From the NCBI GenBank assembly GCA_965287045.1, contig OZ336879.1, positions 66,712,001 to 66,776,000 of the forward strand: DNA of 64,000 nucleotides. The letters are read 5' to 3'. The stretch is from Carcharhinus amblyrhynchos. Its lineage: Eukaryota. The notes beneath the pieces were generated by a model. It was not told where the DNA came from. It saw only the letters and a program-made list of their open reading frames with translations, and did no database searches. The translations under genes and the position numbers were made by a program. Shown piece after piece: positions 1 to 64,000 of this stretch (positions within the stretch are counted from its first letter, which is position 1; each line of letters begins with the position of its first letter).

Positions 1-296
1 CCAGATTGACACTACAGAGGTGTTGAATCAAGGCCTCATCTACCCTTTTAGATGGAGGTAACAGATCCAGGGGCCCTACCCAAAGAACAGCAGAGAAGTG
101 CTCCCATTGTCCTGGTGAACATTTATCCCCCAATCAAAAACAGATAATCTGGTTATTTATTAAATTGTGGTTTGTAGGAACTTCTTAGGCACAAGAGGCT
201 GTTGTGTTTCCTATATTTACATCAGTGATCACATTTCAAAATACTACATTCTCTATGAGAGGACTGAGGTCATAAAGCCTACTTTATAGATGTAAT
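1..296 (+). mobile_element. Degenerate Deu-domain SINE (SacSINE1/AmnSINE1-like), 3' part
   Basis: Motifs tgtcctggtgaacatttatccc, aacagataatctggttatt, gtgtttcctatatttacatcagtga and ctgaggtcataaag follow the recalled Deu domain and tail order. Confidence 0.7.
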
Positions 297-1996
297 TCTA
301 GTGTAACAAGACACTTCATTAGCATTGGTAGACTAACGCAGGTGCTTCCACTATCATTCAGGTGGCCCCTCCGTATAGCTGAGAACGGGATAGAAATGAT
401 AATCCGGAACTGTGGACCTCTGACACAAAGTGAGGCTTCCTGAACCAAGATGATTGTCACTGAGATGTTGTGCTGTTGGTTCACTGACTTAAAGCACATT
501 GTTGTTGGGAGTCATATCATTCTAAACGTGCATTTGGATTGTCCAGTCCACAGCATTTGATTTTCATCTATTTTCTTCACAAGTTTAATAATGACAAAAA
601 ACATCCAGAATAGATTTTTCCTCCTAATCGTTTTTAAAATTGTAATTTTCCCCGTTACAAGCTGGAAAAAAAACAGCTGAATCCAGTTGAATCAGGCTTC
701 ACTACCCATCATCAGATCTATTCATTTGTGAAAAAATTGCCTGTGCCCAGAGGGTCAAAAATGATCAAAAGGATGGTTGTCATATTCGGATGATGAATGT
801 ACTAACCTGTACCACTCCTTCTGAAGAAATAGTGACAGCTTTATATGTGAAATAATATCACAAATAATTTGTATTTCCTTTTTTTTAACTCAAATTTCCC
901 CTACTGGGTATGCTTTACATGCATGAGAAGGTAATCAGAAAGGAACATCATCCTTTCTTTGTCTCTCTCCCTGCCTCTCATTCCCTTCCCATACAAGCGA
1001 GGTGCATAAAATGGCAGTGAAATATTCATGGATGCAGCGGCAAAGAAGGGATCAATATAACCATAAAATGGTAGCAGAGTACAATTAACAAAGCATTGCA
1101 GAATAGAAGGAGTGACATTTACAATCAGCAAGAGTGATACAGATTGCAAACCCATTGAAACATTTGGAGCTGCGTTCATTTTCAAAGCTTACTAATGTCA
1201 AAATGGGTCATGTTTTTATTCAGAAATGAGAGGTGAATGACACTCAGAAGGTCCGCAATTAATCTGACTGATGTGGCATTAATGGGACACACAATTCTCA
1301 TCGGATTAATAGCATTGTGTGTTTCATTCTGCAAAGAGCAGAGGCCGAAAGGATAAAGTTAGACCTCACAAACCTTACTGGAAGAATAAAATAAACATTC
1401 TTTAGAGATATCACTTTGGTCAGAAATGTGCTGGTTAGCAGCCTGAGAGATGATTCATTTGGTTAGAGGAGCAATAGAATGCCGCGAGCCAAGGCGTTAC
1501 GCTGATGTGGGGGGCTTGAGGCCCTAAACAGATTGAAAAGAGGACTGACATTTTTAATCATTCCCGGCAGGGAAACCAGACACTGTGTTCTAAGGTAAAC
1601 AATGCCCTCTGGAGTTGGTTACTTCAGCTTGTTAATACATTTTGGGCCCACAGGAAGCTCAGTTAGGGTCCACTCCTGCTTATGGTGGACACAGGAACAG
1701 CTCGACCCAAGAGGCATGTAATCCCCGGGGTAGGTTAGAAAAACCTGATATGGACCCCAATTGCTGCCAAGATGAGGAGGGAAAACAGAAGAATCACCTA
1801 TACCTCCCAACCTAGGTCATGATATCAGATGTTGAGCTAATAGGGCAGAAAACCAACCAAAAGTTCCACACCAATGGCAATCTTATTACAATAAAGTTTT
1901 CTAATTAAGCCACAACCATACATTAACAGTTTACCTGTGTTTCTTCATGTTGACTATTAATGTTGTGATTCTTTTTTCTCTTTCTCTTTTGATCAG

Positions 1997-2050
1997 ATTG
2001 TAAGTGTTGGGAAACACGTCAGAGGCTACCATTATGTCCTAGCCAACTTG
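1997..2050 (+). CDS. GRIA4: AMPA receptor GluA4 internal coding exon (amino-terminal domain), IVSVGKHVRGYHYVLANL
   Basis: 54 bp exon preceded by a pyrimidine tract and gatcAG, followed by GTgagc. Translation matches recalled GluA4 IVSVGKHVKGYHYIIANL. Too short to appear in the ORF track. Confidence 0.93.
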
Positions 2051-2539
2051 GTGAGCACTATATTGTTATTTACCTCTTCAACAACACCCATCATCTGGTT
2101 ACATTTTCATTATTCGTTTCCTAAATTTTTCTTTTGGATTTCCCTCTTATGGATTGGAGGGTGGGCTGATTTGAATGGATGGAGGATGCCGTGGAGTGAA
2201 TGACATGGCTTTGACAAGAATAAACTGTTTATTGTGCAACTTAAGGTGAATAAGTGTGAGATCATAAATGTTGCAAGGTAAAATAAGGAAAGAGAGATAT
2301 ATTTAGTGGAACAAACAGAAAGGTATAGAGGAACAAAGAGAATGAAAGATTCAAATACAGAAGTATGAGTGCAGCTAGACAAAACCATACATACAACAGT
2401 TTTCTTTTTGATTTTTAAATTGACAATGAGGCAAAGAAAAATGAAGAAACAAAAATTTGAACAAAACATTAGTTAGGTCACATTTACAACATTCTGTATA
2501 ATTTTGGGCACCCCATTTTAGAGATAAAGATAGAAGTGC

Positions 2540-2850
2540 AGCATCGTGGCACAGTGGTTAGCATTGATGTTTCACAGCACAGGGACCCAGGCTCAATTCC
2601 CACTTAGGTCTGTGTGGAGTTTGTACATTCTCCCCGTGTCTGCATGGGTTTCCTCTGGCTGCTCCGGTTTCCTCCCACAGTCCAAAAATTAGGTTGGTAA
2701 ATCACCTCTAAGTGTCCCAAGTTGTGTAGGCAAGAGGGTTTAGCAGGATAAATATGTGGAGCTTAGGGGATAGGGTCTGGATAAGATGCTGTGTCAAAGG
2801 GTTGGTGATGGACCAAATGGCCTCTTTCTGAACTGTCTGGATTCTATGAT
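2540..2850 (+). mobile_element. tRNA-derived HE1/V-SINE-like element with CR1-type tail
   Basis: A box gtggcacagtggttagc, B box ggctcaattcc, core tgtgtggagtttgtacattctccccgtgtctgc, tail aaatggcctc...gattctatg. More than 10 related copies in the window. Confidence 0.85.
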
Positions 2851-3611
2851 TCTGTGAAAGAGAATGCCAATCACCATGATGATGCCAGGATTGGAAAGTA
2901 TAATTGTGATTATTAACATGTCGAGACAATTTCCTTTGGAACAAAGATGAAATTTAATCAAGATTTCTAAGATAAAGTTAGTATGAAAATACTAGTTTTT
3001 TTGTTGGGTAGTCAGCGATGAGGATTCATCAATTTAAACTTCCTGCTAAAAGTAATGGGAGAGGTTAGAAGAAATTTATTTCCATGGAGGATATAGGAAC
3101 ATAGAGTGTGTTGCTACAAATAATGGTTGAACAAAGAATATTGCATCTTCTAAGGCAACATATGTTAAATATTTAAAGAAGAAAATTCAAGTTCATGGCA
3201 ATAGGATTAGCTTTAGATTGTTTGAACAAAGAGTCAGTACTGATACGACAGATCAAGTGGCCTCCATTATACTGAACCATAAATGTTCTACTACTTTATT
3301 TACATGTTTGAACTGATCGCTCAGTAGCTTTATATAGTGATTACATGGGCCGAACATACCAGTAAGACTTCAAATTCAACCCTTTTACTGATTTAGCTGA
3401 CTTTGGCCAGAATGGAAATGGGCACCTTCAGGTCCATTGCTATCCAGCAGATCCCAGCTGTAAGTGTACATTCAGCTGATGACACAATTAGACTATAAAG
3501 CTGTGAGAATTGCTTTGGTCACAAAACTGAGAACATTTAAGAGACGTGCATTGTGTGGTGGAAAAGAATTAATATTGGAAAGTCATCAGAAGAGTTATAA
3601 ATTTCAAACTT

Positions 3612-3980
3612 GGGGAGGCAATGGCATAGTAGTATTCTCACTACACTATTAATCCAGAAACTCAGTTAATGTTCTGGGGATCTGGGTTCAAATCCTGACA
3701 CTACACATGGTGGAATTTGAATTCGATTAAAAACAAAATCTGGAATTAAGAATCTGCTGATGACCATGAAGCCATTGTCGATTGTTGGAAAAACCCATCT
3801 GGTTCACTGACGTTCTTTAGGGAAGGAAATCTACCATCCTTACCCGGTCTAGCCTACATGTGACTCCAGGGCCACAGCAAAATGGTTGACTCTCAACTGC
3901 CCTCCAAGAGTAAGGAGGGATGGGCAATAAATGCTGGCCAGCCAGTGATGGCCATGTCCCACAAATGAATTTAAAAAAAT
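3612..3980 (+). mobile_element. tRNA-headed SINE with L2-type 3' tail
   Basis: Head ggaggcaatggcatagtagt...ctgggttcaaatcc. Tail ggatgggcaataaatgctggccagccagtgatg...aaatgaatttaaaaaa is shared with L2 3' ends at about 36720 and 48805. Confidence 0.7.
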
Positions 3981-4134
3981 ACAGACAGGTCAGAATGGAG
4001 TTTACGGTCATAATTTGATTAGTCCAGACTGACAAAATGAATGATATAAACATCTTATTGAAATATTCATAGACTAGTGGGCCTCATGTCATAATCAGAC
4101 CTTAACTGCATGGTGATTCCTAATGTGGTTGCAG

Positions 4135-4296
4135 GGATTCAAGGATATACCCCTGGATAGATTTATGCATGGAGGAGCGAATGTAACGGGATTCCAAATA
4201 GTGGATTACAGCAGACCCGTTGTTACTAAATTTATGCAACGCTGGAAGAAGCTGGATCAGAGAGAGTTTCCTGGGACAGATAATGCTCAATTGAAG
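4135..4296 (+). CDS. GRIA4: GluA4 internal coding exon, [54 protein letters not shown]
   Basis: 162 bp, ttgcAG|GGA...AAG|GTacag, inside ORF 4123..4308. [15 protein letters not shown] and RWKKLDQRE match recalled GluA4. In frame with the previous exon. Confidence 0.93.
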
Positions 4297-4789
4297 GTAC
4301 AGTTATGAAATCTTATAAGACAGTGGTGAATTGACTCACTTATAGCCTGGAAATAATGCTGCATTAACATTTAACATTTTCATATCATTTCGCTCTATCC
4401 TATTTATCTTAAATGGATTAAAGTTCACTAAAACAGTTTGAACTGATGTCTTGGGTGTACATTAAATATTTGTCCACTACTACTGGCAGAAGTCATTTTT
4501 TGACAGTAAGCATTTGTTAAATTGTTCAGCATACTTTCAGTAGAAAAAGAGGTTAAAATAGATGAATAGTGTAAAATATTGGAACTGCTCGTGATACTGC
4601 ACTGTCAACAGCCTGTGAGCCTATTGCATCGAAAGAAGTTAGAAAGAAATCTGTTTGTGGTTATCTTCTTGATCAGACAATTTGATTACAGAGTTGGACA
4701 GGACATTAAAATGGAGACAGGAATTGTGATTCCTCCATGTCTGCTATTTCCAATGCTGGTGGTACAAACTTCTGCTGCTTGTTAATTTA

Positions 4790-6700
4790 AATTATTATGG
4801 CGCAGAGCGAATGTGCTGTGGACTGACTGCACGCCTGAGCACTGGATGCAAAATCATGAGAAGACAGCAAGGCTCCAGTATCTAAAACCAGCTGCATCTT
4901 TGCCTGAGAGGAGGCTCCATTAGTGCTTCATTGGAGTCCTTGGTACAGGGAATGGAGAGGAGGAGAAATGTCATCCATCCTCAAGGGTCAGGAGGGTTTC
5001 CAGACACATTTTCAAAGACAGGGGCTTCAGTCGATGTCAATGCAAGGAATCCAGCCCCAAGGTCCTTGATGTAGTGAAGCAAAGTAGCCAAGGTCAGTGA
5101 ATGCACATTCAATATCCTTACAAACAGACCTCTGGCCTGACCCATTTCTCAGTGCACTGCAGCCCTGTCTCTAGCCTACCTCTATCAGTCTCAGCTCATA
5201 CTCAACATTCACGGCTTCCCCTCACCCTCGTACACTGCTGCAGACCTCAGTCCCAAATCCCTCAGATTGCACAAACTGCTAGCTTTCAATGGGATAGCCA
5301 CATCATCCAAACACATTGCACCACACCCATTGAAACGCTTACTTCTCTCTTACAGGACAAGGTGGCACACAGTTGGAAGGAGCAACCCCTACCTGAAAGA
5401 GGACAGGCATGGCTGCCTGTCCCTACACCAACAGGGAACAGAGAAAGCAGCAACTGTTATTTGTTCAGTCAAGGCCGATGTACGTTCAACAGGGAGGTGG
5501 AAACAGTTGAGGATGCTGATGTCCTCATACCTAATCTTCCTTCTCTTTCCATCATTTCTTTGATTTGCAAGCAGAAGATGGTGTGAGCGTGCACATTTTG
5601 TTCACCCCCACCAGCTCTGTCACACCAGCCGTTCACCATAACTCTTCAGCTTCCTCCTTTCACTTTAGTGCATTGGTAGGCCTGCCAGAAAGCCTGCAAT
5701 GCCAAGGAGTATGAAGAAGTCTGACAGAAACTTGGCTGAAAGCACAGAGCCCATCCTGTTCAGAATCAAAATGGTGGCCAGCTTCATGAGCACACTTGTT
5801 GATCAAATCAGGATGCAGCATCTGACAGTCAATGTCTCGGCTTTCATTGCAGCAGAAGCCATCCAATCAAATGTCAGGCTGAACTCGTGGCAGTTCAAGG
5901 AGCTACCATGCAAAAACACTCTGCTCCCGCACTGGCTCAGGGGGCCGTCCCGCACTGGCTCAGGGGGCCGTCCCGCACTGGCTCAGGGGGCCGTCCCGCA
6001 CTGGCTCAGGGGGCCGTCCCGCACTGGCTCAGGGGGCCGTCCCGCACTGGCTCAGGGGGCCGTCCCGCACTGGCTCAGGGGGCTGTCCCGCATTGGCTCA
6101 GGGGGCTGTCACTCCAGCTTTCAATACCAGTGTTCAAGGCATCATTCCAGGAATCCGTAAATCACCAACGGGCTAGTCGAATTGCCATGGCTCTCTACCA
6201 GTGGTTGTGGCTGTTTCAGGCCAGCCAGCAGCCCTGCTTACTGCCGCCCATGGTGCAGCCCAAAGCCAAGCCTTTTGGGCCTGGGGATATTCAAAGTAAC
6301 CCAACAAAGCCAATTACAGCCTCCTCCACTGAAACTTAGCCATGTGGCAGCTACATGGATAACACTGCTTAGGTCATCAGGACATGATTTAATGGAATGC
6401 AGTTGTCTGTAATGTGGCATGATTTGATTTATAAATTTTATTTGTGAAAAAATTATGATTGGTTTATTTTCTGATCAAACATACACTGTGATGGTCAGTT
6501 CCAAAGGAAAGATGAGGTGGGGGACTATTGGAGAAAGGGGAGCTGGTGTAATGTTTACTGGAAGGACAACTGGGTGAATCAATCATGGTCTGCCAGGTCA
6601 CTAAGGAGCTGCATTGGTTACCTCCTCCCCTTCAGGCTCCTCATACTCCTCCTCATTCTCCTCATCATACAGCCTTTATGTTTTATCAATCCTCATTGAG
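4790..6700 (+). mobile_element. Degenerate PIF/Harbinger remnant (Myb/SANT-like accessory gene region)
   Basis: About 4920-4980 reads SASLESLVQGMERRRNVIHP, resembling the Harbinger Myb-like start also seen on the - strand at about 34100-34170. Boundaries uncertain. Confidence 0.5.
5925..6110. repeat. Minisatellite, 8 copies of 23 bp TCCCGCACTGGCTCAGGGGGCCG
   Basis: Six identical units (5925-6062), then two with C>T variants. No spacers. Confidence 0.97.
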
Positions 6701-8854
6701 TGACAATGTTTTACTGTCACATTCCTGTATCAAGCTATTATTCTCGCTTAATATTTTTTTTCCAAAATATGTATGAAATTGATTGACTATCAGTCTATTT
6801 TAGTGGGTTATCTGTGATTGAGAGCATTTTCAGTCAGTGGTAGCGAAAGGGGCACAGGACATTCAATATAGGATTTGCTTACTCTTGGGCGATTACGATG
6901 GAGTAGATTGTACCTGATCTATGGAAAGAGCTGACGTGATGGCTTTGATTAGTTGTTCTTATCTTGCCATTTCTTACATTGTGGTGTTGTAATGCTGCAC
7001 AAGCATTTCTCCAGAAACAGTGAGAATATTCCCAACACATACAACTTAGCAAAGTTATATATTGAGAGAAAACAACTTCATTTTTTTATTTAAGTATAAA
7101 GGAACTAAATGGTGATGCCAAGTCCTATCTCATTGATAAGTCTTGTCATTGAAACAAACCTTGTAAGGGTGAAGTGTCATTGTAGTGGGTTGGTAAAAGG
7201 TCAGGTAGAACCCTGTGCCCTCGCCTGCGGTGAATTTAGTGGCAGTGACCTTTAATTGGCTGGGAGTTTGGTAGGTGGGGACTCATCGCCTCTCTGCCTT
7301 CATCCTGATTAAGTCTATGATGGGAAAGCTGTGTATGACCTACTTGCCCCATACAAATTGAAGCTCTTAATTGGTAATTATTGCTCATTTAAGGGCTTCA
7401 TCCCATGGCCAGTGGTGTTCAGCAAGCGATAGGTGGAGTCTTAGGAAGCATAACAATCAAACCCATGCAGTGTTCCTGGTATCCTCCTGAGGTGGAGGGG
7501 TGCTTCATGCAGAAGCGCTCAGTGTCTTATCAGGGGGCCCTGACATAGGAAGGTAGGGGACCACCTAGTGCCACCTCCCTGTCCTTGATGCTAATCCCCC
7601 TCCTTGCAAACCCCACTCTCTGACACCCAGTTTGCCATCACTCACCACTGACCTGGGTTCCAGAGACGATCTCAGCAACTACCATCTTCCAATGGCGTTG
7701 CCATTTAATAGAGTTTGTGACCTCCAAATGGGACTTCTGTGTGCAGCCCAGAAGGAAAAACAGTAAAAACCGGAAAAGAAGAATACTAGTCTGAACTGGT
7801 CTTGTATACTCTAAAATGGAACACCATTAAAAACTGGGAAATAAGAGTACTGATCCAAATAGTTCTGGAGCGGAGTCCTTATTCCTGGAGGAATACCTAC
7901 CACTGGCCTGTCACATGGCTGATAGATAAAAGATGCATCAGGTCTTCTTGTAATGAGGTGACGTGGGGATCTCACTGGCAGCTGGCCACCGAGACCCCTG
8001 CCTCTTCCACAGGAGTTCACCCCTCTTGGCCCTGCTTTAAAATTGAACTTGAACTGGTGAAGTAAAAATCCTTTCTGTCTACAAAGACAACTAAATTTGG
8101 GTATCAAGTAATAAATGAACTCCAAAGCGTAAACTCGTCTTATGTTTAAAATCAATGGACTGTTAATGAAGTGAGTTGTATGGTAAGCTGATCCACTCTA
8201 CCAGCTCCCAGCTCAAGTGGTGAAGACAGACATCTTTCCTATTGTTTCACATGGCAGGATGCAGAAATACTGCTGCGTTTGTATGTGGTTGATGGCGCAA
8301 ATGAGCGAGTGAAGAGGGAGTCGAGCAAAAGGTACAAGCTATGAGCTTGGGGAGACCACCAGTTTTGCCCTACCTTACTTCCTCCAGTGTTTCCTCTCCC
8401 ATAACCTTGTTCAGTCTTTCTTATAAGGCATCTAGGATCACAGCTTTGGTGACACACTCCTGGCTGAGTGCACTGTCCTCTCCCACTAGCGGAGATTTCT
8501 GCTGACAGCGACTGGGCATTTTCACTTGAAGAATATGATCTCGTGTGGGATGGATTCTGTTTCCCAGAATACGAAACGGCAGAAAGAATTTTGTCATTCA
8601 CAGTGGTTCCTTCGCTCAGTGGGGGAATTCAGTTTGTGCGTGTAAAGAATGAAACCTGCTGCCTGAAGAAAAATTGCATCGGGGCAACAGACTAAATTAC
8701 TGACACACCAGGAGCACAATCACTCCCCAGTCAACTTTGTTGGGTTATTTTATCAATCTCAATTTTCTCTAATTGAAAGTGAGAATATTGTTCAACTGCT
8801 TTGAAAAGAGAGGTTGTGTTCTAATGGAGCTGGGTGCAATATATTGAAAACTAT

Positions 8855-9880
8855 TGAATCATAGAATGGTTATAGACAGAAAGAGAGCCATTTGATTCTT
8901 CATGTTTGTGCTGATTTTCTGCAAGAGTAACTCAGCTCGTCTCACTTCCCCTGCCCTTTCCCCATCATCCTGGAAATTTTCCTCTTCAGTTAATCATCCA
9001 ATTCCCTTTTGAAATCCATGATTGAATCTGCCTCCACCGCACACTCTTGCAGTGCTTTCCAGATCCCTAACAAATGCGTTAAGTTTTGCTTCATGTTGCC
9101 ATTGGTTCACTTTGCCATTCACATTAAATCTGTGCCCACTTGTTTCCTTCCACCAATGGGAACAGTTGCCCCCTATCTCCTTGGTCCAAACCCCTCATGA
9201 TTTTGAATATCTCTACCAAAGCTTCTCCGAGTGAACCTTCTTTAAGGAGAATAACCAAAGCTTCTCCAAATTTTCCATGGAACTGAAATCCCACATCCCT
9301 GGAATCATTCTTGTAAAGATTTTTCTGCACCCTTGTTAATTCCCTAACCTCCTTCCTAAAGTGTGGTATCCAGAATTGGACAAAAAACTCCCATTGAAGC
9401 CAAGTCAGTGATTTATAAAGGTTCATCATGACTTGTTGCTTTGGCACTCCCCAAGCTTCTATTTATAAAGCCCAGGGTCCCATTAGCCTGAATAACAGTT
9501 TTCCCAACCTACTCTATTAATTTCAACCATTTGAGCACAGGTGCTTCTGTATCCCCCTTATTTTTATTTCCTCCTCTCATCCTTCTCCAAAAATGTATCC
9601 CGTCACATTTCTCTGCTATGAATTGCATCTATCGCATGTCCACACATCCCACCAGTCTATGTCCTCTGGAAGTTTATCAATATCCTCCTCACAGTTCACA
9701 ACACTTTGCAGTTTTGTGTTAACTGCAAACATTATAAATTGTTCCCTGTATGGTCAAGTCAAGGTTATTAAATAGATAAAGAGAAGATGTGCTCCAAGTA
9801 TTGACTCTGGGGAAACTCCACCATATATCTTTTTCAATCTATAAAACAACCATTCACCAGACTGTTTTCAGTCATTCAGC
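8855..9880 (-). mobile_element. CR1-clade LINE 3' fragment (degenerate)
   Basis: ORF 9124..9447 resembles the CR1 RT C-terminus (VQFWIPHFRK...EALVEIFKIMRGLD). Tail gaatcatagaat at the left end. Confidence 0.8.
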
Positions 9881-9944
9881 TGACTTAATGTTTTTAATCA
9901 TCCATAATCAATTCTAATTAAATCACAATTCACAAAGGAGAGTG

Positions 9945-10590
9945 CAAACTTGCATTTATATAGCAACTTATCACATTCTCAGGTCATTTTAAAGTTCTTC
10001 ATAGTCAACAAAACTGCATGATATTGCAGTGGTTAGCCCTGCTGCCTCACAGCACAGGGACCTGGGTTCAATTCCAGCCTCGGTTGACTGTCTGTGTGGA
10101 GTTTGCACGTTCTTCTTGTGTCTGTGTGGGTTTCCTCCAGATGATCTGGTTTCAGTCCAGATATGCAGGTTAGGTGGATTGGTCATTCTAAATTGGCCTT
10201 TAGTGTCGGGGGATTAGCGGGGTAAATAGCTGGGATTATGGAGTTAGGCCTGGGTGGGATTATTGTTGGTGCAGGCTTGATGGACCAAATGGTCTCCTTC
10301 TCCATGCTAGGGACTCTATAATACTATGAATAATCAAATGTTAAATTAATTCCTGTGCCAAGCAGGCAAATGCAGTAGCCAATTTTCACACATGGCACTA
10401 ACAGCAATTAAATAAATGATTAAATAAGCAGCTTTTTAGTTGTGCTGCTTGTTGGCCAGGGCATTAGGGAGACTCTCCTCTGATCTGACCTGAATATTCC
10501 AAATGATCCTTCACATCCATCTAAGCAAACAACAAAGCCTAGATTTAACATCTCATCTGAAAGCTGGCACCCGTGACAATTCAGCACTCA
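9945..10590 (-). mobile_element. Deu-domain SINE interrupted by an HE1-like SINE
   Basis: Tail cttgcatttatatagc at about 9950 and Deu core ttggccagg...gatccttcacatccatct...tttaacatctcatctgaaag at 10450-10565. Confidence 0.7.
10027..10320 (+). mobile_element. HE1/V-SINE-like element
   Basis: Same head, core and tail as the 2540 copy. Confidence 0.85.
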
Positions 10591-11179
10591 GAGGAGAGAG
10601 CCAAGGAGCCAAGGGCACAATATGAAGAGGTTTTCCAAATTGCTAACTCTTACAGCTTATTATCCTAAAATAATGAGTTCTGTAGCTTTGAGATATTAGA
10701 TAGAAACTTTATGATAAGGAGAATGTTAACACTCCAGCTTACCCAACTTATCTGAGGCATAAAGCTGACAAAAGTAAGTTACTTCTCACTTAATGAAACA
10801 AAAAAAGGACAAAGCACAAACTATTCGCTAACTCAGATCAGTTTTGCTAAAGTTAGATGTAAGTTGAAAATTACCTCAAATTTAATTTTAATTAATAAAT
10901 AGGGACAAATGTTGTAAAAAAATACATTACAAATGGAATGTAGCTTAGTATATTTTCGATACTAATCCATCTCCTGCAGATGGAGTGCACGAACGAACAT
11001 AGTCTTAGGTGGAACTGACCAAGGAGCAAAGATGTAATTCATATGCCCATACTTTATTTTCATAAATCTCAATACTCCTCATGGAAGTTGCCTTTGTATG
11101 TCACTATGGACGGCCGAGGAACACACTTCATGGTCATTCCCTCAGAAACAGCTTTTAGAATGGCCAAAAGTTTTCTATA

Positions 11180-11480
11180 TTTTACCTGTTCATGGGATGT
11201 GGGTATCACTGGCAGGTAACATTTATTGCCCATCCCTGAGGACATTTAAGAATCAGTCATGTAGGCCAGACCAGGAAATAATGACAGATTTCCTTCCCAA
11301 AAGGACATTAGTGAGCCAGATAGATTTTTACAGTTGTTTGCTGATCATCATCAGACTTCTATTTCCAGAATTTTTTATTGCATTCATATTTCATCATCTA
11401 CCATGGTGGGGTTTGAACCAGTGTCCCCAGAGCATTACCATGGGGTTTCTGGATTACCAGTGACAATGCTACTTTGCTGC
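11180..11480 (-). mobile_element. L2-tailed SINE (family of 3612-3980)
   Basis: ttcatgggatgtgggtatcactggc...atttattgcccatccct and ccatggtggggtttgaacc are reverse complements of the tail and head of the 3612 element. Confidence 0.65.
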
Positions 11481-12568
11481 TGCCTCTGCTTCTCTCTTTG
11501 GGGAGCCTTTCTGTAGCAATGCCTCCAACATCCTGGGAGAAGGGTTATTTAAACTGACCATCCATGCACCCCAGTTCAAAGCCTCTGAGGTTGGGGTGGA
11601 GAGGAGGGGTTCAAGAGATAGGGTGGCTTGATGAGATTGCTCTGCCATTCATCTACCCTGCCGTTCAGTAAGATCATAGGTGATTAGATTGTAATTTCCC
11701 ACCTACCCCGAAACCCTTTCATCCACATTTTTTAATCAAGAATCTGTCTACTCTGCCTTGAAAATATTCAAAATCTCAGCTCCACTTGAAAAAGCCCATT
11801 TTTGCCCTGTTTTCTGTCCATTAAACCTCTATCCATGCTATTTATTATGTCCATCCCCTTGAGCCCTTATTTTGCCTACTAACCCATTGTGTGCCACCTT
11901 TTTGAATGTTTTTGGAAATCCAAGTATGCTATATTTATTGGTTCACCTTTATCAACTCTACTAGTTACATGTTCAGAAACGCTAATAAATTTGTCAATCA
12001 GGATTTTTCCTTTCAGTAAAACAATGTTGACTTGTTCTAAGCTTTTCTCAGTGCATTGTTCGGACTTCCTTATAATGGATTCCAGCCTTTTCCCAACAAT
12101 TGATGTTTAAAGGCAAGGATAGATAAATAGATAAATGTTTGAACAGTAAAGGAATTAAGGGTTATGGTGAGCGGTCAGATAAGTGGCGCTTATAATGGGC
12201 CCACATTTGTTTTTGCCAATCTTTTCATTTTTACATACCTCTAGAAGTTTTTACAGTCCTTTTTATGTTTCTCCCTAGTTTTTACACCTGTATTTTTTTT
12301 TTATTTTTCTATCAGATTATTGGTCCTCCTTTGCTGAATTCTAAAAAGCTCCCAATCTTAAGGCTTCCTACTTTTCTGCCAATTTTATAATCCTCTTCCA
12401 TTGATCTAATACAATCTTCAACATCTCTTATTAGCCACAACTGGATCACTTTTCTGTTGGGTTTTTGTGCCTCAAAGGAATGTATATTTGTTGCAAACCA
12501 TGTATTATTTCTTTAAATGCTAATTGCCTGTTAATTGTCAGACCTTTCAATGCTGTTTCCCAATCAAA

Positions 12569-13535
12569 GGCAGCACAGTGGTTAGCACTGCTGCCTCAGG
12601 ACCAGGCACCTGGGTTCAATTCCTACCTTGGGTGACTGTCTGAGAGGAGCTTGCATGTTTTTTCCACTGCTGTGTGGGTTTCCTCCAGGTGCTCCAGTTT
12701 CCTCATACACTGGGATTAGATTGATCTTGCTAAACTGCCTCTTAGAGTCAGAGGGATTAGCAGGGTAAACACATGGGGGTACAGGGATAGGGCCTGGCTG
12801 AGATCTCTCCCTTAACGTCAACAAAATGAAGGAGTTTGTCATCGACTTCTACATTAATGGGGACAAAATAAAAATGGCCAAGAGCTTCAAGTTTTTAGGT
12901 GTCCAGATCACCAACAACCTGTCATGGTCTCCCCATGCCGACACTATAGTTAAGAGAGCTTACAAAAGGTCTCTACTTTCTCAGAAGACTAATGAAATTT
13001 GGCATGTCAGCTACAACTTCCACCAACTTTTACAGATGCACCATAGAAAGCATTCTACCTGGTTGTATCACAGCTTGGTATGGCTCCAGCTCTGCCAAGA
13101 CCACAAGAAACAACAAAAGGTTGTGAATGTAACCCAATCCATCACAACGCAAGCCAGCCTCCCATCCATTGACTCTGTCTACACTTCCCGCTGCCAGCAT
13201 AATGTGACATATTCTCTTCCACCTGCTTCTGTCGGGAAAAAGACACAAAAGACTGAGGTCCTGTACCAACCAACTCAAGATCAGTTTCTTCCCTGCTGCT
13301 TTCAAACCTTTGAATGGACCTAGTTCTCACTAAGTTGATCTTTCTCTACACCCTAGCTATGACTGTAATAGTACATTCTGCACTCTCTCGTTTCGTTCTC
13401 TATGAGCAGTATGCTTTCTCTATAGAGCGTGCAAGAAACAATACTTTTCACTACATACTATTACATAAAGAAGATTGTTGTCAGTACAGGTTTGATGGCT
13501 GAATGGCCTTCTCCTGCACTGTAAGGTTTCTGTGA
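12569..13535 (+). mobile_element. HE1-like SINE split by a Rex/Babar LINE fragment
   Basis: SINE runs 12569-12800 to gggatagggcctgg and resumes at about 13470 with gattgttgtcagtacagg...gaatggccttctcctgcactgtaagg. Confidence 0.8.
12803..13465 (+). mobile_element. Rex1/Babar-clade LINE 3' fragment
   Basis: LNVNKMKEFVIDF...FKFLGVQITNNLSWS (ORF 12826). Similar copies at 28199-29183 and 40475-41310. Confidence 0.8.
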
Positions 13536-13894
13536 ATTACCTCAGACAACTTGCCCCTCATATCGTTGCAGTTTCTTGTGTTTAGATTTAAGAGCCTGGT
13601 TTCGGTTTGAACGACATCACTTTCAAACTTAATGTAAAATTCTGTCATTTATTGGTCAGTCTTCCCTAAAGGCTCCTTTACAACAATATTATTAATGAGC
13701 CCTTTCTCATTACACAATACTACATCTAAAATAGCCCACTCACTAGTTGGTCCCTCAACAAATCCTTCTAGAAAACCACTTCATGTACATTTTGGGAATT
13801 CATCCACTGCAGCATTCTTGTTAATTGGCTGAAAATGCTGAAAATACTCGACAGGTCTGCCAGCAACTGTGGAAAAAGAAACAGAGGTTCACCC

Positions 13895-14880
13895 ACTCAT
13901 CAGTGGGCAGACCGAGCCAGTAAAATTGCACAAGAGCCGAGAAATCAGGTTCGGCTCTCAGCCTCTTACAGGCACCGGATATCCAGTGCAATCAGCCTCT
14001 TAGCCATTTCCAGCAAGAGGCTGAACAATTTATTTAATTATGTTTAAATGTTCATTAACATGTTATGAGCAAGCCCGGAATGCAATTGCCCAAGCTCAGC
14101 CTTTGTGATCTCGCTGGGAGAGGTTCTGTCCAGCGAGGAGAGCATTTACTCCCCAGCAACAGGGAACAGTCATGTTGCCCGTGTCGATAGAACTATAGGT
14201 CATTGAGACCTCCCCCACCCCACCGCCAGAGAGATTGAAGGAAAGCTGGAGGTGCCCTACCAATGCTGGCCTGGCATCTTGGCACTGCCAGCCTGACACC
14301 ATGGCACTGCTAGCCTGGTATCTTGGCAATGTCCACCGGGCAGTGCCAGGAGGCAGGACCTGAAGGGAATGGGACTTGAAGGGGATGGGGTCTATGGGGT
14401 GGGGCGACACCTATAAAGGTGGAGCCTTAATGGGCGGATCCAGGCTGGGCCAGGCCAATCAGGTGGAAGGGATCAGGGGCTGCTGCCACTCTGCAGTTGC
14501 AATCGGTGGGGAGGCAGAGGGGCTTACTGTCAATGGGCAGATGATCAGTGGCAGGAGGGAGGCCCACTGCGCCTCTACATGCAATCGGTGGGGGAGGAGA
14601 GGGGCCAGCAGGAGAGATATTTCCAGGCGGTGTGGAGCTCATGATTGGCCTCAGAGGTTTGCACATGTGCAGTGGCTCTCCCTGTTGCAAGAGCAAACTG
14701 TCTGGTGAATTAAGCCCCACCCACTTCCTCTAGAGACTGGAAACTGTCTAGCCCAATTTTTCATGCACTAAGCTCATAAGATTGGAAGCAAAGACACGCC
14801 CAAAAAACTGATCTGAAACTCTCCCATTTTCACTCGGGCTGGACACTTAGAATATTTCTCATAAAATTAAATTCTACCCA
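13895..14880. mobile_element. GC-rich non-autonomous DNA transposon (Harbinger MITE-like) within a Penelope-like short repeat
   Basis: Internal motif ctggcactg...ggcagtgccagg resembles the TIR-bounded element 55105-55967. Flanks 13830-13890 and 14885-14980 are mutually inverted Penelope-like ends. Confidence 0.45.
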
Positions 14881-15066
14881 GTATTTCAGGTCTGCAGCGT
14901 TTCATCTGAACTCAAGTGTGGACTCTGTTTCTCTCTCGGTCAATACTGCCTCACCTGCTGGTTATTATAGCATTTTTGAGCAAAATACTAAAGAAAACAA
15001 AAGGCAGTATTATCTTTATTGAGTCAATGAGCTGTCCTGATGCATCACGGGATTAGCTGTCTTCAT

Positions 15067-15370
15067 ACAATCCCTACAGTACAGAAGGAGGCCATTTGGC
15101 CCATCAAGTCTGCACTGACCACTATCCCACCCAGGCCCTATCCCTGTAACCCCAGGTATGTACCCTGCCTAATCTCCTGACAACAAGGGGCAATTTAGCA
15201 CGACCAACCAACCTAATTCGCACATCTTTGGACAGTGGGAGGAAACCAGAGCACCCGGATGAAACCCACACAGACACGAGAAGAAAGTGCAAACTCCACA
15301 CAGACAGTGACCCGAGGTTCGAATTGAGCCTGGCGCTGTGAGGTAGCAGTGCTAACCACTGTGCCATCCA
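15067..15370 (-). mobile_element. HE1/V-SINE-like element
   Basis: Near full-length reverse complement, ending gcagtgctaaccactgtgcca. Confidence 0.87.
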
Positions 15371-16543
15371 TGTTGTTTAAAACAAGAGTTTTCACAGGTG
15401 CAGGTGCAACTATTTATATATGCAGGAAGCATAGGCTAAGTTTCTAGTGATTAATTCAATTTGGGCCTGGAATCCCTTCAGTCTCCCTCTGTCTGGAGAG
15501 ATCAACGCACTCGAAGTTCTATGTGTATTTCTGTGCTGGATCAGCCACTTTACAGTGTTCTGCATGTACTGCAAGCCAGGAGAAAGACCTTCAGCTCCAA
15601 CAGACACTTATTGTGAAGTAATTATTCGGATATTAGGTCTGATAGAAACCAGGGTAACGCATTCATTGAAAAAAAAGCCAGAAAGCGCTGCAGGGGCTGA
15701 AAATCCTACTGGGATGATAGAAGTCACTGAGATTGAGGGTCAGATTAAGATGAATAAAATTCAGAAATAGAATTTCATTACATTACTTGCAGATCAGGAA
15801 TTTATAATACATGAAATTTTGCATGTCCCAGATGACAGTGTGGCTCAGATCTTCCTCTTGCATAGAGAGTACTTATTACACAGTTATCCAGTCTTTCTGT
15901 TCACAGAAGGTCACATGCTGCAGTACTCTGATCTGATTTAATTTCAGTTTGAAACCCACTTACTCATCCTGCACAGCGAATCCAACAATGACTTCTTGTG
16001 GAGGATTTTACCTGTGATTCCTTCTTCCTCAATTTCTGGTCTTTCTCTTCCAATGGTTTGTAAAGCCAGAGAATATTGGACTAACAATGGTTAGATATTG
16101 GAAATACAGTTGCTGTTGTCCTTAGCATACAGAATTGTCGGGCTGAACTCTATGATGCCAGTGGGGAGGTTGTGAGTGGCACATGGGACCACAATCAGCA
16201 GCGACCTGTAAAGTGGCTGCTGACTGGCCTGCTGTACCAATTAAATAGAGTCCATGGGAACTGCTGGCCAATCAGAGGGCCAGGAGTTCATCAGCCTCAG
16301 CAGCGCCATGCCTAGTGGTGGCCATTGTTGGAGTTGCACTGGAGGATGAGGGTGCATGAATGGATGGCATCCTCAAAGCCAGGTAAGTGTGGTCTGGCAT
16401 TGCCAAAGTCAGTCAGGCAGTCTCTGGCGAAAGGGGCTGGGGAATCACTGTGGGCAGGTGGTGCTGTTACCTCTGTGGGGAACCATTACCACCAGGGAGC
16501 CTTTCATGAGCCAAAATCTGTTCAAGAAGAAAAAGAGAGGTCA

Positions 16544-17440
16544 TAAAACCTTGACCTTAAAATATTCTTGCTGGGTTGAAAGAATACTGCAAGATGCAAT
16601 ACATTGATCTGCTGCTGAGATGCAACTTTTTTGCTTCAGAGGTTGTCTTCTTGGGACTGAGAAGGTTGTTTCAAATGTTTGACGGACACAAAACTGTGAG
16701 AGGTAAAGAGAATAGACAGGAGGAACCTGCATTCCTTGACAAACTAAGTGGCAGAAGGCCACCAGAAGCCGTCAGGAAGATGCCAGGGTTTACCTGGCAA
16801 GCCTCCTATTACTGGTGGTAAAATTCCAGAAGTGACTGGAAGAGGTCCTTAATTGGTCACGTAAGTGTCTCAATTGGGCTCCAGGTGGGCGTGCTGTCAG
16901 CCACTTTTTCACCACTGGCAAGGTGGCAGGATAGGGCCAAGACAATTGACATGTGCCATTTTACTAACTATCCCACCTACAACCATGATACAGCACAGAA
17001 GGGTACCATTTGGCCCATCTTGTCTAGCTGACCCAAAGACACCCAGGTATCCTTTCTAATCCCACCTCCCCGCACATGGTCTATTGCCGTGCAGCTTAAA
17101 GCATTTAAGGTGCAGATCCAGGTACTTTTAAACAAATTTAGGGCTCCAGCATCACTCAGGCTGTGAATTTCATACATCCACCGTCTTCTGCTTAAAACAG
17201 TTTTTCCTCATGTCCCCTCTAATCCTTCTGCCACTTAGTTTGCCAAGGAATGCAGTTTCCTCCTGTCTATTCTCTCTTTACCTCTCACAATTTTGTATAC
17301 CTCAAACATTTGAAACAACCTTCTCAGTCCCAAGAAGACAATCTCTGAAGTAAAAAAGCCACATCTCAGCAGCAGATCAATGTTTTACATCTTGCAGTAT
17401 TCTTTCAACTCAGCAGGGCTATTTTAAGGTCAAGATTTTA
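16544..17440. repeat. Inverted duplication, arms 16544-16758 and 17224-17440
   Basis: For example, tcttcttgggactgagaaggttgtttcaaatgtttga is the reverse complement of tcaaacatttgaaacaaccttctcagtcccaagaaga. The alignment continues over about 215 bp. Confidence 0.9.
16980..17345 (-). mobile_element. CR1 LINE 3' fragment
   Basis: Tail accatgatacagcacagaagggtaccatttggccc and ttttcctcatgtcccctctaatcctt. Confidence 0.7.
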
Positions 17441-18529
17441 CGATCCCTCCTGTCCGGCAGGATTTTTTGATCCCACCAAAGTAAATGGCAATTTAAATTG
17501 CCAACTTCACCAGCCAGTGGGGGTGTAGGGGTACACAAACTGTGGAAGGGCATCAAATTCTGACCTACGCGTCTGTCAAGCAGAAACTTGATTTCCTCAC
17601 TGAAGGAAAAAAAAATACTCCCCTGGGAATGAAAGATACGGTTTTCACTGTAGGAGATAACAGTAACTGTTTCCTGGTTGTCTTGTAAGTGCAGAACCTT
17701 TGATAAGACAAATGATGGCAAAGGGATGGAGCAAAGTACAAGAACAAGACAAGGCAAGAGGCCAAAATTCCTTGAGACCCAATCCCAGGAGTGCAATAGG
17801 GTGACACCCACTGTCTTTCTTCACTGAGGAGAGCAACAAATTAGTATGGCACAGGATGGTACAAATGTTCAGATCTCTTCACTCCCCTCCTGACTCTAGA
17901 GGTGTTCTCTTGGTATAGTTGGCAGGTCCTCAAGTTTTGATAAAGTTATTTACTTTCAGACGTTCTGCACTTACAAGACAACCAGGAAACATAAGGAAAC
18001 AGAGGAGATCCAGCACATGTTTTCCTGAGTTACCTTCAGTTTCCCACTGGAAGTTACAGCTGCAGACTGACGGAACCAAAGAGATTTTGAGGCGAACATT
18101 TCTAAGTCTGGGAACGATGGAATAGTTATAGTCAAAGTCACTGTTACCTCCTGTGGTGAAAACCATCCCCACGAGTGTATTTTTTCCCTTCAATAGGGAA
18201 ATCAGATTTGCTTGGGAGCTCCCTGGAAGCTGTTATTCACTCAGCTGATAATACATTGTGCTTAGAAAAGAATCCCCTACTGCATCAATCTATATTTTAA
18301 AACTCATTGCTGCAATTAGAATTGTCAACAAGACTCTCAATTTGTGCTGAATTATGAGTTCTTACTGCTTCTTCCTGATAAACTGCATTGAGATCTCAAG
18401 CGCTAATTTCTCAACTGATCTTAGCAACCAAGAAGAAACATTGGACTAAAAATTCTGTGGCGATTCTTCTGATCTCCTGTTATTTAGTTGAGAGGGAAGT
18501 GGGGCTCACCGTGAAATCACACCATTTTC

Positions 18530-19365
18530 AGCTCTTTATGCAGAAGACATGCAGATGGATATAGATAGATTGAATGAATGGATTCAAATCTGGCAGATGG
18601 AGTATAATGTGGGAAAGTGTGAGGTTGTTCACTTGGTAGGAAGAATAAGAAAGCAGAACATTACTTGGATGGACATCAACTGCAGAATTCCAAGGTGCAG
18701 AGAGACTCACATGTTCCCATGCATGTGTCAAGTATAGCATGTAATCAAGAAGACTAATGAGATGCTATCCTTTTATAATGAAAGGAATTGAACATAAGGG
18801 TAAGGATGTTATGCCTCAATTATACAAAGCACTGGTGAGGTTGCATCTCAAATACTCGCTGCAGTTTTGGTCTCCTTATTTAAGGAAGGATGCAAATGCA
18901 TTGGAGGCAGTTCAGAGAAGTTTTATTGATTGATACCTGGAATGAGTGGGTTTTCTTATGAGGATAAGTTGGACAAGTTGGGCTTAGTTTCACTGGAGTT
19001 TAGAAGAGTGAGGAGTGATACGATTGAAGTATATAAGATCCTGAATGGTCTTGACAAGGTGGACGTAGAAAGTCAAATCTTGGGGTGAGTCTGGAACTAG
19101 GGGCCACTGTTTTAAAATTTGGGATTGTCCTTTTACGACAGGGATGAGACAAAATTTTTTATCTCAAACTCTGCCTCAGAAAGCAATGGAAGCAGGGTCA
19201 CTGAATGTTTTTAAGGCAGAAGTAGATAGACTCTTGCTAGAAAGAATCAAATGCTATCAGGGAAGGACAGGAATGTACAACAACCAATTCAGCCATGATC
19301 TTGTTGAATGTCAGAACAGATTCAAGAGGCCAAATGAGCTACATATGCTCCTAATTCAGATGTTT
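18530..19365 (+). mobile_element. CR1 LINE 3' fragment (degenerate RT C-terminus and 3' UTR)
   Basis: MQMDIDRLNEWIQIWQMEYNVGKCEVVH (ORF 18549), followed by QFWSPYLRKD and FSLEFRR motifs. Confidence 0.88.
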
Positions 19366-20734
19366 GTATGCAGTATCTCTGGGGTTCCGCCAATCTCCCA
19401 CTAAAGTGAAGATTGGGAGAATCCCGAGGAAATTTCAAGGCTTTTCATTCTGCTACTTAGATTGAATTCAAAGCAAAGTAACTGTGTACTAACCCACTGC
19501 ATTACTCACATTCCTTCATGACATTTATTTTATTATTATTTATAGGCATCAAATGCAGAATTTTCAAAAGTTGTTTTGCACTGTGTTTCACTCAAACTCA
19601 AAATGTTCATGGGCAATAATGTTATATTTTACAATATCAGCATTTTAGCATGAATTTATAAGATGTGGACAAACATAAAAAAAAATCTTCTTTAATGACA
19701 CCAAACCTTCTGTAGCAGTTTGACAAGTTCCAATATAAAGAAGACACAGATTTTTCTCAGGAGGCGAGAAAGAAAAAATATAAACTCAGCTTCTTAGAGG
19801 AGCCACTGGTAATGCATAACTGTCAATTCAGAAATAAAACAATCAAATAACTGGCTGTACAGTCATCAGATGGTGACAGGACCTGTGTATCAGTAGAGAT
19901 TTATTTCAATAAAAGTCTTAGCTATTGAGTTAACATCACATCATTGCCTAACACCTGAGTTAGTATTTACCTGTATCCGTTCTGCTAACCAAACATCGGT
20001 CACAAGGTTCATGGGATCCCGTCAATGAGCAGAGATGCAGCAGAGTAGGAGCACTTCACATCTAAACCGAGGCCTTGTTCCCAATACAGGGGACTGGATC
20101 ACTTGAATGGTCAGAGTGGTACAAAACTGGTCAGCCTTCCAGCAATGATTGGCTGAAGACAGAATGTTGGCTTGATATAAGACCTCAGGGGTTATATCCT
20201 GAGTGACGATGTCAAATTGTCTTATCAGAACTGATCCTGTGGTTAGGTTCAGTCTTTCCAATGTGCATGCATAATGTTTTTAACCAGCTATTATAGAATT
20301 CCGCAATAAGTACTTTAATCTATTCCTTTCTGCTGCCATCGCAGCTTCAAAAATCAGTCCCAGGAAATGTGGAGAGAATGCGAAGAGTAGAATTGAAGCT
20401 ATAATGACATTGTTGAGAAGATCGTCATTACTGATGGAACAAATTACCACACCAAAATCAGTTCCATCACTTATTCAGATGCAGCTACTCCAGGATTCTG
20501 AAGGAGAAGCTGAAGAACTATTGGCCCACCTCTGACATGAAAATATTTTTAAAGTGGCTGACAGGGGGATTAGTCTGATTGTTTAGTGGGTAACTGTTGC
20601 TCAGCATTAGCACTGACATCTACAGGTCAGTAAAAGGCCAAGATCTGTACTGGAGCTGGATTTTTTGCAGACCACGGTTTGTTTGAGTGTAATTGAATGT
20701 ACGGGCAGGAAAAAACAGGTCTCCCTCTCATTAT

Positions 20735-21010
20735 GATTTAGGGCCTTTTACAACATCCCAGTGAAGTCCTTTGGAAGGTAATCACTGATGTAACATTGGG
20801 AAACACACCAACTCATCTGTACCTGGGAAGGTTTCACATTCAGCAATAAGATAAACATGGTATTGGTTGAGGAATAAACATTGGCCAATTCCACTGCTCT
20901 TCTTCAAATAATGCCACAGAATTTTTGACATTTACATGGAAATTTGGAGTGAGCACTGTTACCCGTTGAGTCAAGAGCCTTCGGCAGATCCAGTGCACAT
21001 TACACTGATA
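20735..21010 (-). mobile_element. Deu-domain SINE fragment
   Basis: ttggttgaggaataaacattggcca...ctgctcttcttcaaataatgccacagaatttttgacat is the reverse complement of the Deu core. Confidence 0.7.
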
Positions 21011-23551
21011 CATTCTTACCAAAAAAATGGCAAAGTGTCAGTATCTGACGGAAAACCAATGTGTTTCTCTCCAGAGGACAGGCCAATTTTCTCTCAAGAT
21101 TCTCTTCTCCCCACTCCCCCATCAAAGCCAGCATTTCTCCCACCCCACCCCTCCCTGACGATCAAAGCCAACTTCCCCTCCCACAATCTGCACCCCCATC
21201 AAAGACAGCATTACCCTCTCTCTCTCCCAAATCCTCACCCAGAGGGAAGAGTGTCAGAGCCCTTCCCTCTGCCAAACAACCATCACCAGCATCCACACCA
21301 TTTTCACATCCACCCCCTCCACTGCCACAAATAAATGAGTCCTCCTCCATGAGGCAGTGTCGGGAATGACCATGTCCCTCTCCCCGGAGGCTATACTTAC
21401 CTTCGCTCCCATAGGAGGGGGGTGGTGGGGAGCCCCATTCTCCCACAACAGGTTCACATCTGGGTGAACCTATTATAAACCTCACCAATATGTGAAAATA
21501 CAGCGAGTGGGTTTTGAATTATATTGAAGTGCACTATTATAGGCTTGACCCTGATTATGTTGCTGGCAAGGAGTGGCGAAAATTAGTAATTGCTAACTCG
21601 CTGGCGAGATTCATGATTTCCAGGTTTTGTTGGATCTTGAGCAGCCACCCCCCCCCCCCCCCCCCCACCACCCCCACTGCCCCCTCACCAATCTTGTGGA
21701 GAGCACAGACTCAAGATCACCCCCAATATGTTACAAAATCAATGGAGATCAGTTACTCAAACTCCCTGATATTAAAAGAAAGAATTACACTACAGGATCT
21801 CACGTTTAAACCAAAACATTTACTGCACAAGAGTTAAGCAACACAACTACTTGACACTTTATTTCATGCGCACTAACGCTTTGAACTTGCAAACCTCAAT
21901 ACAACACTCCCTGTTCTACTTTTAATCCAATAGTCCCCCTAACCTTTAAAAGATTTTGAGAGTTCTTTAACTTTCCATGAGACCAAACCAAGGCCTGCCA
22001 CAACTTTCAGGAATTGGATTCTTTCAGTATTTCCACAACGCTATTAGATATGAGATTCTTGGGGTCCTTCCAGTAGCATCCAGCAAGACAAACCTTCCAA
22101 CTCCCCTTCAATACTTAAAGATTTTAAAAAGTTCTTTCAAAGGATGTGGGTGCAGCCTAATTGCCCTTAAGGCATTGGTGATTAGCTGCCTTTTTGAACC
22201 ACTGCAATCCACATGTTGAAAGCATCACCGCAGTACAGTTAGAAGAGGAGTTGGAGGATTTTGACCCAGCGATAGTGAAAGAATGGCAATTATAATTCCA
22301 AGTCAGAATGGTGGATGGCTTTAAGGGCAACATCCAGGTGTTGGTGTTCCCATGCACTTTGTTACGATCTGGATAGGGACCATTAACATTTAAAGATGCA
22401 GGTCTATCTAACTGTAACTTACTTTGGCTACCTGCTCTCAGGGAGCTGCAAACTGCACCCACCAGTCCCAAGCTTCAACTACCACTTGGGTGGCTTTACA
22501 TCCCTTTATATCGCCTCAACTGGTTTCAGTCAGCCCAGCAATTTTGGTTTCCAGATTCTAGATTCAGTTTTTCTGTCCTAAGAAACAGGAAGATTCAGTT
22601 TCCTTTCTATGTTTGCCTCTTCTATTTCCATTTTCAGCTTCTGATTTCAGTTAGGTCATGCATTGTTTAAGTTTCCCACCTGCTGCTCTACAATTCTATC
22701 TCTTTACTCTAACCTTGTAAGTGTAATAACCTCCTAGCTTATTTGCATTGCATTCCCCATTTTCTACAGTTGAAACTTTAATTCTTAAAATAAGAAGTTA
22801 TATTCTAAAACTAAAAGGTATATTCTAAAGCACTTGAACCATGAACTAGATATTTGCAACTATCTGCTGCCCTTGTCCTTCTAGGTGGTAGAGCCTGTGG
22901 GTTTGGAAGATGCTGTCAAAGGAACTTTGGTGAGTTTCTATAGTGCATATTGTGGATGGTACATACCGCGGCCACTATGCGTCGGTGGTGAATGGGGTGC
23001 CAGTCAAACGGGGTGCTTTGTCTTGGATGTTGAAGAGCTTCTTGAGTGTTGGTAGATTTGCAGTCATTCAGGCAAATGGAAAGTCACACTCTGAACTTGT
23101 GCCTTGTAGCTGCTGGACAGGCTTTGAGGAGTCAGGAGGTGAGTTACTCTGACCTACTCTTGTAGCCACAGTATTTATATGGCTGGTCCTGTTCAATTGC
23201 TGATCAATAGCAACCCCCAGGATGTTGACAGTGGGAGATTCAATGATGGCAATGTCATTGAATGTCAGGATAACATGGCTAGATTCTCTTCTGTTAGAGG
23301 TGATTATTACCTGGCCTTGTAGTGTGAATGTTAGTTGCCACTTGTCAGCTCAAGCCAGAATGTTGTCCAGGTCTTGCTGCACATGGATAGACTGCTTCAG
23401 AATCTGAGAGGTTGTGAATGGCACTGAAGATTGTACCGTCATCATCAAACATTGCCATTTCTAACCTAATGGGAAGGTCATTGATGAAGCACCTGAAGAT
23501 AGTTGGACCTAGGACACTACCCTGAGGAATTCCTGCAGTGATGTACTGAAA

Positions 23552-23675
23552 GAAGTCTCACAACACCAGGTTAAAGCCCAACAGGTTTATTTGGTAGCAC
23601 AAGCCACAAGCTTTCGGAGTGCTGCTCCTTCATCAGGTGAGTGGGAGTTCTGTCCAACACCGGCATCTTCACATC
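23552..23675 (-). mobile_element. Short Penelope-like insertion with target-site duplication
   Basis: gaagtctcacaacaccaggttaaag...tcatcaggtgagtggg plus an oppositely oriented end tccaacaccggcatc. Flanked by gtgatgtactgaaa (23538-23551) and gtgatggactgaaa (23676-23689). Confidence 0.8.
23603..23640 (-). ncRNA. Minimal hammerhead ribozyme motif
   Basis: - strand reads ucac-CUGAUGA-A-GGAG(cagca)CUCC-GAAA-GCU-U-GUGG: catalytic boxes, stem II, palindromic AGCU stem III and CAC/GUG stem I. The cleavage triplet is the unfavourable CUU. Confidence 0.65.
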
Positions 23676-24562
23676 GTGATGGACTGAAACAGAAATGATT
23701 GATCTCCAACCACCACGACTATCTTCCTACCTTCCATTGGGCATGACTCTAGTCAGTGGAGAGTCTTCCACTGATTCCCATTGATTCCAGTTTTGTTAGG
23801 GCTCTTGATGCCACACTCAGTCAAATGCTGCCCTGATGTCAAAGGCAGTCACTCTCACCTTGCCTCGGGAGTCCAGTTCTTCTGACAATGTTTGGACCCA
23901 GGCAGTAATGAGGTCAGTAGCTCAGTGACCCTGGTGAAACCCAAACTGAGCATCAGTGAGCAGGTTATTGCATTGTAAGTGCCTTTGGATAGCAGTATCA
24001 ATGACGCCTTCCATCACTTTGACAAATTGTTGGTAGTTTTTGTGGACAAGACAAAGCTGGGCAATTTTCTATGTTGCCATGTAGATGTCATACAATCCTG
24101 GAACAGCTTGGCTTGGAGCACAGCTAGCTCTGGAGGACAAGAGTTCAGTATTACTGCTGGAATGTTGTCAGTGCCCACAGCCATTGCGGTATTCAGTTCC
24201 TTCAGCTATTTCTTGATATCATGTGAAGTGAACTGAATTGGCTGAAAACTGATATCTGTGATTCTGGGGATCTCAGGAAGAGGCTGGTTCCCTAATTAAA
24301 GCTTGGGCATCACTGCAATCTGGCTTATTGACTTCAAATGGCAAAACATCCTTGGGTTTGTGATAGCCTTCTGCTATTGGCTCCAGCTGCTCTGCATCGC
24401 CTGGCAAATCATTTCTCTGCCTTCTGTAAACCGCTCAAGATCTAGAGCTCAGCCTGCTTATGCCTATGAAAAATCACCCAGATAAAACGATTACCAAAAA
24501 TAAAATGCTCTTTTAATCTGTCCCCAAGGCAATGAGGGATGCCTGGGATGCCGGAGATAGAA

Positions 24563-24852
24563 TCGTAGAATCCTACAGTGCAGAAGAAGGCCATTCAGCC
24601 TATTGAGTCTGCACCAACTACGATCCCACCTAGGCCCTATCCCCATAACCCCATGCATTTACCCTAGTTAGTCCCTCTGACATTAAGGTGCAATTTAGCA
24701 TTGCTGATCCACTTAACCTGCAAATCTTTGGATTGGGGGAGGAAACCGGAGCACCTGGAGGAAACTCACACAGAGAAGAACATGCAAACTCTACACAGTG
24801 ACCCAAACTGGAATCGAACTCAGGTCCACAACACTGTGAGGCAGCAGTGCCA
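24563..24852 (-). mobile_element. HE1/V-SINE-like element
   Basis: Reverse complement of head, core and CR1-type tail. Confidence 0.85.
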
Positions 24853-25065
24853 CCCACTAATTTTGGACCAATTGTTTTCAATCCTCAAACATCCCCCTTT
24901 GTTCTGAGAAACCATATGAATAATTTAAACTGAGCCGGCTGTAGACATCCTACCTCCACCAAAAAGCTGTTTAGGTTCCAGTATTTTGAACTATGGCCTT
25001 GATAAACAGACATAGACCACCTTTTTATTTGCAATTATTCCAGGTTTGTTTACCATATTCTCAAA

Positions 25066-25207
25066 CCAGGGACGAGGTTCTCCAACCGCGTGACCCCAAG
25101 ACCAGAAATTCCCGCCTGAGCTCAACAGACCTTTAAATGGCCTATTGAATTTTCTGTCTTAGCTGCTATGATTCCTACAGCAAGCAAGACAGGAGAATTT
25201 CAACCCA
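25066..25207 (+). mobile_element. Short Harbinger-type MITE
   Basis: Similar to 56900-57083 and, in reverse, to 59975-60435. Ends ggagaatttcaaccc. Confidence 0.6.
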
Positions 25208-26340
25208 GATGTTTTCATTGATCCTACATTTAAAAATTCCAATTCCTAAACCACAAGTTGTATTCCTGACAGGAATCATAAAATTCTAACACCAGCCCCT
25301 CACAAAAATGAAGGCCTATTGCCATCCTGATGTGTTTTAATTCCTACCATTTAAAATATAACAATTCCCAACATGCCACAATTTTAACAATCTTATTACA
25401 TGATATCCACAGAGCAATCTCCCCATTGTCTCCAAGTCAGCCCATATTGATAACATTTCGTTGTTAAATCAGTAACCGGGAGCCACAATCAAATATAGAT
25501 ATACAATATATCTTCTTGTGGTGTTCTGTAAAAATTTTCATTTTCATATCACAACAATTATAATTCAAAGTCTTGTGTAAGTAGGGACTCCTCACTGTTA
25601 ACAATGTATGAATTTTCAAGCTCAATTTTTGAATCAGCCTGCCCAGATTTCATCTTCTGATCTTTATTTTCCTCCATCTTCGCAGCATTGCCGTTGGCCG
25701 GAATTTTCCAGCCATTCATTCCACAGGGATTCCCTGATCCCACTGCAGTGAATGGAGATTTCACTGAGTGCCAGATTCTCTATCCTTGTTTACAGCGGCA
25801 GCGGGGGCGTGTATGGCCGGAGATTTCTGGCACTTGTTTACATCCAGAAATAATGTCCCGATCAATATTACCATTAAACCCTCTTCTTTCCAGTTAATTG
25901 CAGACATATCTTTATTTCTAAATCCATTCCCCAGATTCAAATATTTTGGATTTTCTTTGTGAAATATCAAGTTCAAACTTGTTTTTTTTGTATCGACAGA
26001 GCTTCCTTAGCCACTTTCGAAATTTGGTTCAGATGCTTTTTACGTGCATGCAGAAAGCCTTGATATTTTTGTTTGGTTTGGTCTTTGGACAGTTTATAAC
26101 CCCTTAGCATTTTTCTTGTTGTCAGTCAAAATGAATCTTGCTTAATTCTTTTTGAGTGGTAGCTTCTTCCTGCTGGGGCTTCATTTTCCATTCCAACATT
26201 TTGAGTCTTCCATGCAACTCATGAATAACACCATCCCAATTACTTTTGGGGTGTTGTAATGTGATTTTTAATTCTTCCATTTGCCTGGATTCCCGCTGCT
26301 GAATCCAGTGTTATTTCAGCAGTGGTAGGTATTAGTGGTA

Positions 26341-26670
26341 GGGGTGGCACAGTGGTTAGCGCTGCCGCCTCACTGCACCAGGGAACCGGGTTTGATTTCT
26401 GGTTTGAATTACTGCCTGTGTGGAGTTTGCACATTCTCCTCATGTCTGCGTGGGTTTCCTCCGGGTGTTCTGGTTTCCCCTCACAGTCCAGAGATGTGCG
26501 GGTTAAATGGATTGGCCGTGCTAAATTGCCCCTTAATACCAGAAGGACTAACTCCATGCATTTACCAGAAGGTAAATGCATGGATTTACGGGGATAGGGC
26601 CTGGAAGGGATTGTGGTTGATGCAGACTCGATGGGCCAAATGGCCTCCTTCTGCGCTGTAGGATTCTGTG
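26341..26670 (+). mobile_element. HE1/V-SINE-like element
   Basis: Full head, core and tail. Confidence 0.87.
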
Positions 26671-26979
26671 AATTTCCATTGATTGATGCCAATGATCAAA
26701 TACTATTTCTTTCTCCAGAGCAATTTTTTATGAAAGTCTGATTTTGTCTTTTCCCCAGATTCTGAAATGTTAAGCTATAAGCCTGTGGTGTTAGCTGATA
26801 CACATTAAGAACCACAGTCTTAACACTTTCATAATAAGGTGACTCTCTATCTGAAAGACTTGAGTGGACATCCAAAGCTTTTCCTATTAAATGCTTTGTA
26901 CAAGAATGTTCCATGTCTCTTGTGGCCAAGTTAATTTTGCAGCAATTTCCTCAGAGGAGACAAAACATCTTTGCAAATA

Positions 26980-27490
26980 TTGTAGATGCTGCCAATCTGA
27001 AGTTAAAACCCAAAATGCGGGAAATATTCAGCAGGCTGGGTGGTACCATAAAATGTGCCACCCTTTCTGTGAAGAGTTACTGTTTCAGGTTGATGATTTT
27101 CTATCAGAACAGAAGGTAGATAGAAATGTAAGTGTTTTAAGATAATAAAAGAAGGAAGGGACAAGAAGAACAAAAGGGAGGAGTGGAGTGGAGGGTGGAG
27201 GGCAGGAGAGATTAGCTAACAAAGGAATTCATGATGCAAAACCCAAAGGGAAGGTATTGGGCATAATAAAGAGACAGAAGTTGTGTCCAGCTGAGGCGAG
27301 AATGGCTACGTAGCAGGCATCTGAATGCAACATGGGAAGATTAAGAAAGAAACAAGCCAGCAAAAAACACCAAAAAAAAAGTACCTAGGACAAGCTGGAG
27401 GCAGAGGTTAAGATCTGAAATTGTGGTGAATTCAGTATTGAACGCAGAAGTCCATAGAGTGCCAAGACAAAAAGTGCAGTGTTGTCACTT
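26980..27490 (-). mobile_element. Penelope-like fragment with degenerate hammerhead-like motif
   Basis: - strand ttCTGATAGAaaatcatcaacctGAAAc at about 27080-27110. End motif aaaatgcgggaaatattcagcagg is shared with 13830-13870. Confidence 0.5.
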
Positions 27491-28036
27491 TCAATACCTT
27501 TCAGTGCCTTCCTTACTGAGTGTGGGCACTGTGCAGTTATTTCTCACCAAATAAAAATCAGGAGTACAATTCAAATCTTCCTCCAATCTTCCAGTTATTC
27601 CCTGGTTATGTAAGCAACACTTTTCCCTACCCAGTTCTATTTTCCTCATCTCTTTCTCCCTTTGAAACTCTTTGGGCAGAATCTTGGGGCCATTCATACC
27701 AAGTTCTCCATCCTCACCTGCAGTGGCAGCAAGGCGTGAATGGCCGGAAAGATCGTTCCCTTTATTCATTTCTTTTTCTTCCATATGGAATTCAAATTCA
27801 GGTCCTTGCATTTCCGTTTCTTTTGCTCTCTCTTTTTTCCTTTTTTCTCTCTTTGAAGCTGTTTTCATTTCTCTCACTTTTTCTGTTTCAAACTGTTTCA
27901 TTTATAATTGACTCACAGTGGTTTTATGCTGTGCATTCTCTGGATTACCTCTTCATCCTTACGGTTCAGATGTTAAACCAATACCTCAACTATTTCAGCT
28001 TTTGTAATGTCTACTTTTAACTTTGTTCCCAGCTTG

Positions 28037-29332
28037 GGGCAACACGGTGGCACAATGGTTAGCACTGCTGCTTCACAGCACTAGGGACCTCAATTCAATT
28101 CCTGGCTTGGATTGCTGTGTGTGCAAAGTTTGCACATTCTCCCCAAATCTGCATGGGTTTCCTCTGGGTGCTCTGGTTTCCTCCCACAGTCCAAAGATTT
28201 GATTTATCATTGCCATATGTATTAACATATAGTGAAAAGTATTGTTTCTTGCACTCTATACAGACAAAACATACCATTCATAGAGAGTGCAGAATGTAGT
28301 GTTATAGTCATAGCTAGAGTGTAAAGAAAGATCAACTTAATGCAAGGTAGGTCCATTCAAGAGTCTGACAGCAGCAGGGAAGAAGCTGTTCTTGAGTTGG
28401 TTGATACATGACCTCAAGACGTTTGTATCTTTTTCCCGAAGGAAGAAGGTGGAAGAGAGAATGTTTGGGGTGCACAGAGTCCTTAATTATGCTGGCTGCT
28501 TTGCCAAGGCAGCGGGAAGTGTAGACAGAGTCAATGGATGGGTGGTCGGTTTGCGTGATGGATTGTGGTCTTGGGCAGAGCAGGAGCCATGCCAAGCTGT
28601 GGTACAACCAGAAAGGATGCTTTCCATGGTGCATCTGTAAAAACTGATGAGAATCATAGCTGACATGCCAAATTTCCTTAGTCTTCTGAGAAAATAGAAG
28701 TGTTTGTGGGCTCTCTTAACTATAGTGTTGGCATGGGAGGACCAGGACAGGTTGTTGGTGATCTGGACACCTAAAAACTTGAAGCTCTCGACACTTTCTA
28801 CTTCATCCTCGTTGATGTAGATAGGGGCATGTTTTCCTTTGCGCTTCCTGAAGTTGATGAAAATCTTCATTTTGTTGACATTGAGGAAGAGATTATTGTT
28901 GTTCACCAGACTCTCTATTTAATTCCTGAACTCTGTCTCATCATTGTTTGAGATCTGACCCACTACAGTGGTGTCGTCAGCAAACTTGAAAATCGAATTG
29001 GAGGGGAATTTGACCACACAGCCATAGATGTATAAGGAGTTTAATAGGAGGCTGAGAACATAGCCTTATGGGCACCATTGTTGCAGATGATCGTGGAGGA
29101 GGTGTTGTTGTCTATTCTTACTGACTGTGGTCTGTGAGTTAGGAAGTTTGAGATCCAGTCGCAAAAGGAAGTGCCGAGACCCAAAAGGATGCGCAGGTTA
29201 GGTCAATTAGCCATGCTAAATTCTCCCTCATGTACCCAAACAGGTGTCGGAGTGTGGCGACAAGGGGATTTTCACAGTAACTTCATTGCAGTGTTAATGT
29301 AAGCCTACTTGTGACACTAATAAATAAACTTA
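28037..29332 (+). mobile_element. V-SINE with alternative 3' tail, split by a Rex/Babar LINE
   Basis: Head and core 28037-28197 end cagtccaaagat. The SINE resumes at about 29184 (ggatgcgcaggttagg) and ends gtaagcctacttgtgacactaataaataaactt. Confidence 0.8.
28199..29183 (-). mobile_element. Rex1/Babar-clade LINE 3' fragment
   Basis: ORF 28487..28906 NNLFLNVNKMK...LGVQITNNLSWS...YFLRRLRKFGMS. gattt repeat tail at the left end. Confidence 0.87.
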
Positions 29333-30814
29333 AGCTTTCTGCCTACTCCTTTCAAATTAACTGTTGTTAATTGTTGCAGATTACTCAGGGATAATTTCTC
29401 TGCTTATTTTGACTTTTCTGTAAATGCACTAAAAACCACTGTGCAATCTTTTTCACTTAAGCTTTAGAAAATCCCAGAATACCCGTCTCGGTCTGTAAAT
29501 TCAAAATCCCAAATGAGCCCTTAGTTGTTATGATCTTGGTAAAGATTATTAGCTATCAGAAAGGAGTTTAAACTCCCAATCATTGACTAAAAGAACTCAC
29601 TACAAGATTTCATATTTTAAACCTCATTTGTACTGTACAAGAGTTAAGCTAAGCAAGTACTACCAACAACACTAAATTCTGTTAACACATATACTTAAAA
29701 AAAACTCAACAGAACATTCCCTGTTCTACTTTTATTTCAACCTGATCTCCCTTATACTTTAAAGGATCTTGAGGCTTCTTTGCATCTCCTGAGACCAAAC
29801 CAAAGTGTGTCACAGCTCTCAGGAATTCATATTGATTCTTAGTGCTCTCACTTTTTTCCAAGTTATAAGACTTCTTCAGGTCCTTCCAATAGCATTCAGC
29901 TAAATGCGACCCCACCAACTCTCTTTCAACACTTCACGATTGTAGATACCCCAACTCAAGCGGGTGCCTTCTTGTATTTTGGCTTCGTGATATCAAATCG
30001 GAAGGCACCCTTGGTTTTTGATAGCCCTCTGCTACTGGTTCCAGCTGAGTCATGGCTCCCGGCAAATGCTCTCTCTGTCAATTGTTCCTTCCCCGTCTCC
30101 TCCAAACTGCTGTAAACTCAGCCTTCAACTGCCTGTTCAGTGAAAAATCACTCAGATAAAATCTTAACTAAAACAAAACTCGCTGCAATCCATCCTCCCG
30201 GCACTGAGACACATCATGGGATGTTGAAGATCATCAGGATGTAAGCTAATTATCTCCAATTCCCAAACCTCCCTATTTGATCTGGGAAACCATATAAATA
30301 ATTTAAACCTTTTATCAAGATAACTGTAGATATCCTGATTCTACCAAGAAGCTGAGAGAGAAAAACCCTCATTTACCTACTAACCTTTACACAAGTGCAC
30401 ATCTGCATAGATTTAACAGCAAATTAAGTTGCTGCTATTCAATATAATTTTTGATGTTGAGACTCCAAAATGAACCTTAGCACAAAACCCCTGCAGCACA
30501 AACAGCGCTCTTTTCTCAGTTTAATGCATCACCCGAAGTGCAGCATGTCCAACAATGCAACATGTCCTCAGTACTGCACAGAGGGCTGAATTTTCAGTCC
30601 CCATCTAGAATGGAAACCACAGAAAGTTGAGGCCAAAATTAGCATGCCAGCCAGCATGTTGGTTTTTGTGGCTATGCTTCCAGTGCCAGTGATGTTCAGC
30701 AATCTGAGGGGAGGCTGGCACAACAATTCCAGACACTCCCTGATTAAAGCCAATTGGAGTGGTTAACCAATTCATTGTGACACGTAAAGGGAGAAGTTGA
30801 AACTTTTACAGGCA

Positions 30815-31043
30815 CATTTGATTTGATTTGATTTATTATTATCACATGTATCAGTGTACAATGAAAAACTTTGTTTCTTGCGTGTTGTACAGACAAAGCA
30901 TACCAGTCATAGAGCATATAGGGGAGAAGGAAAGGAGAGGGTGCAGAATGTAGTGTTACAGTCACAGCTAAGGTGTGGAGAAAGATCAACTTAACATATG
31001 TTGGATCTATTCAAATGTCTGATGGCAGCAGGGAAGGAGCTGT
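30815..31043 (-). mobile_element. Rex/Babar 3' tail fragment
   Basis: atttgatttgatttgatttattattatcacatgta... matches 28199-28390. Confidence 0.8.
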
Positions 31044-31289
31044 TACATGAGCTGTCTGGGGCTGAATGGAGGTGGGTACACCATGGTGAACCAGTCATGC
31101 CCATTCCAGGGAAATACCTCAGCCTCTAAAAGGGTCATCAGCTCAGAGCAGGCCAAGTTTTTGGAAAACATGCCCTTGGCGCAGCATAGTTGATCGGGAG
31201 TGCAGGCAGTCAGTGTGAGGACGTGACATGGAGATACTGATAGCCAAGTTCTGCACACATAAGGAAGGCCTCAACGGGATCTTGGGTTC

Positions 31290-31602
31290 ATGTCACACTA
31301 CGTGTAATTCCCACCATCTGGCCTGGGCTCGCAAAATCTTACAAATTGTCCTGGCTTGAGACAATTCACATCTCTTTAACCTGTAATTATCCCTCTCTCC
31401 ACTCACATTATCTGTATCTGTAAAGACTTGATTACCTTTAAAGACTCGCATTCCAACCATTATCTTGCAATGCTGCCTTTGTCTATATATGCCGTGTTTG
31501 TGAAACCTACCTCTCCACTCACCTGAAGAAGGGGCAGCGCTCCAAAAGCTCATGATTCCAAATAAACCTGTTGGACTTTAACCTGTTGTGAGACATCTTA
31601 AT
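31290..31602 (+). mobile_element. Penelope-like terminal repeat fragment with mutated hammerhead
   Basis: cac-CTGAAGA-A-GGGGC(agc)GCTCC-AAAA-GCTC at 31520-31551 (GAAA changed to AAAA), followed by aaataaacctgttggactttaacctg. Confidence 0.75.
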
Positions 31603-31859
31603 GTGAGGACAGTGCAGGAGGTCAACCCGCTCCTACGATCCTGGGGGCAGAAAAAGCAGGGGGGAAGACAACCAAGGAGAACTGGGGGCAACTAGCCAAG
31701 CACAAGGAAGGCTGCATTGTCAAACAGTGTAAAACTCTCTGACTTTGGGCCCAGTGGTGATGAGCAGCAACACCCTTCCCCATAAAGACAGAACACTGAG
31801 CAGCAGGAGGGCAGAGGAAAGGAACGAGGAGGATGAAGTAAATGGAGGCCATATGGAGA

Positions 31860-31990
31860 CTTCGTCAGGTGGGTGGGAGAAATGGAGTTCTCCCACCCAC
31901 CTGACGAAGGGACAGCCTGTTCCGAAAGTTTGTGGCATTTGCTACAAATAAACCTGTTGGACTTTAAGCTTGTGTTGTGAGACTTCTTGC
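31860..31990 (+). mobile_element. Short Penelope-like insertion with a perfect 22 bp hairpin
   Basis: Arms 31860-31881 and 31888-31909 are exact reverse complements. Followed by aaataaacctgttggactttaa...gtgttgtgagacttctt. Confidence 0.8.
31897..31935 (+). ncRNA. Minimal hammerhead ribozyme motif
   Basis: CCAC-CUGACGA-A-GGGACA(gcc)UGUUCC-GAAA-GUU-U-GUGG. Core boxes and stems I and II are intact; stem III and the cleavage triplet are altered. Confidence 0.6.
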
Positions 31991-32647
31991 CATCCAGACA
32001 CCCAGCGACAGGCCTGTGAGATCTATCAACAGAAAAGGCTTCCATTCCCTTAATGTCCAACCAATCTATGATTACAGCAAGAGCTTGCTGTGTGTGGATG
32101 CTTGCTTTCCTGTTGGTTGCCATGACTACTTCATCCTCTGCCAGCCCAAACTGCAAGAGCTCTTCTTTCACTACACTCTGCCAAATGTATGGATCGGTCC
32201 TCGGGGACCAAGAAACAAGACCCACCTGATTCAGTATTGTTCTGTAAGTAAGGAAATATCCCCATCATTACCCAATCTGACCTACATGTGACTCCAGACC
32301 CACAGCAATTGGACTGACTCTTAATGGCCCTCTGCAATAGCCTAGCAAGCCAATCAGTTCAACGGAAATTGTGATGGACAAGAAATCACATGCCAAGAAA
32401 GAGCAAAGAAAAGAGAGGCTGCCGCACCTACATTATTGCGGTTATAGCCCTGCTGCACAGATGGCCTCTCAGTCAGAGGAACCAAGGAGGCTGAGGATGA
32501 TGAGGATGCTAATGAGGGATGACACCTTCATTCACCCCTGTGGCATCCTCAGCTCTTGGCAGGCATTGTGAATGCTTGGAAGATGACAGCAGCTGGGGCA
32601 CAGCTGGCATCCACTCCAAATATCTCTGTGGATTCGGTGTGCAGTTT

Positions 32648-32978
32648 TGATTTGACTTATTATTGTCACATGTATTGGTAATCAGTGAAAAATATTATTT
32701 CTTGCATGTAACGAAGACAAAACTTACCAAATATAGAGTACATAGTGGAAAGGGAAAAGGAAAGGGTGCAAAATATTGTATTAGAGGTAGGGTGAAGAGA
32801 AAGATCATCTTAATACATGAAAGTAACGTTGGAAGGCCTGGTGGCAGCTGAGAAGAAGCTGTTCTTGAGTTGGTTGGTATGTGTTTTCAGACTTTTGTAT
32901 CTTTTTCCCGATGAAAGAAGATGGAAAAGGGTATATCCAGAGTGCATGGGATCCTTGATTATGAGGCTGCTTTCCCGA
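32648..32978 (-). mobile_element. Rex/Babar 3' fragment
   Basis: agaagaagctgttcttgagttggttggta matches about 28380-28407. Confidence 0.8.
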
Positions 32979-35633
32979 GACATCATCCACTCACAGTGAA
33001 GCCACAGATGACTTTCCCGCAGCTTGGCTACCCTATCAATGGAGGAGTTAATAAGCTGCTAGCCCTGAGCCATGGTGCCACACATGAGCTAAATGGACTC
33101 CTCCATTCTCTGGCCTTGTCTTCTCATTGCCTCAGGGAATCCTGTCATGCAGAAACACATCTGCTGCTGCTGCTTTAGGTACAGCTTCCTTCCCAGTGAC
33201 TCCTGGGGTCCTCAAACGAGGCACTTATCTGAGGAGTGCTTCGGGCATCTCCTTCTGCACACTAATATGTGTGTGCCATTTACCCAGTGCCACTTTATTT
33301 AAATGCAACATGAGGACCTTGCGAGGTAAGACAGTGTGCATTGGTAGACGCTGCACTTGTAAAGTGATGGTGTTCCTTCACCACCTCTCTGCTTCACTGG
33401 GGCAGCTGGGGGAGGGGAAGAAAGTTCCTTCTACTGGACACGTCCACCTGTAGGAGACACAAAGAGATATGACCAGAATTAACTGAGGAGAGTGGAAGCT
33501 ATGGTAGTGTTTTTGGATGGGGTGGAATGCATTACATCCAATAAAAGACACATTCTCCTGTGTAATCACCATCATCACACGTCTTACCAGGGTTGACAAT
33601 ATTCACTCCGAATCCTGGATATCTCCAGATTTATCTCCTTCATTGGAATAATGTGGTGGTACGAATAGTACCCTTTCTCCCATCTATATCCTCTGGCATT
33701 AAGAGCCCATTACACCTGTAAGGATAGAAGAGAGTGAGATAAGGCATTGTTGTCCTCATTGATCAATGTGCCCCTACTCATTAAGAACTTTGTCTATCAG
33801 TGCCGGCAGATCCTAAGCAGCAGTATGGTTCTGAACCATTCTGAGGGGCTAATAGGTGCCCTGGGAATGTGTATTCCTTTGATGTTCAGGAGCACCCCGA
33901 GGCATCTCAGCTACCGTATGTGCTAGAGGTAAATAGGTTAGGGGTTACATTTATCCTACCAGAGTGTATCAGATCATTGAAGCTTTTCCAACACTATATT
34001 CAGATTCTCCTCACTACAATCTGGTCAGTCACTAAGGCTGCCACTTCTACACGCACCTTCTCAGTCTGGGTGGCTGGCCTCTACTGAACACCCTCTGGGG
34101 AGAGGACCTCCCTCCTCTCCCTAATCAAATTCAGCATGACATTCAGGTCTGCATCTGAGAACCCAGGCATAGCTTTACCTGCATGCCAGGCATCCAGCTT
34201 TCCTGAGACATCAGATTTGATTCCAATCCTGTCTAAAACATTGAGAAATTCTGCAGCTTTCTTCCTTCACTAACACCATAGCCTCAGTAATGGCTGTCAT
34301 GGTGAATTTGGACCAGATATGCAAACAATCTGTTCCCATCCCACAGCCTCAAATGGATGCATCCACATATCAATTAAGGGGCTACCCCTATGAAAACTGT
34401 GACCTCAATCTGCTTTTCCCCAGCAAGTTGGGTTGGAACCCGGGAATAGCCCCGATCCCCCCCATTCCCTGCCACCAACGTGAAAATTCAGCTCAAAGCG
34501 CCAGCCTAGATGACGAACTCAAGTCTGTAGGGTGGAGTTGCAACCCTCAACCCATTAACGTAGGGACCAGAATGTGGCCATGGGTCAAGGCTGACACCTT
34601 GGTGAAGTACCAGGGGGTTAGCAACACCCATCAAACAGCACTCCAGTATAATAAGAAGGAGAAAGTCAAGTGAAGTGGAGAAAAAATGCAGAAGGAGCTG
34701 AAACAGCAACATTTTTGTAAGAAACTCTTGAATGTTTCAAAATTACATTAACACATTATAGTCACTATTTAAAAAATGAAGATTTTATTTACAACGTGCA
34801 TTAAATCCAATACAGTTTCAAATTCCCACAAATGGCAGCATACCACTAATTACCTTGAAAAAGTAACTTTTCCCCTTTAGAAAGAAGTTACTGTCTGTGC
34901 TGTCAATTTCTATTAACTAATGAACCTATATGTTGCGCAGTACTGCGCACACATTCTAATATTTACTGACCCAAAACCAATTCTAGCATTATTTTATCTG
35001 CTTTATCTGGATGAACCCTTCCAGGCACAAGAGGTGTTAATTTGTCCATGGTTTACCCATGGATCCTTCCAGCGGGCACTCAAGAGAACACCTTCCCACC
35101 CCCCCAGCCACCACATCTTTGGACAGTCATCTTCAAAGTGTTGTGATAAGGTTGAGAATTAACTGAACCTACCATTAAAAAAAAAAGAGGGGATTAGAAA
35201 CTTAGGAAATCTCAAATTGAACATAACGGCAGTAGCTCCTTCATAGTTAGAATTCTTAGAGAAACAGACTGTCACCTAATGCAGTGAATGCAGACTTGGT
35301 GGAACCATGCAGAAAATAAATCAATTTTTTTTAACATTCAGTTGGAGTGGAGGATAGACGCTTGGTGTCTCAGTAGGAGGGAATTGAACATGGTCTGATT
35401 ACATCCTGCACATGAACACAGTACTGTGTAAGCATGGATGAAGCAAATGGGCGCCTTCTGTTCTTATGAAGCATGGTGCCTACCTGCAATTTAGCTTTTA
35501 GCCCTGGTTTGTAAAGAAAGGAATGGCCACTTGAAGTAATCCTTGTGGAGGGATTGATTTCATTGTGGTACTGAACATTGACTTAAAGCACCATTATCCT
35601 CTTGAATTTGACAAACATCTTTCATTTTTGAGA

Positions 35634-35865
35634 ACAGCATGGTGGGCACAGTGGTTAGCACTGCTGTCTCACAGTGGCAGAGACCCAGAGTCGATTCTGG
35701 CATTGGGTCTGTGTGGAGTTCACATGTTCTCCCTGTGTCTGCGTGGGCTTTCTCCAGGTGCTCTGATTTCCTCCCACACTCCAAAGATGAGTGGGTTAGG
35801 TTGATTGGTCATACTAAATTGCCCCTTAGTGTCCCAAGATGTGTAGTTTAAGGGGATTAACGGGG
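35634..35865 (+). mobile_element. HE1/V-SINE-like element, 3' truncated
   Basis: Head and core present; tail missing after ggggattaacgggg. Confidence 0.83.
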
Positions 35866-36714
35866 CGTACTGCTGCCCAACCCCCACCCATAAAATATCA
35901 GTCCCAAATTGATCAACTGCAAGCACTGTCGCCCTGCTGCCATGATGCGCTCCAAGCGGCCTTAATGAGGTGAGGGCCAGAATTCTGCCCCTCAAATGGA
36001 AGAAGCTCCACCCTCAAAAGCTGAGAGCCAGTCTGATTGGCTGGCAGCTAAAGCAGTCTCTGCAGTGCTGGAACTCAGTATAGGGCTTGCTGGAAGAAGA
36101 CACAGCCAGCATTCTGCGGCCCCTCCCCTCCCAGTGGGATAGTATATCCCACCAAACTGAATGCAGGTTTGAGTGGTCATGGTCTGCAGACTTGGGTAAG
36201 TCAGCGGCTTTAAACAGGGAGAGACGAGAGAGCCTAGAGAAATGTGGGGAAGTGGGGGAAAGGAGGGGTTGTTTGGCAGCAGATTTTGAAGACCAGAACG
36301 GTTAGTACAAAGAGGGGTTTAACATCATGGGAGAGTGTCCCCAGTGTAGAGTGGACACTTCATGAAGGATGCAAACAACCCCTTCCTTCCCACCTTTTCA
36401 CCAAAGGTATCCGCCAGCCAGTGTGTTCTGACCGCAGAGGTGGATTGTTGACCTCAAGAGGGCAATAATTAGTCACATAAGGCATTCAATAGGCCTAATA
36501 GAAGATGGCTTAGTGTGTGTCATACTCAATCCTTCCCCCTGTGTAATGAGAATCAAATTGGGGGTAGACAGGAAAGTGGTGAGCTTAGCCACTTGATCTA
36601 TTCTATTTTACATGCCCCACTGCTGGGGGGACGCAGGGGGCTGGGGGGATGGAGGTGGAGTGCGGGGAGATAGGGTTTGTAAAATCCAACCCAATATATA
36701 TTTTCCACTTTTTA

Positions 36715-37660
36715 ACTTCTTAATTAATTCATGGAATATGGACACCATTGGCTAAGCTAACATTTATTTCTCATCCCTAAGTCCCCTGGGGAAGTCATCT
36801 TCATGAACTCCAACACTCCATGTAGGTGCACCCACAGTGCTGTTAGTAAGAGAGTTGCAGGATTTTGAAGGAGCAGCAATATTATCCCAAATCAAGACCT
36901 TGTGTAAATTGAAGGGGAACCCATGGGTGCTTGTGCTCCCAAATGTCCTTGTTCTTCTGTGTGGTAATGGTCACAGGATTGGAAGCTGCTGTCGAGGAAA
37001 CCTTGAGTTGCTGCAGTGCATCGTGTAGATGGTGGAAATGGCAACAACCACAGTGAATGGCGATGGAAGGAACAAATGTTTAAGGTGGTGAATGGGGTGC
37101 TAATGAAACTTGCCTCTTTGTTCTGGATGGTTCAAACCTGTTAAATGTTGGGGAAATCAGGAGATGCTTTAGAATACTTCGCCTCTAACCTACTCTCATA
37201 ACTGTGGTATTTTGTTGCTGGTACAGTAAAGTTTCTGGTTAATCACAGTCTGCACACAACATATTGATGGAAGGGAATTCAACATTGGTAATGCTATTGA
37301 ATATCAAGGGAAGGTGGTTAGAAGCTCTGTTGTTAGAGATGATCATTGCTCATGTAGTGATTTGAGGCAACTGAGTGGCTTACTAGGCCATTTCAAAAGA
37401 TAGTTCAGAGTCAACTACTTTGCTGTTTGTCTGGAGTCACATAGAGGCCAGACTGGTGAATTGTGACAGATTCCCTTCCATAAGGGACACGATTGAATCA
37501 GATGTGAGATGTAGATTTTGTGGTCACCATTACTAATACTTATTTCTTATTCCGGATTTATTTAATTCACCAAATTTCAATTCGGCAGCTGATATGGTAG
37601 GGTTTGTGTCAATGCCTCTGGATCATTTATCCAAGTCTCTAGGTCCTTGTCCAGTAACTC
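36715..37660 (-). mobile_element. L2-type LINE 3' fragment plus L2-tailed SINE remnant
   Basis: Colinear with 48805-49450 and 11180-11480. Confidence 0.65.
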
Positions 37661-38356
37661 ACATTAACCAGCAGTATTATAAACATGCAACCTCTCAACT
37701 CCACTCACCAGTATTTTCCGATCTTTGTTATTCCTAATCTTCACTCATACTGATACCAACCATATGTCACAACTCCCATTAAGATACACAGGATTTTTCT
37801 GCACAAAGTATCTCATTGAAATGGTGTTCACATTTAGTTAAGTACCTGAAATATCCAATGTACAGTTGACTGCATTGCTAAACAAAAAAACAACTCAATT
37901 AGGTTCTACTAACACATCAAAGTGCTGATTTTACAAAATTCCATTCCTGCTTTTGAGCCTGGGCTGTTGGGAGTGTTTCTCGTAAATTTAAGCAAGCTTC
38001 CCGTATGCATTGATGGTGAATGTGAATCCCCACCAGAATTACAATTACGCAAAATGATTCCTTAAATTACAACGGTACAACAGGATTTCCGCTCAATGAG
38101 CTTAATACGTCACATACCAAAAAAAATCTTGATTCATTACAGCATCAGTCAACCCCGTGTTTACGGTCTGTGGTGTAGGTGTGTGCAATACATTTGCCTT
38201 ACGTTGGAATAATTGAAATATTGGAACAACAGAACTGACATTATCACCTTTCTGACTGACCCTGCAGTGTAATATATCTGAGTGGCAATGAAACTGCTGC
38301 TGCTTGCATGCCTGTACATTAAATATTTGACCTTCCACTATAATGCTCATTAAACT

Positions 38357-39170
38357 AGAACATAGAACATAGAAAAACTACAGCATAATACAGGTCCTTC
38401 GGCCCAAAAAGTTGTGCTGATCATGTCCCTACCTTAGGGATTACTAGGCTTACTTATAGCCCTCTACCTTAGTAAGTTTCACTTATCTAAAAGTCTCTTA
38501 AAAGACCCGATCGAATCCATCTCCACCACCATTGCCGGCAGCCCATTCCACACACCCCCCATTCTGACTGAAAAACTTACCTCTGACATCTCCTCTGTAC
38601 TTACTCCCCAGCACCTTAAACCTGTGTCATCTTGTGGCAACCTTTCAGCCCTGGGAAAAAGCCTCTGACAATCCACTTGATCAACACCTCTGAACATCTT
38701 ATACACCTCTATCAGGTCACCCCTCATCCTTCGTCTCTCCAAGGAGAAAAGGCCGAGCTCCCTCAACCTATCCTCATAAGGCATGCTCCCCAATCCAGGC
38801 AACATCCTTATAAATCTCCTCTGCACCCTTTCTATGGCTTCCATATCCTTCCTGTAATGAGGCGACCAGAACTGAGCACAGTACTCCAAATGGGGTCTGA
38901 CCAGGGTCCTATATAGCTGCAACATTATCTCTCGACTCCTAAACTCAATTCCTTGATTGATGAAGGCCCATACATCATACGCCTCCTTAACCACAGCTTC
39001 AACTTGCACAGCTGCTTTAAGTGTCCTATGAACTCAGATCCCAAGACCCTTCTGATCTTCCACACTGCCAAGAGTCCTACCATTAATAGTATATTCTGCC
39101 ATTCTATCTGACCTGCCAAAATGAACCATTTCACACTTATCTGGGTTGAACTCCATCTACCACTTCTCCG
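38357..39170 (-). mobile_element. Relatively young CR1 (HER1-like) LINE 3' fragment
   Basis: ORF 38479..39009 (LYRTLVRPHLEYCAQFWSPHYRKD...LFSLERRRMRGDLIEVYK). (agaacat)n tail. Confidence 0.92.
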
Positions 39171-39921
39171 CGTCCTAACTACATTCATAGTCTAATTTGC
39201 TGGCAATACAGTAGGTTCAAGGAGGGCATTATCAGGTACGTTAAAAGTACAGATGCTGGTTGCATCTGTTGCTTTGCCACTTCTGAAGGGGGAAGAAATG
39301 GCAGCAACAGGACTGTAATATTTATTGCTAGAGCATTGGAGCTGATTGTTGCAAATACTGCAAAGATGTGTGATCTTTATGGGACTGAGGGCCCCACCTC
39401 CAGTGAAGAGCAATGCCAGATTGGCCTGGATGGGAGTTTCAGAGAGTCAGTGCTTTCTTCATTTGTGCCTTAAACCTGGGAGTGGATGAGGGAGAATGTT
39501 GTTGCTCCCTGGAAGGTCAGCAGCCCCACTCCTCTGACTGTACTGTGTATACAGTACTACACTTCAAAAGCATTTCACTGGGAATGAAGTATTTGTGGGT
39601 GTCTTTAGATTGTGAGAAGTGCTACAAAAATTAAAGTCGCTCTTTTTATATGCCCAAGTAAGCACTGCTTTGAAATACATAGTCTGAGTAACTACTGTCC
39701 AACACCTCATTCAGAGAAAGACACAGATATCTGAGTCCTCCCCATCTCCCTTCCTCCTTTTGCCTCGGGACATTTTAGATCTGAGAGGCATGTGTAAAGT
39801 GGGGGAGTTAGGCCCTTGGAGACTTATGCATACAAGAGTGGGGTGAGGGGGGGAGGGGTATGTTCAGGCCTTCGAAAGGTGGATGTGCATCAGAGTGGTG
39901 GGAGGACCTCCGAGAGGCAAG

Positions 39922-39985
39922 GATGAGAGAGAGGGTGAGTGTGTGTGTGAGAGAGAGGAGTGAGTGTGTGAGAGAGATGTGCATG
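39922..39985. repeat. Compound (GA)n/(GT)n microsatellite
   Basis: gagagagagggtgagtgtgtgtgtgagagagaggagtgagtgtgtgagagagatgtg. Confidence 0.8.
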
Positions 39986-39994
39986 TGTTTGTGC

Positions 39995-40287
39995 TTGTGG
40001 TTCACACTGCTGCCTTACAGTGCCAGGGACCCAGGTTTGATTCCTGGCTTGGATGACTGGGTTGAGTTTGCACATTTTCCCCGTGTCTATGTGGGTTTCC
40101 TGCAGGTGAGCCAGTTTCCTCCCACAGTCCAAAAATGTGTGGGTTAGGTTGATTGGCCACGATAAATTGCTCCTTAGAGTTAGGGGGAATGTCAGGGGAG
40201 GACTAGAAGAGCAAATATGTGAGGTTATGGGGATAGGTCCAAGGTGGGATTGTTGTCACATTGATGGGCCGAAGGGCCTCCTGCACT
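39995..40287 (+). mobile_element. HE1/V-SINE-like element
   Basis: cactgctgccttacagtgccagggacccagg...gatgggccgaagggcctcctgcact. Confidence 0.8.
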
Positions 40288-40474
40288 TTTTTTGTGTGTG
40301 TTGGGCAGGGGAGGGGGTGGTGAGGAATGTGTAAGGTGTGTATGTGTGTATTTGTTTTTTTTAAGGGGTATTGGGAGGATGGTTTGCAACAGGTTAATAT
40401 GAGCAGGCCATGTTGCTGGCGAATACATTTGTGACTGCGTGTGAATCCCTAATTCTGAATATTTGCATATATTT

Positions 40475-41310
40475 TCAAGTTTACTGATGACACCACCGAA
40501 GTGAGTTGGATCTCAAACAATGACGAGACAGAGTACAGGAATAAGATAGAGAATCTGATGAGCTGATGCGGCAACAATAATCTCACCCTCAATGTCAACA
40601 AAACGAAAGAGATTGTTATCGACGTTAGGAAGCATAAAGGAGAACATGCCCCTGTCTACATCAGTGGGGGTGAAATAGAAAGGGCCAAGAACTTCAAATT
40701 TTTAGGTGTCCAGATCAGCAACAACCTGTCCTGATCCCCCCATGCCAACACTATAGTTAAGAAAACCCACCAACGCCTCGACTTTCTAAGAAGACTAAGG
40801 AAATTTGACATGTCAGCTATGACTCTCACCAACTTTTACAGAAGCACCATAGAAAGCATTCTTTCTGGTTGTATCACAGCTTGGTATGGCTCCTGCTCTG
40901 CCCAAGTCTGCAAGGTACTACAAAAGGTCATGAATGTAGCCCAATCAATCACGTAAACCAGCCTCCCATCCATTGACTCTATCTATACTTCCCGCTGCCT
41001 TGGCAAGGCAGCCAGCATAATTAAGGACCCCACGCACCCCGGATATTCTCTCTTCCACCTTCTTCCATTGGAAAAAGAATACAAAAGTCTGAGGTCACGT
41101 ACCTACAGACTCAAGAACAGCTTCTTCCCTGCAGCTGGCAGACATTTGAATGGACTTATCTTGCATTAAGTTGATCTTTCTCTGGCTCTGACTGTAACAC
41201 TGCATTCCACACTCTCTCCTTTATGAATGATATACTTTGTATAGCGTGCAAGAAACAATAGTTTTCATTGTATGCTAATATATATGACAATAATAAATCA
41301 AAATCAAAAA
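40475..41310 (+). mobile_element. Rex1/Babar-clade LINE 3' fragment
   Basis: Begins ttcaagtttactgatgacaccacc (F[A/T]DDT RT motif), matches 28199-29000 in reverse, ends aataaatcaaaatcaaa. Confidence 0.88.
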
Positions 41311-41974
41311 ATAAATAGAGCTAGAAAGGACTAGTATACAATTGGTTTCTGCGTTCATGCCTATTTTGCAGCAAAAAGAAGTGTCACCATTATGTGAGCA
41401 CTCAGGGTTCCCCGATGATCTATTGAGATTACCCGGGTTCCATGGCTCAAAGGGTTTGGGAACCCTGCTGTAACGTATCAAGATGTTTCTTTCAGTATGG
41501 GGCATATTAAGGTTGTTGAGTGGAAGTCCTGTTGCACCTTTGCAGTTTAAGGAATCATTTTGCATAGTTGTACTCCTGATGGGGATTCACATTCAACATG
41601 AATACATTTTGGAAACTTGTTTAAATTTACAAGAAGCACTTCCAACAGCCCAGGCTCAATGTCAGGAATGCAATTTTGTAAAATCAGCACTTTGATGTAT
41701 TGGTAGAGCCTAATTGAGTTGCTCCTTTGTTTGGCAGAGTATTTGTTACCTATGCAGACTACCATACAGAGGACATTTCAGGTACTTAACTAAATGTGTA
41801 CACTATTTCAATGAGATACTTTGTACAGAAAAGTCTTGTGTGTTTTAATGGGAATTGTGATGTATGGTTGATATCAGGAGAGATTAGGAATAACAAAGAT
41901 TGGAAAACATTGGTGGGTGTAGTTGATAGGCCTTCAAATGGTTATACTGATGGACAAAATATTAAATAAGAACA

Positions 41975-43975
41975 ATTTAAATCTGTAACAAAGGCAACAT
42001 AAGAATCATGGGGGACTTTAATCTTCATATAGACTGAACAAATCAAATTGACAAAGGCAGTCCGGATGCGATAAGTTTGTAGAATGTTTGCCCAGCAATT
42101 TCCTGGAACACAAGGCTGTACAATCAATTAGAGACACAACTATTTTAGATCTGGTACTCTGCAATGACAGTAAGAAGTCTCACAACACCAGGTTAAAGTC
42201 CAATAGGTTTATTTGGTAACACAAGCTCTGACTGTAACACTGTATTCCACACTCTCTCCTTTATGAATGATATACTTTGACAGTAAATCACTGTGCAGCC
42301 ACCTCTGAAGGCTAGCTTCCAAAGTGCTGCTCCTTCATCAGGTAAGTCTGCTTCATCAGGTGACTGATGAAGGGGTAGCGCTCTGAAAGCTAGTGATTGT
42401 GCTACCAAATAAACCTGTTGGACTTTAACGTGGTGTTGTGAGTCTTCTTACTGTGTTTACCCCAGTCCGACACCGGCATCTCCACATCATTCTGCAATGA
42501 GGCAGGGTTAATCAGAAATCTAAGTAAAAGATCCTCTGGGCAAAAGTAATCATAATATGGTTGAATTCCATTATAAGTCTGAGAATATACTTGGGTCCAA
42601 AACAAGAATCTTAAACTTAAAGCAATTTACATAGGTGTAGGGAAACAGTTGGCTATGGTTTTTTGGTTCAGTAAACGAAGAAGTATGGCATTAAGCAAGA
42701 AGTGAGAAACTTTTAAGGAAGTGCTAGCGAGAAAGAGAGAGGTTGGTGAGAAGGGGACATTTACCATGTTGTTAAAATAAGGGATAGCTCATTTAAGACA
42801 TGTGATGGATTTTGTTGCCCCCACCCAGAGTACATTCAGTGTCCTAAATACCGTCAGTGTTTTCAATATGGGGAGCACTGATACATCAGCTGAGAGGGGT
42901 GGTAGGTGATAATAAGCAGGAGTTTCCCTTTCCCATGTTTGACCTGATGAAAGGAGACATCATGGGGTCCAGTGTCAATGTGAAGACTCTGAGGATCACT
43001 TTCTGTAGACAGTAAATCACTGTGCAGCCACCTCAGATGGGTCTGTCCTGCCAATAGGATAGGACACACCTAGGAATGGTGAGGAAGGAATCTGTAATAT
43101 TGGCTGTAATGTATCAAAGGAGGGAGACAAAATCAGGGAACTCTGGACCAGTTCACATGACATCAGTTATCAGAAAAATGTTGGAATATGTTATTAAAGA
43201 AGTCTTAACAATTCACTTTGAAAACCACACTGTGATCAGACAAAGTCAACTTGATGTTCTGAGAGAAGTTTTTTGAGTTTTCTAATTAATAAGGTAGATA
43301 AAGGGGAGACAATAGATGTATACTTGGATTTCCAAAAGCCATTCAAAAAGTGACTCATACATAAGGTGCACAAGATAAGGCCTCATGGCATTGGGTTAAT
43401 ACATTAGCATGCATGGAGGATTGCTGAATGGACAGGGAGCAGAGTTGGAATAAATGGGACATTTTCAAGTTGGCAGGCTGTAATCAGTGGAGTGCATAAG
43501 GATCAGTGGTGGGACTCCAGCTAATTACCATCTATGTGAATGACTCAGAATAATGTAGGAAATGTATACTATGAGAGAACACCAAGAGTCTGCAAGGAGA
43601 TTTTGATTGGTTAAGTGAGTGGGCAACGAGGTGGTAGGTGGATTATAATGACAGGGTGGCATGAAGTATTAAGAATACCAAGCAGAACATTTTCAAAAAG
43701 ACATGAAACTTCTAAATGTTGATATTAAGAGAGAGACTTGGGTATACTCATATAATATAGATATGTAGATACAGCAAACAGTTTGGGAGGCAGATGGACT
43801 ACTGGCCTTTATTGCAAGGGCATTGGAGCATTTCATTCTTTATTCCCACACTACAGAGTACAGAATTGGCTGTACATTTTTTAGGAATTCTTGCTGCAAT
43901 TGTACAGGGATTTGGTGTGGTCACAGCCAGAAAACTGTTTGCATTTTGAACTTCATATCTATGAGTTGGAGGCGG
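41975..43975 (+). mobile_element. Old fragmented CR1 LINE with Penelope and L2 fragments inside
   Basis: Endonuclease-like IMGDFNL (atcatgggggactttaatctt) near 42005. RT-like YLDFQK and LYRDLV fragments at 43320-43970. Confidence 0.7.
42168..42490. mobile_element. Palindromic Penelope-like insertion with perfect 10 bp TSD and two opposed hammerhead-type motifs
   Basis: TSD tctgcaatga at 42158-42167 and 42491-42500. Left arm cagtaagaagtctcacaacaccagg is inverted relative to right arm ggtgttgtgagtcttcttactg. + strand CTGATGA-A-GGGGT(agc)GCTCT-GAAA-GCTA-GTG at 42364-42395. Confidence 0.85.
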
Positions 43976-44299
43976 CACAGTGTTTAAGTGCAAGTTTGTG
44001 TAAGATACAACAAATACCAGTTATTTTGAACTCCTTGGCTTGGCTTTACTGTATGCACCATCTGATTCGATGTTTCCTCTTCCATAACTAGTAGGTAGAA
44101 TGGTGTGATTGTTAGGGTCGTCAGAAGCCTGACTTAGTCAAAGCTCAATTGCATTTCTCCTGTTAAATGGCCACAGATCATTTGAACTGCTGCAGTTGTT
44201 ACCTCAATAACGCTGTGAAAGACAATGAAATTGTTTTATCCTCATCAGATTCACTTCCACATTGGAAAAAGGCAAAAATCCACTCTGTGGCCCATCATT

Positions 44300-44905
44300 C
44301 TTTCAAGCTGGTCATGGATACATTGTACCAGAGCATAGGCTGATACATACACTTCCATACAGCAGGCCTGTCAGGCCAAGAGGCATGCACATGCCATCAG
44401 GCTCCTTTGTTAATAGAAGAGCTTCCAACCACTGAATGTACAGATAGTATCCATCCATCAGAAAAGGATCTTGCAGGTGTGTGCAAGATTTCCTGGAAGC
44501 TGCTGTGACATGTTCATCCTGAGACAGTCCCAAGTGCCTCAGCTTTTCAGGTCTCATGAACCCCACTGCGAATGAAGACCAAGTGATAAAAGCTATGATT
44601 TGAAGACATGGTTCACATCGCCTGTATGGAAGCCCAACACAGAAGCAGAGGACACCAACAGCCATTGCTGAATGACCACAAAGACAATCATTAAAACAGT
44701 GATGCATCAGCTGAAAGTGAGGTTCAGGTGCCTGGATTGATCTGGAGGGGATCTGCAATATGCACCATCAAGGGTTTCCTGCGTCATACTGGGATGTGGT
44801 TCTCTGCACAAGCTGGTGCTCCAGAGGGGAAGAGCCTTGGAGAATGAGAATCTCCTCGGTATCCATCCACCCCCTCCAAGAAGGAGGATTTGGAAGAGGC
44901 TTGAG
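44300..44905 (+). pseudogene. Harbinger (HARBI1-like DDE) transposase remnant
   Basis: Reads LNVQIV...[21 protein letters not shown]...DKSYDLKTWF...LKVRFRCLD*SGGDLQYAPSRVS...LHKL with stops and frameshifts. The element probably continues to about 47385. Confidence 0.8.
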
Positions 44906-45394
44906 ACCAGGAAGCTTTTAATGGAAATACACTCTAAGAGCCAACACTAATAGGCTTCTTCAAAGATGACAGGGAAACACAATAATCAATCACAGGAACA
45001 TGTTTCTCTTGGGAAAATCTTAAACATTACGCCACCACTTGATGATGACAGCCCTGTTGCTGAGATATATATCATAGAAAGCAGTCTATTTAAGCACTTC
45101 AATTTTTAATCAAATCATGTAGTTATTTATGAGCCTGTAAAAGTGACTAAACTTCATCCATCAATGTTCAATAGATATTGAATGCAGACTTGCATGTATT
45201 GGATTCATATAGTATTTACATACTGAAGTCTGGTGAGGAATTCCTTTACCTGAAGTGCTTGAGAACCAGCCAAGGTGACTGGGCATCTCAGGCCCATTTT
45301 GCTTGTCCATTGCTCTACAGAGGTCATTGATAAGGCAATAGTATGTAGGCCCTGCATTTACTGGGTGGTTTGTGACATGTTCCGTCCCATGAGC

Positions 45395-46025
45395 CATGAG
45401 CGTACGGTGTGTTAGCTTTTATTGGTAGAGGGATTGAATTTCGGAGCCGTGAGGTCATGTTGCAAATGTACAAAACTCTGGTGCGGCCGCACTTGGAGTA
45501 TTGCACACAGTTCTGGTCGCCGCATTATAAGAAAGATGTGGCGGCATTGGAAAGGGTGCAGAGGAGGTTTACCAGGATGTTGCCTGGTATCGTGGGAAGG
45601 TCTTATGAGGAAAGGCTGAGGGACTTGAGGTTATTTTCATTAGAGAGAAGAAGGTTACGAGGTGACCTAATTGAGGCATACAAGACGATCAAAGGATTGG
45701 ATAGGGTGGACAGTGAGAGCCTTTTACCTCGGATGGTGATGGCTGACACAAGGGGACATAGCTTTAAATTAAGTGGTGGTAATTATAGGATGGATGTCAG
45801 AGGTAGGCTCTTTACTCAGAGGGTAGTAAGGGCATGGAATGCCCTGCCTGCAGCAGTTGTGGACTCCCCAACTTTAAGGGCGTTCAAATGGTCAGTGGAT
45901 AGGCATATGGATAACATTGGAATAGTTTAGGTTACAGGGTCAATTAGATTGGTTCCACTGGCCAGCGCAACATCGAGGGCCGAAGGGCCTGTACTGCACT
46001 GTAATGTTCTGTGTTCTACGTTCTA
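45395..46025 (+). mobile_element. Young CR1 (HER1-like) LINE 3' fragment
   Basis: Uninterrupted 173 aa ORF 45409..45930 (LVRPHLEYCTQFWSPHYKKD...FTQRVVRAWNALP), many CpGs retained, gttct repeat tail. Confidence 0.93.
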
Positions 46026-47494
46026 AGAGAATCACCACTGTCTAAATGGAGGAGGCCATGCACTGAAACTCCAGAGACATGGCATAAGTGGACTCCTCCA
46101 TTGTCTACATATGGGGGTGACCAGCCTGTCGGAACTTTGACTGTCCAACATCAGCCGCTTTGCTGATGGCTCCTGAAGTTCACTATCTGCAATGAAGCTG
46201 ATCATTGCTCAGGCCTTCCTCACTCCTCTGATAGAGAGTGACCATATCTATCATTGCCTGCACCAGCTGCTCATGTGCTTCTGTGCCAAGCTTATCAGCT
46301 GGGTGCCACTCTTTTTAACGGCATTCAATGCACACTGATGTGCAAGTATCTCCTTTAGTGGAGAGTGAGCTAGAATGGTATTTCAATGTCTTTTCAGATC
46401 GCTGCCCCTCATCTGAGGACTCCTCTGCTATCACTGCCTCATCTGCTACATGAGCTGCGAGAGAGATGAGTGATGTCAGGACGCTGTGCTTTCCACCAAC
46501 ATCTGTCTGTCATGCCTCTGGAGCTCCCTGAGCTCATCACTGGTCACACGATGCTCCATAATTAGTGCTTGTCAGACAATGTCATGGCCACTACCATGAA
46601 GTTAATCACTCTCTATGAACTTCATACCCACCTCACCCTCAGCAATAGACAGCCCTCCTGAAACCCTTCCTTGCACTATTGCCTCCTCCTCCACTGACAT
46701 CAATCCAGCAGCAAAGGCAATCTGCCTCCAATTCCCCTTGTTGTTCCCTGACGCTGTGATCTCATTTCTCCTGAAAACACAGACATGCACAGTGTCATTT
46801 GTCTCCCAAAGCCCAGTTATGTTTCCCACTCTGTGTCAGCTTTGATGTCCAGCATTGCACCACTCAGCAATTAGCTGCAAGCAACCATTCTGTACAGGCA
46901 ATGCAAAAATCAACTCTGGCTGAGCAGGGGCCTCTGCTGTGAAGGTATTGAACATCTCATTGTGAACATTGGAGCTTGGTCGTGCCAAATATCTGGATTG
47001 GCAACTACTTCTCATATTTCGTTGTTGCTTTTCCTGACATCCAGAGCTGTGAATTTGGTATCACAAATTCTCTTTCTCTGTGTCTTTGCCACTTGGAGGA
47101 ACACCTCTTGGGATGCATCATTATACCTGGGAGCCACGCTTTCTTTAACTTTAGCTATTACTCTCCCTTTCATCTGCTTTTCTCCATGATACCTTTAAAC
47201 CAAAGGTTTAAAAAGGCCACCTTCTTGTCTGCCATAGGTTGTTGGGTTGCGTCATGCCTAGCAACTACTAATTGGATGTGAGAAGCAAACTCTGTTTCCA
47301 TGTCCTGCTTCCTGTTCATGCAGCAATGATCCTGATTTGAGCCTTGATGTTGGGATTTTCCCTGATGTGATCAAATTTAGCCCAATAGTTCAGTACTAAA
47401 AATGGATGAAAAATATCCTAGTAACTTTATTTGCAGTATTCCTCAATTCCTTAATGAGCCCAAAGTTCAAACTGGTTCCCAGTTTTAAGCAAAA

Positions 47495-48237
47495 TCTAGC
47501 AGATTGAGCATAATGTGGGAAAATATGACTTCCTTAACTTCAACAGGAAGAATTAAAAAGTAGAGTGTTACTTAAACGGAGGGCTACTGCAGAATTCTGA
47601 GGTGCAGAGGGATCTAGGTGTTCCAGTACATGAGTCACAAGAAGTTAGTATGCAGGTATAACATGTAATCAAGAAGGGTAATGGAATGCTGTTTATTTTG
47701 AGAGGAATTGAACATAAAAGTAAGGATAATTAAACAACTCAGGAGGAGGAGGCTCCACAAATATCCCCATCCTCAATGATGGAGGACCCCAGCACAACAG
47801 TGCAAAAGATAAAGCTGAATCATTCATAATAATCTTCACCCTGTAGTGGGTGATCCATCTGGGCCTCCCCTGAAGGTCCCCAGCGTCACAGGTGTCAGAC
47901 TTCAGCCAGTTCAATTCATTCCATGTGATATCAAGAAATGTTATGCTTTAGTTATGCAGGGCAATGGTGAGACCACATCTCAAATATTGTGTGCAGTTTT
48001 GGTCTCCTTATGTAAAGAAGGATGTAAATGCATTGGATGTAGTTCAGAAGCTTACCAGATTGATACCTGAAATGAGTGGGTTATTTTACGAGGATAGGTT
48101 GAACAGATTGGGCTTATTTCCACTGGAGTTTAGAAGAGTGACGGGTGATTCAACTGAATATGGAAGATCCTGAATAGTCTTGGCAAGGTGGACGTGGAAA
48201 GGATGTTTCCTCTTGTGGGTAAGTCCAGAACTAAGGA
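47495..48237 (+). mobile_element. CR1 fragment interrupted by an internal L2 piece (about 47724-47940)
   Basis: Colinear with 18600-19105 apart from the insert. MVRPHLKYCVQFWSPYVKKD (ORF 47964). Confidence 0.82.
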
Positions 48238-48804
48238 CCTTCGGGGAACAACCCACGCGATGGGCGTTAATGTAATTGCCTGCTGCATTTATAGGCACCG
48301 ACATAAATGTCAGTTGTTTAATTTGTATGTGTGAGTCCTTCATTAATTCCTTATTCATCATTTACTTCGAAAACTAACACTTGCACTCAATTTATGATTG
48401 GTTGCTTTATTAAGAATAACTGCCTTCTCAGCCCTGGGTTCATGGACAAGTCAGTCATTTTTAATATGGAGACTGGGACATTATTTATAAGTAGTAGTTT
48501 CAATGAGTGGGCTGTCATTGAAGGCTGAGCCCAAGGATGGTAATAAAATTGAGCTAAGGGCTGGGAGCAGAGTTCAAGTAAGAGCCATATATATTTCCAA
48601 GACAGAGAATGTACATCTTCTGGGTGTATGAAAATTGCCAACCACTCACGGCTTTTCTTTTCATTTTGCTCACTGCAGCACTGGAATTATGAATGTTCTC
48701 TTCACTATTCATTCAGCTGCATTTGAAATTCAAAGTCGACATATTGAAAGGTGCAGTCTAATTAGTTACTTTCTCCTGGGTGTCATCAAAATACGTCTTT
48801 TTTA

Positions 48805-50960
48805 AAATTTATTTATGGGATGTATCACTGGCTAAGCCAGCATTTGTTGCCCTTTCCTATTTACCCTTGAAAGGTGGGTGCTGAGCTGCCTTCTTGAAGC
48901 ATTGCAGTTTCTGTCTGTCGAAGGTACACCCACAATGTTGTTAGGAAGGGAATTTCTGCATTTTGACCCACAACAGTGAAGAAATAGTAATTTATTTCCA
49001 AGTCAGGATGACTTGGAGGGAAATGTTCAGGTGGAGGTGTTCCCAGGTAACTGCTGCTCTTATCTGTCTAGATGGTAGTGGTTGTGGGTTTGGAAGGTGC
49101 TGCCTAAGGAGTCTTAGTGAGTTCCTGCAGCTCATCTTGTAGATGGTAGACACTACTGCCACTGTTCTTCTGTGGTGTAGGAATGAATATTAACCAATCA
49201 AGCCAGCTGCTTTGTCCTGGATGGTGCCAAGCTTCTTGAGTGTTACTGAAGCTGCCCTTGTCCAGGCAAGTGGAGAGTATTCCATTACACTCCTGACTTG
49301 TGCCTTGTAGATGATGGACAGACTTGGGGGGAGGGCCAGAATGTGAGTTATTCGCTGCTGGATTCCTAGCCTCTGACCTCTCCTGCAGCCACAGTTTTTA
49401 TATGGTTGGTCCAATTCAGTCCCTGGCAAATGGTAACCCTCAGGCCATCAGTGAACATCCACTTACGATGAAAGGAAGGTCATTGATGCAGCAGTTGAAC
49501 ATGGTTGGGCCTAGGACACGACCCTAAGGAACTCCTGCAGTGAGATCCTGAAAGGGGCAGCCACGGACCCGAGTTCAATTCTGACCTCAGGCCTGTGTGG
49601 AATTTGCACCCCCCACCCCCATCTCTGCGTGGATTTCCTCCAGGTGCTCTGGTTTCCTCCCACATTCCAAAGACGTGGGCTAGGTTGATTGGCCGTGCTC
49701 ATCTGCCCGTTGGTATCCGGGGGATTAGCAGGGTAAATATGTGAGGTTATGGGGATAGGGCCTGGATGGGATTGTGGTCAGTGCAGGCCCAATAGGCAAA
49801 ATGGCCTCCTTCTGCACTGTAGGGATTCTATGAACTGAGATGTTTGACCTCCAACCACCACAACCCCATCTTCCTTTATGCTGTGTATAACTCCAACCAG
49901 TAGAAAGGTTTCCCCCGATTCTAACTGACACCAGTGTGGCTAGGGTTCCTTAATGCCACACTCAGTCAAATGCTGCCTTGGCATCAAGAACAGTCATTCT
50001 CACTTCACCTCTGGCATTCAGCTCTTTTATTCATGTTTCAGCTAAGGCTGTAATAAGGTCAGGAGCTGAGTGACCCTGGTGGAATTCAAACTGAGTATCA
50101 GTGAGCGGGTTATTGCTAAGTAAATGCTACTTGATAGTACTATTGATGGCCCTTTCCATCACTTTACTGATGATCAAGAGTAGACTGATGGGGGCAGTAA
50201 CTGGCCGGATCGGATTTGTCCTTTTTTTTGTGTAGCAGACATACCAGGGCAATTTTCCTCATTACTGAGTAGATGCTAGTTGTAGCTGTTCTGGAACAGT
50301 TTGGCTAGGGGCACAGTAAGATCTGGAGCACAGGTCTTCAGGACTATTGTTGGAATATTGTCACCATATCCAGTTCCTCACCCATTTCTTGATATCACGT
50401 GAAGATTGGCATCTGTGATGCTGGGGAACTTCTGGAGGAGGCCAAGGTCGGCACCTCTGGCTGAAGATTGTTGTGAATGCTTCAGGCTTATCTTTTGCTC
50501 CGATGTGGCGGGCTCCTCCATCATTGAGAATGGGGATGTTTGTGGAGTGTCCTCCTCCAGTGAGTTGTTATATTGTCCACCACCATTTATGGCTGGATGT
50601 GGCAGGACTGCAGGACTTAGATCTGATCCATTGATTGTGGAATTGCTTAGCTCTGTATATTACTTCTGTTTATGCTCTTGGACACAGAAATAGTCCTGTG
50701 TCGTAGCTTCATCAGGTTGACACCTCATTTCTAGTGCTTCTCCTGGCCTGCCTTTCTTCACTCTTCATTGAACCAGGTTGATCCCTGACTTGGTGGTAAT
50801 GGCAGAGTGGGGGATATGCTTCACCATGAGATTGCAGATTGTGGTTGAGTAGAATTCTGCTGTTACTAATGATCCAAGCACCTTAAGGACATCCAGTCTG
50901 AGTTGCTAGATCTATTCAAAGCCTATCAGAATTAGCATGGTAATAGTGCCGCATAACAAT
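48805..50960 (-). mobile_element. L2-type LINE fragment with inserted SINE
   Basis: ORF 49190..49429 IYKAQVRSVMEYSPLAW...TLKKLGTIQDKAAGLIG. 3' tail near 48805. Confidence 0.85.
49555..49832 (+). mobile_element. HE1/V-SINE-like element, 5' degenerate
   Basis: Core and complete tail ggcctccttctgcactgtagggattctatg. Confidence 0.85.
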
Positions 50961-51582
50961 GTGTAAACACAAACCAGACTGGAGGAGGCCAGACCAAAAA
51001 AATAGATCTTCTATTATTAGATTTTATTCACAACCACACTTCAGATGTAAAATAGAAATTTGCTTTAAAGGGAAAATATGCAAACACTTGGGGATAAGTC
51101 TGATGAATTTTCCCAAAGCTTCTTCATTCAGATTCTGAACATGTGCTCCCAACAGTTGACAATCCCTCCTGGGAAGAACTCATAAAACTTGCCAGTTCTG
51201 GCCTGTGTAAAGCCAGAAATCTATTCAAACCCTCATAGCAGCTGTACCAAAACAATAGCTCAGCACAGTGTCATGAAAGTGTTTCTAGTGTTTTTGGACT
51301 GCAGGAAAAAGGTTCATTTTGAATGAATCATCCTAAAAGCACGCTTCATATCTTTTACCGAGCATGCCAGATATTTCAGTGCAGTGGTTGTGAATTTTAC
51401 TAAAAAGCCACAGTGCCCTACGCCAGGATGAATATAAGATTAATAAACCTTAAACACAACTAAGATTCATGCTTTTTGCCATAGTGTAATATATGCCTAT
51501 AGGTTAATGTATGTGGTTGAATGAGAGAAAACTTGGATTCAATGAAATGTGTCTTGAACAAGTTGGATATATTTCTTTTTAG

Positions 51583-51750
51583 TACACATCTGCATTAACG
51601 TATGATGGGATACTCGTTATGGCTGAAGCATTCCGTTACCTCCGAAGACAACGGATTGGGATTTCAAGAAAAGGAAATGCTGGGGACTGTCTTGCGAATC
51701 CAGCTGCTCCTTGGGTTCAAGGTATTGACACAGAAAGGGCACTGAAACAG
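51583..51750 (+). CDS. GRIA4: GluA4 internal coding exon, [56 protein letters not shown]
   Basis: 168 bp, ttctttttAG|TAC...CAG|GTacag. YTSALTYDG and [14 protein letters not shown] match GluA4. It is the expected next exon after ...LK, giving an intron at 4297-51582. Confidence 0.93.
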
Positions 51751-52128
51751 GTACAGTATTATAATTTTACAATAATGGAGTTCTACAAATTATCCTTCCT
51801 GTCATATTGGTCTAGATTTTGTATTAGGAGCATTGGTCACCACTCACCGTTATTAAGGGCTAAATCAAACAGCAACTAGCACTGCCTGCACATGTGCAGT
51901 TAAATGCTGATATCAGGAAGATGTTCAAATTGCCCCCCTCATCCAAAAACCTCACTGCATTGATTACTTGCTAAAAGATTCAACATTCAAACACATAAAG
52001 GACATAAAGTTGTGGTACTTGCCCACTAGACACCCGCTAAACATGTGACAAGAAGTTAGGTCTTTCGATTCAAGTTTAAGTGAATTTTTAGTGTCATGGT
52101 AAGTCTTCATTGCTACCAAAAACTTAAC

Positions 52129-52351
52129 TGTAGTAAGTCTTCAGAAGCAGAAGTCTCCAAAATCTCTTTATTTACAATTCCAACAGCAGGACCCAGAGTG
52201 CCAGCAGTCTATCTTTGGGAGTTCCAGAGGAACTGACACTCCCACTTAATTATAAGGCAAAGACTCCCTGATTGGCCTATCAATTGAGTCCTTAATCAGG
52301 GAGTTCATATTCCAATAGGGCAACTTCAATGGCCTGACTGAAGTCATTACA
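52129..52351. mobile_element. Possible solo LTR
   Basis: TGTA...TACA ends, CCAAT/ATTGG motifs, tttatt. No clean TSD. Confidence 0.35.
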
Positions 52352-53697
52352 CTATCTTGCCCTGAAAATGTACTTTTATAAGTTTGGAGTCTGATTCCTT
52401 CTAATGTTAACTGTTGGATGTATTTTAGCATTTTTTTTCTCGCTTTTTCTAATTTCTCTTAATCCACCTTACTTTCACTTTAATTTGCTTTCTGTACATG
52501 ATTTGAGATTGAATTAAGTATTCTAAATTATATTTCCTGCTTCAGATGCTGCATAACAGAAAGGAAATCAATCTGATTGATTTAAAAAAAATCTGCTGTT
52601 ATTTGCCCTGTTCAAACAGGCCCCAATCACATGGAGGCCCCACTGCACTCGATCAGATTCATTTCGACTAAGTTGCCACAGACACGTTAAGGCAACAGAC
52701 AGGTAGGAAGAAAGGGGGATTTCAATCTTGGTGGGGCCACCCACAAACCAAAAAGGGTAGCCTGAAGGTAGAACTGCCTCGCCCTTCTCCTTCCTTTGAA
52801 GAATTTATTTAAAACATCAGACCGCCCAATCCAGCTTTCCATGTCAACAGTTTCATGGTGTGAGTAACATATTCTCGGGGTCAATTGGCTTGGTAACAAA
52901 CCTGATTGACCCTTGATTATCTATTTGAGTTTGGGCCCACCCTAAATGCACCCACCCTACGTGCACCCACCTTATTTTAGATGTCTCACCCAACTGTAAA
53001 CACTCACAGCAGAGCACATAAAGATATCCCAGTGATTCCACAGAGAGTGAATTTGTCAATCATCAAAAAACGTTTCAATTGTAGGTGATGCACTTTCTCA
53101 TTTCAAGGATGTGAATATCACAAATCAAACCAGCCTCCAGTTTGCTCCAGTTTCTTTTCCCAAGCAATCACATGAACAAATGCCTGGAATTGGGAAACCT
53201 GTATAGTTGTGATTTCATGTTTGTTCATTGGAACAAGGGTGCTTTAAGGGACCAATCGCGTAATGTCCTGATGACATCATTAGCCGTTTGAGCAGGCGAA
53301 TAGGCAGTCTATCCTAACAGCCTGCAGAGTAAATACTTTCCAATAAAACTCCTCTTTGTTCGTGGTCTGCAAGCCAATCCTTTCAAAACGTCACAAAGAA
53401 AACTGGTGACAAGGTGGTTGATCCACAATTCAATCTCCCGAAATAGAATTGCAGAGACCCAGTGGAACAAGAGAAAAATCATCATTCCACGCTGCAGATA
53501 TCCAGAAAGACTTAAGATGTTAAAAAAAATCACTACACCAAAGCTGGCACCAGAGGGGGTGCCAAATAATGGTAGTAGCCATTGAAAGAGCCAAAATTTA
53601 AGTGAAGATTTCACAGAAACAACATCAGTAAAAAGATTGCCACATGCTGTGCCCAGAAAGCTTTGGAACAGTACAGAGGGAATTATGACTAGCAAGT

Positions 53698-53990
53698 AAG
53701 TTTAAGTTTATTTATTAGTGTCACAATTAGGCTTACATTAACATGGCAATGAAGTTACTATGAAAATCCCTGAGTTGCCACACTCCAATGCCTGTTCAGG
53801 TACACTGAAGGAGAATTTAACATGGCAATACACCTAACCAGCATGTCTTTCAGACTGCGGGAGGAAACCAGAGCACCTGGAGGAAACCTACATAGACACG
53901 GAGAGGCTCCGCACAGACAGTGATCCAAGCCGGGAATTGAACCCATGTGCCTGACACTGTGAGGCAACAGTGTTAACCACTGTGCCACCA
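53698..53990 (-). mobile_element. V-SINE with alternative tail (same tail as 29184-29332)
   Basis: aagtttatttattagtgtcacaattaggcttacattaac...aaccactgtgccacca. Confidence 0.85.
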
Positions 53991-55104
53991 TGACCCCTGC
54001 AACAAAAGTTTAGAAATTGGGGTGTTGTAAAACACGGAAGAAAACACAGGCTAAACTCAGAAATACTTTGTTTGAAAGAAGAAGTGAGGTAGTGCTTTAA
54101 GATTTTGTGGCGTATCATGCTTATGCAAGCCCTTTCCAAAGAAAAAATAGTAGGAATTCTTGGCACCGTGGGACTGAATGAGAACACTGAGCAGTGGAGC
54201 CCATATACTGAAAGATTTGATTATTTTGTCCCAGCGAATAAAATTTGGGTGATATCATAGTCCCAATGTTCTTGAGCACAATGGGGGAAAAGCACTCAAT
54301 CTCTTGAGAACTCTGGCGTAACTGGAAAAGCCAGGCTTAAAAGCCTATGATGAGAGAGTCATTTCTCACCTAAACCTTTGGTCATCGCAGAGAGGTTCAG
54401 GTTCCACAAGCACAACCAACAAGAATGTGAATCAATTACACAGTTCATTGCCACTCTGAGGAAATTAGCTGAATACTGTGAATTTGGGGATGGCTCGAGC
54501 AACACCATTAGAGACAGACTCGTGTTTGTCTTCAGAAGCAAAACTATCCAAAAGCCGACTGTTAACAGAAAGCAACCTAAACCTAAAGAAGGTTTTAGAA
54601 GTCACTTTCTCCGTGGAATTGGCAGCCAAGAAAGCTCAACAGTTAAGTTTGAGCACTAGAGTTCATAAAATGTCGCCTGAGACCTGAACACAGACACAGG
54701 TTTGAAATTGCCACCAATGTGCACAAACTGTATACACAGCAGCAGATTGCTGGAGCAAAGAGAAAAAGTGCAGAAGTTGTGGCAGAAAAGGGCACACCAA
54801 ACGTGCTTGTTGGAGACAGAAATGACAAGTTCCAGGCAAGAACTATAAGAAGCAAGAACCAAATGCCTGATATGGAAACCTGAATAGAGAGGAAAGTATT
54901 CACCTGATGTGAAAAAGATGCAAAAAAATGACCAGAGTAATAGCCTGAAGATGGACTGTCATTGAACATATTGGCTATAACTGGTGCAACAAACCCATAC
55001 TGAGTCACTCCTTTAGTCGATTAACAACCAGTGAAAATGGAAGTGGACACAGGAGCAGCAGCTTTGTTGGTACCAGAAACTACCAAGAAAAACGAGGACA
55101 CATT

Positions 55105-55967
55105 GGGGGCGATTCGCCCAGCCTGCAGGGCTGCTTTTATGAGCAGCGGGATGCGAGACTCGAGCGGAGACCATTTTGCAGGCTCCATGCTGGGTGCCTG
55201 GGCCCTCTGGCACTGTCCAAGGGGCAAAGTGCCAATGTCCATTGGACAGCTTGGCACTACCCACCAGGCAAAAGGCAGTACCAAGGGGATAGGCCCTAAT
55301 GGGGCATGGTCTGATGGGGCAGGGCCTCTGGGAGGCAATCTGAGGGGTGGGGGATCCTGCTGCAACTCTGCACCTTGGGCTGAGTGACAGGGATGGAGGC
55401 CAGCAATCAGGGCTGGGCATCATGGAGGATGGACAGCCTGCTGAGGGGTTCAGGGCTACAGAGAGGGGGTTGGGACTGTTGGGGGGGGGGGTGGTCAGGG
55501 CTGCCCATTGTGGGGGGATCAAAGAATTGGGGATGCTGGGGAGAAGCTGGGAGATTGAGGCTGGCCAGGGAGGTGGGAGGAGTCAGGCTTAGGCCCGGAT
55601 ATGTTCAGGGACCAGTGATCGGGCCTTGGGGGGGTCACATGGCCGGCATTGCAGGAGTTAAGGGACTTGTCAGCGATTGAATTGGTCAGTAGTTGGGAGG
55701 CCAGCAGTGCTAGGCCATTGCACATGTACCAATCTCTGCACTGACAGATCAGCGTATGCGCAAGTAGCCCGCTGAGTGCTATGTTGCCAGCCTCTCCAGC
55801 AGGAATAGGTCCTACCCACAGATTTTTGGGCTGATTCACTCTGAGACACTCAGCAGTGCTCAGAGAGTGGGAGATCCAGTTTGAAACGCCTGCTGAAAAA
55901 CCCAACAAGATCTGCTCCAGTTTTTATGCAAGTTGACAATTACAATATTTTTAGAAGAATTGCCCCC
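55105..55967. mobile_element. Non-autonomous Harbinger-type element with TIRs and 3 bp TSD
   Basis: att|GGGGGCGATTC...GAATTGCCCCC|att. Removing it restores the Gypsy protease-region reading (YQEKRGHI|ILTPLKIILKS). Confidence 0.85.
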
Positions 55968-56899
55968 ATTATCTTGACACCCTTGAAGATAATATTAAAA
56001 AGCTGTATTGGAGAAGTGGTTTTACTGAGAGGCCATACCAATGTAAATGTGCAGTTGAATGGACAGCCACAGATTTGTCCCTGCACATTGTTACAGGAAA
56101 CTATCCAGCATTAATGAGAAGAATCTGGCTGGAAAAGATCAAATAAATTGGGTCAATGTTAATCTCATCTCAGATTCCAAGGCATGTCTACATTAATGGA
56201 ATGTGCCATTGTCTTTAATGGGGAGCTGTGAAACATGAAGGAGATCTCAGTCAAATTGAAGATTAAGGACGAAAGTCAAGCAAGATGCTTAAAGGCTAGG
56301 TCAGTGCCATACAAAACCAGGACTAAGGTAGAGGCAGTATTAGAGCAGCTAGTCAAGACAGAAGTCTTCAAACCCACTAATGTGGTGATTGGGCACACCA
56401 ATAGTACCGTGATGAAGAAAGATTGATCAGTACCCATTTGTGATGATTTTAAAGTACTGGAACTGCATGCTGAACAATAGTCTCTTCCCCATTGATAATT
56501 TATTCGCTAGATTGATTCGAGGCCAAAAATTCAGAAAAATTGACCTCATCTCCAGATGAATGTGACAATCGTAACATACAAAGGACTATTTAGATATAAA
56601 AGACTGGAAAGAATGAGGAAGGCTATCTCCACAACCAAGATGCCACACTCCAGAGAGTAGACGATTATGCATTGAGTGCAGAAAGATAAGTGTAAATTTT
56701 TCCAATCTTCTACTGAATATCTGGGTCATGTCATAGATGCAAAGAGACTGCACAAATTGCCTTCTGAGGTCAAAGCCATGAATGAGGCACCTGCACCTCA
56801 AACCATCAATCTACTTTGTTCTTTTTTGGGCTTATTAAACTATTTTGAAAAGTTTGTCCATAATCTATCAACTATCTTTAAGCCTTTACACAATTTATT

Positions 56900-57083
56900 G
56901 GGCAGGATTTTCCAGCCACGCTCACTTTAAAACCAGAAGATCCTGCCAGAAGTCAATGCGGGTGATTGGGCCATACCAATAGTACCCGTGATGAAGGTAC
57001 CCTTTCCATGGTCCGCCCCCCACACGCCTCCCACCTCCACTCACTTTGATTCCCATGGCGTGTGGGAAGGGAAAATTTATCCC
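56900..57083 (+). mobile_element. Harbinger-type MITE with ATT TSD
   Basis: att|gggcaggattttcc...ggaaaatttatccc|att, interrupting the Gypsy RT/RH connection after PLHNLL. Confidence 0.8.
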
Positions 57084-57861
57084 ATTAGGTCAAAGCTGGA
57101 AGTTGAAATAGCTGTATATCTTCATACAAGCTAAAGAGGCACTTCTAAATTCAGAAGTCTTGATGCACTTTGATCCAAATTTACCTTTACAACTGACACA
57201 TGAAGCATCACCTTACCGGGTAGTTTCTCACATAATGTCCAATGCTGAAGAGGAACCAATGGCTTTTACGTCAAGGTTCTTGAACAAAGCCAAAATGAAC
57301 TACGTCAGATAGAGAAAGAAACTCTGGGAAGCATTTTCAGAATCAAATGTTTATACCAATACCTATATGGAAGGATATTTACTTTATTAACAGATCATTG
57401 ACCACAGAATGATATTTGCACCTCTTATCAGGATTCCATCTCTAACAGTGAGCCAGATGCAGATATGGGCATTACTGTTGTCAGCACATAAATATATGAT
57501 AAAATATCATCAGGCTATAATATCTCCATTGAAACACTGATTGACTCTTGTGATTAACTTTACCCAATGATTCATCAATAAACAGTTTGAGTGGAAACAT
57601 TTTCTACCTGAATAAATGGATAGCAGTCCAGTAAATGCAGGGTAAGTTAAGAAGTAAAGCAGAAATGATCCATTACTGTCAAGTTATGGGCATGGTACTT
57701 CATGGTAAGACCACGGGAGCAAACTCAGAGTTGAAGCCATGTGTCACCGAAGACTCGAACTATCCATACAAGCTGGATGTCTTCTCTGGGGAATAAAAGT
57801 ACCATTCCACCATTATTAAGGTAACATTCTAAACCAACCACACAAAGACTACTGTGGTATC

Positions 57862-58163
57862 GTCCGGGTCTCAGCCAACATTTTATAGATTCTAGTGCTC
57901 AAACTTAGCTATTGAGCTTCTTTGGCTGCCAATTCCATCGAGACCATGACTTCTAAAGCCTTCTTAATAACCACTTGTGGATAGCTTCACTTCTTAAGCC
58001 ATACACTAGTCTGTCTCTAATGGTGTCATTCAAGACATCCCCAAATTCACAGTATTCAGCTAATTCCTTCAAAGTAGCTATAACTGAGTGATTAATTTCC
58101 CTTCTTGGTTATGCTTGTGGAACTTGAACCTCTCGGCAATGACCAAAAGTTTAGGTGAGAAGT
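57862..58163 (-). repeat. Inverted copy of the gag segment about 54362-54688 inside the integrase region
   Basis: catccccaaattcacagtattcagctaatt is the reverse complement of aattagctgaatactgtgaatttggggatg. ORFs 54359(-) and 58088(+) share WLCLWNLNLSAMTK.LGEK. Confidence 0.9.
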
Positions 58164-59349
58164 TATTTTTGGTGGCCAGGGCTCAAACTGAAATCAAGGA
58201 GAAGGCAGAGAAATGTTTGTCTTATGCAAAAGTCAGAACCTTCTGCCACAGCATCATTGCACCAATGGGAATGGTCATGGCAAAGAGTTCATATAGATTA
58301 TGCTGGAAAGGGTGTATGTTTCTCATTGTAGTCAATGTGCACTCAAAATGGTCTAAAGTCACCAAAGAGAACAATAGAAAGACTGAGTGAGATTTTTAGA
58401 AGATTCAGTACCCTGAACAACTTGTGAACAACAATAAGCCCCAGTTCATTTCTCAAGAATTCACAACCTATTTAAAGGAAAATAGAATTTAACATACCCG
58501 ATCTGCTCCTTATCATCCTGCCACAAATAGACTGGCAGAGCCATTTGTTCAGGCAATGAAACATTCACTGAAGCTAACTTGAGAGCAAGGTTCATTGTCT
58601 TAACGATTGAGTCAATTCCCAATGACATACTGGAATACTCCCCATTCGACAACCCAATTTCTCCAGCATTGCTCATGATAGGACATCAATTGCACACAGC
58701 TTTTGATTTGCTCAAGCCAAAATGAGATAAATTGTTACGAAGAAACAGCAATTATATGACATGAGAACAGGGCTAGGTTTATCATCAAGGTCAAAAAGTA
58801 CCAGCAAGGAATTTTACCACCAGTGAGACACCTGCCATTGTCTTAGCACAGACAGAACTGGTCTCCTACACTGTGCAAACATGAGAAGATATAGTATGAA
58901 GAAGACATGCAGACCATCGCTTGGCAACCAGAACCAGTTTGCCAGAGACAGAATCAACGGAGAGTCCATAATAAACTATGTCAAGTGAAGACCTGGACAT
59001 ACCTGAGAAATATATGTAAATTACATACAATTTTCTCTTTTACAGCAACTATTTCAGCACTTCCAATACCATTAGAAGGAGCTCTGAGTTGGTACTGATT
59101 AAAATACAACAATGCTTATTGTACATTGCAACTGTCTTTAGGTCTCAGGTTTCAGATTCTTGTGTTCAAAGAACTGAAAATAGATGTGCCGGATACCATG
59201 GCAAATATGTGCCTGAATTAGAAATGTGTGTCCCACGTGTACAAAGTTCTGTGTCGGGGCATTGAAGATATCAATTTATACTTGGGCTTTTCAGTTTGTT
59301 CAACATTTCTTTTACTGTAAAATTTTGAGATGATTAAGTTGAGAATGGA

Positions 59350-59560
59350 AATGTGCATATACACAGAACTTTATCACATCACTAAGCATTTCACATTCAA
59401 TAAATTACATTGGAGTGCACTTATTGTTACGTTATGAAACAAAAAGCCATTTTGCACAATAAAGACCTTTCAGACAGCAATGAGGTGACAGGCCAGCCAG
59501 GTTTTTGGTGGAATCACTTGCAGGGGGAATGTTGGACAGGATAAGTATAAAAGATTTGTG
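59350..59560 (-). mobile_element. Very old Deu-domain SINE fragment
   Basis: gccattttgcaca...cagacagcaatgag...aatgttggacagga follow the reversed Deu order. Confidence 0.5.
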
Positions 59561-59974
59561 CTCAAATTCGGAAGAATCTGGCTTGCGCTCATATCCTCCC
59601 AACTGAGATGTAATAGGCTTTAATTAAGCTCAACTGACACTTAAGAATTTCATTCACAAATAAAAAAATTATCATTTCTCCGAGTTATAATTGGCACAGG
59701 CAAGCACGTAATGAACAAAGAAAAATCACTGCATTTTCTGCACTACCATTTCCTTTAAACAGGCGGTGGGATTATCCAGAAGTGATTAATTACAAGGCAG
59801 GATTGACAAACACCTGGGAACAGGTTAGCTAATTGTCCTTTTAATATGTGTCACTGTAAAACATAAAGAGAAAAATATGAAAGGACATTAAGATGTTTAA
59901 AAAGGACATCTCTTAAAATGTGTGATGAGAGGATATTAGATAAAAACTGCAGTCTACAATCAGTAAGAGATTAT

Positions 59975-60435
59975 AACTGAAATTTTCCCACGGGTATCAC
60001 AGCGCACAAGACAGAAAATTTGATGGGCCATTTAAAGGCCCGTTGAGCTCGGGCAGGATTTTCAGATCTTTTGTAGAATAACAGTGCAGAAGGAGGCCAT
60101 CGGCCCATCAGCGCTGCACCTTCTCTGACAGAGTCTTACCCAAGCCGACCCTCACCATATCCACATGCATTTACCCTGCTAACCCATCTAACCTACACAT
60201 TCTGGACACTAAGGGACTATTTAGCGTGTCCAATGCACTCAGCCTGCACACCTTTGAACTGTGGGAAGAAACTAGAGTACCCAGAGGAAACCCACATGGG
60301 GAGAACATGCCAACTCCACACATACAGTCACCCAAGGTCAGAATTGAGCCCAGTTTCCTGGCACTTTCAGGCAGCAATTCTAACCACTGTCCCACTGTGC
60401 CATCTTGGGGCACGCATGGTCAGAGAATCCTGCCC
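59975..60435 (-). mobile_element. Harbinger-type MITE split by an HE1-like SINE (60075-60402, - strand)
   Basis: gacagaaaatttgatgggccatttaaaggcccgttgagctcgggcagg reverse-matches 25105-25160. The MITE resumes at atcttggggcacgc...gagaatcctgccc after the SINE. Confidence 0.72.
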
Positions 60436-61066
60436 TTTGAGTTTTCTGTCAGATGCAAGGAGCTTGTGCTTATTTCAGGCTAGTAAATGCAGCATGCCAT
60501 AATAAACTGCTTGTGGCCATCTGCGACCATGTAATGGCTTGAATTCTGAAGAATGTCAAATTACACTTTGCAACGCGAAATTCCATCTCGACGCAATGAA
60601 TACAACTTCACAACTCTGCGGCCTCCTATGGAGAGCCAGCACCTGAAAGAGCTGCAGGATTGCTCTAAACCCCATCAATTTAACACTCCCATCAGAAAGT
60701 GAAAAGCTACCCATGGTTTCAGAACGCAACACGTGGAGATGTTATTCACAGAGGAAAGTCATAAGCAGGTTTACAAAGTAACATTTTGCCGTTTTGCTAT
60801 GAATGGGTCCCAAAGGAAATCTTTCCCTGTAGTCAATAGTTTTTAATTGCCTTCATCTAACAGTGAATTATTCATACCGGAAACATGCATAAATAACATT
60901 TAGTTAGTTGTCTTGACTCAAAAAAGAATTTCACATTGGCAGTTTTGTGATGGCCAACAAGAAACCTTCACAGAAATGTACCCCTCTGTTTCACAGAATA
61001 GGCATGGTTTTAAAATAATATTGTGAAAGGTGAAAAAAAGCCACACATATAATGGAATCTTTTTTT

Positions 61067-61220
61067 TTAAGTTTATTTATTAGTGTTGCAAGTAGGCTTA
61101 AATTAGCACTGTGATGAAGTTACAGTGAAAATCCTGTAGTCACCACACTCCAGCACCTGTTCAGGTACACTGAGGGAGAAGTTAGCATGGCCAATGCACC
61201 TAACCAGCACATCTTTCAGC
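61067..61220 (-). mobile_element. 3' tail of the alternative-tail V-SINE
   Basis: Matches 53698-53852. Confidence 0.8.
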
Positions 61221-61645
61221 ACGTCTTTTTACTTTGCTGGCCTTTGCTGATTTGAGTTGTAACAGCACTTGTAATGTTACAATTGATCTAAGTACCCCTG
61301 TGCCTGTGCCTATGTTAGCTCTTTGAGAGAGTTATCCAATTAATTCCACTCCCTTGTTCCTCACCCATGGCCAATTTTGCTTTCCCAGGCAATTATGTTT
61401 TAAAAGTTACTATGGACTCTGCTTCTGTCACCTTTTCAGGCAGCAGTGCATTCCAGATCATACCAACTAACCAATGACAAAAAGGCCACCACACCCATAC
61501 AACTGTACCTCAGCAATAGTCAGCATCTCCAGGGTAGGAAGAAAGAAAATTAGAACAGAAAATGACCTCCGTTTCAAACTGTGCTGAAATTTTCAATTCC
61601 AGCAGAGATTATAATTAATCCATTTTCTTGTGCATTATTTTGAAG

Positions 61646-61750
61646 GTCCGGATCCAGGGCTTAACAGGGAACGTTCAGTTTGACAACTACGGGCGACGGA
61701 CAAACTTCACAATAGATGTATTCGAGCTGAAAAATACAGGCCACAGAAAG
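61646..61750 (+). CDS. GRIA4: GluA4 internal coding exon, [35 protein letters not shown]
   Basis: 105 bp, ttttgaAG|GTC...AAG|GTgaga. [13 protein letters not shown] and DVFELK best fit GluA4 among recalled AMPA paralogues. Confidence 0.93.
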
Positions 61751-62910
61751 GTGAGATGTCTTGAGCAAAAGTTCACGTCAGCATTAATTGTCAGCCTCCT
61801 GTCCAACATGCCAAAGAATACACTGGCGGAAGAGGCCGGCAAATGCTCTCCTTCTAAAAGTGTTGATCAGGAGCTTCTGGAGTCAAGGGTGGAATCTGGT
61901 GTATCTAAGATATTCATTTCTCATTTAAAAATAACCTGCAGAAATTCTGACAAATCCATGTCTACAAGTGAGTGTGATGATGATGAGTGCCAGAAATTGA
62001 GCTTTGTACCACTACAATGGTATTATGTAGGATTTATATTACAGCTCAACAAATCAATGCTGGTTTTTATGTTCCACATGCACTTTCTTCTAGCTGTCTT
62101 CATCTAACCCCACGAGCACATCTTCCTATTTTTCTTCCCCCATCTGTCTAGTTAACTTCTACTTAAATGGACCCATATCAATTGTTTCAACTACTTCTTG
62201 TGGCAAGTTCCACTTATTAACCACTCACTGGATAAAGAAGTTTCTCATGAATTCCCAATTTGATTTATTAGTGACTATCATGGATGTATGAACTCGGACT
62301 ACTAAGATATGAGGTGCGCTGCGTGATCCTTAAAGCCTCTTCAGTTTATACAATAATGTTCTAAATTGGATTAGCTATAAACAATATCTACACAATAACA
62401 ACTGGGTGCATATTTTCTTTCTGATAGTCAGTAGAAGAAGTGTATCAATGGCTGAGCCAGGAGTTTTTAAATCGTGGGACAGAGGAACAAATGATATAGG
62501 ATATGGTGTGTGTCAGGCTGAGAAATCATTTGCCTTGCTCATGTAAGACCAGGATTTTACAATTCCTCTTTATTGTGGTGCGATTGTTTTTTGCCAGCCC
62601 CAGCATGTCCATGCTGCACCATAAATTTACACTTCTTCCCCATAACCGAAACTGTAAAATGTTGATTATCATAAGGTCTGCCTCGGCCTAGTCAACTGCC
62701 ACCATGGACCTCCTGGATTTCATCCAGTTTTCTTGTTGCAGTCACTGAGACTGAAATGTAATGATCCAGACGAATTCATCAGTTCAACATCATTTATTAC
62801 AGTAAAATAAAATCTCTGCTCCCTCTTGAATTTTTAATTCTTTAGCTACATGCCAATAAATCGCCATTCTTGCATGTTAGGTTTAGATTGAGTTATGGAC
62901 ACAGCGTGAT

Positions 62911-63449
62911 GCACTGAAATGGAAGTGAAATTAGTTTAGGCAGTTTTCAGGCCGCAAATGATTGGCAGACGCACATCATGCGCCTGGAACCAGAGGTAGA
63001 CATCTTGTTCGAAATTAGGATTCATGTCTCATCTGAATAATTCTGACAAGACAGATTCCTCTAGACAAAGCTGTGCTCTCACGTAGGCATTGGGGCGGTG
63101 GTGAATGGGTGGGGGCCAAAGCATTGCTGTTGAACCCTAAGAAACAGTCTTTCTTCTCCTCGTTCCATACTGAGTAAACTGCAAAGAAACTTTTTCACTG
63201 GCAACCTACAGCAGTATTGTTAAGGGCCATTGGTTAGACCATCCCACAGAAGGTACCGGAAAATACTGAGCCAAGCACATCTGCACATACACTCATTATT
63301 ACCATTACTGAGGCACTGAAGTGGGAGCAAAATTACTTTAGGCACGCTTTCAGGCCAAAAATGATTGGCAGGCTCACATCATGTGCTTGCAGCCAACGGC
63401 ACAATTGTTTGAAATTAGCATTCATGTCTCATCTGAATAATTCTGACAA
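62911..63449. repeat. Direct repeat, about 138 bp units at 62911-63049 and 63313-63449
   Basis: The last 30 bp are identical (attcatgtctcatctgaataattctgacaa at 63020 and 63420); the rest is clearly alignable. Confidence 0.88.
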
Positions 63450-63927
63450 ATCACTTTCTTTTGGATAAGTTTGGGCTTATTTATTTGTTATCATTTTTGG
63501 AATGGGGGTTGTTTAATAATATTTAGACATGATAGTCTAAGCTTGACATGAGGTGTAATGCCTGTTCTTGTCAGCCTGGGTCTTGTATGTCTCTTTTGTG
63601 GGGATTATGAATTGGATTCAATTTGGATTGGTTTTTGGAGCAAGCAAAGAGATGGATTGAAGGCTTGCCCGGCCACTCTACACATTGGCTTTGTAACTAT
63701 GAGAAAGGAATAAGCATTAGACCTCTCCATCAGCACATGCAAAGCTCATAATGTCTGATTATTGACGGCCGTTTGGCAGTCCTCATAATGCTGAAGCTAG
63801 TTTAGTGCCTTTGGTCAAGGGATATAGTTCTATGAAATTGAACCTTTTGCTCCCCCTTTTAGTAAATCAAACCAGCAAAAATGAATTCTCCCCATCCTCA
63901 GTTTATTAATCTAGGTTCTGCAGATTT

Positions 63928-64000
63928 GGTGGTGGCACAGTGACAGCATGGTGGCACGATAGTTAGCACTGCTACCTCACAGTGCCGGGGAACCAGGATC
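63928..64000 (+). mobile_element. 5' head of an HE1/V-SINE-like element, cut by the window edge
   Basis: ggtggcacgatagttagcactgctacctcacagtgccgggg. Confidence 0.8.

Follow-up and report, generated by a model that had tools for sequence, protein, structure and literature searches.

Locally copied DNA has been described most closely to the present case as repair-mediated duplication by Pace, Sen, Batzer and Feschotte (2009; PMC2671141), who report donors less than 5 kb away (mean 1.2 kb), inserts with a mean of 162 bp and a maximum of 619 bp, and junctions with microhomology of 2–9 nt, deletions of 1–15 nt and filler; none of 39 proximal cases carried poly-A. Twenty of their cases were two-donor chimeras, 295 of 824 acceptors were intronic, and both empty sites and reciprocal-best matches were confirmed. 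Acceptors were detected as transposon interruptions, and the pipeline removed inserts shorter than 50 bp, any insert present in two or more further copies and sites not lying within annotated transposons; the authors termed the process under-appreciated and stated that transposon-derived cases escape the count. Densities of 0.08–0.65 per Mb of transposon DNA are given (human 0.62, zebrafish 0.19), and cases are reported from primates, mouse, rat, dog, cow, chicken and zebrafish, the survey including no cartilaginous fish. We found no published report of repair-mediated duplication in cartilaginous fishes in a search that covered mainly the open-access literature.

Related classes have been described as well. 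Polymerase-theta templated inserts are copied near the break, with very short priming overlaps and sometimes from several templates (PMC4490562), and templated insertions made by MMBIR (microhomology-mediated break-induced replication) occur as germline variants at about 100 per person when at least 25 bp long (PMC8421209). Doublets (Thomas et al. 2004, as cited in PMC2671141) are paired local duplications, short and not in tandem, that emerge from self-comparison and for which imperfect break repair was proposed. Finally, the local n-jumps and bridges of templated insertions of cancer genomes involve template-switch copy-and-paste with several templates strung together (PMC7025897).

Eight neighbouring pairs in introns of gria4

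The window analysed here is a whole stretch of 64 kb. The eight pairs described below (E1–E8, Table 1) all lie in introns of the elasmobranch gria4 gene (AMPA receptor GluA4), one of which, directly after the exon ending at 4296, spans 47.3 kb (4297–51582). Nothing in the window points to a GluA4 function for these events. An Rfam scan of the window gave no family at gathering thresholds (a single chance-level match, E 0.3), and ARAGORN detected no tRNA in it. Pfam matches were obtained in only two of ten transposon-like frames, with the gag piece and most LINE pieces going unrecognised; homology searches named the Gypsy and CR1 remnants, after which three of the ten frames had no family label.

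A sequence-only reading of this DNA had listed eight pairs as local copies with donors about 0.3–3.5 kb away. All eight were present within about 10–20 nt of the coordinates it gave, with donor-acceptor gaps of 246–3322 bp, and no self-match with a score of at least 44 appeared in eight shuffled windows. Lengths were 87–454 bp in seven of the eight and 36 bp in E6, a pair overlooked by BLAST that scored 49 in an exhaustive Smith-Waterman comparison, a single shuffled control being empty at scores of at least 34. A Smith-Waterman near scan (80-nt chunks, 20–3520 bp downstream, score at least 34, last 3.6 kb excluded as query) recovered E6 together with three weak 20–26-nt matches (14499/14581, 21116/21193 and 52137/54528; scores 35–37), which were not counted. 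Tandem Repeats Finder reported no array at any event, and E8 is not a head-to-tail tandem, as only about 150 bp of its 400-bp period are similar.

Donors were wholly or mainly transposon-derived in five of the eight (E1 at 16535, E4 at 42225, E5 at 47724, E6 at 56961 and E7 at 57867), in agreement with the earlier statement that these are mostly transposon DNA that masking would hide. The CR1 piece of the E1 donor matches a CR1 ORF2 profile at 16989–17309 (E 6e-10) and is adjoined by a 137-bp element with inverted ends (17428–17564); the E1 acceptor begins within a terminal inverted repeat and ends within a decayed CR1 piece. A CR1 5' end at 17232 within E1 was rejected, the CR1 piece extending to at least 17309. 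The host of E1 was not rebuilt as one element from copies inside the window. In E3, about 55–70 nt of orphan CR1 endonuclease sequence form the left end of the acceptor, and for the remaining 400 nt the window offers no further match; the endonuclease motif of the donor sits where a tblastn match at 42073–42165 predicts it, the short piece itself being missed by tblastn. E4 is placed in the left arm of a palindrome, a Penelope-like remnant (about 42168–42490) with a 10-bp target duplication and a hammerhead core in its arms. E6 lies in a 184-bp element (56900–57083) that has inverted ends, shows a 3-bp target duplication and is nested in the Gypsy remnant. In E7, reference residues 79–182 are reversed between residues 960 and 965 of P0135. 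The window contains no third copy of the 36-nt part of E2 and no match elsewhere to the flanks and spacer of E8; for both of these pairs a local origin is likely, with copying possible in either direction. The E5 candidate donor is without 19-nt and 4-nt stretches carried by the acceptor, and the E6 acceptor likewise holds bases absent from its nearby donor, so that later deletions in the donors are needed in these two cases.

Table 1. Exons and paired segments in the window (identities in ungapped columns; firm and likely refer to the local donor)
Feature	Position	Strand	Description
gria4 coding exon	1997..2050	+	AG/GT ends and translation; tblastn with named elasmobranch GluA4 proteins
gria4 coding exon	4135..4296	+	P0005 residue 296 ends at 4296, residue 297 begins at 51583
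gria4 coding exon	51583..51750	+	56/56 residues match named shark/ray GluA4; top PDB match GluA4; Pfam ANF_receptor
gria4 coding exon	61646..61750	+	
E1 acceptor (firm)	16535..16758	+	inverted copy of 17224-17449; 203/224
E1 donor	17224..17449	-	decayed CR1 ORF2 3' piece into first 22 nt of 137-bp element
E2 arm (likely)	17577..17707	+	inverted versus 18214-18136 (66/79), then 17991-17953 (37/39)
E2 partner	17953..18214	-	144-bp stretch 17992-18135 missing from other arm
E3 acceptor (firm)	37691..38144	-	inverted copy of 41466-41930; 381/448
E3 donor	41466..41930	+	window-unique DNA and start of 5'-truncated CR1 running to about 43625
E4 acceptor (firm)	42225..42311	+	87-bp chimera, two donors, one per side
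E4 donor 1	41185..41239	+	LINE 3' untranslated end; direct, 54/55 versus 42225-42279
E4 donor 2	43008..43040	+	direct, 31/33 versus 42279-42311; no third copy in window
E5 acceptor	47727..47938 (match from 47724)	+	internal LINE fragment within CR1 remnant
E5 candidate donor	50383..50578	-	inverted; 47724-47904/50400-50578, 146/175
E6 acceptor (likely)	56961..56996	+	36 nt of reverse-transcriptase sequence
E6 candidate donor	56384..56417	+	same Gypsy remnant; direct, 33/34 with two 1-nt gaps
E7 acceptor (likely)	57867..58161	-	inverted gag fragment in integrase N-terminal region of Gypsy remnant
E7 donor	54363..54684	+	gag region of decayed K02A2.6-like Gypsy element (about 54147-58970); 249/295
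E8 copy A (likely)	62907..63049	+	direct repeat of 63309-63449; 119/140
E8 copy B	63309..63449	+	partner of 62907-63049

Proximity, donor identity and junctions

Near similarity as a whole was not enriched: 1511 chunks at up to 3.5 kb gave 25 merged pairs, and the next three distance bands gave 15 (1423 chunks), 23 (1336 chunks) and 23 (1248 chunks). Multi-copy repeats within 3.5 kb also showed no excess (13/122 against 13.0 expected). A near excess emerged only among pairs whose sequence occurs no third time in the window: 7 of 22 such two-copy pairs lay within 3.5 kb, a cut-off taken from the list of the sequence-only reading, against an expected 10.6% (p=0.006), and 4 of 22 within 1 kb (p=0.004), the excess being weaker with a 5 kb cut-off (p=0.037). 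When fragments of the same element pair were collapsed by hand, 7 of 16 pairs were near (p=0.0007) where about one would be expected by chance, and 6 of 15 (p=0.003) when E5 was left out. Because identity does not fall with distance (83 multi-copy matches, Spearman -0.09, p=0.40), gene conversion acting as a general local homogeniser was rejected.

Copying direction and a local donor were established firmly for E1, E3 and E4 only. The E1 acceptor is 90.6% identical to its neighbour versus 42–46% to five other CR1 copies, with 48 of 212 columns common to the neighbour alone, and the E4 acceptor is 98% identical to donor 1 versus 63–82% for four other family copies. Moreover, E1 and E3 duplicate junctions found at the neighbour alone. 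A local donor is likely for four further events. For E5 the insertion is real, and the nearby donor proposed earlier for 47724 is an unproven candidate: three-way sites divide 10 versus 5 (p=0.15), and identity is 79–83% to the near copy and 73–82% to a copy 23.6 kb away, against a family background of 73%. These copy and reciprocal-best comparisons cover the 64-kb window, closer genomic copies being possible for E2, E5, E6, E7 and E8. Taken with the near excess, the private alleles and copied junctions uphold locally templated insertion for most events.

Two other features attributed to the pairs fared less well. Inversion was not over-represented, affecting 5 of the 9 donor segments (p=1.0); among near private pairs the count was 5 of 7, versus 68 of 137 for the other pairs (Fisher p=0.44). 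The upper divergence of 20–25% is reached only when gaps are counted, ungapped mismatch peaking near 17%.

Interrupted hosts were observed for E4–E7. Contiguous empty copies exist for E4 (uninterrupted copies), E5 (18586–19105) and E7 (the P0135 reference), whereas for E6 the evidence is its location within an element with inverted ends; none was found in the window for E1, E2, E3 and E8. Six junctions of E4, E5 and E7, scored by eye in old sequence, totalled 14 nt of overlap versus 4 expected (p about 0.001–0.002), which bears out for these three the short overlaps described earlier; junctions of E1, E2, E3, E6 and E8, with no known empty site, were left out of the scoring. Overlaps were 2 and 1 nt in E4, together with 6 nt of filler or fold-back, 3 nt at each end of E5 and 4 nt or more at the right junction of E7, an event in which about four codons of the target were lost. 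As had been claimed, no poly-A/T tail in tail orientation was present at the junctions of E1–E8, the five A bases on the left side of E1 matching a tail in neither end nor strand. Retroelement 3' ends were absent too, the E1, E5, E6 and E7 inserts being internal and E4 ending short of the LINE end. These five inserts lack the 3' end or tail that ordinary target-primed reverse transcription includes.

Origin of the pairs

For most of the pairs (about 6 or 7 of 8) we consider repair-mediated duplication, long ago and in the germline, highly probable. Each event would have started with a double-strand break whose ends were resected. A 3' end may then have annealed by 1–5 nt to DNA 0.25–3.5 kb away, on either strand, and 30–460 nt would have been copied from this template; the released end would sometimes copy a second template before rejoining the far side of the break via microhomology, with loss of a few target bases. 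The pathway may have been synthesis-dependent strand annealing, MMBIR or polymerase-theta end joining, which leave indistinguishable scars here, and the junction overlaps of 1–5 nt are compatible with polymerase theta and not specific to it. Most polymerase-theta inserts are shorter, and copied from closer by, than E1, E3 and E7. The events are unrelated in time (2–17% mismatch) and most likely neutral.

That some events were instead made by the elements themselves appears unlikely. Here, template jumps during reverse transcription would account for E7 in Gypsy and E4 in the Penelope-like remnant, abortive excision-gap repair of small DNA transposons for E1 and E6, and E2 might be a decayed fold-back element. 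Donor and acceptor of E7 do lie within one element, E4 is inside a palindromic element and E6 inside one with inverted ends, and 24% of transposon-break deletions in C. elegans carry nearby templated inserts (PMC4490562). However, the E4 donors are chromosomal neighbours flanking the element, beyond any element RNA, no long terminal repeats that could date E7 were found for the Gypsy remnant, and excision-gap repair would be a source of breaks for the same mechanism rather than a separate one.

An origin of the pairs by independent insertion of low-copy transposon families, lying close together by chance, is very unlikely. The transposon origin of five donors is compatible with such a history, as are the 15 of 22 two-copy pairs that are distant and the one or so near pair expected by chance, and E5, with its overlapping near and far identities, fits it best. 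Independent insertions would nevertheless leave the private alleles of E1 and E4 and the copied junctions of E1 and E3 unexplained, and they fail on internal fragments that, with no retroelement 3' end, interrupt other elements with microhomology. Assembly or polishing artefacts are hardly credible: although E4 is nearly identical to its donor and the E6 differences are mainly single bases in short runs, junctions carry microhomology and six events have 9–17% mismatch with a strong transition bias (119/184 in the five longest), a pattern of natural ageing that supports old repair-mediated duplication.

Density, consequences and comparison with known systems

The density had been given per 47 kb; as the first 16.5 kb of the window contain no event, the denominator is 64 kb and the density at most 8 per 64 kb. 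The raw value of 3–8 events per 64 kb, or 47–125 per Mb, comes from one selected window, and the three firm events alone put the lower 95% bound at about 10 per Mb. Comparison with the densities in PMC2671141 is unmatched, setting the unfiltered count of one window against transposon-filtered genome-wide counts. We infer that the high density is best explained by unfiltered counting in a slowly changing, transposon-rich genome together with window selection, since such a genome would keep scars readable for long and so raise the apparent density. Taken literally, the epaulette-shark rate of 7e-10 per generation (PMC10587355) would date the events to between 1.3e7 and 1.3e8 generations; the upper ages are implausibly old, and the dates are thus taken only as a sign that the scars are long-lived.

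It is possible, though we regard it as doubtful, that elasmobranchs carry tens of repair-mediated duplications per Mb, at least 10 times as many as mammals and teleosts by the same unmasked method. If so, they would hold a long-lived fossil record of germline break repair amounting to 1–3% of intronic DNA, with repair-pathway signatures that could be dated over hundreds of millions of years. Should a matched method find this density throughout the genome, vertebrates would differ strongly in how many repair scars they carry per substitution, a difference that bears on the unusual stability claimed for shark genomes and offers a direct test of it.

A large share in intron growth, as had been suggested, is not borne out: the copies total about 1.6 kb, or 2.5% of the window, versus at least 27.5% for self-matching repeats, and they seem to add little to intron length compared with transposon insertion. 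The proposed intronic dsRNA may form from the inverted events but would not be special, the duplex energies computed for these five (-105 to -568 kcal/mol) being in a range similar to those of three ordinary inverted SINE pairs 1.6–3.2 kb apart (-173 to -349 kcal/mol).

Among known systems, E4 and E6 most resemble the templated inserts of polymerase theta (PMC4490562) and MMBIR (PMC8421209), classes defined by mutant genetics or read-versus-reference comparison, whereas here scars are seen in one sequence. The doublets surveyed were identical or nearly so and shorter than 100 bp, while most pairs here are longer and 9–17% diverged. Cancer n-jumps are somatic, span kilobases to megabases and are frequently inverted (PMC7025897), whereas the pairs in the window show no inversion bias.

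The repair-mediated duplications of Pace et al. (PMC2671141) are alike in size, distance, junction profile and, through E4, chimeric structure. Donor and acceptor are on the same chromosome in all eight pairs, separated by over 50 bp and under 5 kb, the donor being firm for E1, E3 and E4; seven fall between 50 and about 620 bp, E6 being under that technical cut-off; microhomology, small deletion or filler occurs in E4, E5 and E7; and poly-A/T tails and target duplications of the retrotransposition type are lacking. Reciprocal-best matches were genome-wide there and are within the 64-kb window here. By our reading, the filters of that survey would have counted 0 or 1 of the eight events and discarded 7 or 8. 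Under-recognition of the process, as the sequence-only reading had it, is not supported, the class having been described genome-wide in 2009. Both mechanism and class being known, what the window chiefly adds is an extension of repair-mediated duplication to cartilaginous fishes, and it provides a clean illustration that copies of transposon DNA, excluded from the published counts by design, are assignable to a local donor through private alleles and copied junctions.

Host gene and repeats

The window is enclosed by an AMPA-receptor gene, gria4. Its third exon in the window encodes 56 residues identical to named shark and ray GluA4, with the chimaera at 96% and the other listed matches at 88% or less. 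Reference residues 296 and 297 flank a single 47.3-kb intron, and the intron after it measures 9.9 kb. Base composition was 42.7% GC with a CpG observed/expected ratio of 0.24, and at least 27.5% of the window matched itself. Among the repeats are a 300-bp SINE-like family with many copies, remnants of CR1, of other LINEs and of a Gypsy element, and small elements bounded by inverted ends. The names SINE, Harbinger-like and Penelope-like were given partly by recognition and are to that extent our assumption. The Penelope-like label is backed by three copies that contain a hammerhead core motif, and a Rfam search of the window did not report these hammerhead-bearing repeats. Such a core is a known feature of Penelope-like elements in a source whose available text does not mention sharks (PMC4209133).

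Features of the window (window positions).
Feature	Position	Donor or partner	Remarks
gria4 exons	1997-2050, 4135-4296, 51583-51750, 61646-61750		
gria4 long intron	4297-51582		
E1	16535-16758	17224-17449	
E2	17577-17707		
E3	37691-38144	41466-41930	
E4	42225-42311	41185-41239, 43008-43040	
E5	47727-47938	50383-50578	candidate donor
E6	56961-56996	56384-56417	candidate donor
E7	57867-58161	54363-54684	
E8	62907-63049	63309-63449	
Minisatellite	5925-6110		young, GC-rich; 23-bp unit, 8.1 copies, 98% matches
Old repeat	21779-22126, 24321-24389, 24870-24969	29590-30354	69-80% identity; first copy spread over 3 kb by later insertions, second nearly contiguous
Insertion mid-SINE copy	26537-26589		short, palindromic and tandem, 24 bp
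Penelope-like terminal repeats	23550-23650, 31515-31605, 31860-31990, 42168-42490		42.2-kb copy: inverted pair with 10-bp target duplication, within CR1
Hairpin	31860-31909		50 bp, near-perfect (92%), edge of Penelope-like repeat
Harbinger-type transposase remnant	31968-32291		beside hairpin; weak Pfam DDE_Tnp_4 match, E 0.005
CR1 piece	45400-45930		least decayed; 176-codon open frame
Gypsy remnant	54147-58970		K02A2.6-like, decayed, gag to integrase collinear; no long terminal repeats detectable
Elements splitting Gypsy remnant	~55105-55969, 56900-57083		inverted ends; own inverted gag piece also splits it

The least decayed CR1 piece is 86% identical to a full-length ORF2 record (P0216), and therefore points to a young CR1 family in this lineage. 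The insertion in the SINE copy is possibly a small fold-back templated insertion.

Probable local copies of neighboring DNA

All eight pairs of copies proposed by the sequence-only reading (E1-E8) were found in the window, and eight shuffled windows gave nothing comparable. Similarity within 3.5 kb taken as a whole showed no enrichment in the window, because ordinary repeats dominate it. Near pairs in multi-copy families (13/122) were exactly at chance expectation (13.0). Pairs without a third copy in the window were enriched at short range: of 22 such pairs, 7 lay within 3.5 kb (p=0.006), 4 within 1 kb (p=0.004) and 7 within 5 kb (p=0.037). When fragments belonging to one element pair were merged by hand, 7 of 16 pairs were near (p=0.0007), where chance gives about one. 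These p-values are somewhat generous because the cut-off came from the sequence-only reading's own list.

E1, E3 and E4 are firm events. The E1 acceptor is 90.6% identical to its neighbor and 42-46% to five other CR1 copies, with 48 of 212 columns common to acceptor and neighbor alone. It also includes the first 22 nt of a small element abutting the donor, and was therefore copied from that spot. In E3, 400 nt are matched in the window solely at 41466-41870, and the acceptor also carries 55-70 nt from the start of a CR1 whose continuation is present solely at the donor. This assignment was made from where the endonuclease motif lies with respect to tblastn matches rather than from a direct match. 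The copies at 37691 and 41876 end beside retroelement 5' ends, the first of a SINE-like element and the second of a truncated CR1, an arrangement that may reflect chance at such repeat density or 5' joining linked to local copying. E4 is an 87-bp insert that splits an arm of a palindromic element; other copies of that element show the empty form. The first 55 nt of the insert match a LINE end 1 kb upstream at 54 positions (63-82% in four other copies), the 33 nt that follow match DNA 0.7 kb downstream, and the final 6 nt are filler or fold-back; the junction overlaps are 2 and 1 nt.

The other pairs are less certain. E5 is a genuine insertion whose two junctions each overlap by 3 nt; its near copy lacks two stretches present in the insert, and informative sites favor the near over a distant copy by just 10 to 5 (p=0.15). 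In E7, an inverted gag piece lies between residues 960 and 965 of a reference polyprotein (P0135), with about 4 codons lost and an overlap of at least 4 nt; this arrangement may have arisen during reverse transcription rather than in the chromosome. E6 consists of 36 nt from the reverse-transcriptase region of the Gypsy remnant, which lie within a small nested element at a distance of 0.5 kb. For E2 and E8, no host or copying direction was recognisable.

Junctions and probable mode of copying

The inserts have no tails and are internal fragments, bearing out the reported lack of poly-A and ruling out ordinary retrotransposition. Assembly error is argued against by the transitions among mismatches (119/184 in the five longest pairs). 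The short junction overlaps also held: at six junctions the partner is known independently (two each in E4, E5 and E7, the others being left out), and the overlaps there total 14 nt against 4 expected (p ~0.001-0.002). Inverted donor segments (5/9) gave no orientation bias, against the description of the copies as often inverted. Break repair is the most likely process: a resected end would prime on a nearby template, copy it and rejoin. The initiating break and the enzymes are inferred.

Density, consequences and relation to repair-mediated duplications

The first 16.5 kb yielded no pair of this kind, and the density is therefore counted over 64 kb instead of the 47 kb originally used: 47 per Mb from the three firm events (95% interval 10-137), or 125 per Mb (54-246) from all eight. 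Copied DNA adds up to roughly 1.6 kb, or 2.5% of the window, so that the suggested contribution to intron growth is small beside transposon insertion. As for intronic dsRNA, the two arms of an inverted pair could anneal to each other in the pre-mRNA, but inverted SINEs nearby do the same with similar energies.

The observation is real, a little overstated, and within a described class. Pace et al. (2009) reported 824 repair-mediated duplications in human, with donors within 5 kb, lengths to 619 bp, junctions with microhomology, deletion or filler, tails in 0/39 proximal cases and 20 two-donor chimeras, and found them also in nine other vertebrates; transposon-derived cases were, as they state, systematically excluded (PMC2671141). 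Related templated inserts are described in polymerase-theta repair in worms (PMC4490562) and as human germline variants (PMC8421209). We found no report of either kind in cartilaginous fishes in the literature searched, which omits most subscription papers.

The published densities per Mb of transposon DNA, 0.62 in human and 0.19 in zebrafish (PMC2671141), are not like for like, as those filters, by our reading, would pass no more than one of these eight events, and the window was selected from a scan. Elasmobranchs change slowly (epaulette shark, 7e-10 per base and generation, PMC10587355; whale shark, likewise a slow rate, with long introns rich in CR1, bioRxiv 443036), and scars therefore stay readable longer. 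Filters, window selection and slow change could explain the density gap without a special mechanism. That elasmobranchs hold an order of magnitude more such scars under a matched method seems to us rather doubtful, and this tenfold excess is the point worth a proper test. In the within-window comparison, the pairs behave like the class of Pace et al., three events showing every feature that could be scored for them.

Follow-up and report, generated by a model that had tools for sequence, protein, structure and literature searches.

Four short, related insertions, each with a minimal hammerhead ribozyme motif, lie in one region of the window (the whole stretch of 64,000 nt that was analysed). 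They raise the questions of what kind of element left them and whether their ribozymes could cut the transcript of the host gene, GRIA4. As described below, the insertions (copies A to D) very probably derive from a high-copy Penelope-like element (PLE) of elasmobranchs, as 5'-truncated copies that were dead on arrival, with ribozymes that by prediction leave host RNA uncut.

Location of the insertions

Residues 243 to 296 of shark GluA4 map to 4135-4296, and residue 297 onward maps to 51583 onward, both on the + strand. The flanking exons are thus consecutive in the protein, which defines an intron of 47.3 kb containing A, B, C, and D (Table 1). This mapping bears out the placement in a GRIA4 intron proposed in an earlier note made from the letters alone, and the four insertions were found at about the positions given there. 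A 22-mer of the hammerhead module occurs five times in the window (three exact occurrences and two with one mismatch) vs none in 100 shuffles; the fifth occurrence is in the inverted arm of copy D. The same note's description of three cores on the GRIA4 sense strand (B, C, and D), two of them about 380 nt apart (378 nt from B to C), and of a partly inverted structure in three copies (A, C, and D) holds. Its two copies with TSDs of 10 to 14 bp, A and D, are joined by B.

Table 1. Positions of the insertions, their parts, and the surrounding GRIA4 exons in the window
Feature	Position	Strand	Basis or remark
GRIA4 exon upstream of host intron	4135..4296	+	tblastn with shark/ray GluA4, 94-100% identity; followed by GT
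GRIA4 intron with all four insertions	4297..51582	+	exons on either side meet at residues 296/297
GRIA4 exon downstream of host intron	51583..51750	+	51586-51750 100% identical to five shark/ray GluA4 clusters
Copy A left TSD	23538..23551	.	14 bp; one mismatch to right copy
Copy A inverted terminal-repeat segment, beginning at tail-less end	23552..23653	-	module comparison
Copy A minimal hammerhead, intact core, antisense to GRIA4	23604..23640	-	motif match
Copy A direct part, last 22-24 nt of tail	23652..23675	+	92% identical to D 42465-42488
Copy A right TSD	23676..23689	.	
Copy B left TSD	31214..31222	.	9 bp, exact
Copy B last ~25 codons and stop of reading frame, putative end of PLE ORF	31228..31307	+	translation
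Copy B 3' untranslated part and terminal-repeat end, tail-less	31308..31601	+	module comparison, family depth
Copy B hammerhead, sense	31519..31555	+	G12A; first stem I pair broken
Copy B right TSD	31602..31610	.	
Copy C short inverted arm	31860..31881	-	22-bp perfect fold-back over catalytic core, -44.4 kcal/mol
Copy C direct segment, tail-less	31888..31988	+	hammerhead 31897-31935; no clear TSD
Donor 1 of copy D insert	41185..41239	+	54/55 identical (98%); part of a dispersed repeat relic
Copy D left TSD	42158..42167	.	10 bp, exact
Copy D long inverted arm, reaching from the tail-less end into stem I by 2 nt	42168..42343	-	module comparison
Insert in copy D inverted arm	42228..42311	+	85 nt; copy of two stretches close by
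Copy D second short inverted piece, head-to-head junction	42351..42363	-	
Copy D direct segment	42364..42490	+	127 bp; hammerhead, then tail
Copy D right TSD	42491..42500	.	
Donor 2 of copy D insert	43008..43034	+	27/27 identical; no other match in window

Structure of the insertions and their family

The 3' ends of the copies fall at two discrete points separated by about 40 nt. The tail that extends to the farther end is 37 to 41 nt long in D (42450/42454-42490) and partial in A; B, C, and the inverted arms lack it. In family contigs, loose ends that follow 31988 also mark its start. TSDs of 14, 9, and 10 bp flank A, B, and D, respectively, and none is clear in C. Among 300 random pairs, an exact match of at least 9 bp occurred once and a 14-bp match with one mismatch never, in windows smaller than those of the real search, so that chance is understated. 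An adjacent inverted 5'-truncated copy, placed head-to-head, is found in A, C, and D, and the direct and inverted parts of A join over about two shared bases. In three of the seven segments with a hammerhead, the end lies no more than 4 nt from the first base of the core; this bunching is a hint of non-random truncation.

Copy B has the longest body. The start at 31290 given earlier was not upheld; the real start lies at about 31224-31235, as judged from a depth jump in bin 31216-31254 and the 9-bp TSD at 31214/31602, which makes the copy 378 bp long instead of 313. The depth of family contigs indicates that B starts inside a reading frame common to the family. In B this frame lacks one base near 31275, which is present in family contigs (loose ends at 31275 in 4/4 runs). 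Judged by its position and a sequence motif, the frame probably encodes the end of the PLE endonuclease. Searches with the B peptide yielded no candidate in a set of 5.8 billion proteins, among sequences of similar or greater length, no Pfam family, and no PDB match, and the unchanged 30-residue frame had no match at E ≤ 0.001 among 1.84 billion representatives; the query is so short that these blanks mean little. Two unnamed ESM Atlas matches at 0.76 are valueless as a lead. The peptide and DNA motifs had no match in the searchable supplements of PMC8557442 and PMC11167929, and the DNA patterns had none in metagenome or viral contigs. Two matches in prokaryote genomes were dismissed as chance, being 20 to 21 nt long with nothing else shared. 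An autonomous partner with RT and GIY-YIG domains, or a full-length element, was not retrieved from the protein, metagenome, viral, and prokaryote searches. The literature searched yielded no paper devoted to this shark family.

Between 31,302 and 60,365 contigs per run align to 31060-32200 in all four runs. In run X1 the summed depth over B and C is 4e4 to 3e6, vs about 12 on the unique flanks, a depth that is not a copy number; high family depth spans all of B, including the reading frame. The left junction of C is bridged in 4/4 runs, and the right junction of B is bridged by at least 31 letters in three of the four runs and by 30 letters in the fourth; run X5 has no cover left of B and was excluded there. 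The comparison across organisms covered the B/C region, where the differences amount to 1.6 to 5% in each of the other three organisms. Among the 15 joints listed (of 316), none skips B or C, and these joints gave no empty site.

The architecture of the insertions agrees with that of published EN+ PLEs (Penelope/Poseidon and Neptune), whose insertion units consist of a pLTR, an adjacent inverted 5'-truncated copy, a tail of 30 to 40 bp, and a variable TSD (PMC8557442; PMC3846280). The latter source describes an inverted pLTR, a 31-bp tail, a TSD of 9 to 10 bp, and palindromes at the inverted junction. The insertions in GRIA4 likewise have the inverted copy on the 5' side in head-to-head orientation, a tail at one end only, and TSDs of 9 to 14 bp; they are strongly truncated at the 5' end, have palindromes where the inverted copy joins, and in one case contain captured host DNA. 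They differ in that only about 25 codons of the ORF are present, so the PLE clade cannot be assigned, and in that nearly all of A is the inverted copy. The suggestion of a PLE origin with extreme 5' truncation is supported by the anatomy, by the published insertion structure, and by the longer, family-shared body of B.

On the basis of published PLE work, the arrangement would arise if the GIY-YIG domain of the element nicked both DNA strands and its RT began synthesis at two places, from the tail end on one strand and from the tail-less site on the second strand. If both cDNAs stopped early and were joined, the order TSD-inverted-direct-tail-TSD of A and D would result; B and C would be single tail-less copies, the latter with a self-primed fold-back. 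The hammerhead would simply be carried along because it lies 57 to 98 nt from the 3' ends, and the copies would have drifted neutrally since insertion. In the Poseidon element PAc of Anolis carolinensis, two internal RT starts were observed in vitro, the tail is the stretch between them, and nicking with extension takes place on both strands (Frangieh et al. 2024, PMC11167929). The shark copies resemble PAc in having two 3' ends set apart by the tail, structures that fit two-strand priming, and a hammerhead shortly upstream of the RT starts. The PAc ORF, by contrast, starts at stem II, whereas the direct segment of D has a stop in all three frames between the core and the tail end, and any start codon would therefore lie elsewhere. 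On this reading the insertions are of little importance in themselves, since dead copies of the family are very numerous and their anatomy is already described in the literature; the four serve as tidy examples of the two-start, two-strand PLE priming model.

The earlier note had also considered a non-autonomous, retrozyme-like family, which is not supported. Within 23000-43500, none of the four tandem-repeat rows overlaps an insertion, no insertion has two same-strand cores, and the copies share neither a 5' end nor a body; since nothing is tandem, the insertions are not retrozymes, and this candidate was rejected. Animal non-LTR retrozymes (PMC7229834; bioRxiv 2026.07.22.740005) are similarly non-coding, carry type I hammerheads, are related to PLE repeats, and may be monomers, but they are described as head-to-tail tandems with a complete hammerhead in each unit, in contrast to the inverted repeats and varied lengths found here. 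It is improbable that A, C, and D belong to a separate short element (retrozyme- or SINE-like) that derives from the PLE end module and moves in trans, with B alone as a truncated autonomous copy. Such an element would fit the small size of three copies (124 to 136 bp of module; 127 bp in the direct part of D), the bunching of 5' ends at 0 to 4 nt (3/7 segments) and about 12 to 18 nt (3/7) before the core, the depth peak in the final 80 nt of both B and C, and the report that vertebrate retrozymes derive from PLE repeats and are often monomers (bioRxiv 2026.07.22.740005). It does not fit the lack of tandem units, of a shared body, and of a fixed 5' end; the tail is not part of the repeat module and speaks for a template of PLE type, and the rise in depth toward the 3' end is also expected from truncation, with depth depending on likeness to the reference copy.

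Hammerhead motifs and predicted folding

The motifs are minimal type I hammerheads located in the terminal repeat, in agreement with the description of metazoan PLE repeats by Cervera and de la Pena (2014, PMC4209133), in which positions 15.2-16.2 are palindromic, an extra base precedes stem II, and most hammerheads are single motifs from truncated copies. The shared features are CUGANGA, the extra base, the G-C closing pair, a palindromic AGCU that replaces stem III, a 4-bp stem I, and the predominance of single motifs. On the other hand, stem II is 4 to 6 bp here and 7 to 8 bp in the Schistosoma families, and the copies here carry inactivating mutations or are enclosed in hairpins. The available text of that paper does not list sharks among the vertebrates with PLE hammerheads.

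The strict pattern with GAAA-GCU matches only A and D (two matches vs 0.19 expected). The complete motif had been ascribed to every copy; this is correct for A and D, and B has AAAA and C has GAAA-GUU. Copy C has a T at 31929, a position with C in about 96% of the family depth. In copy A the catalytic core, a 4-bp stem II, a 4-bp stem I, and the AGCU palindrome are intact, so that the claim of at least one defect in every copy fails for its core and applies only to its open fifth stem II pair. The direct hammerhead of D (42364-42396) lacks the 5' strand of stem I, and the inverted arm of D contains a fifth, broken hammerhead in antisense orientation (A13G) that had escaped the earlier reading. 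Stem II was said to differ between copies and to remain paired, which is mostly the case (92% of cells), with only one of five pairs changed on both sides. Covariation of stem II is not significant on these five motifs, its score being reached by 163 of 500 shuffles (5 rows), and strong covariation was rejected; over all pairs, 2/9 change on both sides (5 rows). Rfam models run over the entire window with E ≤ 1 as the cutoff gave no hammerhead family and one chance match (RsmY, E 0.3). A plain descriptor of stem II, whose limits on bulge length were too strict, matched only D and one unrelated site.

G12 is the general base of the hammerhead. No free, intact core was found on the transcribed strand: B carries G12A, hairpins are predicted to lock the cores of both C and D (P(unpaired) of 0.001 to 0.009), and the sole intact core, that of A, is antisense. 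For these reasons cutting of the GRIA4 intron by these ribozymes is unlikely, and the residual co-transcriptional cleavage once suggested is not supported by sequence or by folding predictions. It is highly improbable that the sense hammerheads, for example as a B/C cross-dimer, still cut GRIA4 pre-mRNA and affect splicing or transcript level. Three of the four main cores are in sense orientation, but this is not an enrichment since p = 0.625. B and C lie close together and are both present in related organisms, and their stem III strands could cross-pair through a predicted three Watson-Crick pairs and one wobble; however, the C core acting on B would form only 2/5 pairs of stem I with a mismatch beside the cut, and with G12A in B the B/C dimer was rejected. 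Opening the core and forming stem II is predicted to cost 15.4 (C) and 23.6 (D) kcal/mol in models that ignore proteins, and the inverted arms of both are transcribed first. As for known systems, intronic hammerheads are conserved in amniotes (PMC6765202), but even intact minimal PLE hammerheads are described as cleaving poorly as dimers and not as monomers (PMC4209133), the anole PLE hammerhead as cleaving only with its protein (PMC11167929), and 8/9 tested frog dimers as showing no cleavage (bioRxiv 2026.07.22.740005).

The PLE hammerhead is reported to be dispensable for insertion in vitro (PMC11167929), and the large shark family could for this reason act as a natural data set for its role. 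The locus would be notable only if there were a genome-wide excess of scissile-bond junctions or real cleavage of GRIA4 pre-mRNA.

The insert in copy D

The inverted arm of D is interrupted by an insert that the earlier note did not describe, with donors 1.0 kb upstream and 0.5 kb downstream. Other copies of the donor 1 stretch in the window are 74 to 85% identical. The insert ends beside the position of the scissile bond (42312/42313), so that the arm is interrupted within 1 to 3 nt of this bond, and about 2 nt are missing there in comparison with A.

The insert differs from its donors at 1/82 bases, whereas the two arms of D differ at 9/85 (Fisher p = 0.018). By this measure the insert seems to be of more recent date than D, as would be expected of templated repair of a later break, and the sequence comparison favours such repair over capture during insertion. 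That the insert arose during insertion, with the RT leaving a ribozyme-cleaved RNA, copying two nearby DNAs, and resuming on the upstream product, is quite unlikely. The resumption of the arm at the scissile bond and the missing bases would suit this course, the chance of falling in a window of ~5 nt within the 92-nt arm being roughly 1 in 20 (post hoc), and host DNA capture has been described for PLEs (PMC3846280). Against it stand the divergence values, the 1- to 3-nt microhomologies, which suit templated break repair as well, and the fact that this is a single case.

The difference between the arms of D may stem from two different template RNAs, in which case the age argument would vanish. 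Copy D could then be read as a genomic fossil of a PLE hammerhead cutting its own RNA in vivo, the RT finishing the downstream product, hopping to the two host DNA stretches, and resuming on the upstream product, with arms from two different RNAs; this reading is quite unlikely. If it were true, the sites and frequency of ribozyme cutting during retrotransposition, a point not settled by in vitro work, could be read from the junctions of the thousands of copies in sharks.

Placement and anatomy of the insertions

Four related insertions (copies A to D), each with a minimal hammerhead motif, are found at about the positions proposed in an earlier note, and GRIA4 is likewise borne out as the host gene. 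As shown in the table, consecutive residues of shark GluA4 are encoded by two exons on the + strand, and thus all four copies are located within one 47.3-kb intron. Five shark and ray GluA4 clusters match the downstream exon at 100% identity and chimaera at 96%, as against 87% or less for bony fish and frog among the matches listed, which makes an elasmobranch the most likely host. The insertions share 77 to 94% pairwise identity over 44 to 100 nt, and a shared 22-mer occurs 5 times in the window versus 0 in 100 shuffles.

Features of the GRIA4 intron and its surroundings (window coordinates)
Feature	Position	Description
GRIA4 upstream exon	4135-4296	GluA4 residues 243-296
GRIA4 downstream exon	51583 onward	GluA4 residues 297 onward
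Copy A	23552-23675	TSD 14 bp, one mismatch
Copy B	31223-31601	bracketed by 9-bp TSD
Copy C	31860-31988	direct, tail-less segment; perfect 22-bp fold-back at 5' end
Copy D	42168-42490	TSD 10 bp, exact
Arms of D	42168-42453	inverted and direct, head-to-head
Insert in D	42228-42311	about 85 nt
Donor 1 of insert	41185-41239	54/55 identical; other window copies of that repeat 74-85%
Donor 2 of insert	43008-43034	27/27 nt exact; unique in window
Relic containing A	23472-24020	
Second copy of that relic	49474-50165	
Repeat within second copy	49558-49833	about 275 bp
Inverted repeat pair	16535-16758 / 17224-17449	226 bp, 90% identity, about 470 bp apart
SINE-like family and LINE-like relics	2538-60395	more than 10 places together; SINE-like unit about 300 bp
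LINE-like relics (examples)	12848-13467, 28198-28993, 38522-38953, 40471-41302, 45429-45863	
Tandem repeat	5925-6110	69-bp unit, about 2.7 copies, 97% identity

About 100 nt of copy A is an inverted end module, i.e., the hammerhead-bearing terminal segment common to the four copies, and the final 22 to 24 nt are direct and match the end of D. Copy D opens with a long inverted arm, followed by another, short inverted piece and then by a direct segment, which begins with the first catalytic-core base and extends 37 to 41 nt (the tail) past the point where the inverted arms, B, and C stop. Copy B is longer than first described: it is bracketed by a 9-bp TSD, and the depth of family contigs over it begins in the bin 31216-31254. 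A reading frame ends within B, occupying the first 80 nt of the copy. One base is missing from this frame near 31275 but is present in the family, as a loose contig end at that point shows in all four contig runs. No clear target-site duplication (TSD) was seen in the flanks of copy C. In both C (31860) and D (42351), the short fold-back piece starts at approximately the opening base of stem II, possibly a preferred point for self-priming. Copy A lies inside a repeat relic, and a second copy of this relic carries a different repeat within a few bases of the equivalent position.

Probable assignment to Penelope-like elements

Insertions of Penelope-like elements (PLEs) are described as heavily 5'-truncated, accompanied by a neighboring inverted copy that is itself truncated, and carrying a 30- to 40-bp tail at one end (PMC8557442); a rotifer case combines an inverted repeat, a 31-bp tail, and a 9-bp TSD, and palindromes are common at the inverted junctions (PMC3846280). 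The hammerheads that mark PLE repeats are minimal ones: they carry an extra base ahead of stem II, have a palindrome instead of stem III, and are found mostly as lone motifs left by truncated copies (PMC4209133). All of these features are found in the set of A to D, which are genuine insertions and likely the unremarkable remains of an element type already known. For the anole element, nicking and extension of both strands in vitro are described, together with two internal start sites of reverse transcription that bound the tail (PMC11167929). By analogy, a two-strand mechanism is likely for these insertions as well: target-primed reverse transcription would proceed from both nicked strands. 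The tail end would be the start of one cDNA and the tail-less site that of the second, and both cDNAs would halt early and then be joined.

The PLE origin proposed earlier fits in insertion anatomy and hammerhead type; the link to an open reading frame is the weak point of the assignment. The 25-codon peptide of B may correspond to the terminal portion of a GIY-YIG domain, but searches of protein sequences, Pfam, and the PDB gave no confirming match. Pattern searches of metagenome, prokaryote, and viral DNA likewise yielded no full-length element. No dedicated paper on this family in the shark lineage was found in the literature searched.

The earlier note had offered either extreme 5' truncation or a non-autonomous, retrozyme-like family. 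Retrozymes are tandems in which every unit has a complete hammerhead (PMC7229834; bioRxiv 2026.07.22.740005). None of the four tandem repeats detected in 23000-43500 overlaps an insertion, and no insertion (0/4) has two sense cores, which argues against the retrozyme reading. A hint against plain truncation, in a sample too small to be decisive, is the uneven spread of 5' ends: among seven hammerhead-bearing segments from four events, three begin 0 to 4 nt before the core and three approximately 12 to 18 nt before it.

Hammerhead motifs

In copy A, nothing is missing from the core, stems I and II are each 4 bp long, and the AGCU palindrome is present, but the motif is antisense to GRIA4. In B, an A replaces G12 and the first pair of stem I is broken. 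The core of C is intact, with a private C-to-T change in the palindrome, and is predicted to be buried in a hairpin of -44.4 kcal/mol, from which exposure would cost 15.4 kcal/mol; in D the 5' strand of stem I is missing, and the core would cost 23.6 kcal/mol to expose. In a hypothetical B/C cross-dimer, one site would carry the mutant core of B, and at the second only 2 of 5 pairs of stem I would form. These energies are nearest-neighbor predictions that ignore proteins. Among published minimal hammerheads, monomers show no activity and dimers only a weak one (PMC4209133), the anole hammerhead requires its protein to cleave (PMC11167929), and cleavage failed in 8 of 9 dimers from frogs (bioRxiv 2026.07.22.740005). 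Residual cleavage of the GRIA4 intron, raised previously as conceivable, is not supported by these models, given the mutant core of B, the predicted burial of C and D, and the antisense orientation of A.

Stem II pairing is indeed kept (92% over five motifs), but the covariation score was reached by 163 of 500 shuffles. The retained pairing is mostly through G-U pairs, which plain transitions yield, and only one pair, in C, has changed on both sides. These five rows fail to show selection and cannot refute it in the active family.

The insert in copy D

The inverted arm of D is interrupted by an insert whose donors lie one on each side of D in the same orientation, with 1- to 3-nt microhomologies at the joins. 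Where the insert ends, the arm continues from the hammerhead scissile bond position. The insert could record reverse transcriptase running off a cleaved RNA; the chance of such a positional coincidence is approximately 1 in 20, and it was noticed post hoc. However, the insert differs from its donors at 1 of 82 bases, whereas the two arms of D differ at 9 of 85 (p = 0.018) despite the exact TSD. This lower divergence suggests that the insert arose later, putatively by templated repair. Stem II is A-like in the inverted arm and B-like in the direct arm, and the arms may have been copied from two template RNAs; if so, the age argument for later repair falls.

Abundance and age of the family

Four public contig sets (X1, X5, X6, and X8), from the best-matching sample, which may be the source of the window itself, and three other organisms, were placed on 31060-32200, which covers B and C, with 31,302 to 60,365 contigs per run. 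In X1, summed depth, which is no copy number, is approximately 12 on the unique flanks, 1.6e5 to 2.4e6 across the whole of B, and 4e4 to 2.7e6 across C. The family is very abundant, and its members share the entire body of B, including the reading frame. Past the 3' end of C, loose ends open with the tail found in D.

The left junction of C is bridged in all four runs, and the right junction of B by at least 31 letters in three (30 in X5); the left junction of B is clearly bridged in X6, borderline in X1 and X8, and without cover in X5. Since the contigs of the three other organisms diverge 1.6 to 5% from the window, B and C are older than the separation of those organisms. No empty site for B or C was found among the 15 joints listed of 316. 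Beyond loose ends at 31589 and 31988, family contigs show two distinct tail sequences. Copies A, B, and C also differ from each other upstream of the hammerhead, and together these differences indicate at least two subfamilies.

Other repeats in the window

The introns are filled with a SINE-like family and several LINE-like relics, and a frame of one relic matches Pfam ALKBH8_N; a tandem repeat with a 69-bp unit is also present. The inverted repeat pair is possibly a DNA transposon or MITE.

What the first reader, a model, noticed from the sequence alone, without database searches (positions are those of the whole stretch)
42225..42311. Double templated insertion stitched from sequences 1040 bp upstream and 729 bp downstream
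Inside the Penelope-like element, 42225-42279 equals 41185-41239 (55 bp, one mismatch), including deletions private to that Rex copy compared with the 13350-13420 copy. It is followed at once by 42279-42305, which equals 43008-43034 (27 bp, perfect), then tgaagg, then the Penelope sequence resumes. The junctions overlap by 1-2 nt. Sequential copying of both flanks into a break is the established signature of polymerase theta-mediated end joining or related template switching, here fixed in a germ line. The break lies within a palindromic element, a plausible fragile site, a few bases from the expected hammerhead cleavage position of the left arm.
Basis: partly seen in the sequence, partly recalled or inferred. 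Interest (0 to 1): 0.75.

Follow-up and report, generated by a model that had tools for sequence, protein, structure and literature searches.

The report
Two-donor DNA repair patch in intron
An 85-base insert in a dead transposon copy of a fish genome consists of two pieces that match sequence about 1 kb upstream and 0.7 kb downstream, likely the scar of one error-prone DNA break repair, a known kind of mutation with no sign of function.

Summary
42225-42279 matches 41185-41239 at 54/55 and shares that copy's private changes. 42279-42305 matches 43008-43034 at 27/27. A public run carries 42250-42347 without differences at full single-copy depth, so junctions 2-3 are not misassembly; junction 1 was not shown. 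New: three related runs have T at 43035, as the patch does. The 'tgaagg' remainder is therefore templated: donor 2 extends to 33 bp (32/33 against the older allele), or, equally well, a third switch used the right palindrome arm. The net insert is 85 bp with about 2 bp lost, and microhomology is 2, 1 and 0 nt. It is a complex templated insertion. It does not fit the classical polymerase-theta signature: its tracts are 55 and 33 bp (typical: under 10-25 bp), its donors lie 0.7-1 kb away (typical: about 20 bp), and each donor is copied onto its own side of the break. Long-range microhomology template switching (MMBIR/FoSTeS-like) fits better, and such germline events are documented in humans. 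The nearby hammerhead site is probably coincidence, and palindrome fragility is untested. The unpatched allele was not seen. Ordinary scar, unusually clean; no function.

The parts
42227..42311 (+). Net insertion, 85 bp, replacing about 2 bp of the left arm of the Penelope-like element
   Evidence: size of the loss inferred from the paralog at 23550 and from the right arm
42225..42279 (+). Patch segment 1, direct copy of donor 1 (first 2 nt are microhomology with the recipient)
   Evidence: 54/55
42279..42311 (+). Patch segment 2, direct copy of donor 2 (27 exact; 33 with one mismatch against the older donor allele); last 9-13 nt alternatively from the right arm
   Evidence: (43035 A>T)
41185..41239 (+). 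Donor 1: 3' untranslated end of a LINE with RVT_1 + PF09004 domains (Rex1/Babar-type label recalled); intact; near end 987 nt from the break
43008..43040 (+). Donor 2: inside a minus-strand LINE fragment of about 42830-43105 (endonuclease-like frames by recalled motifs; Pfam found nothing); intact; near end 696 nt from the break
42168..42490 (.). Non-autonomous palindromic Penelope-like element: left arm 42167-42341 (interrupted by the patch), right arm 42364-42454, 36-nt tail 42455-42490
   Evidence: inverted repeats I1/I2; family ends at 42167-42170 and 42490 from loose ends of many other copies (table 7)
42158..42167 (+). Left 10-bp target-site-like duplication
42491..42500 (+). Right 10-bp target-site-like duplication
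42364..42402 (+). Minimal hammerhead-like motif in the right arm (core matched by pattern; 42381-42393 is the possible third template)
   Evidence: no Rfam hammerhead hit; MFE folds do not give the hammerhead fold

Best explanation
The 85-bp insert is built from two pieces that match local sequence on either side, and it is likely the scar of a single germline repair event in which a broken or stalled DNA end switched templates on very short microhomology. Shown: the order recipient -> donor 1 (1040 bp upstream, direct, 55 bp) -> donor 2 (729 bp downstream, direct, 33 bp) -> recipient; both donors intact; about 2 bp lost; junction overlaps of 2, 1 and 0 nt. Inferred: a break opened in the left arm of an already inserted Penelope-like palindrome. 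A 3' end primed at a 2-nt match about 1 kb upstream, on its own duplex or on the sister chromatid, and copied 55 nt. It moved on a 1-nt match to a template about 0.7 kb downstream and copied about 33 nt, then was joined back to the other end. The same product results if the right end did the copying in reverse order, or if each end copied one piece from its own side and the two were then joined. At least one step needs a same-side or sister template, not the opposite overhang. The polymerase is unknown; Pol theta may have made the last join. The copy predates the T-to-A change at 43035. No function is indicated.
For: Identity and adjacency. Private donor variants are shared. It is the only such abutting local pair among 116 exact segments. 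Run X1, record 4: 98 aligned nt, 0 differences over 42250-42347, depth 14.5 versus 12.3-13.3 for unique flanks and 6.6/7.0 for single haplotypes (table 8). T at 43035 in the long orthologous contigs of 3 of 3 related runs, but not in X1's long contig, extends donor 2 and dates the copy (table 3; read from the from_end values matching table 8 pieces). The element has intact 10-bp flanking duplications, and the patch lies inside an arm, about 57 nt from the element end and about 36 nt from the central junction. Related runs have flank contigs running into the element ends, so the insertion of the element is shared (table 8). Multi-template germline insertions >=25 bp are documented: 33 of 103 and 26 of 99 events in two humans, many in quasi-palindromes, with >=1 bp microhomology at 138 of 155 and 135 of 148 junctions (PMC8421209, section 10 part 1).
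Against: Microhomologies of 2, 1 and 0 nt are no longer than chance, so they do not show microhomology priming. No unpatched orthologous allele was seen: the listings were cut (384,072 pieces and 1,159 joints not shown). Junction 1 is not among the listed pieces, and junction 2 has only 30 letters on its left side, one short of the tool's bridging rule. Dating does not separate patch from element: patch vs donors 3/87, arm vs arm 9/88, Fisher p = 0.13 (p = 0.019 only with the shorter 1/81 count). No whole genome was held, so the genome-wide best hit was not tested.
Confidence: 0.62

Rival explanations
1. Classical polymerase theta end joining: each end primed on the resected overhang, aborted, and re-primed.
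For: Small loss at the site, patchwork of flank copies, 1-2 nt overlaps; tracts over 20 nt occur occasionally (PMC12426944 passages); TMEJ signatures are reported in the human germline (PMC7615360 section 9).
Against: Tracts of 55 and 33 bp, against rarely over 10 bp and generally under 25 bp. Donors at 696-1041 nt, against a peak within 20 bp and under 0.1% of repair from distal templates. Priming on the opposite overhang would put the downstream copy first; the order here is the reverse (inference from the anatomy).
Confidence: 0.1
2. One template, not two: the broken end copied across a ready-made junction on a sister or homolog from which 41240-43007 (including the palindrome) had been deleted, then returned.
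For: Explains in one step why both pieces are direct, in chromosomal order and contiguous; needs only one invasion and one return.
Against: No such deletion joint is among the listed joints, and contigs cover the interval in 4 of 4 runs (listing truncated, contigs drop rare alleles). It needs a prior or simultaneous second event. The geometry arises by chance 1 time in 16 with random side and strand.
Confidence: 0.1
3. The patch was made while the Penelope-like element was inserting, by its reverse transcriptase or by host repair jumping onto nearby target DNA.
For: Junction 1 is 2-4 nt from the hammerhead-like site; arm vs patch divergence is not significantly different (p = 0.13); these elements make complex tandem and inverted structures by an undefined route (PMC8557442 passages).
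Against: The patch is inside an arm, not at an element end or at the inversion point. The flanking duplications are clean. The point estimate of divergence is three times lower (3.4% vs 10.2%). Hammerhead mutants did not change insertion in vitro for the Anolis element (PMC11167929 passages).
Confidence: 0.08
4. End-joining capture of two free fragments cut from a sister or homolog, such as Spo11 double-cut pieces or resection by-products.
For: Junction overlaps of 0-2 nt resemble captured inserts in mouse germline (bioRxiv 2020.06.23.168138 passages); piece lengths of 33 and 53-55 nt fall on the 33/43/53-nt Spo11 ladder (bioRxiv 2019.12.18.881268 passages).
Against: The length match was noticed after the fact, and a 10-nt ladder is easy to hit. 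It needs at least five cuts within 1.9 kb, with order and both orientations kept by chance (1 in 8). Locally derived inserts in that mouse study were inverted.
Confidence: 0.05
5. cDNA patch from a cryptically spliced local transcript (donor 1 and donor 2 as pseudo-exons of the host pre-mRNA).
For: The skipped interval begins with GT at 41239 and ends in a pyrimidine-rich stretch plus AG at 43008; the locus likely lies in an intron of a plus-strand GRIA4-like gene.
Against: Removing the GT..AG interval gives a product one base shorter than the patch, which keeps a G.
Confidence: 0.02
6. Assembly artefact, or copies taken from distant members of the two repeat families.
For: Both donors are high-copy repeats (depths, table 2); junction 1 was not seen in the listed pieces; X1 could be the source sample.
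Against: X1 record 4 has no differences across junctions 2-3 at full depth. X1 differs from the window at 43116 at full depth, which suggests another individual. The patch differs from its donors at 3 sites, which a copy error of the assembler would not give, and it keeps the older allele of donor 2. Private variants are shared with the local donor only.
Confidence: 0.03

Closest known systems
Complex germline MMBIR-type templated insertions (MMB-TI 'complex' and 'direct duplication' classes; PMC8421209)
   Same: Insert >=25 bp from several local templates, short junction microhomology, return to the original locus, quasi-palindrome setting, inherited.
   Different: All segments here are direct; that paper's classical class has an inverted template. 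The section I read gave no template distances, and its supplements, which I did not open, may. Here the host is a fish and the evidence is one locus.
Polymerase theta templated insertions (TINS; PMC7165422, PMC11541566, PMC12426944)
   Same: Patchwork of flank copies at a site with a small deletion; 1-2 nt overlaps.
   Different: Tracts several times longer, templates 30-50 times farther away, and donor order opposite to cross-junction priming.
Loop-out synthesis-dependent MMEJ (PMC2943611)
   Same: Same-side priming that yields direct repeats, as both segments here do.
   Different: The examples in the passages I read are a few bases long with short primer repeats near the break; here the loop would be 0.7-1 kb.
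Local n-jumps and bridges of templated insertions in cancer genomes (PMC7025897)
   Same: Copy-and-paste of local templates in one event, leaving the donors intact; three linked junctions.
   Different: Those are somatic and detected as copy-number segments; this one is 85 bp and inherited.
Templated sequence insertion polymorphisms, class 2 (PMC5110952)
   Same: A germline patch at a break with microdeletion and microhomology.
   Different: Their donors are distant and proposed to pass through RNA; these donors are local, and the junction is not an exact splice.

Membership tests
Complex templated insertion (MMBIR/FoSTeS-type) | Insert copied from two or more identifiable templates, donors intact | tested here: met
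Complex templated insertion (MMBIR/FoSTeS-type) | Microhomology at the switch points | tested here: inconclusive
   2, 1 and 0 nt under two donors; 2, 1, 6 and 4 nt if the right arm is a third template; the first set is no longer than chance
Complex templated insertion (MMBIR/FoSTeS-type) | Return to the original locus, present in germline DNA | tested here: met
   element resumes at 42312; full-depth contig in X1 over junctions 2-3; junction 1 not listed
Complex templated insertion (MMBIR/FoSTeS-type) | Origin at a collapsed fork; polymerase dependence | not testable with these tools
   needs genetics
Pol theta TINS | Short synthesis tracts (rarely >10 bp; insertions generally <25 bp) | tested here: not met
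   55 and 33 bp
Pol theta TINS | Templates next to the break (peak within 20 bp) | tested here: not met
   696-1041 nt
Pol theta TINS | Direct repeats arise by priming on the opposite resected end | tested here: not met
   upstream donor sits on the upstream side and downstream donor on the downstream side; at least one step needs a same-side or sister template (inference; model)
Pol theta TINS | Loss of the class in POLQ mutants | not testable with these tools
   needs genetics
Penelope-like element (host) | Inverted truncated pLTR copy and 30-40 bp tail | tested here: met
   arms I1/I2; 36-nt tail 42455-42490 (table 7); definition from PMC8557442 passages
Penelope-like element (host) | Hammerhead motif in the pLTR | tested here: inconclusive
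   core pattern found in the right arm and in 3 of 3 other copies checked, with variant cores; no Rfam hit; MFE folds do not show it
Penelope-like element (host) | Linked RT + GIY-YIG reading frame | not tested
   this copy is 323 bp and has no room for it; no autonomous partner was sought, so the family label is partly recalled
TSIP class 2 | Distant donor, RNA intermediate | tested here: not met
   donors within 1.1 kb; splice reading misses by one base

The most novel reading that the evidence does not exclude
The patch is a fossil ruler of DNA end resection. The near ends of the donors (987 and 696 nt from the break) would mark the resection endpoints, in the range of mouse meiotic minimum resection (0.4-1 kb, PMC7016097 passages) and near the 1-2 kb cited for humans (PMC7615360 passages). 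A genome-wide class of such mirror-symmetric double patches would let resection length be read from genomes of animals that cannot be studied experimentally.
Probability: 0.12. Interest if true: 0.55.

Novelty: new member of a known kind. Interest (0 to 1): 0.22.

Why it matters
As a single locus it matters little: a neutral scar in repeat DNA, likely within an intron of a GRIA4-like gene. It is a clean example that long-range multi-template insertion, described mostly from human patients, tumours and model organisms, also leaves inherited scars in a fish lineage, and that such scars should not be labelled polymerase theta products by default. It can serve as a presence/absence marker among close relatives. 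It would matter more only if the mirror geometry recurs genome-wide and tracks resection length, or if such patches are enriched in Penelope palindromes. One of my literature searches ('templated insertion' + 'shark') returned 4 papers, none on this topic by title and abstract start; another ('Penelope' + 'hammerhead' + 'shark' + 'inverted') returned 0. The library is partial, so this does not show absence from print.

Tried and rejected
No whole genome was held, so the genome-wide best-hit and enrichment tests could not be run. Two exact-pattern scans of metagenome contigs for the flank/element junction and for junction 1 found 0 loci. Reads laid from 4 runs could not show the patch state in the 3 related runs: repeat contigs swamped the tables and most rows were not displayed; the missing rows are no evidence of absence. 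Rfam found no hammerhead (3 weak unrelated matches, 0). Pfam named 1 of 15 frames near the locus, so the labels for the host LINE (CR1-like) and for the donor-2 LINE rest on recalled motifs; the protein identity of donor 2's element stays open. Other long exact matches in the window (16535-17449, 37691-38144 vs 41466-41930, 54363 vs 58161, 62907 vs 63309) are old repeats at 76-90% identity, not patches. Splice-junction reading: off by one base. A hidden 4-nt microhomology shared by the donors (41238-41241 and 43004-43007) would need a later 3-nt loss; unproven. Three independent simple events (two tandem duplications plus a deletion) were rejected because they would have to share one breakpoint within 2 nt. 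A fold-back copy of the left arm as source of the last 9 nt fits worse today (6/9, compared by eye from the sequence) than donor 2 or the right arm, but cannot be excluded. Earlier scan notes: none near this place or by sequence, none for one word search. One review (PMC10962320) was not held. One intended look-up in PMC10923293 returned nothing usable, so I saw only its search listing.

Full report
Observation. The sequence is as reported. 42225-42279 matches 41185-41239 at 54 of 55 bases, and 42279-42305 matches 43008-43034 at 27 of 27, extending to 33 bases with two mismatches. I aligned three other copies of the same LINE 3' end in the window (13350, 28315 reverse, 30969 reverse). The patch gives 41, 41 and 46 matches with 8, 5 and 20 gap columns against them, and 54 matches with no gaps against the local copy (alignment). 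A fourth, interrupted copy near 32650-32880 has no listed hit over the patch interval. Of 124 self-BLAST pairs in the window, 2 are at least 95% identical over at least 30 nt: a minisatellite and this 55-mer. Of 116 exact segments of 20 nt or more, 4 pairs abut without being colinear, and only this pair has both partners within 2 kb.

Setting. The recipient is a 323-bp palindromic element: arms 42167-42341 and 42364-42454, a 36-nt tail, ends confirmed by loose ends of many other copies at 42167-42170 and 42490 (table 7), and 10-bp flanking duplications. Inverted arm plus 30-40 bp tail matches the description of Penelope-like elements (PMC8557442, passages). A hammerhead core pattern is present in the right arm and, with variants, in 3 of 3 other copies checked. 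Rfam gave no hammerhead hit. Donor 1 lies behind a decayed frame with RVT_1 and PF09004 matches, whose listed relatives are mostly fish retroelement proteins, bony and cartilaginous. 'Rex1/Babar', 'CR1-like' for the interrupted host LINE, 'endonuclease fragment' for donor 2's element, and 'shark-like' are recalled labels, not tool results. An exon at about 61640-61745 on the plus strand matches glutamate receptor 4 best. Because it is an internal exon, the locus is likely intronic (inference).

Independent data. I laid 4 of 23 listed runs. In X1, record 4 covers 42250-42347 with no differences (98 of its 104 letters aligned) at depth 14.5. Unique flanks have depth 12.3, 13.3 and 12.8, and a heterozygous bubble at 42614-42726 has 7.0 and 6.6. 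The patch is therefore likely on both haplotypes. Junction 1 is not among the listed pieces, and 384,072 pieces were not shown. X1 carries T at 43116 at full depth where the window has A, which suggests another individual but could be an assembly base error. The related runs differ from the window in unique flanks by 23/1644 (X18), 42/1585 (X19) and 52/1701 (X20), against 2/1738 for X1 (from the listed pieces). Their flank contigs run into the element: from the right in 3 of 3, from the left in 2 of 3. The element is thus shared. Their state at the patch was not displayed.

A new detail. At 43035 the window has A and the patch has T at the matching base. The long orthologous contigs of X18, X19 and X20 carry T (from_end 216, 121 and 216 match the pieces in table 8), as does about 96% of the family depth in X1, while X1's own long contig does not. 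So T is the older state, the copy was made before the change to A, and segment 2 runs to 33 bp with one mismatch. An equally good reading is a third switch, on 6 nt of microhomology, to the right arm (42303-42315 vs 42381-42393, 12 of 13) and back on 4 nt. The two readings tie at one mismatch each. Either way there is no untemplated filler. The net insert is 85 bp and about 2 bp were lost.

Age. Patch and donors differ at 3 of 87 sites (3.4%, 95% interval 0.7-9.7%); the arms differ at 9 of 88 (10.2%, 4.8-18.5%). The difference is not significant (p = 0.13; p = 0.019 only with the shorter 1/81 count). The patch is probably younger than the element and may be about as old as the split from the related runs. 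Co-insertion is not excluded by dating alone.

Mechanism. Three junctions in one place, intact donors and a 2-bp loss point to one copy-and-paste repair event (inference). The upstream donor was copied onto the upstream side and the downstream donor onto the downstream side, both direct. If each end had simply primed on the opposite resected overhang, the order would be reversed. At least one step therefore used a same-side duplex (a long loop-out) or the sister chromatid. I put about 0.62 on microhomology-level template switching of this kind after the element had inserted, with the polymerase unknown. Rivals: classical Pol theta 0.10; copying across a pre-existing deletion junction 0.10; co-insertion 0.08; capture of free fragments 0.05; spliced cDNA 0.02; artefact or distant donors 0.03. 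These are my judgments, not computed values. The overlaps (2, 1, 0 nt) are too short to prove microhomology priming.

Comparison with known systems. It works like a complex templated insertion and meets the testable features of that class. In two human genomes, 33 of 103 and 26 of 99 germline events of 25 bp or more were multi-template, and two classes arose in quasi-palindromes (PMC8421209, passages and section 10 part 1). It fails three testable features of Pol theta insertions: tract length (PMC7165422 and PMC12426944, passages), template distance (PMC11541566, passages) and donor order. Same-side direct copying is the loop-out model (PMC2943611, passages), here at far longer range. Local n-jumps (PMC7025897, passages) and FoSTeS/MMBIR insertions with 0-2 nt overlaps (PMC5120786, passages) are the larger-scale counterparts. 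Class 2 TSIPs differ in having distant donors (PMC5110952, passages). I also read passages of PMC11167929, PMC7016097, bioRxiv 2020.06.23.168138 and bioRxiv 2019.12.18.881268, and passages plus section 9 of PMC7615360. I opened no supplements; those of PMC8421209 may hold template distances that bear on how unusual 0.7-1 kb is, and the preprints' supplements were closed.

Hammerhead and palindrome. By my reading of the motif, the cleavage position maps between 42222 and 42223 on the minus strand, 2-4 nt from junction 1. The ribozyme cuts RNA, not DNA. A break anywhere in the element would fall this close to one of two such sites about 6% of the time, and hammerhead mutants did not alter insertion in vitro for a related element. 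I treat the nearness as coincidence unless the patch proves co-insertional. The palindrome is a plausible fragile site, but the break is in mid-arm, and one locus cannot test enrichment.

Verdict. A real, inherited, neutral repair scar: a new instance of a known class. The boldest reading left open (about 0.12) is that the two donors mark the resection endpoints of one germline break, which a genome-wide survey could test. Earlier scan notes describe similar scars in other genomes; they are unchecked and are not used as support.

Noticed in passing
window 61640-61745 (+): Exon matching the amino-terminal domain of an AMPA-type glutamate receptor, best to GluA4; much of the window is likely a large intron of a GRIA4-like gene.
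   Followed up: partly
window 5925-6110: GC-rich minisatellite, 23-bp unit, 8.1 copies, 98% matches; very homogeneous compared with the old repeats around it.
   Followed up: no
window 16535-16758 and 17224-17449; 17668-17703 and 17956-17991; 17577-17668 and 18136-18214: Clustered inverted repeats (226 bp at 90%, 36 bp at 94%, 92 bp at 70%), possibly transposon ends or local inverted duplications.
   Followed up: no
window 37691-38144 and 41466-41930: Inverted pair of about 470 bp at 81% identity, 3.3 kb apart; low depth over most of 41466-41930 suggests a low-copy sequence, so perhaps an old local inverted duplication.
   Followed up: partly
window 62907-63049 and 63309-63449: Direct pair of 144 bp at 82% identity, 400 bp apart, ending in a 30-bp exact match.
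   Followed up: no
window 54363-54650 and 57901-58161: Inverted pair at 76% identity, likely two decayed retroelement fragments (label recalled).
   Followed up: no
window 42614-42726: Run X1 is heterozygous here, with 4 differences in 113 nt between haplotypes; one haplotype shares 3 listed alleles (42644, 42662, 42696) with all three related runs, suggesting an old or introgressed haplotype.
   Followed up: no
window 41239 and 43008: The interval skipped between the two donors starts with GT and ends in a pyrimidine-rich stretch plus AG, a near miss by one base for a splice junction.
   Followed up: yes
window 23550-23680, 31523-31605, 31901-31988: Three further copies of the Penelope-like family, of at least two subtypes, each aligning over one arm only and with variant hammerhead cores.
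   Followed up: partly
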